Shown: positions 1 through 64,000, numbered from the stretch's first letter. The stretch is DNA of 64,000 bases from Candidatus Aquidulcis sp. (GCA_020723385.1 DYIZ01000010.1:5190-69189), one strand, 5' to 3'. Program-made: numbers and translations. Notes: generated by a model from the letters alone, not told the origin.

Positions 1-1482
1 TTCGAGGTAGCGGGATGGGAAACGGCGGTCGGGCAACTCAGGTTCGAGGGCGCGGCGCAGTTCCGATGTGGCGTGATGCACCACGCTTTCGGCAACTTCG
101 GGAGGTTTATCCGGCGAGAGCGCTTCGGCTGCCTGCTCGGCGGTGAGGGCGCGTCCGGGGGAGGTCAGTAACAGGCCAAACAATTCTCCCGCTCGGCGCT
201 GGCGCAAGGCTTGTTTGGCAATTGGACGCTTGCCTTGCCAGACTTGCAGCCCGCCCAGCAGTTGGATGCGCAGCGTAGGAGGAGACAGCCGCATCAGTTG
301 GCCCAGTAACGCCGCACTGAGCGCCGCTATGTCGGAATTGGGATCACTCAGGTAGGCCGCCACCAGTGGGAATGCCAGCGCCCGCTCCTGCTCCAGCAGA
401 AATGCATAGCCGCCGTCTATTATCCGGTGGGCCGCGTCTTGCCAGGCCTGGCGGGCTTCGGGATGGCTCTGGATATATAGCAGATCAGCCAACAGCAGCC
501 AGGCGTGCGCCAGGAGAAAATTAGCCTGGCAGCGCTCCCCAGCGGCGATGGCCTGGCGCAGATCGGTTTCAGCGGTGGGCAAGTCGTGCTGCTCCAAGGC
601 CACCCGGCCGCGCTCGACCAGCGCCATACAGTAAGCATAGAGACCATTGGTATGGCTGGCAATGGTGACGGCGTCTTTGGCCCATTGGAGGGCGGCGGCC
701 AGGTTGCCGGCCGCACGCAGGCCGCGGCTAAGCCCCAATCGAGACTCGATCGCCAATCCCGGATCGCCCACGCTCTCGGCCAGCGACCGGGCGCGGTGGT
801 AGGCCTCCAGCGCCTGATCCAAAGCCTGATCATCATAAAAAGCCAGCTCCCCTTGCAGGTAATGGACATAGCCTTCGGGCAAAGAGCCGGGTGTGACCTG
901 CGCGGCCAATTCGGTGGTGACGGCGCGCGCCCGGTCTAGTTGCCCGATCCGTAAATAGTTGATGGTCAGCGTGAGGCGCGGGTAGATCGTTGCCTGAGGC
1001 ATGCCGCGCGCCTGTGCAATACGTATTGCTTCCTCGTCGGAAGCGATGGCCAGGTCGAACTGGCCGTGTGGGGTGTAGATACCCGCCGAAAGGTTGTGCA
1101 GGCTGCGCGTCAAGGCGCGGTCGTAACCTTGTAAGCGTGCCAGGTTGATGGCGCGACGGTAATAGATTTCGCCGCCAGCCAGATCGTCCGTTTCGGTGGC
1201 GCAAATGCCCAACAACAACAAGATATCCGTCAGGATGATGCTTTCAGGAGGGGCCAGTTTCAGAGCTTCCTCGGCCAGGCGGCGCGCCGCGGCAAACTCG
1301 CCGCCGCGGAAATAAATATATCCCTCGCAATTGAGCGCCGCAGCCTGGCTGGCCGGGTCGCCAGAGTATTTCGCCAGCTCGACGGCCTGGCGCGCTTTCT
1401 GTAAAGCTGCTGCAAGCTCGCCCGCTCGTTCCAGGGCCAGACTTTCCTCGATTAGCATCGCGACCGATTGGGATTCGCTCAT
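1..1482 (-). CDS. TPR + winged-helix/BTAD (SARP-like) regulator; C-terminus cut by the window edge; paralogue of 3607..5613
   Basis: Not in the ORF track because there is no stop in the window. My translation of the minus frame from ATG 1482..1480 reads MSESQSVAMLIEESLALERAGE... and stays open to nt 1. The distal part LGGLQVWQGKRPIAKQALRQRRAGELFGLLLTSPGRAL...HHATSELRRALEPELP..FPSRYLE parallels LGGWQVRVGARSLEKQALRQRRSGELLGLLLTSPGRSL...HHATSTLRRALEPDLP..FPSRYLE of the 668-aa ORF. Confidence 0.7.
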   Translation of the reverse strand, partial: MSESQSVAMLIEESLALERAGELAAALQKARQAVELAKYSGDPASQAAALNCEGYIYFRGGEFAAARRLAEEALKLAPPESIILTDILLLLGICATETDDLAGGEIYYRRAINLARLQGYDRALTRSLHNLSAGIYTPHGQFDLAIASDEEAIRIAQARGMPQATIYPRLTLTINYLRIGQLDRARAVTTELAAQVTPGSLPEGYVHYLQGELAFYDDQALDQALEAYHRARSLAESVGDPGLAIESRLGLSRGLRAAGNLAAALQWAKDAVTIASHTNGLYAYCMALVERGRVALEQHDLPTAETDLRQAIAAGERCQANFLLAHAWLLLADLLYIQSHPEARQAWQDAAHRIIDGGYAFLLEQERALAFPLVAAYLSDPNSDIAALSAALLGQLMRLSPPTLRIQLLGGLQVWQGKRPIAKQALRQRRAGELFGLLLTSPGRALTAEQAAEALSPDKPPEVAESVVHHATSELRRALEPELPDRRFPSRYLE

Positions 1483-1709
1483 GCTTGAATTATAGCAAAC
1501 GGCGGCGAAGGATTTTTAGTCAATAAATTCCGGCGATAAGTTAACGCTTATCGCTACTGCCGTATAAATCGAGAAACCCCGGTAACCACTGGGATTTCTC
1601 TGCCCATTGATACAACGAAACCTGCTGACTTGTCGTGTGCTATCGTAATATGTTTTCCGGTCGAACGATCATTGGCAGAAACATCTGGAAAGGAGAAGTG
1701 TCGGGGCAC

Positions 1710-3212
1710 TCATCGCCGTATTAATGGCAGGAAGATGTATCGCATCTCGCCGAGGAATACCCCCCACAGTTCTTTGCCAATCCCGCTTTCATCGTCGGCG
1801 GCGAAGAACAGCCTGTCGCCAGCGACCGTCAGCCGCGCCGGGGCATCGCCAGTGAAATTTTTGAGCATCAGCGTTCCCTCGGAAGTGCCATCGCTCACCC
1901 ACAGCCCGTCGCCGATGTCGTTGGGCACGACAAGGAAGAGCTTGCCCGCGGCCGGGATCATCAGCCCGGGGTTGCCATCCCCTGCTCCTGAACGCAAATT
2001 TTTGACCAGCAGGGTGCCTTCGAGCGTGCCGTCGCTTTTCCACAGCTCGAGACCGTTGACGCCATCATTGGCAGCGAAAAACAGGGTTCCGTTTACATTC
2101 GCCGCACAAGGAGGATTGCCACAGCCGGCGTCAAAGCTCCCCCCGGAGGCGTTTATTTCTGCAACCATGACAGTCCCGTCAGCCGTCCCATCGCTTTTCC
2201 ACAACTCGGAGCCATGCGTGCCATCGTTGGCAGAGAAAAACAGCGTGCCGTTGATCGCAATCAGGTTGGCCGGGTCAGAGCCATCGTTGTAGCCAGGGTT
2301 GATATTCTTGACCATCACAGTTCCAACGACCGTGCCGTCGGTTTTCCACAATTCGGTGCCATAGGGATCATCATAAACCGTGAAGTAGAGATGGTCGCCC
2401 ATTACGGTCAGGTTTTCCAGCATCGAGCCATAGAAATCTTTGAGCATCACGGTGCCTGTGAGCGTACCGTCGCTGACCCACAGATCCCAATCATATTGCG
2501 AAGTGCCCCCGAAATTGGAGAAAAGCAGCTTGCCGTTGAGGTCAGTCATACCATACTGGTATTGGTAAGGCCACGCCAAATCGCCGCCAGGGGTAATTTC
2601 CTTGACCATCAAGGTGCCGGTCACCGTGCCATCGCTTTTCCACAGCTCGTAGGCATGAACACCGTCGTTGGCGGAAAAGTACACGCTGCTTCCGGAGGCC
2701 GTCAAGACACTTGGGGTGCCAAGTTGGGACGAACCGCCGCCCGGGTAGATGTCTTTGACGATCTGGGTGCCGGCTTCGGTGCCGTCGCTCTTCCAGATTT
2801 CCTTGCCATGCACGCCGTCATCGGCGACGAAGAACAACTCGCCGTTCAGGTTGGCGAAGCTGGTCGGCCAGGAGGCATCGGTGGGGTGGATGTCTTTGAC
2901 TATCACGGTGCCGCTCGAAGAACCGTCGCTTTTCCATAACTCGACCGAGCGCTCGTCGCCTATGGCGCTGAAATAAACCACATTGCCTATACTGATCATC
3001 TGGGTCTTGTCGAATTGATACGGGATGGCTGAACCTTCGGGATTGATATCTTTGATTAGATTGGGCGTGTCAGCCTGGACCGAACGCCCCCGTTGTTCCT
3101 GACCGGCCGAACCCAACGTGCCAGCCAAAACCGCTCTCGGCTGGTTCGCCATGACCGAGGCACAGAGCACTCCCACGACCAATAAGAAAACCAGGATAGA
3201 TTTGAATTTCAT
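1710..3212 (-). CDS. secreted ELWxxDGT-repeat (propeller-like) protein
   Basis: 500-aa ORF with a signal-like N-terminus MKFKSILVFLLVVGVLCASVMA. About nine copies of the ELW(K/V)(S/T)DGT..GT..VK motif (VELWKSDGSSSGT, KEIWKSDGTEAGT, YELWKSDGTVTGT ... GLWVSDGTSEGT), as in the ELWxxDGT repeat family. Confidence 0.85.
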   Translation of the reverse strand: MKFKSILVFLLVVGVLCASVMANQPRAVLAGTLGSAGQEQRGRSVQADTPNLIKDINPEGSAIPYQFDKTQMISIGNVVYFSAIGDERSVELWKSDGSSSGTVIVKDIHPTDASWPTSFANLNGELFFVADDGVHGKEIWKSDGTEAGTQIVKDIYPGGGSSQLGTPSVLTASGSSVYFSANDGVHAYELWKSDGTVTGTLMVKEITPGGDLAWPYQYQYGMTDLNGKLLFSNFGGTSQYDWDLWVSDGTLTGTVMLKDFYGSMLENLTVMGDHLYFTVYDDPYGTELWKTDGTVVGTVMVKNINPGYNDGSDPANLIAINGTLFFSANDGTHGSELWKSDGTADGTVMVAEINASGGSFDAGCGNPPCAANVNGTLFFAANDGVNGLELWKSDGTLEGTLLVKNLRSGAGDGNPGLMIPAAGKLFLVVPNDIGDGLWVSDGTSEGTLMLKNFTGDAPARLTVAGDRLFFAADDESGIGKELWGVFLGEMRYIFLPLIRR

Positions 3213-3391
3213 CGAGACTTCTCCTTTTCGACTTCAGGGTTTAACATGCCATGCAGCAAATCCAAAAGCGCCTGTTCATTTGCAAACGGCTGCGGAGCGC
3301 CCTCAGCCACAGGCTGCAAGACACCCCGCAATGTCTCGGGGTTTTCGGTATCCACCAGCAATCGCAGGATAAAGACTTGAATTGTGCGCAT
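3209..3391 (-). CDS. 60-aa hypothetical microprotein, translationally coupled to the ELWxxDGT gene
   Basis: Internal ATG at 3391 of ORF 3209..3535, preceded by AGGAGG (reverse complement of 3395..3400). Product MRTIQVFILRLLVDTENPETLRGVLQPVAEGAPQPFANEQALLDLLHGMLNPEVEKEKSR. Its stop overlaps the downstream ATG (ATGA at 3209..3212). The longer GTG-3535 version would run through the 26-bp palindrome. Confidence 0.55.
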   Translation of the reverse strand: MRTIQVFILRLLVDTENPETLRGVLQPVAEGAPQPFANEQALLDLLHGMLNPEVEKEKSR

Positions 3392-3495
3392 GGGCCTCCT
3401 GTTCAACACCCCCGTTATACACAATCGAACTGCCACGAGACTTACAAAAACGCTCGCTTTCACCCGCAATCGTCTATTCCAAAAAAAGGGAGAAC

Positions 3496-3550
3496 CCGGA
3501 AATTGGGGTAGTGTGGGCAGCTTCGCTGCCCACACTACCCCAATTTCCGG
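3496..3550 (-). terminator. perfect 26-bp-stem hairpin (3-nt loop) followed on the minus strand by a T-run; likely terminator of the 3607..5613 gene
   Basis: ccggaaattggggtagtgtgggcagc (3496..3521), ttc, gctgcccacactaccccaatttccgg (3525..3550). The minus strand continues gttctcccttttttt (3481..3495). A second 9-bp hairpin ccctccccc/gggggaggg lies at 3558..3578. Confidence 0.55.
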
Positions 3551-3606
3551 TCTTTCTCCCTCCCCCGGAGGGGGAGGGCCGGGGTGGGGGCGCGAAGGCT
3601 GAGCCG

Positions 3607-5613
3607 TTATCGCTTCAACAGAGATTGATACAGCGTTTGCAGCGCATCCTGCGGCTCGACCCCCAAATCATCCCGCAGGGATTTCTCCAATGTTTTATAC
3701 AAACGTAAAGCCCCCGAGCGATTCTCCAACCCCAGGCAGGCGCGCATCCCGAGCAGCGCTGCCTGCTCCTGCCAGGGTTCGAGCGCCAGCACTTTCTGGC
3801 AGGCCTCGAGCGATTCCTGGAAATGGCCTTTCTCGAAAGCCGCCTCGGCCACGGCCAGCAAAGCGTGCTGGCACCATTGCGCCAGCCGCTGGCGCAGCGC
3901 CACCGCCCAGTCGGCGTAACGATATTCGGGGAGGAATTCACCGCTGTAAGCGGCCAGCGCCGCCGCCCAATCCCGCTGGCGGTAGCGAGCCTCGAAAGTT
4001 TCGAAATCCACCGTCGAGGCGGGCGGTAACCGGAGAGTCACCTGCCCCTCGCTGACTTCCAGGTAGCGCGAGGGGAATTTCTCCGGCAGGTCGGGTTCGA
4101 GCGCCCGCCGCAGCGTAGAGGTGGCGTGATGGAAAAGCGCCTGCGCCGCCGATGAGCTTTTTTCGGGCCACAACACATCGGCAACCTGATCGAATGACAA
4201 CGACCTCCCCGGGCTGGTCAGCAGCAAACCGAGCAGCTCCCCCGATCTCCGTTGGCGGAGAGCCTGTTTTTCGAGAGACCGCGCTCCCACTCGCACCTGC
4301 CAGCCTCCGAGCGTGACGATCCTCATCGGCGGCGCGGGAACCTGTTGAAGATGATCCAACAAGCTGACGCTGACGCTCGCCACAGATTTGTCTCGACTAT
4401 CGAGGCCAGCCACAATCAGCGGGAAAACCAACGATCGCTCTCGGTCTGCGAGAAAGACGAATCCCCCCTGCGCCAATCGGGAGGCGGCCTCCCGCCAGGC
4501 GTCGGCGGCCCCAGGATGGCCCTGTTGATGGAAAAGCGCTGCCAGGAGCAGGAGCGCGATGGCCCGGTCGAAATCGAGCCGCAAGGGAGCCAGCCGCTCG
4601 ATGGCGGCGCGCAGATCCGCTTCGGCGGCGGGAAGATCACCCAGCGCCCAGGCGGCGCGGGCGCGCTCGATCAGCGCCTCACCCTGCAAATGGTGGTACC
4701 CGGTTCGCTCGACAATTGCCAGCGCATCGGCAGCCCAGGCGACTGCTGACGGGTTATCGCCCGCCGCCCGGCTCAGGCGGCTCATCCCCAGGCGGGCCAG
4801 GAAGCGGTTCTCGGCGATGCCGTTGGCTTCGGCAATAGACAGGGTTTTCGCGAACCAATCGCGGGCTGTTGCAGTGTCGCCATCTTCGAGCGCCAGGCTG
4901 GCCTGGATGAAATGCCAGTATCCATCTCCCAGCGAGCCGGGCGAAACTGCCTCGTGGAGTTCCGCCAACCGGCTTTCGGCGGGCTGACGCTGCCCGGTGA
5001 GCCAGTACACCCAGCTCATGGTGAGCAGCGGCCCCCAGGCCATCTCCGGCATCCCGCGTGACCGGGCAATCTTGAGCGACTCTTCGTCTGCGGCTAACGA
5101 GAGGGCAAACTGGCCGCGCGGCATGTAAATTCCGCACGAGAGGGCGTGCAGGCCGCGCACGAGCACGCGGTCGTAGCCAATTTGACGGCTCAGGTCAACC
5201 GCCTGCTGGGTGAACTGCTCCGAGGCGGCCAAATCGTCGGTCTCGCCGGCGCAGATGCCCACGTCGAGCAGCGCGTCGGCGCGGGCGGTGGATTCTGGCC
5301 CAGCCAGCGCCAGCGCCTGGTCGCAGAGTTCTCTTGCCTGTTCGTAATGTCCCAGCCGGATGTGCGCGTAAGCCAGGGCGTTCAGCGCGGTAGCCTCACT
5401 CTCGGCATCCCCCGCGGCTTGCGCCAACTGCTGCGCCTGCTTCGCCCGCTGGATGGACGCGGCTATCTCCCCGGCGCGCTCCAGCGTGCGGCTTTCATCA
5501 ATCAGGGAGAGAATTTCATTGGCTGGTGAATCCACCGGTTTATTTTCGTTTATGATAGGCAATCTTCGACGCAAATTACGCCAATTGGGCGAATGACGCG
5601 AATTTTTGTACAT
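3607..5613 (-). CDS. TPR + winged-helix (OmpR-type) + BTAD transcriptional regulator, SARP-like with inverted domain order
   Basis: 668-aa ORF. The C-terminal 250 aa (GGWQVRVGARSLEKQALRQRRSGELLGLLL...FETFEARY...FLPEYRYADWAVALRQRL...LALEPWQEQAALLGMRACL..GALRLYKTLEKSLRDDLGVEPQDALQTLYQSLL) fit the wHTH + bacterial transcriptional activation domain. The N-terminal two-thirds are TPR-like A/L-rich repeats. Alternative GTG start at 5535 (VDSPANEILSLIDES), because the first 26 codons lie in a repeat array. Confidence 0.8.
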   Translation of the reverse strand: MYKNSRHSPNWRNLRRRLPIINENKPVDSPANEILSLIDESRTLERAGEIAASIQRAKQAQQLAQAAGDAESEATALNALAYAHIRLGHYEQARELCDQALALAGPESTARADALLDVGICAGETDDLAASEQFTQQAVDLSRQIGYDRVLVRGLHALSCGIYMPRGQFALSLAADEESLKIARSRGMPEMAWGPLLTMSWVYWLTGQRQPAESRLAELHEAVSPGSLGDGYWHFIQASLALEDGDTATARDWFAKTLSIAEANGIAENRFLARLGMSRLSRAAGDNPSAVAWAADALAIVERTGYHHLQGEALIERARAAWALGDLPAAEADLRAAIERLAPLRLDFDRAIALLLLAALFHQQGHPGAADAWREAASRLAQGGFVFLADRERSLVFPLIVAGLDSRDKSVASVSVSLLDHLQQVPAPPMRIVTLGGWQVRVGARSLEKQALRQRRSGELLGLLLTSPGRSLSFDQVADVLWPEKSSSAAQALFHHATSTLRRALEPDLPEKFPSRYLEVSEGQVTLRLPPASTVDFETFEARYRQRDWAAALAAYSGEFLPEYRYADWAVALRQRLAQWCQHALLAVAEAAFEKGHFQESLEACQKVLALEPWQEQAALLGMRACLGLENRSGALRLYKTLEKSLRDDLGVEPQDALQTLYQSLLKR

Positions 5614-5646
5614 TCGCGAAATTTGCCCATTCGCGCCATTCGCGTT
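5586..5646. repeat. CATTCGCG word array in inverted arrangement
   Basis: gcgaatg acgcgaat tttttgta cattcgcg aaatttgc ccattcgcg ccattcgcg. It overlaps the annotated start of 3607..5613. Confidence 0.85.
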
Positions 5647-5675
5647 TTAAAAAGGCATTCAGACATCGTCAGAGA

Positions 5676-6737
5676 TCACCGAAGCCGGACATTACCGTCC
5701 AGAACCCGCGCATCATCCGACACAATGAACGACCAGGTGTAAGTTTGCCCGTTGGTCGTGATCGAGACGGTGTAGGTCGCGCCGGGGGTCAGGGCGGCGC
5801 GCGGCATGATGATGGCATCGCGCATATTCAATACCGCCCGTCCCAGGTTTTGGTCCGAGCCGCTGGGGTTGGTGTAACTGGTTTCGTCGAAGATGCAGTG
5901 ATCGAGCGGCGTGCTGCCCTGCTGGAAGGAATGCGCTGTCACGCTGGGGGTGAGGCTCCCCGAGCCGATCATCAGGTAAATCGGCGGGCCGCTGGGGGCG
6001 CTGTACCCCGAACAGCTGCTCAGCGGGTTGGGGGATTCGCCGCCCCAGAACGCTGAATAGGGCATGATTTCCCCGTCGCCCGGCCATTTCACCGGAAAAG
6101 TGACCGACGGCGGGACGCTGCCCAGGCCGCGCAGCACGTCGAGGCAGGCCCCGGTTTGCCAGCCGCCGTCGGCCTCACGGTAAGCGCCAAACCCGGAAAC
6201 CGCCAGCGCCGGGTCGAGGATGCCCACGCCGTGAAATGGGCCGCTCATCCACGAGTCGATGGCATCTTCGTCGGTCATCCCGGTGCTGCTGCTCACCGAT
6301 AGATCGCTGTTCTGCGCGGCGGCCTGGCCTTCGGCAGTGTACCAGGGATTGCCGGAATCCTCCGAGTGCTGGATCACATCATTCTTGACCATGTAGCGTG
6401 AGTGCAGCCAGCAGCCGTTGCCCCAACTGGTGTTTTCGGTGAGCGCAGGCAGATCGCCCAGGGCGCGCAGCGAATTGATGTATCCCAGCCAACCGGCTGC
6501 AGGCGGGGTGGTGGGCGTGGGCGTGGGCGTGACGGTCGCAGTTGGCGCGGGGGTGAGGGTGACTGTCGCTGTAGGTGTTCCCTGCCGGAGAATAACCGGC
6601 ATGAAGGCCGCCGGGGTTCCGTCGCGTGGCGAGGCGGAGGCATCCCCCGGGCGGACAAAGGCCCAGGCCAAAAGCAGCACAACGCTAATCGCGATGATCG
6701 GGAGTGTCCATTGCAATGCAGGTTTTATCATTCTCAT
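5676..6737 (-). CDS. secreted CAP/SCP-domain protein with a Thr/Pro linker and a C-terminal beta-rich domain
   Basis: 353-aa ORF with an N-terminal TM/signal (LPIIAISVVLLLAWAF) and a TPTPTPT linker. YINSLRALGDLPALTEN ... HSRYMVKNDVIQHSED ... DSWMSGPFHGVGILDP resembles the bacterial CAP (PR-1-like) domain pattern. Confidence 0.6.
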   Translation of the reverse strand: MRMIKPALQWTLPIIAISVVLLLAWAFVRPGDASASPRDGTPAAFMPVILRQGTPTATVTLTPAPTATVTPTPTPTTPPAAGWLGYINSLRALGDLPALTENTSWGNGCWLHSRYMVKNDVIQHSEDSGNPWYTAEGQAAAQNSDLSVSSSTGMTDEDAIDSWMSGPFHGVGILDPALAVSGFGAYREADGGWQTGACLDVLRGLGSVPPSVTFPVKWPGDGEIMPYSAFWGGESPNPLSSCSGYSAPSGPPIYLMIGSGSLTPSVTAHSFQQGSTPLDHCIFDETSYTNPSGSDQNLGRAVLNMRDAIIMPRAALTPGATYTVSITTNGQTYTWSFIVSDDARVLDGNVRLR

Positions 6738-6865
6738 CGTTTTTCTCCGCGTCCGCAGTGAGATTGCTCCAAATTCAATTTCGTCGAAGCGACTTTAATC
6801 GCTCCCAGCCGATGGACGGCTAAAGCCGTCACTACGAGCCGATATACGCAGGCTGGCAAATTCCT

Positions 6866-8293
6866 TTATGGAAAATACCGCCGCAGCAACCTGCGAGCCA
6901 GGTCGGCGGTAGGGGTACCAGGGGCGAGCGCCTGTGCCATCGTCAATTGATCGCGCGCGTGGAGGCTGTCACCGAAAAACAGGTAAACCTGCCCGAGATG
7001 GAGGCGCGCCGGGGCGTAATTGGGATGGATCGCCAGCGCCCGCAGGATGAAACGCTCGGCGTTCAAATAATCTTCGAGCATGAGCAGGGTCTGGCCCATC
7101 AAATCAAGGGAGATCGGATCATCGGGGGCCAGGATGACTGCCTGCCGGGAGGCATACAACGCCAACTGGCGCACCTGGATTTGGTGTTGCAGTGAGAACT
7201 GCGCTAACATGCGCCAGTAAACGACATCCTGGGGCGCAATTTCGATGGCTTTCAGGAAACAGGCTTCGGCGGCTGGCAGGTTGCCCTGCTCGGCCAGGGT
7301 ATTTCCGATCTCGACCTGGACGGCGGGATTGGCGGGGTCGAGGCCGGCAGTGAAATACAGGTAGGCCAGGGAGCGGTCATACTCTTGCTGGCGCCGCCAA
7401 TAAAAGGCCAGGAACAGGTTGGCAGCCAGCGAGTCGGGCGACAGCCGCCAGGCCCTTTGGAGATCGGACAAGATGAGACCGGCATCGTCCAAGCCATCCC
7501 CGGTGTGTTGGCGGGCCTCGCCCCAATAGGCCCATGCTTCGGCGTAATCAGAGCGCAGAACGGCCGCCTGGCGGAATGCCTCGGAGGCCAAATCCCACTC
7601 GCCGAGGGAGGCCAACACGCGACCGGTGGACATATACGTGTAGGCCGGCTCGCCGATCAGGCGGGCGGTATTCACCCGACGCTCGATTTCCGCTGCAGCC
7701 GCGGACCGGGATGCATCCAGCTCGGCGGCACGCGTCAGGTATGCGATGGCTGACTCGGGTTTGGTGGCCGCCAGGAGCAGGCCGGTTTCATAGTAACTGG
7801 GGGCATCGTTAGGCCGTGCAACGAGCAGGGCTTGCAGGCTGGCGATGGCAGCAGGAAAATCGCCCAGGGCGCGATAGCGCTGCGCCAGACGGCGGTAAGC
7901 TTCAGGATGGGGGATGGCCGATTGCCAGGACTGGAGGGCAGCCGCGGGGTCGCCGAGGGCCTGCTGGGCGTCGCCGAGGGCGATATTCCCCTCGGGGGAG
8001 AGGGGACCGCGGGCGGCAGCCTGACCGAGATAGAGAATGGCAGCCTGTGGGTCGCCGCCGCTCACCGCGTAGCGCCCAGCCAATTCCCACAGGTCGCCGC
8101 GCCAGGGGAAAAACCCGGCGGCGCGGGAAAGATGGCTGGAGGCCTCCAGCGGGCGGGATTCCTCCCACGAGAGGCGCGCCGCCTGCAATGCCAGGCTTGC
8201 CGCCCACGGGCGCGCGGAAAGCCCCAAGAGGGCAATCCCAACCAGCGGGAGCAAAATCCGCAGCCAGACAAGGGTTCCCCAAATCGGTTTCAC
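6866..8293 (-). CDS. membrane-anchored TPR-repeat protein
   Basis: 475-aa ORF with an N-terminal TM (LVWLRILLPLVGIALLGL) followed by repeated A/L/Y-rich 34-aa-type units (e.g. AEAWAYWGEARQHTGD, PAAEACFLKAIEIAPQD, YAPARLHLGQVYLFFGD). Confidence 0.75.
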   Translation of the reverse strand: MKPIWGTLVWLRILLPLVGIALLGLSARPWAASLALQAARLSWEESRPLEASSHLSRAAGFFPWRGDLWELAGRYAVSGGDPQAAILYLGQAAARGPLSPEGNIALGDAQQALGDPAAALQSWQSAIPHPEAYRRLAQRYRALGDFPAAIASLQALLVARPNDAPSYYETGLLLAATKPESAIAYLTRAAELDASRSAAAAEIERRVNTARLIGEPAYTYMSTGRVLASLGEWDLASEAFRQAAVLRSDYAEAWAYWGEARQHTGDGLDDAGLILSDLQRAWRLSPDSLAANLFLAFYWRRQQEYDRSLAYLYFTAGLDPANPAVQVEIGNTLAEQGNLPAAEACFLKAIEIAPQDVVYWRMLAQFSLQHQIQVRQLALYASRQAVILAPDDPISLDLMGQTLLMLEDYLNAERFILRALAIHPNYAPARLHLGQVYLFFGDSLHARDQLTMAQALAPGTPTADLARRLLRRYFP

Positions 8294-8416
8294 AGGCGGA
8301 ATTATAGTCGAGAAAGCCAGTTTCGATTGAGGTATACTCGGCTTATCGTATGCGCTTGACGCACAAGGGCGCTGATGCGTCCACTACGAACGGATCGTTT
8401 ATTCGGAGAAAATAAG

Positions 8417-9403
8417 ATGACCGAAACGCTTGAATCTTCCTGGAAGAAAACGGTGGCGCGCTACCAAACCCCCAGCGTGGGACGTAGTGTGTGGCAGATC
8501 GTCAATTCGGTGGTACCGTTCGTGGTTTTATGGTACCTGGCGTATCGCTGCCTGGCAATTTCGTACTGGCTGACGCTGGCGGTGGCGGTGCTTGCGGCGG
8601 GGTTCATGGTGCGGGTTTTCATCATTTTCCACGACGCCGGGCATGGCTCGTTCTTCAAGTCGCAGCGGGCCAATACAATTGCTGGTTATTTGACCGGTAT
8701 CCTGACGTTTTCACCATTCGAGCAATGGCGGCATGATCACGCCATCCATCATGCCACTGCGGGCGATCTCGACCGGCGCGGGGTGGGCGATGTGCCGACG
8801 ATGACGGTGGATGAATGGCGCAATGCACCGCCGTTGACGCGTTGGGGATACCGTTTCATCCGTAATCCATTGATCCTGTTCGGTTTCGGGCAGTTGGCGG
8901 TTTTTCTTATCAGCCACCGCTTCTTTTCGGCCAAATCGGGGCGGCGCGAGAAGTGGAGTGTGGTGTGGACGAACCTGGGCCTGCTGGCGCTCATCGGCGG
9001 GCTGTGCTGGCTGATCGGGTGGAAAGCAGTCTTGCTGGTGGAGCTGCCTATTATCTGGCTCGGCGGGGCCGTGGGCGAGTGGCTGTTTTACGTCCAACAC
9101 CAGTTCCAGGGTGTGTATTGGGTGCGGCATAACTCATGGGACTATCTGTCATCGGCGATGAAGGGAGCTTCTTACTACAAGCTGCCGAAACTGCTGCAAT
9201 GGTTCACCGGCAGCATCGGGTTTCACCACATCCACCATCTCAGCCCGAAGATTCCCAATTACATGCTGGAACGCTGTCACGCGGAGAATCCCATCTTCCA
9301 CAGCGCGCCGACTTTGACGCTGAGCACCAGCTTGCATTCGTTGAGTCTGCGGTTGTATGACGAGGCGAGCGGGAGGATGGTGGGGTTTGCCCAGGCGAAG
9401 TGA
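8417..9403 (+). CDS. membrane fatty-acid desaturase (three His boxes)
   Basis: His boxes HDAGHGSF, HDHAIHH and HHIHHL in a polytopic protein. ATG 8417 follows GGAG (ggagaaaataagATG); the track ORF starts at 8375. Confidence 0.85.
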   Translation: MTETLESSWKKTVARYQTPSVGRSVWQIVNSVVPFVVLWYLAYRCLAISYWLTLAVAVLAAGFMVRVFIIFHDAGHGSFFKSQRANTIAGYLTGILTFSPFEQWRHDHAIHHATAGDLDRRGVGDVPTMTVDEWRNAPPLTRWGYRFIRNPLILFGFGQLAVFLISHRFFSAKSGRREKWSVVWTNLGLLALIGGLCWLIGWKAVLLVELPIIWLGGAVGEWLFYVQHQFQGVYWVRHNSWDYLSSAMKGASYYKLPKLLQWFTGSIGFHHIHHLSPKIPNYMLERCHAENPIFHSAPTLTLSTSLHSLSLRLYDEASGRMVGFAQAK

Positions 9404-9406
9404 CTT

Positions 9407-10162
9407 TCACCGAATCCATCCCACGATCACCCACGGCAGCATGGCGAATAATCCCACCAGCCCCGGCCCCTCTAACCCTAACTGCAAAGCCACCAGGATC
9501 GTGCTTAACCCCATAGCGGCGTAGCCGACAATGGACAACCGGTCGAAGGCTGTCGCCCGGTTGGTTGTTCTGCGCCAGGCGATAAGCACGAACAGGATGA
9601 AAGTGATGAACGTGGTGAGCCACCAGCCCCAGTAATTTTGCAGCGGCACGCCGAAATAGGCCCCCTTGACTTCCCAAACCCAATGCTCGCCGGCGACCAT
9701 CAACGGGTCCATCGCCAGATCCCAGGCGGTCATGATCACCCCGCCCACCGCCGCCAATGCAAACTGACGCGGCCCGGTTTGCCAGCGGGCAGGGATCACC
9801 CGGTCGGCGATGACGAAAGATGGGTACATCATCATGAACCAGGCGGCAGGGATCAGCAGGGGAACCAGGCCGAGAAATTTGATGCCCAGCCGGTCGGTGT
9901 AGTGGTAAGGCCCATACACCAACCCGGTCGCCACGCCCACGCTCTCGAACAACAAACTCACCCCAAAGGTCAGCCCTAACAGGAGCAGAGCGCGCCACCA
10001 GCCCAGGCGTTGGGAGGCGTGCAGCAGGGCGAAGACAAATCCAGTGAGGGTCGAAAGCGGGGTCAGCAGGGGCGTGTAGGGCAATCCCATGACAGCCGCA
10101 AAGGTCGAATAGGCCAACAGCAGGATGAAGGCGAGCAAGAAAACCAGGGTCAGTGTGCGCAT
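9407..10162 (-). CDS. polytopic membrane protein, DUF422 / carotenoid-biosynthesis-protein-like (tentative)
   Basis: 251-aa ORF with about 7 TM segments. LFESVGVATGLVYGPYHYTDRLG..LGLVPLLIPAAWFMMMYP resembles my memory of the DUF422 family; not verified. Confidence 0.5.
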   Translation of the reverse strand: MRTLTLVFLLAFILLLAYSTFAAVMGLPYTPLLTPLSTLTGFVFALLHASQRLGWWRALLLLGLTFGVSLLFESVGVATGLVYGPYHYTDRLGIKFLGLVPLLIPAAWFMMMYPSFVIADRVIPARWQTGPRQFALAAVGGVIMTAWDLAMDPLMVAGEHWVWEVKGAYFGVPLQNYWGWWLTTFITFILFVLIAWRRTTNRATAFDRLSIVGYAAMGLSTILVALQLGLEGPGLVGLFAMLPWVIVGWIR

Positions 10163-10310
10163 GAGATCACCGAGACAGAAATATGGGTTAGCGTTGAGAA
10201 AAACGGGGGCGTAGTCGGAGGATGCGGTTCTCGATCTTTAGGCGCTCTTCGACTGCGCTCAGAGCGCCTGCTTTGTAAACTGTTGAGCGGCTAGATTTCA
10301 AACCCGCCCT

Positions 10311-10517
10311 CTACCCGCCGGTGATTACCCTGGGTTCTTGTTTGTAGTTTCGCGAGCTGCTCCCGTCGCTTTTGGCTTCGATCTCGTCCAGCAGTTCCAA
10401 ATCGCGCTTCAGATTGCGATGGCGGACGAACAGGCTGGCCAGGTACAACCCCAACACGAGGAAGATGACGGTATAGCCGGCGAGCATGAATTGGATGGAT
10501 CTGGTTAGGTCGAGCAT
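10311..10517 (-). CDS. ccmD: CcmD-like small heme-exporter subunit
   Basis: 68-aa ORF with a single TM (FMLAGYTVIFLVLGLYLASLFV) followed by RHRNLKRDLELL. It lies immediately downstream of ccmC. Confidence 0.6.
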   Translation of the reverse strand: MLDLTRSIQFMLAGYTVIFLVLGLYLASLFVRHRNLKRDLELLDEIEAKSDGSSSRNYKQEPRVITGG

Positions 10518-10526
10518 TGGACACCT

Positions 10527-11225
10527 CTATTGAGCCACCTGGAGTTTGCGTTCTTCGACGGTGCGGGCTAATTCACCCATGCGGATACGGTGCCACAGCA
10601 GGGTGACGAAGATCACGGAGAAGGTGATCAGGCTGAAGAACATGGTGTTCAGCATCGAAGAAGTCATATCGAATCCGCCCTGGGCTTCAGCACTCTGGGT
10701 GCCGATGATCGCCGGGTGGATCGTCTGCCAGAAGCGGATGGAAAGAAACGTGATCGGCACGCTCACCCCGCCTATGATGGTGTACACCGCCCCAAAACGG
10801 GCGCGCCGGTCGGGGTCTTCGATGCCCTGGCGGAGCAGCAAATAAGCCACGTAGATCATCTCCAGGACGGCGGCGCTCGTCAGGCGGGCATCCCATGTCC
10901 ACCATGTATTCCATGCGGGATAGGCCCAAATGGAGCCGGTGACGATTGTGATGAAGAAGAACACGAGGCTGATCTCCACCGCGGCGACTTCGACAATATC
11001 CCACTTCGGATTCTTCGTCACGAGGTAGATGATACCGGCCGCCGCCGCGACGACGAACCCGAGCATCCCCACCCAGGCGTTGGCAATGTGAAAGTAGAAT
11101 ATCTTTTGGACTGGCCCCATCACTTTCTCCATCGGGGCATACAAAAAGACCATTCCGAGCGCCCCCAGGAACAGAGCGATGGACAGAATACTGAGTCCGG
11201 TCAGGACTTTGGGTTGAGTTTTCAT
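10527..11225 (-). CDS. ccmC: heme exporter protein CcmC
   Basis: 232-aa polytopic ORF with the tryptophan-rich WWD-type motif AYPAWNTWWTWDARLTS. Confidence 0.9.
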   Translation of the reverse strand: MKTQPKVLTGLSILSIALFLGALGMVFLYAPMEKVMGPVQKIFYFHIANAWVGMLGFVVAAAAGIIYLVTKNPKWDIVEVAAVEISLVFFFITIVTGSIWAYPAWNTWWTWDARLTSAAVLEMIYVAYLLLRQGIEDPDRRARFGAVYTIIGGVSVPITFLSIRFWQTIHPAIIGTQSAEAQGGFDMTSSMLNTMFFSLITFSVIFVTLLWHRIRMGELARTVEERKLQVAQ

Positions 11226-11347
11226 ACCGAACTTCCTTTTTTCTCTTTTTTGGCCTTCCGAATCACCCGTAGCCTAGGGCCTTGTGCCCGTTCGCGCCAC
11301 GCCCACAAGGGGCTAGGCTACCTTTTCGGATAGATGTTTGGCGAGGA

Positions 11348-12043
11348 TCATTCCTCGACCACGAAATCGAACACCATAAACGCGATGGCTGTGAAAATCA
11401 CATCATAAGCCATGAGCAGGTTCAGCCAGGGCATAATTTCATCCCACCCGGCGGCCTGCAAAAAACCGGTGCTGGCCTTGACCGCAGCAATGATGATGGG
11501 GATGACCACCGGGAACAACAGGATCGGCAGCAGCACGTCACGTGTGCGGGTCTGCACCGCCATGGCCGCCAGCAGCGTACCGACAACCACATAGCCAATC
11601 GAGCCGAGCAGGATGACCAGCAGCAGTCCAGGCTTGAATAGATTCACGTTGTACAACACACTGTAAACCGGCAAAACGACCGCTTCGACAATCGCCATGA
11701 AAACCAGGTTGCCGATCACTTTGCCAAAATAGATGGCGCTGCGATCCACCGGGGCCAGCAGCAGCCCATCCAGGCAGCCGCGATCCTTCTCCATCGCCAT
11801 CGAGCGGTTCAGGCCGAGCGTCCCGGCAAAAGTGAACGTCGCCCACAGCACCCCGGCTGTCACCGTAGCTGAAGCGCGCGTGCGCGCATCCAGCTCCAGC
11901 GCGAAATTGAAGATCAGGATCACCAACAATGCAAAAACCAGCATCGCCGAGAGCAGCTCTCGGCTGCGCAGCTCGGCTGCCAGGTCTTTCCAAACGATGG
12001 CCCAAATCGCCCGGGCGAGCGAACCTTTGACCGAGGGTTTCAT
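11348..12043 (-). CDS. ccmB: heme exporter permease CcmB
   Basis: Polytopic ABC-2-type membrane protein between ccmA and ccmC. Start chosen at the internal ATG (MKPSVKGSLARAIWAIVWKD). The track ORF extends to 12139, which would overlap ccmA by 41 nt. Confidence 0.8.
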   Translation of the reverse strand: MKPSVKGSLARAIWAIVWKDLAAELRSRELLSAMLVFALLVILIFNFALELDARTRASATVTAGVLWATFTFAGTLGLNRSMAMEKDRGCLDGLLLAPVDRSAIYFGKVIGNLVFMAIVEAVVLPVYSVLYNVNLFKPGLLLVILLGSIGYVVVGTLLAAMAVQTRTRDVLLPILLFPVVIPIIIAAVKASTGFLQAAGWDEIMPWLNLLMAYDVIFTAIAFMVFDFVVEE

Positions 12044-12098
12044 TTTCACCGCAGCGGATGGCTGGTCAATCGTGGCAATGGGTCGTGCTTTCAATGGC

Positions 12099-12797
12099 TC
12101 ATCCTTCAACCGCAGTTCGATAGAATACCAGCAAATCATTCGGGTTGATCGCCGCCCGCTGCACGGATGAGACGATCACACCCCGCGAGAGCACATCGAA
12201 ACGCGAAGCCAGGTCAGCGGCGCGGGCCAGATCGTGAGAAGTCATCACCACTGTTCGCCCGCGCACAGCCACCTCGCGCAGCACCCCGTCGAGCATGGTG
12301 CAGGCATCCTGGTCGAGACCGGTGTGCGGCTCGTCGAACAACATCACTTCCGGCTCGTGCAGTACGGCGCGGCCAATCGCCAGGCGCTGCTGCATCCCCC
12401 GCGAGAACGTACGAACCAAATCGCGCCGCCGTGAAGACAGCCCAACCAGCTCCAATACTTCGGCGATGCGCCGATTCTCATTCGGCAGGCTGTACATGCG
12501 GGCGAAGAAACGCAGATTTTCCTCCGCCGTCAGATCGCCATAGAGCAGCGGCAGATGCGAGACGACACCCAACATCCGGCGAACATCCGAAGCCTGTTGG
12601 GGCAGCCGCTTCCCATTGATGGTCACATCGCCCAAGGTGGGACGGGAAAGCGAGGATAGGATGCGCAAAAAGGTGGTTTTGCCAGCCCCATTGGGGCCAA
12701 GCAGCGCCACAAATTCGCCCTGCTCGACGTGAAAATCGAGACCGCGCAGCACGGGTTTCAAACCATAACGTTTGACGAGGCGGTGGACGGTGATCAT
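12099..12797 (-). CDS. ccmA: heme exporter ATP-binding protein CcmA
   Basis: Walker A GPNGAGKTT, signature FSRGMQQRLAIGRA, Walker B MLFDEP. Start at ATG 12797 (MITVHRLVKRYG). Confidence 0.85.
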   Translation of the reverse strand: MITVHRLVKRYGLKPVLRGLDFHVEQGEFVALLGPNGAGKTTFLRILSSLSRPTLGDVTINGKRLPQQASDVRRMLGVVSHLPLLYGDLTAEENLRFFARMYSLPNENRRIAEVLELVGLSSRRRDLVRTFSRGMQQRLAIGRAVLHEPEVMLFDEPHTGLDQDACTMLDGVLREVAVRGRTVVMTSHDLARAADLASRFDVLSRGVIVSSVQRAAINPNDLLVFYRTAVEG

Positions 12798-12822
12798 AGG
12801 AGGGGTAGCAAGAACACCAGTA

Positions 12823-12886
12823 CACAAGTAAACAAGTAAACAAGTACACAGGCATGGCTACTTGTTTACTTGTGTACTTGTGTACC
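12823..12886. repeat. inverted array of AACAAGTA / TACTTGTN octamers at the cytochrome c - ccmA junction
   Basis: cacaagta aacaagta aacaagta (12823..12846), a 12-nt spacer, then tacttgtt tacttgtg tacttgtg tacc (12859..12886). The right arm encodes the cytochrome C-terminus YTSTQVNK. Confidence 0.9.
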
Positions 12887-14807
12887 TTAACTTCTCCTTC
12901 AGTTCCGCCCGGCGCTCTTGATAAGCCGCCTCGGGCAATTTGCCGTCGCGGAACTGGTCGTCCAGCGCGATGATGGCATCCATCAGCGTGTCGGGGTCTT
13001 CGGCGGGAGCTAACGGCTCGCTCTTCTCCACGGGCACAGCTTCGACCACCGGGGTCATCGCCCGGCTGCGCCGGTACAACCACAGCCCGGCAACGATCAA
13101 AGCCACGCCCAGCGCGCCCAGGCCGACCAGCAGGCTGGTGCGGTTGTCAGCGCCTGAAAGCGAGGGGCTGCCCGTTTGGGGATCGCCCGAAATTGTGATC
13201 GTCAACGGCGTGTCGGGACCGAAACCGCTGCCGGTATACATCAGGTAGGAAACACCCTGAACGTCACGCGCTCCGCTATCTGTCAGGAGATTGCCCTGGA
13301 GTTTCACGCCCGTATCCGGCATCAGCAGCACCACGTCACCGGTGTTGGGAAGCATGGGTTGAGAAATTGTCAGTTTGCGGTCGTAAGGCATGTCGAATGT
13401 GAACAACACCTGGTATTCGCCCAGGCTGGGCTGAACCGGCGAGGTGTCGGCGAATCCGCCGGGGATGGCAATATAGCGTTCGCCCAACGCGCCGCTTTGG
13501 AATTGCAGGTTTTGAGCGCCTTCGGGCAGGCTGAATTGCACGACCGGCCCGCCCAATTCCGTCGCGGCTACGGTCCGCAGGCCAGGGTTCGAGATGATGA
13601 ACAACTCGCCAACCCGCACGAAACCCGGCTCAGAGAATTCGAGGAACACGTGCAGCCGGTCTACCGCCAGCCCAGACTGGTCGGTGGTGGAGTCATAAAT
13701 GGTCACCGGCAGGGTCAGTTGGTTGGCGTCGTCCTGAGCAACCACCACGTCCGAGCCATAAGTCACCGGGCCATACTCAACTGTAGTGATGAAAGCACGG
13801 TCAGGAGTCCATTCCACATCGGTGAAGGTGTAATAACCGTTTGCCCCGATTGGCATCGTCTCGGTGAAAACCTGGTTCATCTCGTCGAAAGCATACAGGA
13901 TAACAGAAAGATCAGAGGACAGCTCGGTCCCGGAGCCATTGATAACCTGTCCCGAGATGACACCTACCCCAGGTGTGACGACAGCCGCGGTGATGGCGGC
14001 GTTGGTCGTGGCTGTGATGGCAGACGTAACCGTTGGGGCCGCGGCGATCCGGGGGGTGGCTTCCGCATCCGGTGCGAGGGTCGCCGGGGTTGATGACCCC
14101 ATTGTCGCCGCGAAGGTCAATGACCGCAAATATGCCGTCACCGCCCAACGTTCATCTTCTGTCAAATCTTCCCCAAAAGCGGGCATCGGCGATTTACCGC
14201 TGGTGATGGCGGCAAACAGGCTGGCGGTGGATCGCCCAGCCATGAAAGATTGGTCGGTGAAGTCGGCGGGCGGTACGGATAAAGAGCCTGCCCTGACGCC
14301 GTCGCCGCGCCCGCTCTCGCCATGACAGCCGGTGCAATTGGCCTGGAAAACGGCCTGCCCGAGCGTCACAAGCTCCTGCGGCGCGCTGAGCGTGTAAACG
14401 TAGGCCACCACATCCCAGCGCTCCTGGTCGGTCAGCGAGGCGAAGGGGGGCATTAATTTTTCGATGTTGCCCTGGGTGACGATGGCATACCACTCCGCCG
14501 GTGTAGATTGCCGGGCGACCTCGGCGGAGCCGATGGCGGGCGGGGGCGTCGGAAGCTGTGCGGAGCGCTCACCGCCGCCTGTGCCGGTATTCCCGTGACA
14601 GGGAGCGCACTTCTCGGTATAAATAGGCGCGCCGTTGGCCGGGTCGGGCGGGACGATGGGATAGAGCGGGCCGGTGGTCGCCTCGGGCTGCGCTTCAACC
14701 GGAGGGCGGTAATCCGGCGGGGGCGTCACGTCGGCAGCCAGTGAAAAAGAACAACCAGTGAGCAGAAAAGAGAACAGAAGGAGATATAGAAGACGAGTTG
14801 GTTTCAT
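12858..14807 (-). CDS. diheme c-type cytochrome lipoprotein with a large extracytoplasmic domain, C-terminal TM and cytoplasmic tail
   Basis: 649-aa ORF with a lipobox LLTGCS and two heme motifs, CAPCHG and CTGCHG, each followed by a distal Met context (LMPPF, MPAF). TM LLVGLGALGVALIVAGLWLY near the C-terminus. Confidence 0.8.
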   Translation of the reverse strand: MKPTRLLYLLLFSFLLTGCSFSLAADVTPPPDYRPPVEAQPEATTGPLYPIVPPDPANGAPIYTEKCAPCHGNTGTGGGERSAQLPTPPPAIGSAEVARQSTPAEWYAIVTQGNIEKLMPPFASLTDQERWDVVAYVYTLSAPQELVTLGQAVFQANCTGCHGESGRGDGVRAGSLSVPPADFTDQSFMAGRSTASLFAAITSGKSPMPAFGEDLTEDERWAVTAYLRSLTFAATMGSSTPATLAPDAEATPRIAAAPTVTSAITATTNAAITAAVVTPGVGVISGQVINGSGTELSSDLSVILYAFDEMNQVFTETMPIGANGYYTFTDVEWTPDRAFITTVEYGPVTYGSDVVVAQDDANQLTLPVTIYDSTTDQSGLAVDRLHVFLEFSEPGFVRVGELFIISNPGLRTVAATELGGPVVQFSLPEGAQNLQFQSGALGERYIAIPGGFADTSPVQPSLGEYQVLFTFDMPYDRKLTISQPMLPNTGDVVLLMPDTGVKLQGNLLTDSGARDVQGVSYLMYTGSGFGPDTPLTITISGDPQTGSPSLSGADNRTSLLVGLGALGVALIVAGLWLYRRSRAMTPVVEAVPVEKSEPLAPAEDPDTLMDAIIALDDQFRDGKLPEAAYQERRAELKEKLRYTSTQVNK

Positions 14808-14849
14808 AATGAGTTCGAGGAGGCAGATGATGTGGTGCGTGGTGCGTGT

Positions 14850-14905
14850 TTACTTGTTTACTCGCTTACTTGCTGATTTGCTTTTTTGCTCATTTGCTCA
14901 TTTGC
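14850..14905. repeat. seven tandem degenerate octamers (TNANTTGC)
   Basis: ttacttgt ttactcgc ttacttgc tgatttgc ttttttgc tcatttgc tcatttgc, preceded by gtggtgc gtggtgc (14833..14846). The array supplies the last codons (KQMSK) of 14890..15474. Confidence 0.9.
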
Positions 14906-15474
14906 TTGACATTCCGGCTGAGGGCATGGCCGCACTTGGGGCAGAAACGGTCGGATTGTTGCACGGGCTTGCCGCACTTTGGGCAAAAACCGCCCGATTT
15001 ATCCTGCCGGGCGCGGCGCCGGGCGGCGATTTGCGCCTCGATAGAATCATCGGCGTGCGCGGCGGGCTGCTCCGCATAGGCTGAGCCTGTCAGCGTGGCG
15101 CGGCGCGCCGCAATAGCCGCTTCCAGCCGGTCCTCGACTGGGGCTTTGTGCCCATTGGAGGATGCCGCCGCATTGCTGGATGGCAATGCTTGCCCAATGG
15201 CGAGGGTGTCAATTTGCCGCAGCACATCCGCCCCGCGCGTCATCAACGCGCTGCGTTGAGCCGGGTACTCTTCGGGAGGGACCTTGCCCATCGTCGAATC
15301 GAAATCCAATTCTTGCAGCGCTGAAACTATGCGGTCACGTTCAGCCATCAGCGCTGAAAGCTCGTGTTCTTCGTGGCTGACAGCGATGGATTTATGTTCG
15401 AATAGAGGCCGGGCAACGAAAATACCGACCAGCAGCAGGAGAGCGAGGATGAGGAAAATTGAGCCGATATCCAT
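14890..15474 (-). CDS. CcmI-N-terminal-like membrane protein with a C-terminal double-CxxC zinc ribbon (tentative)
   Basis: 194-aa ORF with an N-terminal TM (IFLILALLLLVGIFVA). LQELDFDSTMGKVPPEEYPAQRSALMTRGADVLRQ resembles the CcmI/CycH N-terminal segment. C-terminal CPKCGKPVQQSDRFCPKCG. Confidence 0.5.
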   Translation of the reverse strand: MDIGSIFLILALLLLVGIFVARPLFEHKSIAVSHEEHELSALMAERDRIVSALQELDFDSTMGKVPPEEYPAQRSALMTRGADVLRQIDTLAIGQALPSSNAAASSNGHKAPVEDRLEAAIAARRATLTGSAYAEQPAAHADDSIEAQIAARRRARQDKSGGFCPKCGKPVQQSDRFCPKCGHALSRNVKQMSK

Positions 15475-15478
15475 AGGA

Positions 15479-16051
15479 TTAACGATCGAGCAACGGATCT
15501 ATCACCGAGATGATTTCGCCCAGTGAAACGAAGGGACTGAGCTTGACGTAAGCCAGGATGCCATCCTGGTCAATGATGTAGGTTTCGGGCACACCGGTGG
15601 TGCGGAAGGCCTGCGAGATACTCGTGCGCAAATCGGGGCCATTGGGGTAGGTGATCCCGTACTTTTCGAGGTAGCCCAGGGATTTCGATTCCGTATCGGT
15701 CCAGGCGATTCCCAGGAAGATCACCTCGCCGCCTGGCTTGTAATACTGCCAGGCTTGCTCCAGTTCCTCAGCTTCATCGGCGCACGGCAGACACCACGAG
15801 GCCCAAAAATTGACCACCACCACTTTACCGCGCAAATCATCGGTGGTGAGAGTCTGCCCATCGAAGGAGGTCAACGTGAACCGCGGGGCTGGCTGGCCAA
15901 TGGCGACCGGGCCTTGCTGTACCCGCACCAGCCCAACATAGACGACCGCGAGCAAACCGCACAATCCGAGAAATGACAAAATCACGGCAGCAATCCACCC
16001 CCAACGGCGGGGGGTGGGCGACTTGGGAGTGGAGGATTCAGGGTTATCCAT
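15479..16051 (-). CDS. ccmG: periplasmic thiol:disulfide oxidoreductase, CcmG/TlpA/ResA family
   Basis: 190-aa ORF with an N-terminal TM and the thioredoxin motif WASWCLPC. Confidence 0.75.
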
Positions 16052-16053
16052 GC

Positions 16054-16536
16054 TTATTTGCTCTTCTCGAGTTCTTCTTCCATCCGCCTGAGGTAATCAT
16101 CTGCAGGTGTACCATCCGATTTCGCCGCCGGGAGCGGCCGCCGCCAGGCGCGATAAACCAGGGCAAGCACGATAACGCCCGCGACGATGGCTATCGGTGG
16201 GATGACGTATACCAGCCAGTTCAAGCCACGCGCCGGGGGGGCGCCGATGACGCGGTCGCCGTACTGCTCGACGAAATAATCCTTGATTTGCTGCTCCGTC
16301 CAACCGGCGGCGAGTTTTTGCCGGATCAACTCGCGCCACTCGGCGCAGGCCTGCGTGGGGCATACGTCGAGCGGGATGTTTTCGCACACCGGGCAATAAA
16401 GCTGGTGGGCGATGGCATTCACCTGGTCATCGGTAATGACCGGCGGGACAGCGGTTTGGGCAGATGCGAAATCAACTGCCACGCCAGCTAAGACCAGGCT
16501 GATGATGGGTAAGAGAAGAAAAATCGCTCGTTTCAC
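16054..16536 (-). CDS. ccmH: cytochrome c biogenesis protein CcmH
   Basis: 160-aa ORF with a GTG start, a signal peptide, the motif LYCPVCENIPLDVC (the CcmH LRCxxC-type site) and a C-terminal TM. Confidence 0.75.
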   Translation of the reverse strand: MKRAIFLLLPIISLVLAGVAVDFASAQTAVPPVITDDQVNAIAHQLYCPVCENIPLDVCPTQACAEWRELIRQKLAAGWTEQQIKDYFVEQYGDRVIGAPPARGLNWLVYVIPPIAIVAGVIVLALVYRAWRRPLPAAKSDGTPADDYLRRMEEELEKSK

Positions 16537-16546
16537 AAATGTCCCT

Positions 16547-16615
16547 CCGTAAAACGTGATCCGTAAAACGTAAACCTATCCATGAACAATTACGTTTTAC
16601 GTTTTGCGTTTTACG
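16547..16615. repeat. inverted CGTAAAA / ACGTTTT heptamer arrays at the ccmF-ccmH junction
   Basis: ccgtaaaacgtgat ccgtaaaacgtaaac (16547..16575), spacer, then tacgtttt acgtttt gcgtttt acg (16591..16615). Confidence 0.9.
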
Positions 16616-18710
16616 CACTTACAACCGCTTCCCTCCGGCGTGTGACCCGTCCTGTCTCCACCTCGCGCTCGCGGTCGGGCCATGCGGCGACCAGCGTGCC
16701 CAGGATGAAAACGAACCCACCCAGCCATAGCCAGTTAATCATCGGGTTGTGGTAGATCTTGAAAGTCGCACCCGACGATGAGACAGGCTGCCAATCTACC
16801 AGCAGCACGTAGAAATCTTCGCCGAGCGTGCTGCGTACACCGGGGATCGTCATAGATTGCTGAGATTCAGTGTAGAAATCGCGCCTCGGGTAAAGGTTGG
16901 TGACGAATTTGCCATCTTTGAAAACGCTCAACTCGGCGCGGGCCACCTCGCGCCCGTCGGGCGTGGGGAAGAGCTTCAAATCGTCATATTGGATTGTGAA
17001 ACCGCTCAAGCTGAGTTGTTCGCCTTTTGCAATCATGCCCTGGGTTTCGGTCTGGAACATCTCGATGCCGATGACGCCAAAGGCCATCAAAGCCACCCCG
17101 ATGTGGATGGTCAGCCCGCCGTAGCGGCGGCGGAAACGTCCCGCCAGAAGCCAGAAGGCCGCCAGCAGGTTCTCGCCGTGCGTGCGATGGCGGGCGGCTG
17201 CCTCGCGCCAAAATTCGTACAGCGTGGCGCAAATGACAAATGCAATCGCCCAAAAAGCAACCAGGGCCAATGGGGAGCGGATTCCGGCGGCGAACAGCAA
17301 TCCAGCGATGACCAGCGCGGCGACCGCCGGCTTCCAGGCCGCCCGTGAGAGAGTCTTGGCAGTAGAGGCTCCCCAGGCCGAGAGGGGCGCGACAGCCATC
17401 AGGACCAACAAAGCCAGCCAGATTGGCCCGGTGGTACTCTCAAACCATACTGGCCCGACAGTAATCTTCTGCCCGGTGAAAATATGGGCCACCGAGGGGA
17501 AAACCTGCCCAATGAGGCCCGACGCCTCGCTGATGATCGGAAAGAGCACGCCCCACGCGCAGATAAAGAAAAGCGCCAGGAACAGCAGGTTGTTGAGCAA
17601 GAACAACGCCTCGCGCGAGAACATGGAATTCATGTGCCCTTCAGATTTGAGTGTCCTACCCCGGAATATCAGCAGAATCAGGGTGATAATGGACATAATA
17701 GAAACAAAACCAAAAAGCAACGGACCTATAGCACTTTGGGCAAAAGCATGCACCGAAGACAACACCCCTGAGCGGGTTAGTAATGTCCCAAAGAGCACAC
17801 TGGCATAAGTCATCGTGACCAGGATTATGTTCCACCACTTGAGCAGGCCGCGCTTTTCCTGGATCATCACCGAGTGCAGAAAAGGCGTGCCAACAAGCCA
17901 GGGAAGCAGCGCGGCGACTTCAACCGGGTCCCAGCCCCAATAGCCGCCCCAGCCGAGCACATCGTAAGCCCAGCGCATCCCGAGGATCAACCCCAGCGAC
18001 AGGAACAGCCAGGCCACCAACGTCCAGCGGCGGGTGACGCGGATCCAGCGGTCGTCGCTGCGCCCGGTGACGAGCGAGGCGAAGGCAAACGCGAAGGGGA
18101 TGGTGAACGAGACGAACCCCAGGTACAGCATCGGCGGGTGGATGATCATACCCGGATGCCGCAGCAGCGGATTCAGCCCGCGCCCGTCGGCTTGAGTGAA
18201 GAGCATCGAACCGGCCGGCTGGAGCATGGATTCGACCACGTTGCCCGTTGGGCTGATCCACAACCGGGTGAAAGGATTCTCGACGAAGATGCTCAACGAC
18301 AGGAAGAATCCCAGGGTGACAAGAGCTACGACAACCACCCACGGCAGGAATTCACGGTCGCGATCCCACTTGCGCAGCGTCACCGCCGAGGCAAACCCCG
18401 ACATCAGCCACGACCAGAAGATCAGCGAGCCAGCCTGCCCGCCCCACAGCGCCGTCACTTTGAGATAAAACGGCATACTGTTACTCGTCACAGCGGCTAC
18501 GTATTCGACTTCGTAATGCCCGGTGAGAAGGAGATAGATAATGCACAGCGCCGTCAGCGTGACCAACGGCCAGGTAAGCAGCATGGCGTTACGAGCGCTA
18601 TCCACCCAGGCAGGCGCTTTGCGCAGTGCGCCATAGATCGCCGCGCTGATACCGTAAAGGCATATCAGGAAAGTAATGATGAGCGCGCCATAACCGAGGT
18701 TAGCGACCAT
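16611..18710 (-). CDS. ccmF: cytochrome c heme lyase subunit CcmF
   Basis: 699-aa polytopic ORF with the WWD-type motif WAYDVLGWGGYWGWDPVE. Size and position are typical of CcmF. Confidence 0.9.
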   Translation of the reverse strand: MVANLGYGALIITFLICLYGISAAIYGALRKAPAWVDSARNAMLLTWPLVTLTALCIIYLLLTGHYEVEYVAAVTSNSMPFYLKVTALWGGQAGSLIFWSWLMSGFASAVTLRKWDRDREFLPWVVVVALVTLGFFLSLSIFVENPFTRLWISPTGNVVESMLQPAGSMLFTQADGRGLNPLLRHPGMIIHPPMLYLGFVSFTIPFAFAFASLVTGRSDDRWIRVTRRWTLVAWLFLSLGLILGMRWAYDVLGWGGYWGWDPVEVAALLPWLVGTPFLHSVMIQEKRGLLKWWNIILVTMTYASVLFGTLLTRSGVLSSVHAFAQSAIGPLLFGFVSIMSIITLILLIFRGRTLKSEGHMNSMFSREALFLLNNLLFLALFFICAWGVLFPIISEASGLIGQVFPSVAHIFTGQKITVGPVWFESTTGPIWLALLVLMAVAPLSAWGASTAKTLSRAAWKPAVAALVIAGLLFAAGIRSPLALVAFWAIAFVICATLYEFWREAAARHRTHGENLLAAFWLLAGRFRRRYGGLTIHIGVALMAFGVIGIEMFQTETQGMIAKGEQLSLSGFTIQYDDLKLFPTPDGREVARAELSVFKDGKFVTNLYPRRDFYTESQQSMTIPGVRSTLGEDFYVLLVDWQPVSSSGATFKIYHNPMINWLWLGGFVFILGTLVAAWPDREREVETGRVTRRREAVVSA

Positions 18711-18712
18711 AA

Positions 18713-19195
18713 TTAATCCTCACTGGTTTGGCCGGGGACAGCTTCCTCGTATTTCGTCGGGCACTTGAGGAGCAACTCATCGGCGTAGAAAACGCCATCT
18801 TCGCCCATCCGGCCGGTCATAATAGCCTGGGCTTCATTTCGCAGCAAATCGGGCCTGACGCCGTAATATTCCACCTGCATCCGGTTTCGAGCCGAATCTA
18901 CTACCGCATCGTGTAATACCTGCGCTAAACCGCCCTGGGCTTCGATATCCTTATTATCGCCCGGCACGTGCGCCACGGTAAAAGTCAACTTGAGCGTTTG
19001 CGGGTCATATTGAATGGTATCCCCAAGCACGGCGCCCGAAACACGCACATCTTTGTTGGTGTACTTGCTTCCTGTGGATTGCAGCTCATCCACCGAGAGA
19101 AAATACTGCGCATTGGCAGTGGTGGACGAAACGATCAAATAAACGACAGCGGCGAGAATCAGCGCCCCGCCGATAAGAAACTTCAGACGAGCCAT
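18713..19195 (-). CDS. ccmE: heme chaperone CcmE, Cys-variant (CxxxY in place of HxxxY)
   Basis: Start at ATG 19195 (MARLKFLIGGALILAAVVYLIV). OB-fold-like core (DVRVSGAVLGDTIQYDP..LKLTFTV). The C-terminal LLLKCPTKYEEAVP aligns with E. coli VLAKHDENYTPPEV. Confidence 0.8.
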   Translation of the reverse strand: MARLKFLIGGALILAAVVYLIVSSTTANAQYFLSVDELQSTGSKYTNKDVRVSGAVLGDTIQYDPQTLKLTFTVAHVPGDNKDIEAQGGLAQVLHDAVVDSARNRMQVEYYGVRPDLLRNEAQAIMTGRMGEDGVFYADELLLKCPTKYEEAVPGQTSED

Positions 19196-19332
19196 ACGAT
19201 CAACCTCCTGCATGCATCAATGTTTCCAGGGTTCCCGATAAATCCGACCCGACAAATCAGCAATCGAATTTTCACATGTTAAGGTTAAGCCAGCCTGAGA
19301 GTCGAGACAAAGAAGGATGAGTAAATAAAACC

Positions 19333-20241
19333 CTATTCGACGCGCAGTTCCGCCCCGCAAGAACGGCAAAAACGGTCGCCCGTCGAGGCGCGCGTGCCAC
19401 ATTGATGACAGTAAACGTTCTCATTGACGCTTTCCTTGACCATCGGCCGGGCAGACTTCCGGCGGCCGCGAGGCAGGCTGATGACACGCGTCTTTTGTCT
19501 GCCGGTGAAAAAGTACCAGCTCACACCGCCGATGATAAGCGTCACGCCCACGCCGCCGAGCAGCCAGGGCAGCGCCTGCGAGATGTTGGGATTCGGCGAT
19601 GGCGCGGGCAGCGGCTCGCTGGGCTGCACCGTCAGAAATTCGGCAGTCAGTGATTCAGAAGATTTCTGGTATTCCAGCGAAACCGTAAAACTTTGGCCTT
19701 GCTTCACCATCCCGGCTTCGATCGTATAGTAAACCAGGCCTTCCGCGCCGGTGAGGGGATTCATCGAACCGGGAGAGATGCGCATCCCGGTTGCGCCAAA
19801 AGGCTGCTGGACGGAGACAATCACCGAGTTGACGGTATATTCGCCGAGCCAGCCATAGGTAAACTTACGGGTCACGCCGTCTCTTTCGATGCCGGGATCA
19901 TAATACTCCACCTGGATGACCGGCAAGGCTGCCGTGAATGACACCTCGGCCATACTCCCAACGACTTGATAATCGTAGGCAACCTCGTCAACTGTACTTT
20001 TAGACTGCCCAACCGCCACAACATTGGGCTTGCCGGCAGACGTAGGGATGCGAAACATCATTTGCGCGGGCAGTGTCGTCTCAGCCGAGAGAGTCATCCG
20101 GTAGATGACCAGCATACTGGCACGATCATATTCCGGCCACAAATCAATTTGAATATCGCTCAAGCTGACTTCACCCTGGCTGCGCGCTACCCCGGGTATC
20201 AAAAAAATCCCCAACAGAAGAATCAAGATCCATTTTCGCAT
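19333..20241 (-). CDS. bitopic membrane protein with an extracytoplasmic domain and a cytoplasmic zinc ribbon; first gene of the ccm cluster
   Basis: 302-aa ORF with signal MRKWILILLLGIFLIPGVARS, TM LLGGVGVTLIIGGVSWYFF and C-terminal YCHQCGTRASTGDRFCRSCG. Confidence 0.6.
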   Translation of the reverse strand: MRKWILILLLGIFLIPGVARSQGEVSLSDIQIDLWPEYDRASMLVIYRMTLSAETTLPAQMMFRIPTSAGKPNVVAVGQSKSTVDEVAYDYQVVGSMAEVSFTAALPVIQVEYYDPGIERDGVTRKFTYGWLGEYTVNSVIVSVQQPFGATGMRISPGSMNPLTGAEGLVYYTIEAGMVKQGQSFTVSLEYQKSSESLTAEFLTVQPSEPLPAPSPNPNISQALPWLLGGVGVTLIIGGVSWYFFTGRQKTRVISLPRGRRKSARPMVKESVNENVYCHQCGTRASTGDRFCRSCGAELRVE

Positions 20242-20311
20242 GTACAGGCCTCATCAAAACGAGAATTGGTTAAATCATACCATGTTTGGCCCATTTAGAT
20301 TAAGGAATCAT

Positions 20312-21073
20312 TCATCCAATCGCCCCCTTCAGTTGCCGCGCCAGCGCGCCGAAAGCCTCCGTGTAACGAATATCGTCATCGCGTGGTCGGGGCAGCGTCA
20401 CCCGCAAATCCAGCCGCAGCTTGCCGGGCCGCGGGCTGAGCACCAGCACCCGGTCGGCCAGCAGCAGCGCCTCCGAGATCGAGTGCGTCACCATCAGCAC
20501 CGTCTTGCGATTGGCCTGCCAGATGCGCAGCAGCTCGGCACCCATGCGCTCACGGGTCAGCGCGTCCAATGAGCCAAACGGCTCATCGAGCAGCAGCAGC
20601 GCCGGATCGTGAACCAGGGCGCGCCCAATCGCCACGCGCTGCGCCATCCCCCCCGACAGATCACGCGGCAGCGCCCGCTCGAACCCCTCCAGCCCCACCA
20701 GCTTGACCATCGCCAGCGCCCGCGCCAACGCCTCCCAATGCGGCAGGCCAGCCAATTCCAGCGGCAGCGTGATGTTTTCGATCACGCTGCGCCAGGGCAT
20801 CAGATTGGCTCTTTGAAAGACGAAGCCGATGCCGTCTGCCGGGCCGTTGAGCCGCTCGCCCCGGTAGAGAATCTCCCCTCCGGTGGGTGGAAGCAGCCCG
20901 GCGAGGGCGCGCAGCAAGGTAGATTTGCCGCACCCCGATGGCCCTAACACGCACACAAACTCCTCCGGCCAGACAGTGAACGACAAATCATCCAAAGCCT
21001 GCAATCCGCCGTTCCGGTCAGGGAACACAGCGCTGAGACGGTGCGTGATGATGACAGGGGATGAGGGTAACAT
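20312..21073 (-). CDS. ABC transporter ATP-binding protein (NitT/TauT-type)
   Basis: Walker A GPSGCGKST, signature LSGGMAQRVAIGRA, Walker B LLLDEPF. ATG 21073 preferred over TTG 21097. Confidence 0.85.
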   Translation of the reverse strand: MLPSSPVIITHRLSAVFPDRNGGLQALDDLSFTVWPEEFVCVLGPSGCGKSTLLRALAGLLPPTGGEILYRGERLNGPADGIGFVFQRANLMPWRSVIENITLPLELAGLPHWEALARALAMVKLVGLEGFERALPRDLSGGMAQRVAIGRALVHDPALLLLDEPFGSLDALTRERMGAELLRIWQANRKTVLMVTHSISEALLLADRVLVLSPRPGKLRLDLRVTLPRPRDDDIRYTEAFGALARQLKGAIG

Positions 21074-21100
21074 GGCTGTTTGTTGGAAGAGAAGCAAGGA

Positions 21101-21216
21101 CAGGAGTAAGCAGGTCAGCGGGTAAACAGGTAAACAGGGAGGAAGCAGATACCTGCCTACCTGTCTACCTGCCTACCTGTCTACTTGCCTACCTGTCTAC
21201 TTGCCTACTTGTTTAC
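21101..21216. repeat. compound inverted array: GTAAACAGG words facing eight CTG(C/T)CTAC octamers
   Basis: gtaagcaggtcagcgggtaaacaggtaaacaggg (left). On the right (21153..21216): ctgcctac ctgtctac ctgcctac ctgtctac ttgcctac ctgtctac ttgcctac ttgtttac. This fills the spacer between the binding-protein stop (21205) and the ATPase start. Confidence 0.9.
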
Positions 21217-22287
21217 TTTCACATACTCATTCGTATACGCCTGCAGCACATCCATTCTTTGCGTCAGCAGCCCCATATCCAGCAGCACTTGCTGCATATT
21301 CTCCCAGGCGGCCGGGTCCGACTGCCCAATGACATCGGCCTTCCAGAATTCAATGGAGGTCGCCAAAACCTGCTTTTGCACGGCCTGGTCGGCTTGAGCC
21401 AGCGTGGGGACGAAGGCGTTACAGATTTCGAAGGCTTCTTCGGGATAGGCAATCGTATCGGCGATGCCGCGCAGCATGGCCTGCACCATCCGCCGCACCA
21501 AATCGGGATTATCGGCCAGCGTTTCCTCGTTGGTGATCAGCCCGTTCGAGGCAAGCTGCACCACGTCAGCCACGCGGATCACGTCAATCTCGTAACCCTG
21601 GGCGCGCAACTGCACCGGCTCGTTGGCCGCGTACACCACCACCGCCTGCTCCTGACCGGCCGCCAGCGCCTCCACCTGTGTAAAGCCGATCACATCCAGC
21701 GTCACGTCGCTTTCCTTCAGCCCGGCGGCGTTCAACAAGGCGCGGAAGCCGATGTAGCTGGCCCCGGAGAGCATCGGGATGCCAATCTTCTTCCCGGCCA
21801 AATCCTGGGGGGTTTTGATGCCCGCTTCGGTCTTGGCTGCCACCGCCACGGGATAATCCTGATACCAGGCTGTCACGTATACCACCGGCAGCCCCTGGGC
21901 GCGCGCCAGCAGCACCTGCTCGCCCGAGACGACCGCGAATTGCAGCTCACCCGTCCCCACCAGCCCGACCGCGTCGGTCTCGAAGCTGTAATCGAACTCG
22001 ACTTCGATGCCCGCCTGGCGAAAATAACCTTTCTGCACGGCAACGTACAGCGGGGCAAACTGCACATTGGGGATATATCCAACGGGCAGACGGATGCGAG
22101 TAAGCGCGGGGACGGCGCTGCCCGGATCGGGGTAGGGGTCAGAACTGCCGACGATGGGAACGTACACCGCCGGAGGGGGGTAGGCTCCACCCGTGGGAGT
22201 CGCGGTACCCTTTGGGGCAGGGCCGGTGCAACTGCCTAAAACCAGCGTCAAAACGAGAAAAACAACCGGGATGCGCCAATTTTTCAT
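21205..22287 (-). CDS. NMT1/ThiY/SsuA-type periplasmic substrate-binding lipoprotein (RibY-like by context)
   Basis: Start ATG 22287 after GAGGAG. Lipobox LVLGSCTG. VGYIPNVQFAPLYVAVQKGYF ... DVIGFTQVEALAAGQ is typical of NMT1/THI5-like binding proteins. Confidence 0.8.
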   Translation of the reverse strand: MKNWRIPVVFLVLTLVLGSCTGPAPKGTATPTGGAYPPPAVYVPIVGSSDPYPDPGSAVPALTRIRLPVGYIPNVQFAPLYVAVQKGYFRQAGIEVEFDYSFETDAVGLVGTGELQFAVVSGEQVLLARAQGLPVVYVTAWYQDYPVAVAAKTEAGIKTPQDLAGKKIGIPMLSGASYIGFRALLNAAGLKESDVTLDVIGFTQVEALAAGQEQAVVVYAANEPVQLRAQGYEIDVIRVADVVQLASNGLITNEETLADNPDLVRRMVQAMLRGIADTIAYPEEAFEICNAFVPTLAQADQAVQKQVLATSIEFWKADVIGQSDPAAWENMQQVLLDMGLLTQRMDVLQAYTNEYVKVNK

Positions 22288-22291
22288 AGTT

Positions 22292-23125
22292 TTACTCCTC
22301 ATCGGTGCGAGAGATTCGCTCGGGGCGTCGCTGCCAGCCGAGCAGCAGATATTCCAACAAGACGACGATCCCATACAGAGTCATCGCCATCGCAATCAGG
22401 GTGAAAACGGCCACGAATACCAGCGGGGTGTCGTACAATCCCCGCCCGATATTGACCAGGAATCCCAGCCCATATTTCGCGCCCACGAACTCGCCCACCA
22501 CCGCGCCGATGACGGAAAGCGTGGCTCCCACGCGCAGCCCGCCCAGGAACACCGGCAGCGCGGCGGGCACTTCCAACAGGGTGAAGGTTTGCCAGCGGGT
22601 GGCGCGCAGCGAGCGCATCAGCTCGCGCAGCTCGTCGGGAACGGTGCGCATCCCGACGATAGTGTTGATCAGCACCGGGAAGAAGACGATCAGCGCGCAG
22701 ATGAGCACTTTGGAGAACAGCCCCGGCCCGAACCAGATCACGAGCAGCGGTGCAATCGCGACCACAGGGATGGATTGGCTGGCGACAACGTAGGGAGTGA
22801 GCAGCCGCTCGACGGGGCGCGACTTGGCGAGCAAATAGCCGAGCGTGGTGGCGGCAAGCACGCCCAGCGCCAGCCCGGAGAGCACCTCGCCGAGCGTGAC
22901 CAGGCCATTGATGAGCAGCGTGCCATCCAGCACAGCCTGTGCGGCGCGCGCGAGCACCCGTCCCGGCGAGGGCAGCATGAATACCGGGACGACTTTCAGG
23001 CGGGTGGTGATATGCCAGGCCATCAGCCCCAACCCGAGCGAGAAAACGAGCAGGAACGCGCCATGCTCCAGTAAAGCCTGGCCAAGACGGCGGGAAGTGG
23101 TTTTTGGAGGTCGAGTGTGCACCAT
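22292..23125 (-). CDS. ABC transporter permease (TauC/SsuC/ThiX-type; RibX-like by context)
   Basis: Polytopic ORF with EAA-loop-like ELMRSLRATRWQTFTLLEVPAALP. ATG 23125 preferred; the GTG 23146 of the track lies inside a hairpin. Confidence 0.8.
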   Translation of the reverse strand: MVHTRPPKTTSRRLGQALLEHGAFLLVFSLGLGLMAWHITTRLKVVPVFMLPSPGRVLARAAQAVLDGTLLINGLVTLGEVLSGLALGVLAATTLGYLLAKSRPVERLLTPYVVASQSIPVVAIAPLLVIWFGPGLFSKVLICALIVFFPVLINTIVGMRTVPDELRELMRSLRATRWQTFTLLEVPAALPVFLGGLRVGATLSVIGAVVGEFVGAKYGLGFLVNIGRGLYDTPLVFVAVFTLIAMAMTLYGIVVLLEYLLLGWQRRPERISRTDEE

Positions 23126-23192
23126 AACAAATCTGCCCCGAGACACATTTCGGGGCAGGAAAAATCAAACACCATCCGCGCGGGTCAATAAT

Positions 23193-23241
23193 GCTGAAAG
23201 CTGACTGCTGAACGCTGAACGCTGAACGCTGATAGCTCTAA
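23193..23241. repeat. seven GCTGAAC-type heptamers inside the riboswitch expression platform
   Basis: gctgaaa gctgact gctgaac gctgaac gctgaac gctgata gctctaa. Confidence 0.9.
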
Positions 23242-23376
23242 GCCTTCTTTCATCCGGACTGTACCGTCGGCTCCGGAGTTTCACCGGATCGTGTGCGGGG
23301 GTTGGCTGCACTCGTGGGCTGTACCACCGGTCGGGAATGGGGATATGGTTTCATCCCTCACCCTGCCCCGAAGGCT
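23241..23376 (-). promoter_or_regulatory. FMN riboswitch (RFN element) upstream of the ABC permease
   Basis: Minus-strand RNA: AGCCUUCGGGGCAGGGUGA..(insert)..AUUCCCGACCGGUGGUACAGCCCACGAGUG....GAUCCGGUGAAACUCCGGAGCCGACGGUACAGUCCGGAUGAAAGAAGGCU. This matches the conserved RFN cores (CUUCGGGGCAGGGUGAAAUUCCCGACCGGCGGUA.AGCCCGCGAGC and GGUGAAAUUCC..GCCGACAGUAUAGUCUGGAUGGGAGAAGG) and closes with P1 AGCCUUC/GAAGGCU. A downstream hairpin, 23133..23158 (cugccccga/ucggggcag), abuts the start codon. Confidence 0.85.
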
Positions 23377-23476
23377 GTGTATGCGGTTGTGAGCGGATTA
23401 TATCAGAATGCAGGCAGGGCTGCTTGACTCAAAAGATGATTGCAGAGATAATCAGGGCAAAGCTGAAAGGCCAGAA

Positions 23477-23878
23477 ATGGGTATAACCATGTCCGATTCG
23501 ACCAAATCCTGTCTCTCCATATTCTTCTTCGCCGCCATGTTCATCCTGCCGATTGTCGGCTTCGTGGTGGGCTGGACACAATGGGATGTCCGCACCGGGC
23601 TGATCATTGCCGCGGTGATTTTCGTGCTTTGTTTCGTCGCCGCGGGGGCGCTGATCGCGACCGTGAAGCAAATCCCGTGGCTGGTGGTGGCGCTGCCCAT
23701 TGTCGGGGCGCTGGTCTACCTGGTGCTGCCGGATATCGTGCCCGGCCCAGTGGATGATGGGGTGGTGATGACCGCCGGAACGCTGGTCTCGATCCTCCTG
23801 GCATTGAAGAAACAATTCGCCAGCGGCAACGCTACCGAGATCGCAAAGTCGGAAGAAACGAATGGAGAAACCCTATGA
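23477..23878 (+). CDS. small polytopic membrane protein, hypothetical
   Basis: Three to four hydrophobic segments (CLSIFFFAAMFILPIVGFVVGW, LIIAAVIFVLCFVAAGALIA, WLVVALPIVGALVYLVL). Start uncertain (23477 or 23489). The stop overlaps the next ATG. Confidence 0.5.
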   Translation: MGITMSDSTKSCLSIFFFAAMFILPIVGFVVGWTQWDVRTGLIIAAVIFVLCFVAAGALIATVKQIPWLVVALPIVGALVYLVLPDIVPGPVDDGVVMTAGTLVSILLALKKQFASGNATEIAKSEETNGETL

Positions 23879-24447
23879 GCCGTCGAATTGCCCTCCGGTT
23901 TTGGCTGATTTGGCTTGTCATCCTGCCCCTGGCGGCCTGCGGCGGCTCCCCTTCGGTGAAATATACTTCCACGGAATGCGGACTCAGCCTGACTTTCCCT
24001 GAAGGCTGGGAAGTCGAAGAAGAAACGCTGCCCGAAGAGGGTCTGGTGCGCATGACCGCCGGAATGCCCGCCAACCAGGACAGCGAGAATCTGCATCCGC
24101 TGGTGGTCATCGCCACCTGCGACGCCACGCACACCTGCTCCAATACGCCGGATAAGGCCGTCTGTTATATCGAATACACCTCGCAGCGCATGACCGAGGC
24201 CTGGCAAAATGTGGCTTTCATCACCGATCTGACGACGTTGAAAATTGGCGGGAGACCGGCTGCCAGCCGGATCGCCACTGGCCCGATCTACAATGGCGAG
24301 CCGCCCCAGTATCTTTACTTATTCGCCGTAGAGCCGCCGCAAACCGAACAGGGGGTGATTTACCTGTGGGGGATCATCAACCCGGAGGATTGGGCTGGAT
24401 TTCAGGGGGTTATCGAAAAGATTGCCAACAGCATGAGGTTCGAGTAA
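23875..24447 (+). CDS. hypothetical lipoprotein
   Basis: 190-aa ORF with signal + lipobox LVILPLAACGG. No recognisable domain. Confidence 0.6.
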   Translation: MSRRIALRFWLIWLVILPLAACGGSPSVKYTSTECGLSLTFPEGWEVEEETLPEEGLVRMTAGMPANQDSENLHPLVVIATCDATHTCSNTPDKAVCYIEYTSQRMTEAWQNVAFITDLTTLKIGGRPAASRIATGPIYNGEPPQYLYLFAVEPPQTEQGVIYLWGIINPEDWAGFQGVIEKIANSMRFE

Positions 24448-24458
24448 CGGGGGGAGCA

Positions 24459-27242
24459 TCATTCGCTGCTGATCACCACCCGGTTGCGGCCTTGCTCCTT
24501 CGCCCGGTGTTCGGCCTGATTGGCGCGGTCAATGAGCGCCGCCAAATCTGGCATATCGGCGGATAGCTCTGCCACCCCGATGCTGACCGTGACCCCCAGC
24601 TCGCCGCGCTCCGTGGGCGACCGCATCGCCTCGATCTCCTGCCGCAGCCGCTCGGCGACGAGACTCGCTGCGGACAGGGTCGTTTCTGGCAGCAGGATGA
24701 CGAACTCCTCGCCGCCGAAGCGCGTCAGCAAGTCAATCACCCGCATGTTAGCCCGCGCCTGCTCGGCTACGCTGTGAAGCACGACATTTCCAATGGCATG
24801 GCTGTACTGGTTGTTGAATTCGCGGAAATGGTCAATATCGAAAAACAGCACCGACAGGGGACGCTCGAAGCGGCGGGCGCGCTCGAACTCACGTGTGCCC
24901 AGCTCCAGCAGGCCACGGTAATTATAGATTCCGGTCAGCTCGTCCACGATAGCCTGGCGCTGCAATTCTTCGTAAAGCCGCGCGTTTTCGAGGGCCAGGC
25001 CGGCCCGTTCGGCAAACGCTGCCGCCATGCGCCGCGCCCGCTCGTCGAAAGCATCGAATTGTGGGCTTTGCAGATCGAGGATTCCAATGACCTGCCCGCG
25101 GGCGTAGAGCGGCACATCCAATTCCGTTATCGTGTCGGGATGGCTGGCGATATAACCGGATGCCTGGCGCACATCGGGCGCATAAACGGGCTGCCCTGAA
25201 TTGGCTGCTGCAACCGAAAGCCCAGACCCATCCAGCGGCAGCATCTCCGGCGAATTGATCTCGTAATCTCCGTAACGCGCCACGCGTATCAAAGCAGAGT
25301 GCGCCTCGTCAACCAGCAGCACTCCGCAATTGACAAAGCCCAACTCGTCTTTAACCACTTCGGCAATCTGGCGGGCCAGTGAGACCACATCGCTGCTCGG
25401 ATTGAGCAGCCGCGCCGAAGCCCGGTAAAGCGCGGCCACCTCGGCGGCCTGCTTTTGCTGCTCACCGTACAAACGTGCGTTTTCGATGGCAATAGTCGCC
25501 TGCGCCGCGATCGTCTCCAGCAAGCGGATTGCATCCGGGTCATACGCGTTCACCTGGTAACTTTGAATGGACAACACACCGACAACCTGCTCGCGCAGCA
25601 TCAGGGGAATGCCCAAGAAAGCGCGGGCATGTTGTCCGCCGACCTGGATGATCGGGAACGGCAGTGCGATGCCAGGATTCAGTAAATCCGGCACATACAG
25701 CGCTTGCCCGGTTTGGATGATGTAGCCGGTGATACCCGGTTCGATCTCGATCTTGCGGGGTGGGATCTCCACCAACTGGCCCTGGTCAAAGAAAATTGGA
25801 AAGGTAAGCAGGCCTGTTCGGTGATCGTACAGCGCCAGGTAAAAAGCCTGGATCGGGACGAGCAGCAGGCACTGCTCGTAGATGGTTCTCAGTACGTGAT
25901 CCATATCCAGACCGGAGACGATAGCCAAACCGATGCGGTTGAGGGTGCCCAACTGCTCTGCCCGGTTAGCCGTCTCAGTGAATAGGCGGGCATTTTCGAT
26001 TGCGATTGCGGCCTGGTTGGCGAATAAACTGACCAGGCGGATATCCTCTTCAGGAAAAAGACCAATTTCTTCGTCATCGGTGACATTGACAACCCCAATG
26101 ATTCGATTGCTGACCTCGAGGGGGACTGCCAGTACATGGCAGAAGGGGCTATCCTGGTAGTTTTGCGCCCGTCCCTCCCAAATCCGGTGGTCGGCGATGT
26201 TGACCGGCTTTCTGGTCAGAGCGGCGCGTCCCGCAGCGCCTTCACCGAGGTGAAGCGCCTTGCCGATAAAGGTTTCTGGCAAATTATAGACGGTCACCAG
26301 TTCGAGCCTGCTGCCACCAGATTGCATCAAATACAGCGCTCCCATCCGCGCCCCGACCAATTGGGCTGCGTGTTCAGGGATGGCCATCAACAGATCTGGT
26401 AAATCAAGGTGGGCATTGATCTCCAATGAGCGTTGATATAACAATGCCATCTGGCCTGCCGAACGCGCCAGGGTCTCCTCTGAATGTTTGCGCTCGGTAA
26501 TCTCACGGATGATCGCCAGCACCTCATCATGATTGATAGGTGCAATACGACATTCGTAATAGGGGTTTTGCTTTCCAGGGCGAATTTGAAATTCAAAGGA
26601 AGCCGGCCGGTTGTTTTCCAGCGCGCTGGCGATGGCTTTTATCGTAAGCTGCGCCACATGCGGCGGGAGAACATTCTCGATACTTCGATCGAGAAATTCT
26701 CCCGGCGGCAGCAACAACCGGCCCAGATCGGATGTGCTATAGCTCAGAAAAACCCCCTTGCTCGATAGCCGAAATACAAGATCGGGAATGGCCGAGATCA
26801 GCGCGCTCTGTTCTTGAGCCTGACTGCCCAGGGTTTGTGCAATTTTCCGTTGCGCGCTTGCCAGGCGGTAAATAATCTCAGCAACGATAAAGATCCCCAA
26901 AAAAGACCCCGCAATCGTCTGTATCGAATCGCTGAAGCTGTCGGATATGGCATAAGTGACGGCCAGGGCAGTTATTGACAAAGTAAAGAGCAAGGTCTGG
27001 TACGCCCATCGAGAGTAATAATACGCGGCGTACAGTGTCGGGATGATGCCCAGAAAAAGGATTTGATCGGGCAGCCCAAGTACCCAAACGATCAAACCCA
27101 TTACCACGATCAGCACTGCACAACCGGCCACAAACGCGCCTGGCGGAAACCATTCCTTCGGGGTTTGAACTATTCTGGGTTGGTTGATCACATTACCTCG
27201 AAAAATGCCCCACATAACCGGACTAAGACCGCAATGGGCCAT
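24459..27242 (-). CDS. membrane-anchored PAS/multi-GAF diguanylate cyclase (GGDEF)
   Basis: 927-aa ORF with N-terminal TM segments. Repeated GAF-like blocks each end in AAIAIENARL(F/Y). The C-terminal GGDEF domain has DELTGIYNYRG ... RFGGEEFVILLPET. Confidence 0.85.
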   Translation of the reverse strand: MAHCGLSPVMWGIFRGNVINQPRIVQTPKEWFPPGAFVAGCAVLIVVMGLIVWVLGLPDQILFLGIIPTLYAAYYYSRWAYQTLLFTLSITALAVTYAISDSFSDSIQTIAGSFLGIFIVAEIIYRLASAQRKIAQTLGSQAQEQSALISAIPDLVFRLSSKGVFLSYSTSDLGRLLLPPGEFLDRSIENVLPPHVAQLTIKAIASALENNRPASFEFQIRPGKQNPYYECRIAPINHDEVLAIIREITERKHSEETLARSAGQMALLYQRSLEINAHLDLPDLLMAIPEHAAQLVGARMGALYLMQSGGSRLELVTVYNLPETFIGKALHLGEGAAGRAALTRKPVNIADHRIWEGRAQNYQDSPFCHVLAVPLEVSNRIIGVVNVTDDEEIGLFPEEDIRLVSLFANQAAIAIENARLFTETANRAEQLGTLNRIGLAIVSGLDMDHVLRTIYEQCLLLVPIQAFYLALYDHRTGLLTFPIFFDQGQLVEIPPRKIEIEPGITGYIIQTGQALYVPDLLNPGIALPFPIIQVGGQHARAFLGIPLMLREQVVGVLSIQSYQVNAYDPDAIRLLETIAAQATIAIENARLYGEQQKQAAEVAALYRASARLLNPSSDVVSLARQIAEVVKDELGFVNCGVLLVDEAHSALIRVARYGDYEINSPEMLPLDGSGLSVAAANSGQPVYAPDVRQASGYIASHPDTITELDVPLYARGQVIGILDLQSPQFDAFDERARRMAAAFAERAGLALENARLYEELQRQAIVDELTGIYNYRGLLELGTREFERARRFERPLSVLFFDIDHFREFNNQYSHAIGNVVLHSVAEQARANMRVIDLLTRFGGEEFVILLPETTLSAASLVAERLRQEIEAMRSPTERGELGVTVSIGVAELSADMPDLAALIDRANQAEHRAKEQGRNRVVISSE

Positions 27243-27343
27243 TAAAAATAACCCGTGCAGCGTTTTGCTTCTAACAAACGATAATCCAATTTTACTTTAC
27301 CCCCTTGGGGAATGACCTCTCAAAAATGTACACAGCACATACG

Positions 27344-28369
27344 TCAGAGAGCGTCCTCGAGCCGGGTAAATTCGGCGCGGAACTCAGCTTCCAAACGATC
27401 CTTCTCGGCCTGGGGCAGCAGGCTGGCGCGCACCCCGTTCAGGCTGATGCGCTCCAGCTCCTCGGCAGAAAAACCAAAATGCTCCACCAGCGCCCGGTAT
27501 TCCGCATTCAAATCCGTACCGAACATGGGTGGATCGTCGGAATTGACCGTGACCACCAGCCCGGCATCCCACAACCGGCGCAGCGGATGCGCAGCGTAAT
27601 CGGGATAAACGCCCAGGCGGACGTTGGACGTGGGGCAGATTTCCAGCGGGATTTGACGCTCCCGCAGGAGGTCCATCAGCGCCGGATCCTCGATACAGCG
27701 CACCCCGTGCCCGATGCGGTCGGCACATAGGAGGGTGATCGCATCCCGGATGCTCTCCGGCCCGGCGGTCTCCCCGGCGTGCGGCACGCGCGGCATCCCG
27801 GCCGCGCGCGCCCGCTCGAAAACGGCCACGAAAAGGTTCGGCGGGTATTCAGCCTCGCTGCCGCCCAACCCCAGCGCCACGACCCCCTGCTCCCGCGCCG
27901 CCAGTGCGATGTCCAGCACCTTGTCCTGAGTTTTGGGCAGGTCGCGCACGATGTCGAACACCCAGCGCCAATCCACCCCAAATTCGCGGCGCGCCTGTTC
28001 GCGTCCAGCATTCAGCCCAGCGAGGATCGCCTGCCAGGACAGGCCGGTAAGGCGCATATTGGTCTCGATGGTAAACGTGACTTCAGCATAGCGGATGTTT
28101 TGCCGGGCATTGCCCGCGCCAAATTCGTAGGCGATCAGCCGGTAATCCTCGGGCGTGCGCAGGCAGCCAGTAATGGTGAAATAAGTGTTTACGAAATGGT
28201 CGAAATCGCGAAAGCGGTAAAACTCCTGCAAACCGGCTTCGTCTTGGACGGGCAGAGCAATCCCGTTGCGGCGGGCTAGCTCCAGCACCGTGAGGGGGCG
28301 AATCGAGCCTTCCAGGTGAACGTGCAATTCGGCTTTCGGCATGAGGCGGGCGAATTCGATGAGGTTCAT
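27344..28369 (-). CDS. add: adenosine deaminase
   Basis: MPKAELHVHLEGSIRP, HAGE, and VTVNSDDPPMFGTDL motifs of the adenosine/AMP deaminase superfamily; 341 aa. Confidence 0.9.
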   Translation of the reverse strand: MNLIEFARLMPKAELHVHLEGSIRPLTVLELARRNGIALPVQDEAGLQEFYRFRDFDHFVNTYFTITGCLRTPEDYRLIAYEFGAGNARQNIRYAEVTFTIETNMRLTGLSWQAILAGLNAGREQARREFGVDWRWVFDIVRDLPKTQDKVLDIALAAREQGVVALGLGGSEAEYPPNLFVAVFERARAAGMPRVPHAGETAGPESIRDAITLLCADRIGHGVRCIEDPALMDLLRERQIPLEICPTSNVRLGVYPDYAAHPLRRLWDAGLVVTVNSDDPPMFGTDLNAEYRALVEHFGFSAEELERISLNGVRASLLPQAEKDRLEAEFRAEFTRLEDAL

Positions 28370-28378
28370 TACGTGATT

Positions 28379-29536
28379 TTACCCCAATTCCTTGATGATC
28401 CGCTCGATCTCCAGCCCCAATGATGACCCAACAGATTCGATGCCCTGCAATCCCTTCAATCCCATCGTGCGGTATACCAACCCGATGTCCTGCTCCAGGT
28501 CATCAACCGCCCAGGCCGCTTTGCGATACGCCCACACGCGGTAGCTGGAGGCGTTTGCCAGCTCCAGCGTGTACAACTTTTCGGCCAGCCTCTCGACGAT
28601 GCGCTTGTTGAGGGCGCGTTTGTCGGTGGGGATGATCGGGCGCGGCACACGGTCGCGGATGCCATATTTTTCGCACAGCTCACGGATTTTCAGGGCGATG
28701 CGCGGCCATTGCCAACCCCCCGCCGGGCTGTAGCTCCCCTGGGGATACAGAGTCCCGTACAATGCCAATAAATCCGGGAAACGCTGGCCCAACACGCCGA
28801 GGAAGTAGTTTTTCTGTTGGTCGGAGAGCGTCAGCCCGCTTGCCAGCACGAACTTCCCGCCGTGATCGGCTGTCCAGCGCACTACAGCTTCGAGGTTGGC
28901 ATCGTCGTCGCACATCCCCGGCAGGATTGGCATCATGCACGTTCCGGTGAGCAGGCCGGCTTTGGCGAACTGCGCCATCGCCGCAAAGCGCTTCTCCGGC
29001 GGCGGGGCGAGATGCTCGATCTGGCGCACGCGGTCGTAATTGGGCGAGTCGGGCGTGCTGATGATGCTGAAAGCCACCACCGACGGGGCGCGCTGGTTGA
29101 TAGAGGCAATCAAGTCAAGGTCGCGCAGCACCCCGGGGTTGCGCTCCAGCACGAAGACCGGGAACCCCAGGTCGTGGCACACTTCCAGCATCCGGCGGGA
29201 GACCTGGAATTTGCGCTCGAGGGGCTGGTAATCGCCGGTGAAAACCAGATCAACCGGGCAGCGGCCCAGGGCGCGACGCAGCAACTCCGGGGCGTTCTCC
29301 TTGATTTTGATGGTGTAGGCAAAATCATTGGGATCGTCGTAAGGGGAGTATTTGCGCTCACGGCAGTAGCAAAACTCACAGCCGTGCTGGCAGCCGATGT
29401 AGGGATAGGCCGAATAGCGCGTCCAAAACCAGTGGTCGGCGCGTTTGCTTTTGTTGAGCACGGTTTTGGGCTGATATGTTATGAAAGTCGCTCGCCGTGG
29501 AAAGTAGAGGGAGGAGGGTGGAGGGTGGAGGGTCAT
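28379..29536 (-). CDS. radical SAM protein (SplB/DNA-photolyase-like family) with a C-terminal helix-hairpin-helix-like region
   Basis: CX3CX2C cluster motif YIGCQHGCEFCYC, with the typical upstream LNKSKRADHWFW..YSAYPY. The first codons (MTLHPPPSS) are encoded by a GGAGGGT x3 array (29513..29533). Confidence 0.8.
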   Translation of the reverse strand: MTLHPPPSSLYFPRRATFITYQPKTVLNKSKRADHWFWTRYSAYPYIGCQHGCEFCYCRERKYSPYDDPNDFAYTIKIKENAPELLRRALGRCPVDLVFTGDYQPLERKFQVSRRMLEVCHDLGFPVFVLERNPGVLRDLDLIASINQRAPSVVAFSIISTPDSPNYDRVRQIEHLAPPPEKRFAAMAQFAKAGLLTGTCMMPILPGMCDDDANLEAVVRWTADHGGKFVLASGLTLSDQQKNYFLGVLGQRFPDLLALYGTLYPQGSYSPAGGWQWPRIALKIRELCEKYGIRDRVPRPIIPTDKRALNKRIVERLAEKLYTLELANASSYRVWAYRKAAWAVDDLEQDIGLVYRTMGLKGLQGIESVGSSLGLEIERIIKELG

Positions 29537-29538
29537 AA

Positions 29539-29570
29539 GCGAGGGGCGAAAGGCGAGGGCCGAGGGGCGA
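29539..29570. repeat. left inverted repeat flanking the four-helix-bundle gene (GAGGGGC-type heptamers)
   Basis: gcgaggggcgaaaggcgagggccgaggggcga. The terminal 18 nt (29553..29570) are the exact reverse complement of 30001..30018. Confidence 0.9.
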
Positions 29571-29573
29571 TAA

Positions 29574-29960
29574 TCAGGTTTGATCTTTGGGCAGCCATTT
29601 GCGGGGTTCGGACATCATCAGCGATAATTGGCCGCCAATATGATCGTAACGATCAGAAAGTTCAGCGTGTTTCTCGGGGGTAATGTAACCGAAGCGCAGT
29701 GAAAAATCAAGCCAAACAATTGTCTCGGCGGCTTCCATGTCTGCGTCGCTGAGTTTACTGACAAAATTATTGGGATAGCGTCGCTTTCGCCATGCCTCGG
29801 CAGTATTAGCGCAAACGGAACGCGACGAACGGCGAATTTGATCTGTCAGACTATATTTCTCCTCAACCGGGAACCGTTTTGTCAGTTCATAAATCTCGAC
29901 CGCTGTCTCGAAAGCCAGTTGGTAAACCCGCAACTCACGAAAACTCTTCACTGGTGTCAT
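29574..29960 (-). CDS. four-helix-bundle protein (23S rRNA intervening-sequence protein family)
   Basis: ATG 29960 preceded by AAGGAGG; the TTG 29978 of the track is less likely. SFRELRVYQLAFETAVEIYELTKRFPVEEKYSLTDQIRRSSRSVCANTAEAW is the hallmark N-terminus of this family. Confidence 0.8.
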   Translation of the reverse strand: MTPVKSFRELRVYQLAFETAVEIYELTKRFPVEEKYSLTDQIRRSSRSVCANTAEAWRKRRYPNNFVSKLSDADMEAAETIVWLDFSLRFGYITPEKHAELSDRYDHIGGQLSLMMSEPRKWLPKDQT

Positions 29961-29991
29961 TTCTGCCTCCTTAGCCAATCTACGTTAGCTT

Positions 29992-30882
29992 TCACTTCAT
30001 TCGCCCCTCGGCCCTCGCCCCCTCGCTCCTCGCCCCTCGGAACAACTCCCACGACCCGATCACAGCACCTGCCAAAATGAGAACCATGGCGACCCCCGAA
30101 ATCCACGTGAACGCTCTTCCTCCAATCGAGACCAGCAGCAGCGTGGACGTGAGCGGTGTGAGATACGCCAGCGAGCCGATGATACGCGGGTCGCCGCGTT
30201 TGAGGGCCGCATCCCAGGTGAAGAAAGCCAATCCCATCGGCCCTGCGCCGAGCAGCGCCAGGTACAGCCAGTCCAGCCCGGTGGGAATGTACACTTCCCC
30301 GGAGGCTGCCGCCCCCAGGGCGTACACCCCCAGCGACAGCACCCCCGACGCCAGGCAGAACGCCCCCACCGCCCCGGTCGGGAACGGCGGGACGCGCTTG
30401 GTGAGCAGCGAATAGGACGACCACACAAAAGCCGCGCCCCCGGCGAGCAGATAGCCTCCCAGGTTAGCCGCGTCCAGGGAGAGCTTGCCGCCGGTCACAA
30501 TCAGCCCCGCGCCCGCCAGCCCAATCACCGCCCCAAGAATATGATGGGGTCTCAGCCGGGAGCCGGGCAGGATCACCGGAGTCAGCACCACGATCAGCAG
30601 CGGCCACAGGTAATTCATCAGGTTGGCCTCCACCGCCGGAGCGTGCTGGAACGCCACGAAGAGCAGGAAATGATAGCCGAAAAGTCCATACACCCCGACT
30701 GCGAAAGTCGTCCACGGCACACGCCAGTCGCGGAATTTAGGCAGGCCAATCAACCCGCCCACGCACAGCGCCACCCCCACCAGCAAAAACGGCGGCACAT
30801 GCTTGAGTTGCGCGCCCAGCGTAGCAAGAAAGCTCCACATGGCGATGGTGAAGAAAGCGAGCAACGTGGATGAACGCGGCAT
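29992..30882 (-). CDS. EamA/DMT-family transporter
   Basis: About ten TM segments in two similar halves. Start at ATG 30882 (MPRSSTLLAFFTIAMWSF), because the longer track ORF would overlap alr. Confidence 0.8.
   Translation of the reverse strand: MPRSSTLLAFFTIAMWSFLATLGAQLKHVPPFLLVGVALCVGGLIGLPKFRDWRVPWTTFAVGVYGLFGYHFLLFVAFQHAPAVEANLMNYLWPLLIVVLTPVILPGSRLRPHHILGAVIGLAGAGLIVTGGKLSLDAANLGGYLLAGGAAFVWSSYSLLTKRVPPFPTGAVGAFCLASGVLSLGVYALGAAASGEVYIPTGLDWLYLALLGAGPMGLAFFTWDAALKRGDPRIIGSLAYLTPLTSTLLLVSIGGRAFTWISGVAMVLILAGAVIGSWELFRGARSEGARAEGRMK
30001..30040. repeat. right inverted repeat flanking the four-helix-bundle gene
   Basis: tcgcccctcggccctcgccccctcgctcctcgcccctcgg. It also encodes the C-terminal tail (GARSEGARAEGRMK) of the EamA ORF. 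Confidence 0.9.
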
Positions 30883-30910
30883 AGTCAATATTCCTTGAAA
30901 AAGATACCGG

Positions 30911-30960
30911 AGTGCGGGCTTCAGCCCGCCATTTGCCATTTGCGGGCTGAAGCCCGCACT
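30911..30960. repeat. 19-bp inverted repeat whose arms are themselves palindromes (AGTGCGGGCTTCAGCCCGC)
   Basis: agtgcgggcttcagcccgc (30911..30929), catttgccattt, gcgggctgaagcccgcact (30942..30960), in the divergent EamA/alr spacer. Confidence 0.9.
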
Positions 30961-31012
30961 CTGGGTATCGTCGAGTCTTTTCCTAACGCCACAAATTGAG
31001 TATACTGGCGTT

Positions 31013-32155
31013 ATGCAACACAGCCGATTATATTCCAATTGGGCCGAAATTGATTTGGGGGCTATCGAAAACAACATCCGCTTCTACCGCCAGCATACCG
31101 GGGCGCAGGTGATGGCCATCGTCAAGGCCAACGCCTATGGGCACGGCGCAGTGCCGGTGGCACAAGCCTGCCTGCGCGCCGGGGCGACCTGGCTGGGCGT
31201 AGCGCGTCCCGAGGAAGCGCTGGAACTGCGCCGGGCGGGGATCACCGAGCCGGTGCTGCTCCTCGGGTACACCGCCCCCGGTCGGTACGAGGAAGCTATC
31301 GCCAACCGGGTCTCACTGACGGTGTGGAGCGCCGAACAGGTGCAGATCGCTTCTGACGCGGCAATGAAGATCGGCGAGACGGCGCGGCTCCATATCAAAG
31401 TGGATTCCGGGATGAGCCGGTTGGGCCTGCCCCCGGAGGATGCCCTGGAATTGGCGAAGACCGTTGGTCAAACGGAGGGTGTGTCGCTCGAAGGGCTGTT
31501 CACCCACTTCGCCAAGGCCGACGAAGCCGACCCCACTCCGACGGATTTGCAGGAGCGCCGCTTCCGCCTGGCATTGGACGCCGTCGAGGCTGCCGGACTG
31601 CGCCCGCCGCTGGTACATGCCGCCAACTCGGCTGCCAGCCTCACCCGGCCGAGTGCCTGGTTCAATCTTGTACGGACCGGCATCGCCATCTACGGGCTGT
31701 ATCCGTCGGGGGAGTGCCCGCTGCCAGCCGATTTCCGCCCAGCGCTGGCCTGGAAAGCGGTTCTGAGCCAGGTGAAGGCGCTCCCGCCGGGGCGCGGCGT
31801 CAGCTATGGGCACATGCACATCACACAGGGCGAGGAGCGCATCGGCACGGTCCCGGTGGGCTACGCCGACGGCTTCCGACGGATATTGGGCAATTGGGCG
31901 CTGGTGGGCGGGCGGCGCGTGCCGGTGGTGGGGCGGGTGTGCATGGATCAGATCATGCTGCAACTCGACGCCGTGCCCGAGGCGCAGGCTGGCGATGAAG
32001 TCGTACTGATCGGCGCGCAGGGGGACGAGCGCATCACCGCCGAGGAAGTAGCCCAGCGTTGGGGAACGATCAATTACGAGGTGACCTGCGGCCTGGCAGC
32101 GCGGGTGCCGCACATTTACGAAGCGCATTTCAATCAAGGAGACCAAAAAAATTGA
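31013..32155 (+). CDS. alr: alanine racemase
   Basis: PLP-lysine motif AIVKANAYGHGA; 380 aa; C-terminal GRVCMDQIMLQL... typical of Alr. Confidence 0.9.
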   Translation: MQHSRLYSNWAEIDLGAIENNIRFYRQHTGAQVMAIVKANAYGHGAVPVAQACLRAGATWLGVARPEEALELRRAGITEPVLLLGYTAPGRYEEAIANRVSLTVWSAEQVQIASDAAMKIGETARLHIKVDSGMSRLGLPPEDALELAKTVGQTEGVSLEGLFTHFAKADEADPTPTDLQERRFRLALDAVEAAGLRPPLVHAANSAASLTRPSAWFNLVRTGIAIYGLYPSGECPLPADFRPALAWKAVLSQVKALPPGRGVSYGHMHITQGEERIGTVPVGYADGFRRILGNWALVGGRRVPVVGRVCMDQIMLQLDAVPEAQAGDEVVLIGAQGDERITAEEVAQRWGTINYEVTCGLAARVPHIYEAHFNQGDQKN

Positions 32156-32195
32156 TGGTCGTGCGGGCGAAGCCCGCACGACCATCAATTTTTTT
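32145..32195. terminator. bidirectional rho-independent terminator between alr and livF
   Basis: aaaaaaatt GATGGTCGTGCGGGC gaa GCCCGCACGACCATC aattttttt: a 15-bp stem flanked by an A7 and a T7 run. Confidence 0.8.
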
Positions 32196-32227
32196 GGAAT
32201 TTTCCTCTGGCGATTGCGAATGAATTG

Positions 32228-32941
32228 TCACCCGCCCAGGTAAGCTTTCTTCACCTGCGGGTTTTGAGCAATCTCGGCAGACGGGCCGGAGAGCACAATG
32301 CTGCCGGTTTCCAGCACGTAGGCGCGGGCGGAATATTTCAGCGCCATGAGAGCGTTTTGTTCCACCAGCAAGATGGTCGTGCCTTCGGTGCTGTTCAATT
32401 CCTTGATGACATCGAAGATGGCTTCCACCAGCACCGGGGCCAGGCCCATCGAAGGCTCGTCCATGAGCAGGATGTGCGGCTTGAGCATCAGGCCGCGCGC
32501 CGTGGCAAGCATTTGCTGCTCACCACCGGAGAGCGTGCCGCCTTTTTGCGAGATGCGCTCCTTCAGCCGGGGGAAAAGGACGAACACCCTTTCCATCCGG
32601 CGGCCAATCTCAGCTTTATCCAGGATGGTGAACGCCCCCATTTCCAGGTTTTCGCGTACTGTCAGGCGGGGGAAGATGCCGCGCCCCTCAGGGACATGAC
32701 CCACGCCCGCAGTGACGATTTCATGCGGCGGCATGTGGGTGATATCCTTGCCTTGCAGCATGACTTTGCCATGCCGGGCGCGGACAAGACCCGAGATAGT
32801 GCGCAAGGTAGTGCTCTTGCCAGCGCCGTTGGCGCCAATCAAGGTCACTACTTCTCCTTCATCCACGGTCAGCGAAATGCCTTTAAGGGCATGGATGTGT
32901 CCGTAGTAGGAGTGGATGTTGTCGAGTTCTAGTAGCGCCAT
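32228..32941 (-). CDS. livF: branched-chain amino acid-type ABC transporter ATP-binding protein (LivF family)
   Basis: Start ATG 32941 (MALLELDNIHSYYG). Walker A GANGAGKST, signature LSGGEQQMLATARG, Walker B LLMDEPS. Confidence 0.85.
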   Translation of the reverse strand: MALLELDNIHSYYGHIHALKGISLTVDEGEVVTLIGANGAGKSTTLRTISGLVRARHGKVMLQGKDITHMPPHEIVTAGVGHVPEGRGIFPRLTVRENLEMGAFTILDKAEIGRRMERVFVLFPRLKERISQKGGTLSGGEQQMLATARGLMLKPHILLMDEPSMGLAPVLVEAIFDVIKELNSTEGTTILLVEQNALMALKYSARAYVLETGSIVLSGPSAEIAQNPQVKKAYLGG

Positions 32942-32951
32942 GGTTTCACTC

Positions 32952-33740
32952 CTACGCGATGATCTCCGTGGCAGCGCCACGGCCCAGGTATGCTTCGATG
33001 ACGCGCTTGTTGGCGCGGATTTCGGCGGGCAGCCCCTCGGCAATTTTCTCGCCGTAATCCATCACCGTGATGCGCTCGGAAATGCCCATGACCACACGCA
33101 TATCATGCTCGATGAGCAGGATAGTAATGCCCAGGTCATCGCGCACCCGGCGGAAAAGCCGGATGGCGTCTTCGGTTTCGTTGGGGTTCATCCCGGCAGT
33201 CGGCTCGTCGAGCAGCAGCAGCTTGGGTTGCGACGCCAAAGCACGCGCCACCTCGATGCGCCTCTGGCCGCCGTAGGGCAGGTTGCGGGCCAACTCATCG
33301 CCGACGCCGTGCAAGCCAACATATTCCATCAGCTCGGTGGCTTTGGCAAACGCCTTCTTTTCCTCTTCTCTGAATTTCCGGGTGCGCAAGAGCGCGTCAA
33401 CGCCGCTCTGCTTGAGGCGGGTATGCATACCGACCATGATATTTTCCAGCACCGTCATGCTGCCGAACAACCGAATGTTCTGGAATGTTCGAGCAATATG
33501 CAGGTCGGTGATCTGATCGGGCCGCAGACCAATGGTGTGATGCCCATCGAAGACGATTTCACCTTCCTCGGGCTTGTAGATGCCGGTCAGGGTGTTGAAA
33601 AAGGTGGTTTTGCCCGCGCCATTAGGGCCGATGATGCTGCAAATGCTGCCTTGCTCGATGACGACATCCATCTTGTTGACCGCCACCAGCCCGCCAAAGC
33701 GTTTGACCACTTTCTTGGTTTCGAGCAGCACGTTACTCAT
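32952..33740 (-). CDS. livG: branched-chain amino acid-type ABC transporter ATP-binding protein (LivG family)
   Basis: Start ATG 33740 (MSNVLLETKKVVKRFGG). Walker A GPNGAGKTT, signature LPYGGQRRIEVARA, Walker B LLLDEPT. Confidence 0.85.
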   Translation of the reverse strand: MSNVLLETKKVVKRFGGLVAVNKMDVVIEQGSICSIIGPNGAGKTTFFNTLTGIYKPEEGEIVFDGHHTIGLRPDQITDLHIARTFQNIRLFGSMTVLENIMVGMHTRLKQSGVDALLRTRKFREEEKKAFAKATELMEYVGLHGVGDELARNLPYGGQRRIEVARALASQPKLLLLDEPTAGMNPNETEDAIRLFRRVRDDLGITILLIEHDMRVVMGISERITVMDYGEKIAEGLPAEIRANKRVIEAYLGRGAATEIIA

Positions 33741-35118
33741 CGGCGGCCTCCTGGGTGCCATTATCGGCATCCGGTACAGCAGCCGCCTTCAGTTCCCGCT
33801 TGCGCCGGGCAGCCGGGATCAGCCCCGCCGGGCGGTAGATCATCATCAAGATCAGGATCAAGCCGAACAGCAGCCGTTGATATTTAGCCGGATCGAGTTG
33901 GTTCGACAGGTTTTTCCAGGCAAAGTTGATGATCGGGATCACGGAATCGCTTTGTCGCAGTTGAGACAGGTAGAGGGACACCTCTTGCAGCACCTGCAAG
34001 TTCAGCACGACGACCACCGCCGCACCCAGGACCACGCCCGGAATGCTGCCAATGCCGCCCAGGATAACCATGGTGAGCACACCGATAGACTGCATAAAGG
34101 TGAACGATTCGGGGCTGACGAAAGTGCGGCTGGCGGCCATGACAACGCCCATCGCACCCGCGAACGATGCGCCTACTGCAAACGCAGCCAGCTTCAGCTT
34201 CACTGCGGGAATGCCCATCGCCACTGCGGCCATCTCGTCTTCACGGATAGCGGTCCAAGCCCGGCCAATCTTCGAGTCATCCAGCCGGAGGGTGACAAAG
34301 ATCACCAGCGCCGCGACCAGCAGGGCAATGAAGTAGAACAGGATGTTGTAGAACTGCCCCTCGGTTACCGGCTGCCCAACGATTGGTGTCAGAATCACGT
34401 TGAACGCGTCCATCACACCGCCGGGCAGCGTAGGTTTCTGGATGGGCGTGATCCCTTGCGGCCCATTGGTGAAGTTGAGCGGTTTATCCAGGTTGTTCGC
34501 CAACTGCCGGATGACCTCGCCAAAACCGAGGGTCACGATCGCCAGGTAGTCGCCGCGTACCCGCAGGACTGGCAATCCCAAGAGGAGGCCGGTCACCGCC
34601 GCCACGATGATCCCCAGCATGATAAACAGGTAGAACATATCTCCGGGAAGCAAGAATGGTGTGCCCTGGGGGGCCGTCCCCGGAATCTCGTGGAGCAAGA
34701 ATATCTGTTTTGAGCCGAAGAAAGCCCACAGGTACGCGCCGACCGCGTAGAAGGCCACGTAACCCAGGTTCAGCAGCCCGGTGAAGCCCACCACGATGTT
34801 CAACCCGAGCGCCAGGGCGGCGAACACGCCGATCTGGAACAGCACCTCCAGGTAGAAAATGTTGCGCGCCCCAATGATCGGGACGACTATCAGCGCTACC
34901 ACCAGCCCCAGGATCAGCTTGGCGACCGGTTTGATCTTGAAGTAATAAATCATCCCTGCCATCGCCAGGAAAAACAGAAATGCCGGCAGAGAACGTGGGC
35001 TGAAATAAACCCAAACTGTGCTGAGAACCAGCCCCGTGATCGAGAGGATATAGGGCACTTTACCCCGGTTGATCCACTCACCCAGTGAGCCAAGCGTAGT
35101 TTTTAGTTTAGCAATCAT
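33733..35118 (-). CDS. livM: branched-chain amino acid-type ABC permease (LivM family)
   Basis: 461-aa polytopic ORF. GLLNLGYVAFYAVGAYL and RVRGDYLAIVTLGFGE are typical of LivM. Confidence 0.85.
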   Translation of the reverse strand: MIAKLKTTLGSLGEWINRGKVPYILSITGLVLSTVWVYFSPRSLPAFLFFLAMAGMIYYFKIKPVAKLILGLVVALIVVPIIGARNIFYLEVLFQIGVFAALALGLNIVVGFTGLLNLGYVAFYAVGAYLWAFFGSKQIFLLHEIPGTAPQGTPFLLPGDMFYLFIMLGIIVAAVTGLLLGLPVLRVRGDYLAIVTLGFGEVIRQLANNLDKPLNFTNGPQGITPIQKPTLPGGVMDAFNVILTPIVGQPVTEGQFYNILFYFIALLVAALVIFVTLRLDDSKIGRAWTAIREDEMAAVAMGIPAVKLKLAAFAVGASFAGAMGVVMAASRTFVSPESFTFMQSIGVLTMVILGGIGSIPGVVLGAAVVVVLNLQVLQEVSLYLSQLRQSDSVIPIINFAWKNLSNQLDPAKYQRLLFGLILILMMIYRPAGLIPAARRKRELKAAAVPDADNGTQEAADE

Positions 35119-35127
35119 AGTGGTCTC

Positions 35128-36303
35128 CTACGCTTTCTGCCCAACCTGCTCGCCAAGTAGACCCGACGGCCGGAAAATGAGCACGAGGATCAGGATGGCG
35201 AACGCCAGGATGTCTTTGTATTCGGCTCCGGCAGCGCCCATCGTAAAAGCAGACAGGTAAGCGCCGGCGAAGCTTTCCAACATGCCGAGCACGATACCGC
35301 CCAGCAGCGCGCCGGTCAGGTTGCCGATGCCGCCCAGCACCGCAGCCGTGAAAGCCTTGATGCCAGGGAAAAAGCCGACGAACGGGTCAATACGGGTAAA
35401 TTTCAGAGCATACAATACGCCGGCCGCGCCGCCCAGGGCGCCGCCCACCAGGAAGGTGAGCGAAATGATCAGATTGACATTGATCCCCATCAGGCTGGCA
35501 GTTGGCCGATCTTGCGCCACAGCCCGGATCGCCTTGCCAACTTTGGTAGCATTGACCAGGTAATTCAAACCGACCAACATCAACACCGCAGCGGCAATCA
35601 CCACGATAGATTTGATCTGGATATTGATGTCAGTGACCACGCCCGCCAGAGGCAGCTTGACCAGTGATACACGCTGGTCGAAGTTGCCAAAAGTCGGGAT
35701 GATGCGGTGAAATTGACCGGTGGTGATGCTTTCCGTAAAGCGGATGGCATCCTGTAAGAAAAAGGAAACGCCAATCGCCGAGATAAGCGGAACCAGGCGG
35801 GGCGCATTCCGCAGGGGACGGTAAGCAGTGGCCTCGACCAACATCGCCATGCCGCCTGCCGCCGCCATCCCAGCAATAACAGCCAAAGCCAGAAAAACGT
35901 AAGCTAACCAGATCGGTATACTGCTGAGCTGTCCTGCGCCTTCGAGGGCAATCAGCACCTCGACCCCCACGAATGCCCCAATTGCAAATATTTCACTGTG
36001 GGCAAAATTGATGAATTCCAACACACCGTAGACCATCGTGTAGCCCAGGGCAATGGCGGCATACACGAAACCCAACGTGACGCCATCCACCAGCACTTGA
36101 GGCAAATTGGTCAAGGTGAAAGCGAAGATGTTGATGTGATTATTTTCTTGCAGAAGCCGGTCTGCTGCTGAGCCGCGGAACAACAATGCGAGCAGTAGCA
36201 TGGCTACTGAAAAAATCGCACCAGTCGCCGTGACGAAAATTGCAATTTGCCCCAATGGGCGGAGAAGCTCACGCAGAACGGTTGACTCGTAGATTCGTCG
36301 CAT
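35128..36303 (-). CDS. livH: branched-chain amino acid-type ABC permease (LivH family) with an N-terminal extension
   Basis: 391-aa polytopic ORF with FINFAHSEIFAIGAF and a GGIGN..GA motif. Confidence 0.85.
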   Translation of the reverse strand: MRRIYESTVLRELLRPLGQIAIFVTATGAIFSVAMLLLALLFRGSAADRLLQENNHINIFAFTLTNLPQVLVDGVTLGFVYAAIALGYTMVYGVLEFINFAHSEIFAIGAFVGVEVLIALEGAGQLSSIPIWLAYVFLALAVIAGMAAAGGMAMLVEATAYRPLRNAPRLVPLISAIGVSFFLQDAIRFTESITTGQFHRIIPTFGNFDQRVSLVKLPLAGVVTDINIQIKSIVVIAAAVLMLVGLNYLVNATKVGKAIRAVAQDRPTASLMGINVNLIISLTFLVGGALGGAAGVLYALKFTRIDPFVGFFPGIKAFTAAVLGGIGNLTGALLGGIVLGMLESFAGAYLSAFTMGAAGAEYKDILAFAILILVLIFRPSGLLGEQVGQKA

Positions 36304-36365
36304 GGAGGCTCCCTAAAAAAACCCCCGGCCCCCTTCGATCAGAGGGCCGGGGTATCAAAGGTTGA

Positions 36366-37559
36366 TTATTGGGGTGGTGCGAGGGTCAAAATCTGGTCAA
36401 TCTTGTTTTCGGACCATTTGGCCGGATCAGCCGATGTCACCTGGATGACGAAGTATTTAGCTTCAGTCAGGTCACCTTTGGCATTGAAGTTGATTGTGCC
36501 AGTGATGCCGGTGAAATCCTTGAGATCGCGTACCGCCTGGGATACCGAAGCCCGGGTGGGCAGCTTGTTGCCATTGGTTTTGGCAGCATTCTCGATCGCC
36601 TTCAGGCAGATGGCCATCGAGTCATAAGCCTGGGCAGCAAACGGTTGAGGATCGTGACCGAATTTGGTTTTGAAATCTCCGATGAACTTGGCAGTGCCTT
36701 CGTAAACGCTGGCCGGGCCGGACACGGTCGAGAAATAGGTTCCAGCGCCCTGGAGCAGCGATTCGCCGCCGATCTTGGTTGCATCCGATGAGTCGAAGCC
36801 ATCATCGCTCAGGAACATGCCCATGTAGCCCTTCTCGCGGGCTTGCTTGAACATCACCGCGGCTGCATCGAACATACCGCCGAAGTAAACCACATCGGGA
36901 TTACCGGCCAGAACAGGGGTCAGGATGGAATCGAAATTGGCCTTTTCCTCAGTGCCTTCGAAGCCCAACACCTGCATACCCAGTTTTTCAGCTTCGCGTT
37001 TGAAGTATTCAGCGATGCCCTGGCCGTAGGTGGTCTTATCATGAATAACGTAGGCGCTCTTCAAGCCCTTCGAGAAAGCGAACTGCGCGCCGACTGCACC
37101 CTGCATATCATCGCGGCCCACGATGCGGCTGACTTCCAGATAACCGCGCTCGGTAACGGTCGGGTTGGTATTGGCCGGGGAAACATTCGCCAGGTTGGCG
37201 GTATGGTATTCTTCTGAAGAGGGGATTTGAACGCCAGAGTTGTAGTGCCCAACCACACACAGGATGGCTGGATCCGACACAATGTTCTTGGCGTTGGCGA
37301 CGCCGGTATCCGGTGTAGCCTGATCATCGAAGGGCGCCAGCTCGACTTTGAAGCCCATTTCAGTCAACGGCCCCGAAAGCTGTTCCAGCGCCAGTTGAGC
37401 GCCATTCTTGATGTCCGAACCAACGGCAGATTGACCGCCCGAAAGCGGGCTTTGCGTCGCAATCTTGATCGTTTTACTGGCTCCGCCCCCACCACAGGCT
37501 GCAAGCATCATGCTGGCAATTACCAGCAGCGACAACACGGCAAAGATTCGTTTAGTCAT
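36366..37559 (-). CDS. periplasmic amino acid-binding lipoprotein (LivJ/K-like, type I PBP)
   Basis: ATG 37559 after GGAGGA. Lipobox MLAACGGG. IKIATQSPLSGGQSAVG and GHYNSGV are typical of the Leu/Ile/Val-binding family. Confidence 0.85.
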   Translation of the reverse strand: MTKRIFAVLSLLVIASMMLAACGGGGASKTIKIATQSPLSGGQSAVGSDIKNGAQLALEQLSGPLTEMGFKVELAPFDDQATPDTGVANAKNIVSDPAILCVVGHYNSGVQIPSSEEYHTANLANVSPANTNPTVTERGYLEVSRIVGRDDMQGAVGAQFAFSKGLKSAYVIHDKTTYGQGIAEYFKREAEKLGMQVLGFEGTEEKANFDSILTPVLAGNPDVVYFGGMFDAAAVMFKQAREKGYMGMFLSDDGFDSSDATKIGGESLLQGAGTYFSTVSGPASVYEGTAKFIGDFKTKFGHDPQPFAAQAYDSMAICLKAIENAAKTNGNKLPTRASVSQAVRDLKDFTGITGTINFNAKGDLTEAKYFVIQVTSADPAKWSENKIDQILTLAPPQ

Positions 37560-37880
37560 ATTCCTTCTTCCTCCGCAATAGGTTTTGGTGAGAAATGAGG
37601 TGCTCAATTAACGGACTTGCCTTAGTTCGACACCTGATGGTTTTTTTGTTTGCCGATTGGTTCTCCTTTCTTTAGTTTGTAACGAGCGGCTCGACATACG
37701 AGCTAGTTTGGGCCTGTATCGAATAGGCATCAAAGACAGTGGCCCTCTTTTGCCACGTAAGAATTGTACAGTTATCCCATCGAATGGTCAAGTTACTTTT
37801 GTCAGTGATTTGCATTATAAACAGGGAGTTTACGCAATTTCTCAAGACTTTTTGTGCTGAAAACGACAATATTTTTAGCG

Positions 37881-40253
37881 TTAGAACCTTTCGTGCTCCG
37901 TGCGAGCGATAATCTCGTCTTGCAAAGCCTGGCTCAGATCGCAGAAATAATCACTATAGCCGGCTACACGCACTATTAACTCACGGTGCTGTTCGGGATG
38001 CCGTTGCGCTTCCCGCAGCGTGGCTGCATCCACCACGTTGAATTGGATGTGATGCCCATCGAGCTTGAAATACGTTCGTACAAGCTGCACCAGATGATCG
38101 AGTCCCTCGTCATTTTTAAGCAGTGAGGGTGTGAATTTCTGGTTGAGCAGAGTCCCGCCGGTGCGAGCGTGATCCATCTTGGCCGCGGAACGCAGCACCG
38201 CCGTCGGCCCGTGTCGGTCAGCACCCTGCACGGGTGAGATGCCCTCCGAGAGCGGCGTGCCTGCCCGACGCCCATCCGGCGTCGCCCCAATCACCGAGCC
38301 AAAATAAACGTGAACGGTCGTCGGCAGTAGATTAATATGATACTCGCCGCCTTTCATATTCTTGCGCCCGTCAATCGCCTGGAAATACATCTCGAACACC
38401 CGGCGCATCAGATCGTCGGCATAATCATCATCGTTGCCGAACTTGGGGGTTTTATTGAGCAGCATCTGGCGCTGGCGCTCGTGACCCTCGAAATCTGCCG
38501 CCAAAATCGCCAGCATCTCGTTCATCGCCAGCGTTTTCTGGTCGAAGACATGGTATTTCAGCGCCGCCAGCACGTCTGTGATCGTGCCCATCCCCACGCC
38601 CTGGATGTACGTCGAGTTATAGCGCGCCCCGCCTTCGTGGTAATCCTTGCCTTTGGCGATGCAATCATCGGTCAGCAGCGACAGGAAAGGCGCCGGCATA
38701 TAAGTCGCGTACAGCCGCTCGATGACGTTGTTGCCGCGAATTTTGATGTCGAGAAAATGGCGAATCTGCCGCTCAAAGGCCGCGAACAGCTCGTCGAACG
38801 ATTGGAATTGAGCGGGGTCGCCGGTCTCGATGCCGATCCTTCGCCCGGTGCGGGAATCCAACCCGTTGTGCAGGGTGATCTCCAGCACCTTGGGGATGTT
38901 GAAATACCCTGTGAGGATGTACGCCTCCTTGCCAAACGCCCCCACCTCCACACATCCCGATGAGCCGCCGCAGCGAGCATCCGCCACCGACTTGCCCATG
39001 CGCACCAATTCCTGCACAATCAAATCGGTATTGAACACCGACGGCTGCCCATAACCGGTGCGGATGATCTTCGCCGCCCGTTTGACGAAGCGGTCGGGGT
39101 TTTTCTTGCTCACCTGGATGGACGACGACGGCTGGAGCAGGCGCATCTCCTCGATCACATCCAGCAGAAGATAAGTCACCTCGTTGACCGCGTCCGAGCC
39201 GTCCGGGCGCACCCCGCCCAGGTTGATCTGGGCAAAATCGGTGTAGGTGCCGCTCTCGGCCGCGGTGACGCCCACCTTCGGCGGCGCAGGCTGGTTATTG
39301 AACTTGATCCAGAAGCAGTGCAGCAGCTCCTCGGCAAGACTTCGGAAGTCTTCGGAGACTTCCGAAGTCTGCATACCCTTTTGGTAGAACGGCTCGAGAT
39401 GCTGGTCGAGATGCCCGGGGCAGAACGAGTCCCACGTGTTCAACTCAGTGGTCACGCCCAAATGGACGAACCAGTAATATTGCAGCGCTTCCCAAAAGTC
39501 GCGCGGGGCGTGCGCCGGAACCCACTCACACACCGCGGCGATACGCTCAAGCTCGGATTTGCGCTGTGAATCATGCTCGACCGAAGCCAGCTCGCGCGCT
39601 TTTTCGGCGTGGCGTTCAGCGAAGCGCATCAGTGCGTCGGCGCAGATGTCCATCGCCCGCAATTCTTCCTGTTTGGCGTAGGCGTGGGGGTCGTTCAGGA
39701 AATCCAGTGAGCGCAGGCTGCGCTGGATGTCGGCTTTGAAGTCCAGCATCCCTTTGTGATAGATTTTGTCATCGAGCACGGTGTGACCTGGGGCGCGCTG
39801 CTCCATGAACTCGGTGAAGATGCCCGCCTCGTATGCGGCAATCCATTCGGGCGTCATCTCGTGAAAGAGCAGATCGCGCATTGAATGCCCTTCCCAGAAG
39901 GGAATGACAGTTTGCTCATAAGCGCGCCGCGTCTTGGGGCTGACTTTGAACGAGGTTTTCTCGCGCGTATCGAGGATGTCGAGATCGCTCAACGAGTGAC
40001 AGCACAGCTCAGGGTAAGTAGGAGCCACTTTCGGGGCTGGCCCTTTCTCGCCCACGATCAACTCCCCCTCGCCGATGTAAATCGTTTTATGCGCCATGAG
40101 GTGCTGGAACGCCAGGGCGCGGCGCACGGGCGTCGAAACGAGGCCCGAACCTTGCTGGTAGAACTCAGTGAGCAGCTCGGCGCGCTCGCTGGAGAGGCTC
40201 TCTCTGGCATCAAGCGATTGCTGGCGCAGCTTGCAGACACGATCAGTGGACAT
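37881..40253 (-). CDS. glycyl radical enzyme, PFL-like fold, single-Cys GCVE type (dehydratase/lyase clade; HypD-like size)
   Basis: ATG 40253 after GGAGG, giving 790 aa. Glycyl radical motif LIVRVAGYSDYF near the C-terminus. Thiyl loop GGSSGCVEVG (one Cys then Val-Glu, not the CC of PflB). TPDGRRAG block. Confidence 0.9.
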   Translation of the reverse strand: MSTDRVCKLRQQSLDARESLSSERAELLTEFYQQGSGLVSTPVRRALAFQHLMAHKTIYIGEGELIVGEKGPAPKVAPTYPELCCHSLSDLDILDTREKTSFKVSPKTRRAYEQTVIPFWEGHSMRDLLFHEMTPEWIAAYEAGIFTEFMEQRAPGHTVLDDKIYHKGMLDFKADIQRSLRSLDFLNDPHAYAKQEELRAMDICADALMRFAERHAEKARELASVEHDSQRKSELERIAAVCEWVPAHAPRDFWEALQYYWFVHLGVTTELNTWDSFCPGHLDQHLEPFYQKGMQTSEVSEDFRSLAEELLHCFWIKFNNQPAPPKVGVTAAESGTYTDFAQINLGGVRPDGSDAVNEVTYLLLDVIEEMRLLQPSSSIQVSKKNPDRFVKRAAKIIRTGYGQPSVFNTDLIVQELVRMGKSVADARCGGSSGCVEVGAFGKEAYILTGYFNIPKVLEITLHNGLDSRTGRRIGIETGDPAQFQSFDELFAAFERQIRHFLDIKIRGNNVIERLYATYMPAPFLSLLTDDCIAKGKDYHEGGARYNSTYIQGVGMGTITDVLAALKYHVFDQKTLAMNEMLAILAADFEGHERQRQMLLNKTPKFGNDDDYADDLMRRVFEMYFQAIDGRKNMKGGEYHINLLPTTVHVYFGSVIGATPDGRRAGTPLSEGISPVQGADRHGPTAVLRSAAKMDHARTGGTLLNQKFTPSLLKNDEGLDHLVQLVRTYFKLDGHHIQFNVVDAATLREAQRHPEQHRELIVRVAGYSDYFCDLSQALQDEIIARTEHERF

Positions 40254-40312
40254 AGGGAAACCTCCATAAAAAAGCGAAATCAATCACGAATCGAGCTTAT
40301 CCGAATATTCCT

Positions 40313-40362
40313 GGAGTGCGGACTTCAGTCCGCCAGCCTTTGCGGATTGAAATCCGCACTCC
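40313..40362. repeat. near-perfect 21-bp inverted repeat of the GAGTGCGG(A/G)CTTCAG(T/C)CCGC family between activase and GRE
   Basis: ggagtgcggacttcagtccgc (40313..40333), cagccttt, gcggattgaaatccgcactcc (40342..40362). Confidence 0.9.
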
Positions 40363-40365
40363 GGC

Positions 40366-41295
40366 TCATTTCACCTGCAACCCAAAACTACGCAGCCTCT
40401 CTGCAATCATCTGCATCCGCTCGCCCGAGGGCGCGACGGTCCCCGGCAGGCGATTGACTTTGCCCAGCCCGGAATATTTGCCGTCCGCCGAGGCGTGATA
40501 CGGCAGCAATTCGACTGGATGGCGGTGAGGCAGGCAAGTCAGAAATTCCCCGGTGCGGCGGATATTATCCTCGTCATCGTTGATTCCAGGGACAATAGGG
40601 ATGCGGATTGTAATGGCCTGGCCTGCTTTAGATAGCTTGCGTAAATTGGAGAGGATCAGCGCATTCGAGACACCGGTATAGCGGCGGTGCTTCTCATCGT
40701 CCATCAGCTTGAGATCGTACAGAAAGAGATCGGTATACGGTCGGATGCTTTCGATGACCGGCCAGGCGGTGAAACCGCTGGTATCTACGGTGGTGTGAAT
40801 CTCGCGGGTTTTACAGGCTCTCAGCAATTCGAGCAGGAACTCCCGCTGGAGCAGCGGCTCCCCGCCCGAAAAAGTCACCCCGCCCCCGGATTCATCGTAA
40901 AACGGGATGTCGCTGACAATTTCTGCCAAAACCTGGGCAACCGTCATCTCCCGCCCGGCGATCTCCCGTGCTTCTGCGTAGCACACTTCGGCGCACTCCC
41001 CACAAACCTGGCACAGCGTGCGATTGGTGACCGGCGGCGGGAGACCGTTGGCCGTTGACCGTTGACCGCCGAAAGCTGACCGCTGAAAGCTGATGGCTTC
41101 ATTTCGGCACTCAGCTACACACGCTTCGCAACCGATGCAGCGATTCTCGCGGAAAATCAATTCTGGCTGGGACGATTGGCTCTCGGGGTTGTGGCACCAC
41201 CAGCAATCAAGGGGGCAGCCTTTGAGAAACACGGTGGTGCGGATGCCCGGCCCGTCGTGAATGGCGTACCTGCGAATGTCGAAAACCATGCCCAT
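40366..41295 (-). CDS. glycyl radical enzyme activating enzyme (radical SAM, with two ferredoxin-like 4Fe-4S motifs)
   Basis: IHDGPGIRTTVFLKGCPLDCWWCHNPE (CX3CX2C) plus CIGCEACVAEC and CQVCGECAEVC. Start 41295 or 41289. Confidence 0.9.
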   Translation of the reverse strand: MGMVFDIRRYAIHDGPGIRTTVFLKGCPLDCWWCHNPESQSSQPELIFRENRCIGCEACVAECRNEAISFQRSAFGGQRSTANGLPPPVTNRTLCQVCGECAEVCYAEAREIAGREMTVAQVLAEIVSDIPFYDESGGGVTFSGGEPLLQREFLLELLRACKTREIHTTVDTSGFTAWPVIESIRPYTDLFLYDLKLMDDEKHRRYTGVSNALILSNLRKLSKAGQAITIRIPIVPGINDDEDNIRRTGEFLTCLPHRHPVELLPYHASADGKYSGLGKVNRLPGTVAPSGERMQMIAERLRSFGLQVK

Positions 41296-41344
41296 ATTTC
41301 GAATATACTCCCAACGCAATACGTTGTCAAATTAAATATACAAC

Positions 41345-41354
41345 TTGTATACAA
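41345..41354. promoter_or_regulatory. candidate GntR-family operator (perfect palindrome TTGTATACAA)
   Basis: ttgtatacaa lies in the AT-rich divergent spacer between the activase/GRE operon and the GntR gene. It fits the generic GntR/FadR operator shape GT-Nx-AC. Confidence 0.35.
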
Positions 41355-41420
41355 TCTTGTCTTGAATTTTATGCTTTTTGTGGTTTAATAAATCAAGAAA
41401 TCCTTCGGGTAAAGCAGACA

Positions 41421-41456
41421 ACATTCGTGTTATTCGTCCATTCGTGACATTCGTGA
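41421..41456. repeat. four CATTCGTG words upstream of the GntR start
   Basis: acattcgtg ttattcgt ccattcgtg acattcgtg aaaaa. Confidence 0.85.
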
Positions 41457-41478
41457 AAAAAGCACAAAGGAAACCGCC

Positions 41479-42126
41479 ATGTCCCCCACCCGCGAAAGCG
41501 ACCGCATCGAAACCGAGCTGCGCCGCTCGATCCTCAACCTCGAGTTAGAGCCGGGCGCGGCCATCAGCGAGGCCGGGTTGATGGCGCGCTACGGCTGGGG
41601 GCGCACCCCCTTGCGGGAGGCGTTTCAGCGCCTGGCAGAGCAGTCGCTGTTGCAGATCATTCCCCACCATGGCGTAGTGGTCACCGCTCTGAGCGTGTTC
41701 GATTTCGTCGAGATGATGGACGCCATGGGGTTGGTCATCGGCCCGGCGGCCTCGCTGGCGTGCAAACGGCTGACCGAGGATGATCTGACCCGCTTGGATG
41801 ATCTCACCGCCCGGATGGAAACCGCCGAGGCCAGCCAGGATTTCATCGCCGTGGCGGACCTGGATTACGAGTTCCACTGCATCCTCGCCGACGCCACCGG
41901 CAACCGCTATCTCGGAAAATACCTGCTGCACCTGCATCAGGTGGCCCGGCGGTTCAATTTTGCCGGTTGGAAACGCGACGGCGGCGCGCAGCAATCCATC
42001 ATCGAGCATCGCCAAATCGTCGAGACGCTGCGCCGCCGCGACCCGCAAGAGGCCAAAGTCGTCATGCTGGCCCACATCGAAAATGCGCGGGCGAGGGTAA
42101 TGGGAAGTGTGAATCCGGAAGTGTGA
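41479..42126 (+). CDS. GntR-family transcriptional regulator (FadR/FCD subfamily)
   Basis: N-terminal wHTH (LEPGAAISEAGLMARYGWGRTPLREAFQRLAEQSLLQI) and a C-terminal all-helical FCD-like domain (D..FH..L..A.GN.Y). Confidence 0.85.
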   Translation: MSPTRESDRIETELRRSILNLELEPGAAISEAGLMARYGWGRTPLREAFQRLAEQSLLQIIPHHGVVVTALSVFDFVEMMDAMGLVIGPAASLACKRLTEDDLTRLDDLTARMETAEASQDFIAVADLDYEFHCILADATGNRYLGKYLLHLHQVARRFNFAGWKRDGGAQQSIIEHRQIVETLRRRDPQEAKVVMLAHIENARARVMGSVNPEV

Positions 42127-42822
42127 CTACGATTTCGGCTCGTCCAGCCGGTTGATCGAGACGAACATCAGGTAAAACACCAGCAGGATGGCAGTAAACA
42201 TCAGCGTGAACCCCACAAACCGCAAGCCGTCCGACGGGTTGAGCAGGCTGCTGGCAAGCTCTTTTCCGAGCGTGATCGGGTGAAGGATGAAATCCCAGCT
42301 ATTGAAGCGTCCAAACCGCCCCAGGTAGATGCCAAAGCCGCCTAACCCTATCGCCACCATCGCAAACAGCCAGCCCACCGCCCCGCCCAGGTAGGCTTTG
42401 ACCGCCATCTGCATCGTACGCAGCGAGGCGATGGCCAGGAAACAGCCGGTGAAAGCGAAAATCGCAATCAACCCGATGTCGTACCACATCGGCACCGGCG
42501 GGCGATATTCGAGGTGATAGAAATCGGTCACAATGTAAGGCGCATTGGGATAGAACAACAACCACAACGCGCCGGGAAAAGGCAGCATCCACCAGCCTTT
42601 CGGGAACAACTTGTGCAGGGCGGCGGCAGTCGTGCTGAAACCGTAAGGCACCCAGGCCAAAACCAGGTTCCACATCAGGTTGCCGTAATTCCAATTACGG
42701 GCGTAGATCACCCTCACCCCGTAGAACCCCACCGCCAGCAATGAAGACAGCACCAGCGGATAGAGTGAGTGGTTGACCAAAAAACGGTGGAGCTTGCGCA
42801 AAGTGATCATCATAGGCCTCAT
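42127..42822 (-). CDS. DUF1361-family membrane protein
   Basis: NLVLAWVPYGFS and LFYPNAPYIVTDFYHL motifs in a polytopic protein. Start uncertain (42822/42813/42810). Confidence 0.6.
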   Translation of the reverse strand: MRPMMITLRKLHRFLVNHSLYPLVLSSLLAVGFYGVRVIYARNWNYGNLMWNLVLAWVPYGFSTTAAALHKLFPKGWWMLPFPGALWLLFYPNAPYIVTDFYHLEYRPPVPMWYDIGLIAIFAFTGCFLAIASLRTMQMAVKAYLGGAVGWLFAMVAIGLGGFGIYLGRFGRFNSWDFILHPITLGKELASSLLNPSDGLRFVGFTLMFTAILLVFYLMFVSINRLDEPKS

Positions 42823-42875
42823 TATACACAGAGATAATGATTCAGCGACTCGAACCGTGCTACAATAGTTCCGCA

Positions 42876-43766
42876 ATGACCCACTGGCAAAACTACCACC
42901 TCGCTCGATCCATCCCCGACGCGCTGCAAGCCCTCACCACCGCTCCTGGGCCGGCGCGCATCGTCGGCGGCGGCACCGACTTGCTGCTCGACCTCCAGCA
43001 AGGCCGCCATCCGCCAGTTCATACACTGGTGGATGTCACAGCGGTTCCCGAAATGACCGTCATCGAAATCCGCGCGGATCGTAGAGACGCCTCGGCGGGG
43101 CGTCTCTACATCGGCGCGGGCGTTACCCATTCCCAAATCGTCGCGTCCCCGTTCGTCGCTGCGCACGCCCAGGCGCTGATCGAGGCCTGCGGGTTGGTGG
43201 GCGGGCCGCAGGTGCGCAATACCGCCACCCTGGGCGGCAACGTGGCCCACGCCCTGCCCGCCGCAGATGGGGCGATTGCGCTGCTGGCGTTGAATGCGAC
43301 GGTGGAAATCGCCAGCCCGGAGGGTACGCGCCGCGCGCCGTTGATTGACCTCTACCGGGGGCCGGGCCGCTCCTCGCTCGAACCGCAGCGGGAGCTGCTC
43401 ACCGGGTTTTACCTGCCCTTGAGGGGGGGGCGCCAGGCTTCCGCATTCCGGCGGGTGATGCGCCCGCAAGGGGTGGCGCTACCCATCCTCAACATGGCCT
43501 GCTGGCTGGAACGGATTGGAGATGTCATCTCGGATGTGAGAATCGCCATCGGGCCGGCCTCCCCCCTGCCGGTACGCGCCAAATCAGCCGAATCCACCTT
43601 GCGCGGCAAATCCCCGGATTCAGAGACCCTCGCCGCTGCGTTGGCCGCCTTGTTATCCGAAGTCCATCTTCGCACCAGCCCGCATCGCGCCACCGCCGAA
43701 TACCGCCGCCATCTGTGCAGCGTCCTGCTCGAAGACACGCTCCAGTCAGCCTGGGAAAGGGCTTAA
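42876..43766 (+). CDS. FAD-binding subunit of the xanthine dehydrogenase / CO dehydrogenase (molybdo-hydroxylase) family
   Basis: Start ATG 42876 (MTHWQNYHL). ARIVGGGTDLLLDLQQGRH and TLGGNVAHALPAADG are typical of CoxM/XdhB-type FAD domains. Confidence 0.8.
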   Translation: MTHWQNYHLARSIPDALQALTTAPGPARIVGGGTDLLLDLQQGRHPPVHTLVDVTAVPEMTVIEIRADRRDASAGRLYIGAGVTHSQIVASPFVAAHAQALIEACGLVGGPQVRNTATLGGNVAHALPAADGAIALLALNATVEIASPEGTRRAPLIDLYRGPGRSSLEPQRELLTGFYLPLRGGRQASAFRRVMRPQGVALPILNMACWLERIGDVISDVRIAIGPASPLPVRAKSAESTLRGKSPDSETLAAALAALLSEVHLRTSPHRATAEYRRHLCSVLLEDTLQSAWERA

Positions 43767-43769
43767 CCC

Positions 43770-44555
43770 ATGACAACAATCGTCATCACCGGCTCCACGC
43801 GCGGCATAGGTTATGGCCTGGCCGAGGCGTTTCTCTCGCAAGGCTGCGCCGTCGTCATCAGCGGGCGCACCCGCGAAGCAGTAGACCAAGCCGTGGCGAC
43901 CCTCGCTGCAAAATTTGACCCGGTGCGCATCTTCGGCCACCCGTGTGACGTGACCGACTTTTCTCAGGTGCAGGCGCTGTGGGATACCGCTCACAGCCAT
44001 TTTGGGCGTATTGATATCTGGATCAACAACGCCGGCCTGTCACACCCACAGTTGAATTTCTGGAAACTGACCTCGGAGCAGATAAAAGAAGTTGTGAGCG
44101 CCAACCTGATCGGCGCCATGTACGGCTCGAAGGTGGCGCTGCACGGCATGTTGGCGCAAGGCTCTGGCGCGCTCTACAACATGGAGGGGCTGGGATCCGA
44201 CGGGCGGCAGGTAACCGGGATGACGCTGTATGGCAGCACAAAGTATGGGCTTCACTACCTGAACAAAGCCCTGGCGGTGGAGGCGCTCGATAAACCGGTG
44301 ATCGTGGGCATCATCCGGCCGGGGATGGTGATGACCGACCTGGTTACGAAACAATACGAAGGCAAACCCGAAGATTGGGCGCGGGTCAAGGGGATTTTTG
44401 CCATCATTGCCAGCCGCGTCGAAGATGTGACACCCTGGCTGGCGAAAAAGATTCTCGCCAACGACAAGTCCGGCGCGCAGATCAACTATCTAACCTTCGG
44501 CAAACTGTTGTTGCGCTTCCTCCTGGCCCCGTTTCGTAAGAGAGAACTCAAATAG
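43770..44555 (+). CDS. short-chain dehydrogenase/reductase (SDR)
   Basis: ITGSTRGIGYGLA (TGxxxGxG), NNAG, and the catalytic YGSTKYG (YxxxK). Confidence 0.85.
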   Translation: MTTIVITGSTRGIGYGLAEAFLSQGCAVVISGRTREAVDQAVATLAAKFDPVRIFGHPCDVTDFSQVQALWDTAHSHFGRIDIWINNAGLSHPQLNFWKLTSEQIKEVVSANLIGAMYGSKVALHGMLAQGSGALYNMEGLGSDGRQVTGMTLYGSTKYGLHYLNKALAVEALDKPVIVGIIRPGMVMTDLVTKQYEGKPEDWARVKGIFAIIASRVEDVTPWLAKKILANDKSGAQINYLTFGKLLLRFLLAPFRKRELK

Positions 44556-44594
44556 AGGGCTTACAGGTTTTGAAAACCTGTGAAGCCTGGAAAT

Positions 44595-44630
44595 AAAAAC
44601 CAGGGCGACCAATCGGTCGCCCTGGTTTTT
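44595..44630. terminator. bidirectional terminator between the SDR gene and maeB
   Basis: aaaaaccagggcgacc aatc ggtcgccctggttttt, preceded by a second hairpin at 44558..44587 (ggcttacaggtttt g aaaacctgtgaagcc). Confidence 0.7.
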
Positions 44631-44669
44631 CTGTTCACTGTTCACTGATAACCGATAACTGATTACAGG

Positions 44670-44679
<10 letters not shown>
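44631..44679. repeat. seven CTG(T/A)TNA heptamers overlapping the maeB stop
   Basis: ctgttca ctgttca ctgataa ccgataa ctgatta caggtca ctgatgc. Confidence 0.85.
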
Positions 44680-46928
<2,249 letters not shown>

Positions 46929-47147
46929 ACCGTTGACTCCTTTTGATTGGTTGAGACTCTTGCTCACCGGTTGTAGCCATCCGACCGGAGCAGAGTGGGG
47001 CAATTGGTTGCAGGGGCGATATTATCCCCAATGAAGTCGTTTCTATCTTGCCATATTATAGATCAATTCGATAGTGATACTTGTCACATAATCCGAATTC
47101 ATGTACACTGTTCTTGGAGCATACCTGGTTTTCGGTGGAAACGGCAA

Positions 47148-47180
47148 AGACTCCCGGGGTTTCCAAAACCCCGGGAGTCT
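47148..47180. repeat. 15-bp-stem palindrome of the GGTTT-loop-AAACC family
   Basis: agactcccggggttt cca aaaccccgggagtct. A near-identical core occurs at 50893..50927. Confidence 0.9.
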
Positions 47181-47329
47181 CAGTGGGTGAAAATTCTTGC
47201 TCACGCCGGATGAAAATCCGGCGGAACCGGGGACGCCGGTTGTTTTGCAACCGCTTCGTCCCCAAAGAACATAAAATATTCATCTTGAGTCTCTACACTT
47301 GGTTATTGGGACGATCTCGTAGGTTCGGC

Positions 47330-48289
47330 ATGGATAACTCTGGCGCGGCAGACACGAAACCGCACATTCTCTTCCGGCGTGCAGCCGTCTTCCCGACAGG
47401 TTTGATTTCCCTCGATATCGCCGTGGGGATAGGGGGAGTGCCGCGTGGCTACATCACCGAGATCTTCGGGGCCGAAGCGACTGGCAAAACATCGCTGTGC
47501 CTGAATCTCATCGCCCGCGCCCAACACGCTGGCACAACCTGCGCCTTTGTGGACACCGAACGCGCCCTCGATCCGGCTTACGCAAGCCAGTGCGGTGTGG
47601 ACGTAACCACCCTGCTGGTTTCCCAGCCCGAAACGGGTGAGGAAGCGTTGGAAATCGTCGCTCGGCTGGCGCGCTCGGGCGCGGTTGGGCTGGCAGCGGT
47701 AGATTCGGCGGCGGCCCTAGCCCCAAAGGCTGAAGTGAATGGCCGTTTGGGGGAAACTGCGGGAACCGCCCAGGTTAAACTACTCTCGACGGCGCTCCAC
47801 AAACTCGACGCCGCCGCCCGCCAATCGGGCATGGCGATCGTGTTCACCAATCAGACGCGCCAGATGGCCGGAGCGAATTTTGGGGTGGCTTCGACAACCC
47901 CCGGCGGGCTGGCGCTCAAGGCTCAAGCCGCGCTGCGGGTGGCGCTTTCCCCTGGGGAGGCGATTCAAATGGGGTCAGCGATCCTCGGCAGCCGCATCCA
48001 CGCCCGGGTGGTGAAGAATAAACTTGCGCCCCCTTTTTCCACCACAGATTTCAATATCATGTATAATGGTGGTATAGACATACAAGAAGATTTGCTAAAA
48101 GTCGGGCTTCGGCTTGGCTTGATTAACAAACGAGGTTCGTTGTTCTGTATTGGCGAGCAGATGCTGGGCCAGGGACGCCATGAGGCGGCTCTTGCTCTCT
48201 ATCGAACGCCGGAATTGGCGGATAAGCTCGACCAGCAGATACGACAGCTTGCTCTTCCCGCTTCACTCATGCCGGTTGAAGGCGGCTGA
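47330..48289 (+). CDS. recA: divergent RecA-like recombinase lacking the canonical N-terminal helix/strand domain
   Basis: 319 aa from ATG 47330. Aligned by eye to E. coli RecA from residue ~38 onward: FPTGLISLDIAVGIGGVPRGYITEIFGAEATGKTS (Walker A), FVDTERALDP, LAAVDSAAAL (Walker B), FTNQTRQMAGANFG..TTPGG (L2), RVVKNKLAPPF, and the C-terminal domain. The in-frame upstream sequence has no QIEKQFGKGSIM-like segment. Confidence 0.8.
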   Translation: MDNSGAADTKPHILFRRAAVFPTGLISLDIAVGIGGVPRGYITEIFGAEATGKTSLCLNLIARAQHAGTTCAFVDTERALDPAYASQCGVDVTTLLVSQPETGEEALEIVARLARSGAVGLAAVDSAAALAPKAEVNGRLGETAGTAQVKLLSTALHKLDAAARQSGMAIVFTNQTRQMAGANFGVASTTPGGLALKAQAALRVALSPGEAIQMGSAILGSRIHARVVKNKLAPPFSTTDFNIMYNGGIDIQEDLLKVGLRLGLINKRGSLFCIGEQMLGQGRHEAALALYRTPELADKLDQQIRQLALPASLMPVEGG

Positions 48290-48624
48290 AAATCGCCCCG
48301 GGAGTTCGTCTTTCGGTTCCGCGATTTTCAACCGGCAACTGCAACCGGCTGGGCAGCGGCCACAGTCCTGAATATTTGCGATAACGCTCGTTTTATGGTG
48401 TGCGGTTTGGTAATTTGCCTGATCCTGGCAGTGATCGTCTAATAGTTGGTCTAAGATGGTCTACAATCGGAATTTATGTGCACGTGTTTCTGGATAAGAG
48501 ACTGCCAAGCGTGTCATACAACAGGCTTCAAATGGGAATCGAGTGATTCGAGTCGCCCCATGATTGGCAGGGTAGTCTTCGGCTACTCCTGAACGCACAC
48601 AATCGAGTTGCAATGTAAATATTG

Positions 48625-48664
48625 ACAGCCGTGGCCACAGGAGGTAGGGCCACGGCTGTGTTTT
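48625..48664 (+). terminator. hairpin + T4 13 nt upstream of recX (attenuator or 3' end of a spacer RNA)
   Basis: acagccgtggcc acaggaggtag ggccacggctgt g tttt. Confidence 0.5.
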
Positions 48665-48672
48665 AATGGGCG

Positions 48673-49317
48673 ATGGGACGGACGATCACTGCTCTCGTAG
48701 TGCAAAAGCGCAACCGCCAACGGGTCAATGTGTACCTGGATGGTGAATTCGCTTTTGGGTTGTCGCTGATTGTGGCAGCCTGGCTGAAAGTGGGGCAGGA
48801 ATTATCCGAAGAGAAAATCGCCGAATTAAACAGTTCAGACGAACATGAAGTGGCCTACCAAAGAGCATTGAAGCTGCTCGAATACCGCCCGCGCGCTGAA
48901 GCCGAAGTGCGCAAGAAACTGACCGAGCATCAATTCCCTGAAGCAGTTGTCGAAGCGGTGTTGGAGCGCCTGCGTCGAAGTGGGTTGGTAGACGATACCC
49001 GGTTTGCCCAGGCCTGGGTGGAGAACCGCAGCGAATTTCGCCCGCGCAGCCGGCGCGCCCTCCAGGTAGAATTACGCCAGCACGGCCTGGACGATGAAGC
49101 CGCCGCTGATGCGCTGTCCGAGGTGGACGATGATGCGCTGGCTCTCCAGGCTGCTGTGAAATATGCACGCAAATTGAAAGATACAGAATGGCTCGACTTT
49201 CGCCGGAAACTGACCGGTTTCCTGGCCCGGCGCGGGTTCACTTACGAAGTAGCTGCCCCGGTCGTGCGTCAAGTCTGGCAAGAGCGCCATTCTGATAATA
49301 CTAAGGTTGAAGAATGA
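48673..49317 (+). CDS. recX: recombination regulator RecX
   Basis: ITALVVQKRNRQRVNVYLDGEFAFGLS, followed by three-helix repeat units (AYQRALKLLEYRPRAEAEVRKKL...). Position downstream of recA. Confidence 0.85.
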   Translation: MGRTITALVVQKRNRQRVNVYLDGEFAFGLSLIVAAWLKVGQELSEEKIAELNSSDEHEVAYQRALKLLEYRPRAEAEVRKKLTEHQFPEAVVEAVLERLRRSGLVDDTRFAQAWVENRSEFRPRSRRALQVELRQHGLDDEAAADALSEVDDDALALQAAVKYARKLKDTEWLDFRRKLTGFLARRGFTYEVAAPVVRQVWQERHSDNTKVEE

Positions 49318-49329
49318 AGAGGTAAGTGT

Positions 49330-50871
49330 ATGCAACCCATAGTTTGGATATTGCTCATCGTGGTTACAGGGATTGTCATGGCTGCCGCCGGCGGCATAGC
49401 CGGATACGCTATCAAAAATAACATCACAAAGAACCAGCAGCTCCGGCAAAAAGACGATATCGCCCGCAAGTTGGCTCAAGCCCAGGAGGAAGCGCACGCT
49501 GTAGAATTGCAGGCCAAAGACAAGGCGCTGCAAATTCGCCAATCGGCCGAAGCGGAGGTCGCCCGCCGCCGCGCTGAACTGACCCGTGAAGAGGATCGGC
49601 TGCAAAAGCGGCGCGAGGAAGTTGACAATCGCACCGACCGGCTGGAGAAGCGCGAGCAGGCGCTAAACAAACGCCAGAGTCTGATGGACAAGCGCACCAA
49701 CGAGCTGGAAAAGATGCACGAGCAGGAAATCGCTGAGCTCCAGAAAATTTCGCAGATGACGACCGAAGAGGCGCGCGGCATTCTATTAGCCGAAGTCGAA
49801 AAGGAAGCCCGCGCCGATATGGCCCGCATCATCCGGCAGATCGAAGCGGAAGCCCGCGAAGAAGGCGACAGCCGGGCGCGGGAATTGATCGCCACCGCGA
49901 TCCAACGGGTCGCATCTGACCATGTCGCCGAAGTGACCACCTCTCTCGTCCCGCTGCCATCCGATGAGATGAAGGGCCGTATCATTGGCCGCAATGGCCG
50001 CAACATTCACGCATTCGAGCAGCTTGCCGGGGTGGACGTGATCGTTGACGACACCCCCGAGGCTGTCACCATCTCCTGCTTCGACCCCGTTCGGCGGGAA
50101 ATCGCCCGCCGGTCGCTGGCGAAGCTCATCCTGGACGGGCGTATCCACCCGGCGCACGTCGAAAAAGTGCTCAAGAATGAGCAAAAAGATGTCGAGCGGG
50201 ATATTGCCGACGCCGGTGAGCAGGCTGCTTACGATGCAGGCGTGGCCGGATTGCACCCTGAAATCTTGAAGATGCTTGGGCGGCTGAAATATCGCACCTC
50301 CTACGGGCAGAACCAACTTTCTCACGCCGTTGAGGTCTCCAAGCTGGCATCGGTGATCGCTGCCGAGCTGGGCGCGGATGTCGAAATCTGTAAAGCCGGC
50401 GCGCTGCTGCACGATCTGGGCAAGGCGATGGATTTCAACCTCGAAGGGACGCACGCCGCCCTGGGGGCCGATTACGCCAAGCGCTACGGCATCAACGCCA
50501 AGGTGGTCAATGCCATTGCATCACACCATCATGAGGTAGAGCAGGACACTGTAGAAGCGGTCATCGTCGAGGCTGCCGATGCAGTCTCCGGCGCACGGCC
50601 GGGCGCTCGCCGTGAAAGCCTGGAAATGTATCTAAAGCGGGTGAAAGCGCTGGAAGAAATCGCCAACTCGCAGAAAGGCGTCAATACAAGCTACGCCTTG
50701 CAGGCTGGCCGCGAGATCCGCATCTTCGTCAAACCCGAGGACATTGACGATCTCGACTCGATCCGGCTGGCGCGGGATATCGCCAAGCGGATTGAGGAGA
50801 CCATGCAGTACCCCGGTCAGATCAAAGTGACGGTGATCCGCGAGACACGTGCAGTAGATTACGCTAAATAA
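49330..50871 (+). CDS. rny: ribonuclease Y
   Basis: N-terminal TM, coiled-coil region, KH domain (GRIIGRNGRNIHAFEQLAGVDVIVDD) and HD domain (LLHDLGKA ... ASHH); 513 aa. Confidence 0.9.
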   Translation: MQPIVWILLIVVTGIVMAAAGGIAGYAIKNNITKNQQLRQKDDIARKLAQAQEEAHAVELQAKDKALQIRQSAEAEVARRRAELTREEDRLQKRREEVDNRTDRLEKREQALNKRQSLMDKRTNELEKMHEQEIAELQKISQMTTEEARGILLAEVEKEARADMARIIRQIEAEAREEGDSRARELIATAIQRVASDHVAEVTTSLVPLPSDEMKGRIIGRNGRNIHAFEQLAGVDVIVDDTPEAVTISCFDPVRREIARRSLAKLILDGRIHPAHVEKVLKNEQKDVERDIADAGEQAAYDAGVAGLHPEILKMLGRLKYRTSYGQNQLSHAVEVSKLASVIAAELGADVEICKAGALLHDLGKAMDFNLEGTHAALGADYAKRYGINAKVVNAIASHHHEVEQDTVEAVIVEAADAVSGARPGARRESLEMYLKRVKALEEIANSQKGVNTSYALQAGREIRIFVKPEDIDDLDSIRLARDIAKRIEETMQYPGQIKVTVIRETRAVDYAK

Positions 50872-50892
50872 ATTGGGCTTTCCTGTCTAAAT

Positions 50893-50930
50893 AAAACTCC
50901 CGGAGTTTCCAAAACCCCGGGAGTTTTTGC
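50893..50930 (+). terminator. rny terminator (member of the GGTTT-loop-AAACC palindrome family)
   Basis: aaaactcccgg agtttccaaaacc ccgggagttttt gc. Confidence 0.65.
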
Positions 50931-51077
50931 GGCTGCCGAAACTTTTGCGCTATACCCAAAAGAGCCTCGCTTTATCTCCCGCTCCATATTTTGTGATATG
51001 ATACGCGTGTTGGGAGGTTTATACCAGGTCGTTGGTTTCGACCGCTTTTGGTTGCGCAGTCCTGGAAAGTCTCGCCC

Positions 51078-52904
51078 ATGGATACTTCTCTTCAATACAT
51101 TTTTTTCATCATTCTGGCCCCATTGGCAGCATTAATCATCATCGGGCTGATGGCTTACGCCCGGATCATGTATCCATCAGCAGAAACGCGCACCCTGACC
51201 TGGACGATCCTGTTCGTCGCCGGCTGGCTGGTTTTCAACGCCCTGGAGCTGGCCGACCCTACCGAGAGAGGCTCCGTTTTCTGGTCGAAAGTCAGTTATT
51301 TTTTTATCGCATTCGCTCCTGTGACCTGGGTTGGGTTTGCCGCTCGTTTTGCCAAACGTGAGCAATGGTTGACTCCCTCCTGGCTGTTGATATCGAGCAT
51401 TATTCCAACGATTACCCTGATCCTGGTTTGGACCAATGAACAGCATTACCTGTTCTGGACAACCTACCATTTCACGCCGGTAGCAGGCATGTTGGCTTTT
51501 GGTGTGGATCATGGCCCCTGGTATTGGGTGCAGATGATCTTCTCTTACGTGCTGGTTATGGCCGGGGCGTATTTCATCATCCACCAGTATTTCAAGTCAT
51601 TTCGACTTTACCGCCAGCAGTCAGCCTGGCTGGTTGTTGGCGCGCTGACACCGATCATCGTCAACGCCATCTATGTTTTTCACCTGGTTCCTGGCTGGGA
51701 AAAAGATTACACCTCTCTCAGTTTCGCGGTTGCCATGCTGGCATTTTCTGTAAGTGTCTTCCGCTACCATCTGTTCGATCTGAAACCGGTCGCCCGCGAG
51801 GCGGTAGTGGACAGTATGCGCGATGCCATGATCGTGGTGGATTTATTGGGACGGGTGGTTGACATCAATCCGGCTGCCAAAACCCTGGTGGGATTGCCTT
51901 CATACCAGATCATCGGGCAACCCATCGGTAAAATCATCCCCGTCTGGAATGAACTGGTGGCCCCAAATTCCCAGACACAGGATATTCAGACGGTGATCGA
52001 GTGGGAAACGGGCGGAGAAAGGCGTTTTTACGCCCTGAGAGTATCACCCTTCGAGGACCGATGGGGGCGCTCGGCCGGGCGGTTGGCCTTGCTCATGGAT
52101 TTCACCGCCCGCATGAGGTCAGAAGTAGAATTACGGCGCTACACAGCCGATCTCGAAACCAGCAATCAAGAGCTGGATGCTTTTGCCCACACGGTAGCCC
52201 ACGACCTCAAAAACCCGCTGGCTTCCTTGACGATGGCCATGCACCTGCTCCGAGACAGCCTCTCCGAGGGCATGACCGGGATGGCCGAACAATTCCTTTC
52301 CACGGCTGACAACACGATTCAAAAGATGAGCAACATCATTGATGCGCTGTTGATCCTGTCCAGCGTACGTAAGATGGATGAAGTCCGCCAATCGCCCGTA
52401 GACACTGCCAAAATTGTCGCAGAGGCGTCCATGCGGCTGGCGAATTTGTGCGAACGCACCCAGGCCGAGATCATCTATGCGGATCATTGGCCCGCCGCTA
52501 TGGGGTATGCCCCTTGGATCGAGGAAGTGTGGGTCAACTACATGAGCAATGCCATCAAATATGGCGGGAAGCCGCCTCGCGTCGAGCTGGGCGCAGATGA
52601 ATTATTGGTGGACGAGGATAAGCCGATGGTGCGCTTCTGGGCGCGCGACAACGGACCGGGCCTCTCTGACGAGCAAAAGGCGCGCATCTTCACCCCGTTT
52701 TCGCGCATCGGCAATTTGCAGGTAGAAGGGCACGGCTTGGGGTTATCCATTGTGCTTCGTATTATCACCAAGCTGGGCGGCGCGGTGGGCGTGGACAGCC
52801 AGCCGGGGGAAGGCAGCCGTTTCTGGTTCACGCTACCCGCCGCGTCGCCGTTGGATGACAGCGCGCCAGTGAAAGTGGCGGCTTTCGATGAAAGGTTATT
52901 GTAG
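51078..52904 (+). CDS. sensor histidine kinase with a multi-pass N-terminal domain and PAS
   Basis: Start ATG 51078 (MDTSLQYIFFIILAP). About 7 TM segments. H-box FAHTVAHDLKNPL. N, G1 and G2 boxes (NAIKYG, DNGPGL, GHGLGLSI). Confidence 0.85.
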   Translation: MDTSLQYIFFIILAPLAALIIIGLMAYARIMYPSAETRTLTWTILFVAGWLVFNALELADPTERGSVFWSKVSYFFIAFAPVTWVGFAARFAKREQWLTPSWLLISSIIPTITLILVWTNEQHYLFWTTYHFTPVAGMLAFGVDHGPWYWVQMIFSYVLVMAGAYFIIHQYFKSFRLYRQQSAWLVVGALTPIIVNAIYVFHLVPGWEKDYTSLSFAVAMLAFSVSVFRYHLFDLKPVAREAVVDSMRDAMIVVDLLGRVVDINPAAKTLVGLPSYQIIGQPIGKIIPVWNELVAPNSQTQDIQTVIEWETGGERRFYALRVSPFEDRWGRSAGRLALLMDFTARMRSEVELRRYTADLETSNQELDAFAHTVAHDLKNPLASLTMAMHLLRDSLSEGMTGMAEQFLSTADNTIQKMSNIIDALLILSSVRKMDEVRQSPVDTAKIVAEASMRLANLCERTQAEIIYADHWPAAMGYAPWIEEVWVNYMSNAIKYGGKPPRVELGADELLVDEDKPMVRFWARDNGPGLSDEQKARIFTPFSRIGNLQVEGHGLGLSIVLRIITKLGGAVGVDSQPGEGSRFWFTLPAASPLDDSAPVKVAAFDERLL

Positions 52905-53528
52905 AAACGGGTTATACCGAATTTCATCCCCCACGGTGGTCGCTTCCCCATGCCCGGAAAGCAGGCGGGTATCCTCGGGCAGGGAGAGAATCTGCGAGCG
53001 GATGCTCTCGATGATCGTTTCGTAGTCGCCGCCAGGCAGATCGGTGCGGCCGATACTCTCTCGAAAAATCAAATCACCGCAAAAGACGAGTTTCTCCGCA
53101 GCGCAATAGTACACCACGTGACCCGGCGTGTGCCCGGGAGTGTGGCGTACCTCGAAAGTATTGCCCCCCAGGTGCAGAATTTGCCCGTGCTGCAAGTCGA
53201 AATCCGGCTCCGGGCCAACATCTATACGCATACCAAACAGCGGCGCGCCGCCCTGCGCCCGCCAAAGCAGGCGGTCTGCCGGGTGAATGGCGACCACCGG
53301 GGAATGGTCGAGGCCGTCGGCGATGGCCGCCGCGCCGCCGAAATGGTCGAAGTGGGCGTGCGTCAGCCAGAGATGCCCAATGCGCCAGCCGCGCCGGGCC
53401 GCCTCCGCCATGATCACCGCGCCGTCCCAGGCCGGGTCAATCACCGCCGCCTCGCCGCTGGCTGGGTCAGCGATCAGATAGGCGTTGGTTTGGACGGGAC
53501 CGAGGATGAGGGGGATGATGGAGAGCAT
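52896..53528 (-). CDS. MBL-fold metallo-hydrolase (glyoxalase II-like)
   Basis: THAHFDHFGG (HxHxDH), HTPGHTPGH, GDLIF ... GHG; 210 aa. Confidence 0.85.
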   Translation of the reverse strand: MLSIIPLILGPVQTNAYLIADPASGEAAVIDPAWDGAVIMAEAARRGWRIGHLWLTHAHFDHFGGAAAIADGLDHSPVVAIHPADRLLWRAQGGAPLFGMRIDVGPEPDFDLQHGQILHLGGNTFEVRHTPGHTPGHVVYYCAAEKLVFCGDLIFRESIGRTDLPGGDYETIIESIRSQILSLPEDTRLLSGHGEATTVGDEIRYNPFLQ

Positions 53529-53530
53529 GT

Positions 53531-53614
53531 CAGTGACCAGTTATCAGTAATCAGTAATCAGTGATCAGTAATCAGTGATCAGTGATCAGTGATCAGTAAT
53601 CAGTAATCAGTAGA
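53531..53614. repeat. twelve tandem CAGT(G/A)AT heptamers starting 3 nt from the MBL start codon
   Basis: cagtgac cagttat cagtaat cagtaat cagtgat cagtaat cagtgat cagtgat cagtgat cagtaat cagtaat cagtaga. Confidence 0.95.
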
Positions 53615-53636
53615 AGTACAAAGAGTTGCCAACTTG

Positions 53637-53700
53637 CATATTTGCTGATTTGCTGATTTGCCTATTTGCTGATTTGCCTATTTGCTCATTTGCTCTCTTG
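53637..53700. repeat. eight tandem C(T/C)NATTTG octamers, partly complementary to the adjacent heptamer array
   Basis: catatttg ctgatttg ctgatttg cctatttg ctgatttg cctatttg ctcatttg ctctcttg. This covers the stop and last codons of 53686..54411. Confidence 0.95.
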
Positions 53701-54411
53701 CCGCCGCCTCTTGAGCAGTTTCATCCCAAACTCGATGATACTGTCCAGGCTGAGCACTGAGCCGAGCAGCGCCCCCCCCCCGCCGATCACCCGCGCGGTC
53801 ACGCCGCCTACCCCAAATAAATTGACCGCCCGGATTTCGAGGCGCTGCGCCGAGACGACCAGCTCGCTCGGGTCGCCGCCGGCTTTGGGGATGAAGTGCA
53901 GCTTGAGCCAGACGGTGCCGCGGTAATCCCCCACCGCTTCGGGCTGCACGCTCCAATAGAACGTGACCGATTGCCCCGGCAGCAGCGGCTGGCTGATGTG
54001 TTCGGCAGGCGAGATGTTCAGCCCGGCGATGTCGAGCCAGGATTCGGCCATCACGTTGTGCGTGTCGTACAGGTTCGGGATAGTGACATTCCCGCCGCCA
54101 ACCTCGTGCCCGCCCACCTCGGCGGTGGGGATGATGTTCCCCAGCGTGTCCACTTCCAAGGTCAGGCGCACAGTGTCCGAATCACCGGCGCGGATGGCGT
54201 TGGGCCATTCCAGCGTCAGGCGGCGGGATTCGGTGATGGCGGGGACTGCGGTCGCTGCCTCGACTCCCGGAGACATGGGAGTCGCGCCGGGAGCCTGGGT
54301 CGGCTGGGGGCTGGGGAGAGCTTGCGTCCCGGCGCAGGCGTAAGCGGCGAGCGCCAGCATAACAATGGCGATCAACGGGACACAGCGGGAACGGAACGGT
54401 CGGCGGGACAT
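53686..54411 (-). CDS. hypothetical exported protein with a C-terminal membrane anchor
   Basis: Start chosen at ATG 54411 (MSRRPFRSRCVPLIAIVMLALAAYACAG). C-terminal hydrophobic VIGGGGALLGSVLSL. No recognised domain. Confidence 0.5.
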   Translation of the reverse strand: MSRRPFRSRCVPLIAIVMLALAAYACAGTQALPSPQPTQAPGATPMSPGVEAATAVPAITESRRLTLEWPNAIRAGDSDTVRLTLEVDTLGNIIPTAEVGGHEVGGGNVTIPNLYDTHNVMAESWLDIAGLNISPAEHISQPLLPGQSVTFYWSVQPEAVGDYRGTVWLKLHFIPKAGGDPSELVVSAQRLEIRAVNLFGVGGVTARVIGGGGALLGSVLSLDSIIEFGMKLLKRRRQESK

Positions 54412-54649
54412 GAGTCTCTTCCGGGTCAGATGATCCCCATCAGCCCAGGGATCCATCCCTCCGGGGTGGGAAGCTGCATCTGGGTGGGAGCGATCAACAG
54501 GCTGCGAGTCGCATCTCCGAGAGGCCATAATCCCCAGATCAATAGCGCCAGAGAGATGAGCAAGATCAATAATCCGATCAACCGGCGGGCGGTGCGTGCG
54601 TTCATGCGACAATTATACTTGGCTTTGATTCGGAAGCGTGCTACACTTC

Positions 54650-54684
54650 CAGTGAACAGTAATCAGTGATCAGTCATCAGTGAA
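54650..54684. repeat. five CAGTNA(T/A) heptamers directly upstream of the tryptophanase RBS
   Basis: cagtgaa cagtaat cagtgat cagtcat cagtgaa, then aggaaaggttATG. Confidence 0.9.
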
Positions 54685-54694
54685 AGGAAAGGTT

Positions 54695-56077
<1,383 letters not shown>

Positions 56078-56163
56078 AAGTTGAAGGTCGGCAGAGCCTG
56101 CCCTGAGCTTATCGAAGGGTTGAAGGTGAATCACTGAAAGGATGAAAAGGATGATGAATAGGC

Positions 56164-56214
56164 CACGAATACGCGAATGGCGGCTTGCGGGCCATGGTCA
56201 TTCGCGTATTCGTG
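56164..56214. repeat. perfect 16-bp inverted repeat built from CATTCGCG/CACGAAT words
   Basis: cacgaatacgcgaatg (56164..56179), a 19-nt loop, cattcgcgtattcgtg (56199..56214); between tnaA and the TA pair. Confidence 0.9.
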
Positions 56215-56290
56215 CAGTATTCATGGACGGTTTATGCAATCATATTGAGAATTGTTGGTTTCCGTGTACAATAAAGGCCAGGAGCTTTCG

Positions 56291-56584
56291 ATGAACGCTT
56301 ATCCTTTTGACACAGCCCGCCTGGTCGAGATATGCCGCCAAAATGACGTTTCTATGGTGGGCGTCTTTGGCTCGATGGCGCGCGGCGAGGCCACGGAAAA
56401 AAGCGATATTGACCTTTTGGTGAAATTTGCCAAACGGAAGAGCCTGCTTGCGCTTGTAAAGCTGGAACGCGAGCTTTCCACAGCCCTGGGGAGAAAAGTG
56501 GATTTGTTGACGGAACCCGCGCTCAGCCCCTATATCCGAGACCGCATTTTGCGCGAGTTGAAGGTGATCTATGAAGCGCGATGA
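56291..56584 (+). CDS. mntA: MNT-type nucleotidyltransferase antitoxin
   Basis: ATG 56291 after AGGAG. NTase motif VGVFGSMARGEATEKSDIDLLV. Confidence 0.8.
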   Translation: MNAYPFDTARLVEICRQNDVSMVGVFGSMARGEATEKSDIDLLVKFAKRKSLLALVKLERELSTALGRKVDLLTEPALSPYIRDRILRELKVIYEAR

Positions 56585-56921
56585 GACTGTCTATCTCCAG
56601 CACATACTGGATGCCATAGCTCTGGTTGAAGAATATCTGAACGGGATTAGCGAAGACCAATTCCACAAACGTCATTTGATTCAAGATGGCGTGATTCGGC
56701 AGCTCGAAATCATCGGCGAAGCTGTGAAACATCTTTCGAACGAGCTGCGCGATCAATACCCGCACATTCCCTGGCAAGACATTGCTGGCACTCGAGACAA
56801 ACTCATCCACGACTATTTTGGGGTTGATGTGGATAAAGTCTGGCTCATGGCGCGGGAAGATCTTCCAGCATTCAAATCAGAAGTGACCGCGATACTCGAC
56901 AAGTTTCAGCCTGGGGGATAA
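56571..56921 (+). CDS. hepT: HepT (DUF86/HEPN) toxin
   Basis: Overlaps the upstream gene by 14 nt. HEPN Rx4H motif in IAGTRDKLIHDYFGVD. Confidence 0.8.
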   Translation: MKRDETVYLQHILDAIALVEEYLNGISEDQFHKRHLIQDGVIRQLEIIGEAVKHLSNELRDQYPHIPWQDIAGTRDKLIHDYFGVDVDKVWLMAREDLPAFKSEVTAILDKFQPGG

Positions 56922-56938
56922 GTCAAAATTTTCCCAAC

Positions 56939-57071
56939 CCGCTCGACCGTGACATGGGCTGGCGCGATATTCGGGGGCAGCCGACATCCGTGCCATCCGC
57001 GTATCCGTGTAAAAATCCGTTGGCGACCACCATCCGCTTGACCGTGACATGGGCCGGCGCGATAATTGGGG
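56939..57071. repeat. two 38-nt direct repeats (34/38 identical) 95 nt apart, plus a partial third copy
   Basis: ccgctcgaccgtgacatgggctggcgcgatattcgggg (56939..56976) versus ccgcttgaccgtgacatgggccggcgcgataattgggg (57034..57071). gcgataattgg recurs at 57092..57102. Confidence 0.85.
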
Positions 57072-57185
57072 CGGTAGGGCCAATCAGGGTTGCGATAATT
57101 GGCTGAGGGATATGGATGGTGAGGATCAGGAAAATGGTTCAACCGAATCAATGTTAGCAGCTTAGATACCTAAAGGGTAGATGTT

Positions 57186-57785
57186 ATGCTTCAACAAAGA
57201 AAGTTTTGGTTTCTCCTTGCCATTATCGCAGTATTGGCCGTTGGAGCAATTCTTGCCTTGATTTTCCTGCGTTAACCGATAGTCAAAGCACAGACCTTTG
57301 AGCATATACAACAGACTTTCAATGCTATTCCTGACTACACAGAGGCCGAGCTAATATATCAGAAATATTATGGTTGTACGAAGTGCCGCTACGCTTATAT
57401 GCTGGCTTTGTATGCCACAAATGTATCTCCTGATGAAGTTTGTGCCTTCTATTACTGGAATTTTATTCAGAAGTCAAAGTGGAATTACGGAGGTGGCTAT
57501 GAAGGTGAAGACAAAGGTTGCCCACGGGGCACTATAGACGCCAGAAGGCCCTTTACAAACAGCATGCAAGAAGAAGGATTTCTACTGGTTACATACGAGA
57601 GCAACAACACATCGGATTTGGGATTATTTCCACAAGAAGCGATCAATAAGTCCATCGCCGTTGGGAAAACAGTTTATTTCATTGGTGTTAATTACACTCA
57701 AAACACTGAAGTACGTAATCGTGAATGCCCACCAGCCGTCCTAGGTATTTGTGGAAATGATTGGTGGGAAATAGACAACCCATAA
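57186..57785 (+). pseudogene. membrane-anchored Cys-containing protein gene interrupted by one in-frame TAA (or a 29-codon microORF plus a separate downstream ORF)
   Basis: ATG 57186 encodes MLQQRKFWFLLAIIAVLAVGAILALIFLR, followed by TAA at 57273..57275. The same frame then continues open (PIVKAQTFEHIQQTFNAIPDYTEAELIYQKYYGCTKCRYAY-MLALYATNVSPDEV...) to the stop at 57785. The track ORF 57399..57785 is the distal part. Confidence 0.5.
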
Positions 57786-58110
57786 GTGTAGAAGTGTTGG
57801 CCAACATCCGGCCGAAGCTGACTGGGCTAATGAGGCAGCCAGTGTTAGTTCATGCGGCAGCGAGGGTGGCTTGGGTGGTCGCGAGCCTTGCCAGCACCGT
57901 CACAACCCAATCCTGTCCCCTTGTGATAAACCAACATCGCCATCTGATAAACGAATATCACGAAATGATAGGGGAGGGGCCGGAGGTGAGGTTGGGTGGG
58001 CAATCGTAAGCGAGTTTGTTTCACCGGTCGGAAAATTGGAAAAGCCACAATCCACCGCATTGTTCAGCCGCCAATCAAGGCAGTTCATCATATCTTTTCA
58101 GGAGAAAAGC

Positions 58111-59196
58111 ATGAAGTCTTCCAATAACCAAAAACGCTTTAGCCTCGTGCTTGCCGTTGTGCTGATCCTGGTCAGCGCCTGCACGGCAGCCGAAACCCCC
58201 ACCGCTCAACCGGCAGCGACGAATCCGCCCGCCGCGACCGCCGTCGCCGCCGCGCCCTCTGCGACAGCCACATCGACGGTTAAACCCTCCGCCACGCCGC
58301 TCCCATCGGCAGCAGCCACTTCGACGCCGACGATTGCGTCTACAGCTACATCCACCCTGACCCCGCTGCCATCAGCAACGTTCACCACCACGCCGACGGC
58401 CACGCCGGCTTTTATCACACCGGGCTTCTATGGCGCGGGGGGGTGTTTGGAATATAGGTATACCCCTTCTTTGACGATTGATTTTTGCGTGATCAACGTC
58501 GAGGTTCGATGGGATCATCACATGGTGGTGACTGTATCATGGATCAATAATGGGGCTTCGCCTGCCGGTTCTATTACCAAACCTTCTGATATGGGTAATA
58601 CCGATATTTATTTGACAGATAACCTGGGAAATCACTACGATCATGTCAACGTCGGCGGCGACGCGGCCAGGAATATCGAACTGTTATCTGGGATCACTTA
58701 TCTCGGCACTTTTACTTTTCCCCCCGCGCAGCCTGGGGCGACAATCTTTACTTTCCACGACAGCGACAATGGTCTGGAAATTGACGATATGGCCTTGATC
58801 ACCCCGGCTATTTACACATTCCGGCTGCCTCTCAAATGGTATCCTTCACTGACTTTTGAATACCGCTCAGACCTGTGGACATCCAGCCTGACCGAAGACG
58901 GCGGCGGCCTGCTGACACACACAGAAATCCCCGCTTGCCAGATTCTCGAATGGCAGCCATCCGAAATCCAGGGCAAGTACAAGAATACCATGCCAATCGG
59001 CCCGGTCACTTACGAAATCTACGGCTGGTCCGAACCGGAATGGGGCGTGCGCGAGTACCTCGCCGCGAGCGGTATCGAGACCTACGATTTCGCCGTCAAG
59101 CCGCTCTTTCATGTCACCATCCCTTACGACACAGCCGAACGCTGCCTGAACGATGCCAGCATCGTCCTGGCGACCCTGCGCCTGCTCCAACCGTAG
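58111..59196 (+). CDS. hypothetical lipoprotein with a Thr/Ala/Pro-rich linker
   Basis: ATG 58111 after AGGAG. Signal + lipobox LILVSACTA. Long ATSTPT linker, then a globular domain with no recognised motif. Confidence 0.65.
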   Translation: MKSSNNQKRFSLVLAVVLILVSACTAAETPTAQPAATNPPAATAVAAAPSATATSTVKPSATPLPSAAATSTPTIASTATSTLTPLPSATFTTTPTATPAFITPGFYGAGGCLEYRYTPSLTIDFCVINVEVRWDHHMVVTVSWINNGASPAGSITKPSDMGNTDIYLTDNLGNHYDHVNVGGDAARNIELLSGITYLGTFTFPPAQPGATIFTFHDSDNGLEIDDMALITPAIYTFRLPLKWYPSLTFEYRSDLWTSSLTEDGGGLLTHTEIPACQILEWQPSEIQGKYKNTMPIGPVTYEIYGWSEPEWGVREYLAASGIETYDFAVKPLFHVTIPYDTAERCLNDASIVLATLRLLQP

Positions 59197-59243
59197 CCCC
59201 TATCCCTTATCCCCTCGCCCCTATCCCCATTCGGAGATAGGGG
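59197..59243. repeat. five CCCCTAT-type heptamers plus an inverted ATAGGGG word
   Basis: cccctat cccttat cccctcg cccctat ccccatt cggag atagggg c. The reverse family (atagggg ttagggg gcagggg) recurs at 63386..63406. Confidence 0.9.
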
Positions 59244-59359
59244 CGGCCGGTATGTTATAATCCCCTCGGCTCATCACAAAGGATCGCAACCCATGACCAA
59301 CCTTCTGTAGCAACCATCACTCTCTCGGGGTACCCAACCGTCGTGTTCGATTTTCCACG

Positions 59360-59390
59360 GCCGGAGGCGTCTGCCCCCGGCTTTCGTTTT
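59360..59390 (+). terminator. attenuator-like hairpin + U-tract in the ABC-F leader
   Basis: gccggaggc gucu gcccccggc uuucguuuu (5 bp + mismatch + 3 bp stem), ending 7 nt before the AGGAG of the ABC-F gene. Confidence 0.4.
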
Positions 59391-59406
59391 GCTACAGGAG
59401 TTTCCT

Positions 59407-61047
59407 ATGCTGACCGCCCACCACCTCTGCAAATCTTACAGTATCTCCCCCATCCTCAAAGACGTCTCTTTCAGCATCAACCCGGCCGAACGGGTCGGGC
59501 TGATCGGCCCCAACGGGTGCGGCAAAACCACCTTGCTGCGCATCCTCGCCGGCCAGGAGACGCCCGACGAGGGCGTTGTCACCGCGCCGCCCTCGCTGCG
59601 CATCGGCTATCTCCAGCAAGGATTCGCGGCGGGCGATCACGCAACCCTCGGGGATCTGATCCGGCAGGCGGTGGGCGATCCGCAGGCCGCCGAGGCGGAG
59701 GTCGCCCGGCTGGCCTCGGCGCTCTCCGCCCAGCCTGACCGCCAGGATTTGCAGACCGCCTACGACGCCGCCCTCCAGCGGCTGCAGGTCATCGCCCAGG
59801 GCGATACCGGCCAGGCCGAAGGGATTCTGAAAGCCCTCGGGCTGTCGGCCATCCCGCAGGGTCAGTTGGCCGCCACCCTCAGCGGCGGGCAGAAAACCCG
59901 CCTGGCGCTGGCCCTCGTGCTTCTCGGCCGCCCGCAGTTGCTGCTCCTCGATGAACCCACCAACCACCTCGACATCGAAATGCTGGAATGGCTCGAAACC
60001 TGGCTGCAAAGCTACCCCGGCGCGGCGCTCATCGTCTCGCACGACCGCACGTTTCTCGATCACACCGTCAGCCGCGTGCTGGACCTCGACCCGGAGACTC
60101 ACATGCTGCGAGAATACACCGGCAATTACAGCGCCTACCTCGAGCAGTACCTCGCCGGGCGCCAGCGGCAGATGGCGGCCTACCGCGACCAGGAATACGA
60201 GATTCGCCGCATAAAGCAGGACATCGCCCGCGCCAAGCAGCAGTCGCTCAAGGTCGAGTTATCCACCACCCCGCGCCAGCCGGGCGTGCGCCGCATCGCC
60301 AAAAAAGTGGCGCGCAAGGCACTCTCACGTGAAAAGAAGCTGGATCGTTATCTCGAATCCGACGAGCGCGTCGAAAAAGTGCGCGAAAGCTGGCAGATGA
60401 AAGCCGACATTTTCTCGGCCGAGTTCGGCGCAGCACCCCGCTCGGGGCAGGATGTGCTGACACTCGAAAACCTGGCGGTGGGATACCCCGGATGCGCCCC
60501 CCTGCTGGAAGGCGTCAACCTGTATGTGCGCGCCGGGCGGCGGGTGGCCATCACTGGGCCGAATGGGGCCGGCAAAACCTCGTTGGTGCGTACCATCGCC
60601 GGGAGCCTACCGCCCGTGGCGGGATCGCTGCGCCTGGGAGCGAACACCCGCCTGGGCTACATGGCCCAGGAGCAGGAACTGGTTGATCCCGCCCGCAGCG
60701 CGCTGGAAATCATTCAAAGCGCCGCCCCTCTAAACGACACCGAGGCGCGTGCCTTTCTGCACTACTTCCTGTTCACCGGCGACGATCCGCTGCGCCCGGC
60801 CCGTGAGTTGAGCTTCGGCGAGCGGGCGCGTCTCAGCTTGGCCGCGCTGGTGGCGCAAGGCTGCAACTTCCTCCTGCTCGACGAGCCGATCAACCACCTC
60901 GACATCCCCTCGCGTGCCCGTTTCGAGCAGGCATTGGCGCAGTTCGATGGCACCGTGCTGGCCGTGGTTCACGACCGCTACTTCATCGAGCGTTTCGCCG
61001 ACGAGATGTGGGTGGTCGCCGCGGGCAGTGTGAGGCAGAATTTTTAG
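59407..61047 (+). CDS. ABC-F family ATPase (two NBDs, no TM domain)
   Basis: ATG 59407 after AGGAG. Walker A GPNGCGKTT and GPNGAGKTS. Signatures LSGGQKTRLALA and LSFGERARLSLA. Basic interdomain linker (RRIKQDIARAKQQSLK...RRIAKKVARKALSREKK). Confidence 0.85.
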   Translation: MLTAHHLCKSYSISPILKDVSFSINPAERVGLIGPNGCGKTTLLRILAGQETPDEGVVTAPPSLRIGYLQQGFAAGDHATLGDLIRQAVGDPQAAEAEVARLASALSAQPDRQDLQTAYDAALQRLQVIAQGDTGQAEGILKALGLSAIPQGQLAATLSGGQKTRLALALVLLGRPQLLLLDEPTNHLDIEMLEWLETWLQSYPGAALIVSHDRTFLDHTVSRVLDLDPETHMLREYTGNYSAYLEQYLAGRQRQMAAYRDQEYEIRRIKQDIARAKQQSLKVELSTTPRQPGVRRIAKKVARKALSREKKLDRYLESDERVEKVRESWQMKADIFSAEFGAAPRSGQDVLTLENLAVGYPGCAPLLEGVNLYVRAGRRVAITGPNGAGKTSLVRTIAGSLPPVAGSLRLGANTRLGYMAQEQELVDPARSALEIIQSAAPLNDTEARAFLHYFLFTGDDPLRPARELSFGERARLSLAALVAQGCNFLLLDEPINHLDIPSRARFEQALAQFDGTVLAVVHDRYFIERFADEMWVVAAGSVRQNF

Positions 61048-61078
61048 ACCCCAAGGGTTTCAGAAACCCCTGGGGTCT
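61046..61078 (+). terminator. hairpin after the ABC-F gene (GGTTT-loop-AAACC family), no strong U-tract
   Basis: agaccccaagggttt cag aaacccctggggtct (one mismatch); overlaps the TAG stop. Confidence 0.45.
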
Positions 61079-61214
61079 GCAAACAGGGATTGTCATTTTC
61101 CCCGTTCGCGATGATAATATTCACGCCGCTCGCATCCTCGAGCGAGACGGCAGCCATAGAACTTTCAACCTGTAACCTTCAACCCATTTGGCCCCTACCC
61201 TGGAGGAGGGAACC

Positions 61215-62147
61215 ATGACAACCACACCCCAAAACACCCCAACCCAATCCGAAGGGCGGAAAAAGGTCACCACGGCCACTTTCCGCGCCAATAAAGAGCG
61301 CGGCGAGTCGATCACCATGCTCACCGCCTATGATTTTCCCACTGCCCAGGCCGTTGACCGGGCCGGCATAGACGCCATCCTGGTCGGCGACTCGCTCGGC
61401 ATGGTCGTGCTCGGCTATCCCAACACCCTGCCGGTGACGATGGAAGACATGCTCCACCATTGCAAAGCCGTCTCACGCGGGGCGCGCTACCCTCTGCTCA
61501 TCGGCGACATGCCCTTCATGTCTTATCAAACGACAACCGCCGAAGCGGTGCGCAATGCCGGGCGATTCCTGCAAGAGAGCGGGATGGACGCCGTCAAGCT
61601 GGAGGGCGGGCGCGACCGGCTGGATGCGGTACGCGCCATCCTGAGCGCCGGCATCCCCGTGATGGGGCACCTCGGCCTCACCCCGCAGTCCGTCAACCTG
61701 CTGGGCGGGTTCCGCCCGCAGGCGCGCACCGCCGAAGCTGCCCGCTGTCTGCTCGAAGACGCCCTGATGCTGCAAGACGCAGGCTGCTTCAGCCTGGTGC
61801 TCGAATCTGTCCCGGCCCGGCTGGCCGCCTTCGTCTCCCAACGGCTCGACATCCCCACCATCGGCATTGGGGCGGGCGTGGGCTGCGACGGGCAGGTGCT
61901 CGTCACCCACGATCTGCTCGGCCTGTTCGAGCGCGCTCCCAAATTCGTCAAGCGCTACGCCAACTTGAGCACCGAGATGGCGCGCGCCTTCACCGAATAC
62001 AAAGCCGACGTGGACGCGCACGCCTTCCCCGCCGTCGAGCACTCCGTCGAGATGCCCGACGGGGAGTGGGACGAATTCATAGAAGCTACCGGCCACCGTC
62101 TCGACGAGGCCGCTTTCCAACGATTTACATCCTCCCTGGCGCGGTAA
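61215..62147 (+). CDS. panB: 3-methyl-2-oxobutanoate hydroxymethyltransferase
   Basis: ATG 61215 after GGAGGAGGG. ITMLTAYDFPTAQ, ILVGDSLGMVVLGY, VKLEGG, HLGLTPQS. Confidence 0.9.
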   Translation: MTTTPQNTPTQSEGRKKVTTATFRANKERGESITMLTAYDFPTAQAVDRAGIDAILVGDSLGMVVLGYPNTLPVTMEDMLHHCKAVSRGARYPLLIGDMPFMSYQTTTAEAVRNAGRFLQESGMDAVKLEGGRDRLDAVRAILSAGIPVMGHLGLTPQSVNLLGGFRPQARTAEAARCLLEDALMLQDAGCFSLVLESVPARLAAFVSQRLDIPTIGIGAGVGCDGQVLVTHDLLGLFERAPKFVKRYANLSTEMARAFTEYKADVDAHAFPAVEHSVEMPDGEWDEFIEATGHRLDEAAFQRFTSSLAR

Positions 62148-62447
62148 GCGATTAAACGAGGTTCTTCCGGCTCTGATGTGAGAGATCAATAAGGAGTCCA
62201 GGAATCCAGGAGAAAAACAAGTAAAACAAGCCCTTTTCCTGCTTTCCTGGATTCCTTATGTTCAACGTTCTCTTAAGTCCAATCCGGAAGAGCCTTAAAC
62301 GATCAATAGAACGTGGACTGGCGCGGATGGATGCGGAAAAAGCGGGTAAAATTCGAGAATACTTGATTCCGCGTTCGCCGGCGGCCATCCCGGATGTTCT
62401 TTATCCGCTGCGTCCTATAAAAATTTCGCCTGCCCAAACCGATTAAC

Positions 62448-63389
62448 ATGACTTCCCCAACCCCCTCCCCCGTCCTCATCGTTGGAACCGGCGCATTGGG
62501 CTGCCTGTTTGCCGCCCGCCTGTCAGCCGCCGGGATACCCGTCACCCTGCTCGGCAGTTGGCCCGAGGGGCTGGAGGCCCTCGCCCGGAACGGCGTCATC
62601 CTGGTCGAGGCGGATGGCCGCCAGCAGGCTTATCCTGTGCAGGTCGCCACCGAGGCCAGCGAGTGCGTTGGGGCAAAGGCCGCCCTGGTGCTGGTCAAAT
62701 CCTGGCAGACTCAGCACGCCGCCCGGCAACTGGCGCGCTGCCTGCCCGCCGACGGGCTGGCGCTGACCCTGCAAAACGGGATGGGCAACCTCGAGACGCT
62801 GGTGCGTCACCTGGGCGCGTCACGCGTCGCCCTGGGGGTCACCACCGCCGGGGCCACGCTGCTTGGGCCGGGGCAAGTGCGCGCCGCCGGCGATGTCCGC
62901 GGGACTGCCCCCATCACCCTGGGGATTCACGCCCGCCTGGCGCCGCTGGTCGAGCTGCTGCGCGCCGCAGGGTTCGTTATCGAGACGGTCAATGACACCA
63001 CCTCGCTGCTGTGGGGCAAGCTGGTCATCAACGCCGCCATCAACCCGCTGACCGCCCTTCTGGGCGTGTCCAACGGCGAGCTGCTGGCGCGGCCCACCGC
63101 CCGTACACTGTTGACAACCGTGGCGCGGGAAGCAGCGTCGGTTGCCGTCGCCAAAGGCGTTAACCTGCCCTATCCCGACCCGGTGATCGCCACCGAAGCC
63201 ATCGCCCGCAGCACCGCCAGCAACCGCTCGTCCATGCTGCAAGACGTCGAACGCGGCGCTCCGACCGAGGTAGACGCCATCAGCGGGGCCATCGTGCGGG
63301 CGGGCGAAGAGACCAGCGTGCCCACTCCCGTCAACCGTACGCTGTGGCAGTTGGTGAAGGGGATGGTAGAGCAGGGAAGCAAGGGATAG
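62448..63389 (+). CDS. panE: 2-dehydropantoate 2-reductase
   Basis: Rossmann N-terminus VLIVGTGALGCLFAARLSAAG, LWGKLVINAAINPLTAL, SSMLQDVERGAPTEVDAISGAIV. Confidence 0.85.
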   Translation: MTSPTPSPVLIVGTGALGCLFAARLSAAGIPVTLLGSWPEGLEALARNGVILVEADGRQQAYPVQVATEASECVGAKAALVLVKSWQTQHAARQLARCLPADGLALTLQNGMGNLETLVRHLGASRVALGVTTAGATLLGPGQVRAAGDVRGTAPITLGIHARLAPLVELLRAAGFVIETVNDTTSLLWGKLVINAAINPLTALLGVSNGELLARPTARTLLTTVAREAASVAVAKGVNLPYPDPVIATEAIARSTASNRSSMLQDVERGAPTEVDAISGAIVRAGEETSVPTPVNRTLWQLVKGMVEQGSKG

Positions 63390-63522
63390 GGGTTAGGGGG
63401 CAGGGGATTCGAGAGGATGTTTCGACCCGGTTACAATCCGTTTCAATGTCGAAACAGTGATCTGGCATGATGGAACACATAGCCTATTACAATGGTGTCA
63501 AATTCATGCCCGGAGATGACTG

Positions 63523-64000
63523 ATGAAACGATATTGGAACTGGCCTTTCCTCATGACACTGGCAATTGTTTTGACAGCCTGTACTGCGCCCGCCGCGGCT
63601 TCCCCCACCCCCGCCTTATATCCGAGCGTCACGCCGACAGCTTCTTTGGCTGCCACTTCAATCCTGACGCCGACGATTGCCATCACTCCCACACGTACCC
63701 CTAGACCGACAAAAAAGGCTACACCGACGCAAACACTAATACCTACAGAAACGCCACCTTCACCTCTGAAATGGGCTGATGCATTCCCATCGCCAGTCAT
63801 TTTGGATGGCTTCACTGGTGTTTGGTCGCCGGTCGCCAACGAGATGGTCGGTATCCAGGGAACAGCCGAGTACACTGGCACACTAACCTTAGTCAGCGCG
63901 CCAGATTTCAATCCTCGATTCTTTCAGTTCGATAATGCCAGAAACGCGTGGTGGCATTCGACCTGGAGTCCCAATGGGCAGATATTAGTCTTTGGGATTC
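63523..64000 (+). CDS. hypothetical lipoprotein, 3' end outside the window
   Basis: Not in the track because it has no stop. My translation from ATG 63523: MKRYWNWPFLMTLAIVLTACTAPAAASPTP... TPT-rich linker ...WHSTWSPNGQILVFGI, open to nt 64000. Confidence 0.6.
   Translation, partial: MKRYWNWPFLMTLAIVLTACTAPAAASPTPALYPSVTPTASLAATSILTPTIAITPTRTPRPTKKATPTQTLIPTETPPSPLKWADAFPSPVILDGFTGVWSPVANEMVGIQGTAEYTGTLTLVSAPDFNPRFFQFDNARNAWWHSTWSPNGQILVFGI

Follow-up and report, generated by a model that had tools for sequence, protein, structure and literature searches.

The 64,000-nt stretch of DNA analysed here (the window), from Candidatus Aquidulcis sp., carries at least seven unrelated families of short words arranged in arrays. 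The arrays are genuine and provide a tidy case, new for this lineage (Anaerolineae), of a kind of repeat that is already known, because the same type has long been described in cyanobacteria, Xanthomonas and Beggiatoa. We consider it probable that they are slippage-born repeats of the STRR/LSSR type (7-9-nt units) that have in part taken on roles as RNA hairpins or spacers. The nearest relatives of the window are Anaerolineae (Chloroflexota), the genome GC content is 59%, and a System I ccm operon is found within the window; the view of an earlier sequence-only reading, that the host is not a cyanobacterium, is thus borne out. Its likening of the arrays to the STRR heptamers of cyanobacteria is apt as well, given the dispersed word families, the non-coding sites and the hairpin-forming inverted arrays between co-transcribed genes. 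The arrays are not a novelty outside cyanobacteria, since heptamer arrays are on record for Xanthomonas, Burkholderia, Beggiatoaceae, Bacteroidetes and Chloroflexus aurantiacus (PMC4679880, PMC4692102, PMC6749651), and every trait listed for the window arrays has precedent in other phyla (PMC4679880, PMC4692102, PMC2670836, PMC6749651).

Using a strict TRF criterion (period 7 or 8, at least 3 copies, score of at least 40), we detected 13 arrays in the window, compared to a mean of 0.01 and a maximum of 1 in 100 dinucleotide shuffles. The density is 0.20 per kb for these periods and 0.23 per kb for periods 7-9, whereas about 0.01-0.02 arrays per kb were found in ~2.2 Mb of loci from other genomes; it should be noted that the census covers 64 kb of this genome. 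The merged list contains 21 array loci (1199 nt altogether), with 75% of the array bases outside called coding sequence. Arrays occupy 11.7% of intergenic bases, and their enrichment outside versus inside genes is about 22-fold. The excess over shuffles and the intergenic enrichment speak for the preferred reading, and the earlier claim that this is not ordinary intergenic DNA is supported. All 22 coordinate ranges for which words had been quoted contain them, and the recurrence of the same words at unlinked loci is above chance: 17 locus pairs have at least 10 7-mers in common, compared to means of 2-3 and maxima of 9-10 under the null. The statement that arrays occupy most gene junctions is overstated, because they are present in 16 of the 31 gaps of at least 25 nt, i.e., about half of these, and in 16 of all 52 junctions. 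The words are not all AT-rich, either (62-82% GC in the GAGGGGC/GAGGGTG/GGGGATA family), and many loci, instead of being simple tandem arrays, are inverted array pairs forming predicted hairpins. At 61163-61185, 62214-62230 and 63386-63406 the words are present, but each locus is weak alone (2-3 degenerate copies).

Chance low-complexity sequence or an assembly artefact has a negligible probability as an explanation and is effectively refuted by the shuffle comparison and by an independent Logan unitig (run SRR13164373), which matches the first 46 nt of the array at 53530 and then breaks; the arrays can therefore not be put down to a single assembly. The only point in favour of an artefact is that repeats are, in general, at risk of being misassembled from short reads, whereas the arrays are shorter than a sequencing read, and like arrays, shared words included, are present in many independent assemblies of relatives.

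Typically, the upstream gene's stop codon marks one end of an array, which often starts a few codons inside that reading frame, and the Shine-Dalgarno site or start codon of the following gene marks the other. Their positions imply that the arrays sit in transcribed non-coding spacers (operon junctions, 5'UTRs and an FMN-riboswitch leader), because arrays lie within the ccm and other co-directional gene strings, between an FMN aptamer and a terminator, and directly downstream of the conserved extended -10 element of tnaA. The 8-mer families AACAAGTA, NNATTTGC and CTGYCTAC intergrade inside single arrays (14847-14906, 21150-21218), and we regard them as one superfamily, TGYNNAYY. Two structural forms can be distinguished: inverted arrays, which are located at 3' ends or between cistrons and for which long hairpins of -23 to -55 kcal/mol are predicted, and direct arrays, which are unstructured by fold prediction. 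All of the clear 5'UTR arrays (23190, 41421, 54650, 61163) are direct and unstructured, a contrast with the hairpins that is based on small numbers (4/4 against about 8/13).

Among the inverted arrays on the minus strand, the F1 pair (ACGCGAAT)/(CATTCGCG) (5569..5646, period 8-9, TRF) lies between two minus-strand genes and forms one predicted long hairpin (RNA fold -39.3 kcal/mol, z -5.2). The F2 pair (CAAGTAMA)5/(TACTTGTK)3 (12809..12886, TRF) separates a cytochrome c gene from ccmA, with the upstream frame stopping 26 nt into the array; its 27-nt arms are 96% complementary (-38.9 kcal/mol, z -6.0). Between ccmF and ccmH, the first unit of (CGTAAAA)4/(TTACGTT)3.7 (16548..16615, TRF) holds the ccmF stop codon, and the last unit is followed by the Shine-Dalgarno motif GGAGGG (-26.1 kcal/mol, z -4.6). 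The longest predicted hairpin (-54.8 kcal/mol, z -5.3) comprises (GTAAACAG)4 and (TACCTGYC)8 (21106..21218, TRF), between an NMT1/RibY-like binding-protein gene and an ABC ATPase gene. On the plus strand, the F1 inverted array CACGAATACGCGAATGG / CCATGGTCATTCGCGTATTCGTG (56164..56214) is a predicted hairpin in the tnaA 3' region (-34.5 kcal/mol, z -5.7). Immediately 3' of another stop codon, an F6-like (CCCCTAT)4.6 is followed by a single inverted ATAGGGG (59197..59243, TRF; predicted hairpin of -23.2 kcal/mol, z -2.95), and inverted (AGGAATCC)2.5 arms (62192..62260) form a predicted hairpin (-35.4 kcal/mol, z -7.7) with a loop that contains AAACAAGTAAAACAAG of family F2. A weak G-rich plus-strand array, (GGGATAG / GGGGNNN)3.7 (63383..63408, TRF score 31), is placed right after the panE stop codon. 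The REP/BIME elements of enterobacteria are likewise hairpins of transcribed extragenic regions, placed inside operons or at 3' ends, and by analogy the window hairpins probably have the same action: they would protect mRNA 3' ends and allow the genes of an operon to be expressed at different levels. Unlike the mirror-image arrays of 7-8-nt units in the window, however, a REP element is one imperfect palindrome.

The direct arrays are found in similar positions. The minus-strand array at 14832..14906 (TRF) passes from F2 to F3 in the order GTGGTGC x2.4, TGTTTACT x3, grading to TGCTSATT x4.6; it fills the spacer between a zinc-ribbon gene and a cytochrome c gene, contains the upstream stop codon and is unstructured (fold z +0.67). 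The FMN-riboswitch leader, upstream of a BPD_transp_1 permease, contains six copies of the F5 word GCTGAAC (sense strand GTTCAGC; 23190..23241, minus strand) between the FMN aptamer (23238-23379; Rfam RF00050, 96 bits) and a terminator hairpin (23133-23158), the top match of the terminator scan. The F1 array (CATTCGTGN)4 (41421..41456, plus strand, TRF; fold z +0.7) belongs to the 5'UTR of a GntR/FCD regulator gene, and a similar (ATTCGTNN)3 precedes a start codon in the relative L095. In a convergent gap, the F4 array CTGTTCA / CTGATAA / CACTGAT (44631..44679) directly follows an intrinsic terminator; the malic enzyme-PTA gene ends with a stop codon that this array overlaps. The upstream gene 53686-54612 has its stop codon inside the F3 array (ATTTGCYN)8 (53626..53702, minus strand, TRF; fold z +0.3). 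On the plus strand, an F7 array of (GGTTGAA)2, a 30-nt insert and one further unit (56072..56127, TRF) begins at the tnaA stop codon; its ortholog in L176 is (GGTTGAA)3, compared to 2+1 units here. F7 is also represented, in the opposite orientation, by three degenerate CCTTCAAC units (61163..61185, plus strand, weak) in the panB 5'UTR, near a promoter-like site at 61090-61118. One period-7 stretch that shares the F5 word, GACCGTT / GAAAGCT (41043..41103, minus strand), had been listed with the junction arrays, but it falls within the reading frame for a glycyl-radical activating enzyme and codes for the linker ISFQRSAFGGQRSTANG, which separates two Fe-S motifs.

The largest array is the F4 array (TCAGTRA)11.9 (53530..53612, minus strand, TRF score 117-131), with the sense strand (T[TC]ACTGA)n and a self-complementary fold of -23.3 kcal/mol. 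Its last unit is 2 nt short of the ATG of a metallo-beta-lactamase-fold gene, which starts without a Shine-Dalgarno motif, and the junction measures 157 nt, almost wholly array, versus 0-45 nt in relatives. Another F4 array, (CAGTRAN)5 (54650..54684, plus strand, TRF), constitutes nearly the entire tnaA 5'UTR, from the extended -10 promoter element TGCTACACT (54639..54647, plus strand; the motif is also upstream in L086-L093) to the Shine-Dalgarno motif AGGAAAGG, and is unstructured (fold z +0.2). Entire 5'UTRs composed of arrays, the conservation of words between lineages and the twelve units ending just before a start without a Shine-Dalgarno motif would be expected if the arrays were multivalent platforms for nucleic-acid-binding proteins controlling translation initiation or mRNA fate, with ribosomal protein S1, cold-shock or KH-domain proteins, or a word-specific regulator as candidates. 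The same binding idea has been proposed for the Beggiatoaceae TAACTGA repeats, which the 53530 array mirrors (PMC4679880). We regard such a role as quite unlikely: the word families are unrelated, F4 and F7 are present in both orientations relative to transcription (array strand versus flanking gene strand), and most genes adjoining arrays retain an ordinary Shine-Dalgarno motif. The tnaA 5'UTR array is absent from relatives with 77-84% identical TnaA; in syntenic relatives, this 5'UTR carries quite different words (GACCAAYN in L177, GATTAGCG in L178/L180), which argues against sequence-specific recognition. The TAACTGA direct repeats of marine Beggiatoaceae, some cyanobacteria and Bacteroidetes (MacGregor 2015, PMC4679880) resemble the 53530 array in their placement before a start without a Shine-Dalgarno motif, in the shorter, repeat-free junctions of close relatives and in the intermixing of other heptamers. 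They differ in unit position 2, and exact TAACTGA is found only once in the window arrays; furthermore, the window word is also reversed in the tnaA 5'UTR and represents one of at least seven families.

Two F6 arrays are associated with a minus-strand gene encoding a four-helix-bundle protein of 128 aa (29574..29960; PF05635, '23S rRNA intervening sequence protein', bAvd-like, Pfam 1.3e-30). In plus-strand reading, the 3' arm is (GAGGGTG)3.9 + (GCGAGGG)4.6 (29507..29570, TRF) and the 5' arm is (TCGCCCC)5.4 (30001..30040, TRF), both on the minus strand; in the transcript the former is C-rich and the latter G-rich, with a GGG tract every 7 nt. The arms are predicted to pair in a long-range, IVS-like stem that encloses the gene. 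Intervening sequences of 23S rRNA with a PF05635 reading frame, e.g., in Leptospira and Coxiella, likewise have the frame within inverted repeats that form a long stem; they are inside the rRNA gene, whereas the window gene is between protein-coding genes and its predicted stem has heptamer arrays as arms. The F6 words GTGGAGC/CACCCTC are found around every four-helix-bundle gene examined, and related heptamer arrays adjoin homologues in five other lineages (L163, L167, L171, L181-188, L189/190), in two of which an enclosing stem is predicted.

In L171, the four-helix-bundle gene is flanked by two hairpin elements whose long 3' halves are identical, as read from the sequences, and many homologues of this gene are on contigs of only 550-1500 nt, suggesting that assemblies break at the flanking repeats. 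The sequence-only reading had advised looking for the words in related taxa, and several were recovered there at non-orthologous loci: F1 CGAAT arrays in L094 and L095, including an 18-mer (CGAATGACGCGAATTTTT) common to window 5590 and L094 19461, F4 CAGTNAN in L171, and F7 GGTTGAA in L094 and L176. These observations, the recurrence of words within the window and the location of the hairpins in extragenic transcribed DNA would also be consistent with REP-/MITE-like non-autonomous elements copied by a transposase encoded elsewhere, the direct arrays being decayed or expanded remnants. This origin is unlikely, however, since 5569-5646, 56154-56224 and L094 19440-19530 have no conserved termini, fixed length or shared loops, unit numbers are free to vary, in 7-nt steps between fixed flanks, and no transposase, RAYT or IS200-like gene was seen among the scanned window reading frames. 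In addition, the four-helix-bundle gene adjoins a radical-SAM/HHH gene in both the window and L167, indicating that at least this cassette is not a recent insertion.

Orthologous junctions in relatives are empty, carry other words, or carry the same word with a different copy number. Among strain-level relatives (L181-L188), one array, (GAGGGAR)n, has been resized in steps of exactly 7 nt, with n = 4, 5, 8 or 10 between identical flanks and spacers of 37, 44, 65 and 79 nt; L182 and L184 have 8 and 10 units, respectively, and flanks that are 100% identical over 1.7 kb. For this class of array, the proposed comparison of copy numbers thus revealed slippage variation among relatives of the window organism. 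No length change of the short, degenerate AT-rich arrays was found across five population genomes at 99.95% identity or between two at 99.5%. These sequence comparisons show that arrays are gained, lost, replaced and resized fast relative to protein divergence. The polymorphism between otherwise identical strains at this homologous G-rich array and the abutting of start and stop codons agree with the earlier suggestion of contingency loci, in which frequent copy-number slippage alters spacing or structure and tunes or switches neighbouring genes. At the four-helix-bundle gene, the G-rich array supplies a Shine-Dalgarno-like motif, and therefore copy number could matter there. As an explanation of the window arrays this is very improbable: their units are degenerate (70-95% identity), which suppresses slippage, and the genes next to them serve housekeeping functions (ccm, tnaA, panBE, riboflavin transport); surface and restriction genes are not among them. 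Most arrays are outside promoter spacers and coding frames, and therefore a length change would have no obvious on/off effect. A phase-variation-like tuning role is unlikely for most of the window arrays, given that their degenerate counterparts in relatives keep a constant length at 99.5-99.95% identity.

Under the preferred explanation, slippage-born repeats, slipped-strand mispairing would generate and resize arrays, duplication of two- and three-unit blocks would produce the 14-, 16- and 24-nt super-periods, and template switching would create inverted partner arrays. Later point mutations would render the units degenerate, and thereby freeze array length, and arrays would be retained wherever they do no harm or bring a small benefit. 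Hairpins located between cistrons or at 3' ends may serve as mRNA end, processing or stability elements and may uncouple translation, roles much like those proposed for REP elements and the hupS-hupL STRR hairpin; beside ribosome-binding sites, only unstructured arrays would be tolerated. It should be noted that slippage alone leaves the recurrence of words at unlinked window loci, and at non-orthologous loci of other lineages, unexplained; new arrays may have been seeded by existing ones, or a shared sequence preference or a word-specific factor may be at work.

In cyanobacteria, inverted STRR arrays form hairpins between co-transcribed genes (hupS-hupL), with proposed roles in transcript stability and translational coupling (PMC2670836). 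The STRR of heterocystous cyanobacteria resemble the window arrays in the dispersal of several 7-nt word families in non-coding DNA, the words common to related genera and the inverted hairpin arrangements; the differences are the host (a cyanobacterium versus Chloroflexota, class Anaerolineae), the GC content of the genome (59% here) and the unit, which is a heptamer in STRR and 8-9 nt long in half of the window arrays. The canonical STRR words CCCCAGT, TTGGTCA and CAACAGT are not tandem in the window. The long simple sequence repeats of Mrazek et al. 2007, which have units of 5-11 nt and are summarised in PMC4679880, share with the window arrays, according to that summary, a length beyond chance, prominent heptamers, a sporadic phylogenetic distribution and a proposed origin by polymerase slippage; this class is defined statistically, and its definition is silent on hairpins, word sharing and the stop-codon-to-Shine-Dalgarno placement seen here. 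The (GATAGRA)n satellites of Chloroflexus aurantiacus (Subirana & Messeguer 2019, PMC6749651) are a heptamer family scattered in a genome of the same phylum, but of the class Chloroflexia and with a single dominant word, which is not tandem in the window. Finally, F6 can be compared to the G-quadruplex-capable GGGNATC / GGGGA(C/T)T heptamer repeats of Xanthomonas and Nostoc (Rehm et al. 2015, PMC4692102). The F6 words are different (GAGGGTG, GAGGGGC, GGGGATA, GAGGGAR), and the arrays are paired across one specific gene. In both cases there is a GGG(G) tract per 7-nt unit, typically in 4-5 or more units, located between co-directional genes, right after stop or before start codons; inverted copies can form stem-loops, and array length varies among relatives.

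Short-period arrays were found by Tandem Repeats Finder at every coordinate range listed in the sequence-only reading of this window, and their sequences read as described there. When only arrays of period 7 or 8 with at least 3 copies and a score of at least 40 are counted, the window contains 13, compared to an average of 0.01 (maximum, 1) in 100 dinucleotide-preserving shuffles. The corresponding density is 0.20 arrays/kb, or 0.23 arrays/kb for periods 7-9; only 0.01-0.02 such arrays/kb were found in ~2.2 Mb of loci from other genomes (designated here by L-numbers and used as relatives). Genes were called by a codon-usage heuristic and corrected with Pfam. The merged list comprises 21 array loci (1199 nt), with 75% outside called genes; arrays constitute 11.7% of intergenic bases and are ~22-fold enriched there. 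The proposal that arrays occupy most gene junctions has to be reduced to about half of the real junctions: they are present in 16 of the 31 gaps of at least 25 nt (12/25 co-directional, 3/5 divergent, and 1/1 convergent). The units match each other at 70-95%, i.e., the window arrays are of the interrupted kind. The only contigs from the same organism were short Logan unitigs that end inside an array. One of them, from an independent assembly of run SRR13164373, agrees with the largest array for the initial 46 nt and breaks off there, which is the behaviour of a de Bruijn assembler at a true repeat. Thus, the array feature is real and statistically solid.

It could be suggested that the relatives are array-poor merely because their assemblies break at arrays. 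We rejected this explanation, since the terminal 45-nt windows of loci with at least one true contig end are without 7-9-nt periodicity. With looser criteria, the density was 0.31 arrays/kb in the window, 0.34 in both L176 and L167, and 0.25 in L163, compared to a background of ~0.06; array-rich junctions are therefore a trait of several, not all, Anaerolineae lineages. It should be noted that arrays break unitig assemblies and inflate reading-frame calls, through spurious small frames and false N- or C-terminal extensions. In L167, public calls of hypothetical frames of 70-85 aa (3317-3529, 4752-4982, and 11617-11874) are wholly within heptamer arrays, indicating that arrays generate spurious gene predictions.

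We define seven word families that recur at unlinked loci of the window: F1, CATTCGYG (5569, 41421, and 56164); F2, AACAAGTA (12809, 14847, 21201, and 62214); F3, ATTTGC (14874 and 53626); F4, CAGTRAT (44631, 53530, and 54650); F5, GCTGAAM (23190 and 41043); F6, a G-rich family (29507, 30001, 59197, and 63383); and F7, GTTGAAGG (56072 and 61163). The F2, F3, and CTGYCTAC words intergrade within single arrays and all match one 8-mer pattern, TGYNNAYY, while super-periods of 14, 16, and 24 nt point to duplication of two- or three-unit blocks. The number of locus pairs with any common 7-mer is uninformative, being higher in the null models than observed; therefore, we used pairs with at least 10 7-mers in common. 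There are 17 such unlinked pairs, whereas two null models have averages of 2-3 and at most 9-10. A rule of word orientation relative to transcription was rejected: it holds for F2, F3, and F5 (n = 2-4 each) and fails for F4, F6, and F7. Words of the window are also found at non-orthologous sites elsewhere (F1 in L094 and L095, F7 in L094, and F4 in L171), and the 18-mer at 5590-5607 of the window, which is F1 sequence, has an identical copy in L094.

The arrays fill the spacers in which they are located. At least 7 upstream frames extend 2-26 nt into the array before the stop codon, with C-terminal ends such as ...RYTSTQVNK, ...KQMSK, and ...GG encoded by the array, and the far array edge is 2-30 nt from the next start codon, usually leaving only a Shine-Dalgarno motif between them. 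Selection of the arrays for stops in all three sense-strand frames, as a barrier, was rejected, because stops are not biased between strands (57 sense versus 53 antisense). Three kinds of position imply that the arrays would be transcribed. Firstly, they sit within long co-directional gene strings. Secondly, (GTTCAGC)6 is located on the minus strand between an FMN aptamer (23238-23379) and a terminator (23133-23158), immediately before a permease start; the transcript order at 23123-23379 (minus strand) is FMN aptamer, array, terminator hairpin, and the ATG (23125) of a BPD_transp_1 permease gene. Because the left terminator arm and the aptamer 5' end (UUCGGGGCAGG) are complementary, an antiterminator could form across the array. 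Further downstream are genes of an NMT1/THI5-like binding protein and an ABC ATPase, and together with the permease they look like a RibXY-type riboflavin importer. Thirdly, (CAGTRAN)5 starts 3 nt past an extended -10 element, TGCTACACT, which is kept upstream of tnaA (tryptophanase) in many relatives; the array is thus essentially the whole tnaA 5'UTR.

One array may have been captured into a coding region: a period-7 stretch with the F5 word (41043-41103, minus strand, within the CDS 40366-41319 of a glycyl-radical activating enzyme) encodes a linker, ISFQRSAFGGQRSTANG, between two Fe-S motifs (CxxCxxCxxxC). We also considered the gene at 53686-54612 as an array-flanked insertion between tnaA and the gene of a metallo-beta-lactamase-fold protein (MBL); this was rejected because a frame is found at the same position in L089, L090, and L117. 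A 50%-identical homologue of this gene is present in L095.

Two structural classes of arrays can be defined from predicted RNA folds. Inverted arrays fold as long hairpins at seven junctions (z from -2.95 to -7.7), namely 5565-5650 and 12805-12890 (-39 kcal/mol each), 16540-16620 (-26 kcal/mol), 21100-21220 (-55 kcal/mol), 56160-56218 (-35 kcal/mol), 59193-59247 (-23 kcal/mol), and 62185-62265 (-35 kcal/mol); the (TCAGTRA)12 array is predicted to be self-complementary (-23 kcal/mol). Direct arrays at seven loci (14828-14910, 23185-23245, 41415-41460, 44625-44685, 53620-53705, 54645-54690, and 56068-56130) have no more structure than their shuffles, and all four clear 5'UTR arrays are unstructured. 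The hairpins are not intrinsic terminators: none has a T-run, and none was flagged by a consensus terminator scan. The same scan does flag the riboswitch terminator, and canonical terminators (a GC hairpin plus a T-run) were found by eye at other gene ends of the window. Among other inverted sequences, three near-identical palindromes, ACTCCCGGGGTTTCCAAAACCCCGGGAGT, at 47147-47189, 50893-50935, and 61045-61087 each resemble a bidirectional intrinsic terminator. The first of them is within the longest recA frame, of which only residue 102 opens the RecA domain; translation of recA thus probably starts downstream of the first codon of this frame. Perfect inverted repeats of 26 nt around a 3-nt loop are located at 3496-3550 and 32143-32197, with the second one at the 3' end of the gene encoding alanine racemase.

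Comparison with relatives points to a fast turnover of words at given junctions. Relatives with 77-84% identical TnaA have ordinary, repeat-free tnaA leaders. The syntenic loci L177-L180 (maeB-recX-rny-MBL-tnaA) contain repeats at the same two junctions, made of other words: in the tnaA 5'UTR these are GACCAAYN in L177 and GATTAGCG in L178/L180, and at the tnaA 3' end, GRAACGGAT and a hairpin of inverted AACGGATT/AATCCGTT. In L176 (TnaA identity of 87%), (GGTTGAA)3 begins exactly after the conserved ...FEPL C-terminus; at this place, the window has (GGTTGAA)2, an insert, and one further unit. The junction before the MBL gene is 157 nt in the window, nearly all of it array, and 0-45 nt in relatives.

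It had been proposed that copy-number slippage of the arrays tunes expression. Variation of copy number was detected only in the near-perfect arrays of L181-L188, in which the whole spacer before a gene of a four-helix-bundle protein is GTGTG(GAGGGAR)nACGT with n = 4, 5, 8, or 10. The protein does not vary among these loci, and flank identity is 98.4-100%. Between L182 and L184 there is a difference of two units despite 1.7 kb of identical flanks, whereas L182 and L183 have equal numbers of units with the A/G unit variants in a different order. The (GAGGGAR)n array also provides the Shine-Dalgarno-like motif of the gene; the downstream C-rich arm (30 nt, abutting the next ATG) is invariant. 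Conversely, the lengths of degenerate arrays are constant in relatives at 99.5-99.95% identity, and array indels are absent from five population genomes that differ by 2-12 SNPs per 20 kb. This is ordinary behaviour of simple sequence repeats, of which perfect ones slip and interrupted ones are stabilised. Tuning by slippage is thus possible for near-perfect arrays, e.g., the one before the four-helix-bundle gene, and unlikely for degenerate arrays adjoining housekeeping genes. The sole difference in length between L178 and L179 (99.5% identity) is a 137-nt indel (L178, ~17860-18000). It consists of two copies of a 68-nt tandem unit with a CCGGCTTCTAGCCGG hairpin, a different, longer repeat class.

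A more specific association was found for the G-rich family. [quoted passage not shown] Four-helix-bundle proteins of this kind are related to Avd of diversity-generating retroelements (PMC10053308). A long predicted stem encloses the frame, with the G-rich 5' arm and the C-rich 3' arm of the transcript paired. G- and C-rich heptamer arrays adjoin homologues of this gene in five further lineages (L163, L167/168, L171-175, L181-188, and L189/190) at differing genomic sites; besides the window locus (29507-30040), the array-flanked loci are L163 (9929-10433), L167 (9944-10503), L171 (9862-10486), L181-L188, and L189/L190. The flanking words are GTGGAGC, AAGCGTG, CGTGAAG, and GAGGGAR, paired with CACCCTY, CGCTCCA, and ACGCTCC. 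An enclosing stem is also predicted in L163 and L184, whereas L171 has its own adjoining G-rich and C-rich arrays on either side of the gene, instead of enclosing arms. Many homologues are on contigs of only 550-1500 nt.

A PF05635 frame inside predicted stem-forming inverted repeats resembles the frame-bearing intervening sequences (IVS) of 23S rRNA, which are inserted in the rRNA gene and excised by RNase III; however, this cassette is located between protein-coding genes, and there is no rRNA in the window. Paralogues aside, a recent mobile insertion of the gene is a weakened explanation, because the radical-SAM/HHH neighbour is conserved in L167. No description of G- or C-rich heptamer arrays beside Avd-like four-helix-bundle genes was found in the literature searched. 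The consistent location of the arrays beside these genes, pairing as arms where folded, makes the cassette a specific lead.

Dispersed heptamer and octamer arrays are among the oldest unexplained features of bacterial genomes; the short tandemly repeated repetitive (STRR) sequences of heterocystous cyanobacteria were described in 1990. To our knowledge, neither a function nor a spreading mechanism has been established for arrays of the STRR type. The canonical STRR1-3 words of Mazel et al. 1990 are reportedly CCCCAGT, TTGGTCA, and CAACAGT. No tandem dimers of these three words are present in the window, and the host belongs to Anaerolineae, not to heterocystous cyanobacteria. The earlier comparison to STRR is nevertheless apt: the window has several dispersed families of tandem heptamers (and also 8-9-nt units) in non-coding DNA, and the hairpins predicted at seven of its junctions are between co-transcribed genes, as are STRR hairpins between hupS and hupL (PMC2670836).

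The strangeness claimed for the arrays was overstated, because every trait of theirs has a published counterpart. Heptamers located directly before start codons, at junctions that lack repeats in close relatives and with indels in multiples of 7 nt, have been described (PMC4679880), as well as transcribed G-tract heptamers between aligned reading frames (PMC4692102) and a heptamer family scattered across the Chloroflexus aurantiacus genome (PMC6749651). Similar to long simple sequence repeats (LSSR, with 5-11-nt units; Mrazek 2007), the tandem runs exceed the composition expectation (13 versus 0.01). The TAACTGA repeats (MacGregor 2015) are a less exact match: the window units are TTACTGA/TCACTGA, with exact TAACTGA once in arrays. 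Placement of that type (forward, a few nt before the start, no canonical ribosome-binding site) is seen at 53530-53612 and absent at 54650-54684 (opposite orientation, Shine-Dalgarno motif present) and 44631-44679 (3' end). The G-tract arrays (29507-29570, 30001-30040, 59197-59243, and 63383-63408) would be comparable to G4-forming heptamers (Rehm 2015), judging from a G-tract per heptamer, approximately four or more units, and location between co-directional genes, although their words differ from GGGNATC. Compared to REP/BIME elements, which are imperfect palindromes of a fixed type accompanied by a cognate RAYT (Y1 transposase) gene, the window hairpins lack fixed termini, and no transposase gene was found among the scanned reading frames of the window. 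Phase-variable contingency repeats are near-perfect, are located in promoters or 5' coding ends of surface or restriction genes, and vary in length within populations; they differ from the window arrays, which have degenerate units and housekeeping neighbours and whose degenerate counterparts have invariant lengths in close relatives. No earlier reports of arrays of this type in Anaerolineae were found in the literature searched.

The best-supported interpretation is that the arrays are repeats of the STRR/LSSR type. Slippage would create them and alter their length, template switching would invert them, and point mutations would then freeze them. They might be retained in transcribed spacers, with hairpins as possible elements of RNA ends, processing, or stability, and with unstructured arrays as neutral or mildly helpful leaders. 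Slippage does not account for the repeated use of a few words at unlinked loci and in different lineages, which leaves room for REP/MITE-like, protein-binding, and sequence-aware-writing readings. In the boldest of these, which we regard as improbable, a clade of Anaerolineae would keep a small 7-9-nt vocabulary (CGAATG, CAGTNAN, GGTTGAA, GTGGAGC/CACCCTC, and TGYNNAYY) that is rewritten into new transcribed spacers by a dedicated sequence-aware mechanism (a word-specific protein or nucleic-acid-templated copying, not blind slippage); the arrays bracketing Avd-like genes would then be an IVS-like RNA cassette processed from operon transcripts, with copy number setting the stem length.

As STRR/LSSR-type repeats, the arrays add a further non-cyanobacterial lineage, uncultured-type Anaerolineae, and two useful leads, the four-helix-bundle cassette and a natural allelic series at defined junctions. 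Three natural experiments are available: one operon junction that is empty, has other words, or has the same word at another copy number in syntenic relatives; an array within a riboswitch expression platform; and a strain series differing only by 4 to 10 heptamers before one gene. They permit direct tests between three possibilities for arrays of this type, namely junk, RNA structural elements, and regulators.

The earlier statement that the host is not a cyanobacterium agrees with our results. For RNase Y, TnaA, and the four-helix-bundle protein, all nearest homologues come from metagenome-assembled genomes of Anaerolineae/Chloroflexota, and the window (GC content of 59%) contains a System I cytochrome c maturation cluster, ccmABC(D)EFH, with genes of a thioredoxin-like protein and a multihaem cytochrome. 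In a set of 5.8 billion proteins, none had an identity to the window TnaA between 87% and 100%. Other genes include recA-recX-rny, tryptophanase, a glycyl-radical enzyme and its activase, panBE, and the RibXY-like ABC transporter preceded by the FMN riboswitch. Directly after the array-rich tnaA 3' region, overlapping genes of a nucleotidyltransferase (MNT-like, PF01909/PF18765) and a HepT-like RNase (PF01934) at 56252-56921 resemble a type VII toxin-antitoxin pair. At 56939-57071, a 38-nt motif, CCGCTYGACCGTGACATGGGCYGGCGCGATAWTYGGGG, is present twice, 95 nt apart, in a 949-nt AT-rich gap, with a promoter-like site in the second copy. A 500-aa protein (1710-3212, minus strand) has eight internal repeats of ~150 nt and a beta-propeller-like look, with only weak Pfam hits. 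Finally, the divergent region between the genes of the activase and a GntR/FCD regulator contains TATACAACTTGTATACAATCTTGT (41337-41360), a tandem palindromic motif of the TTGTATACAA type that is typical of GntR/FadR operators.
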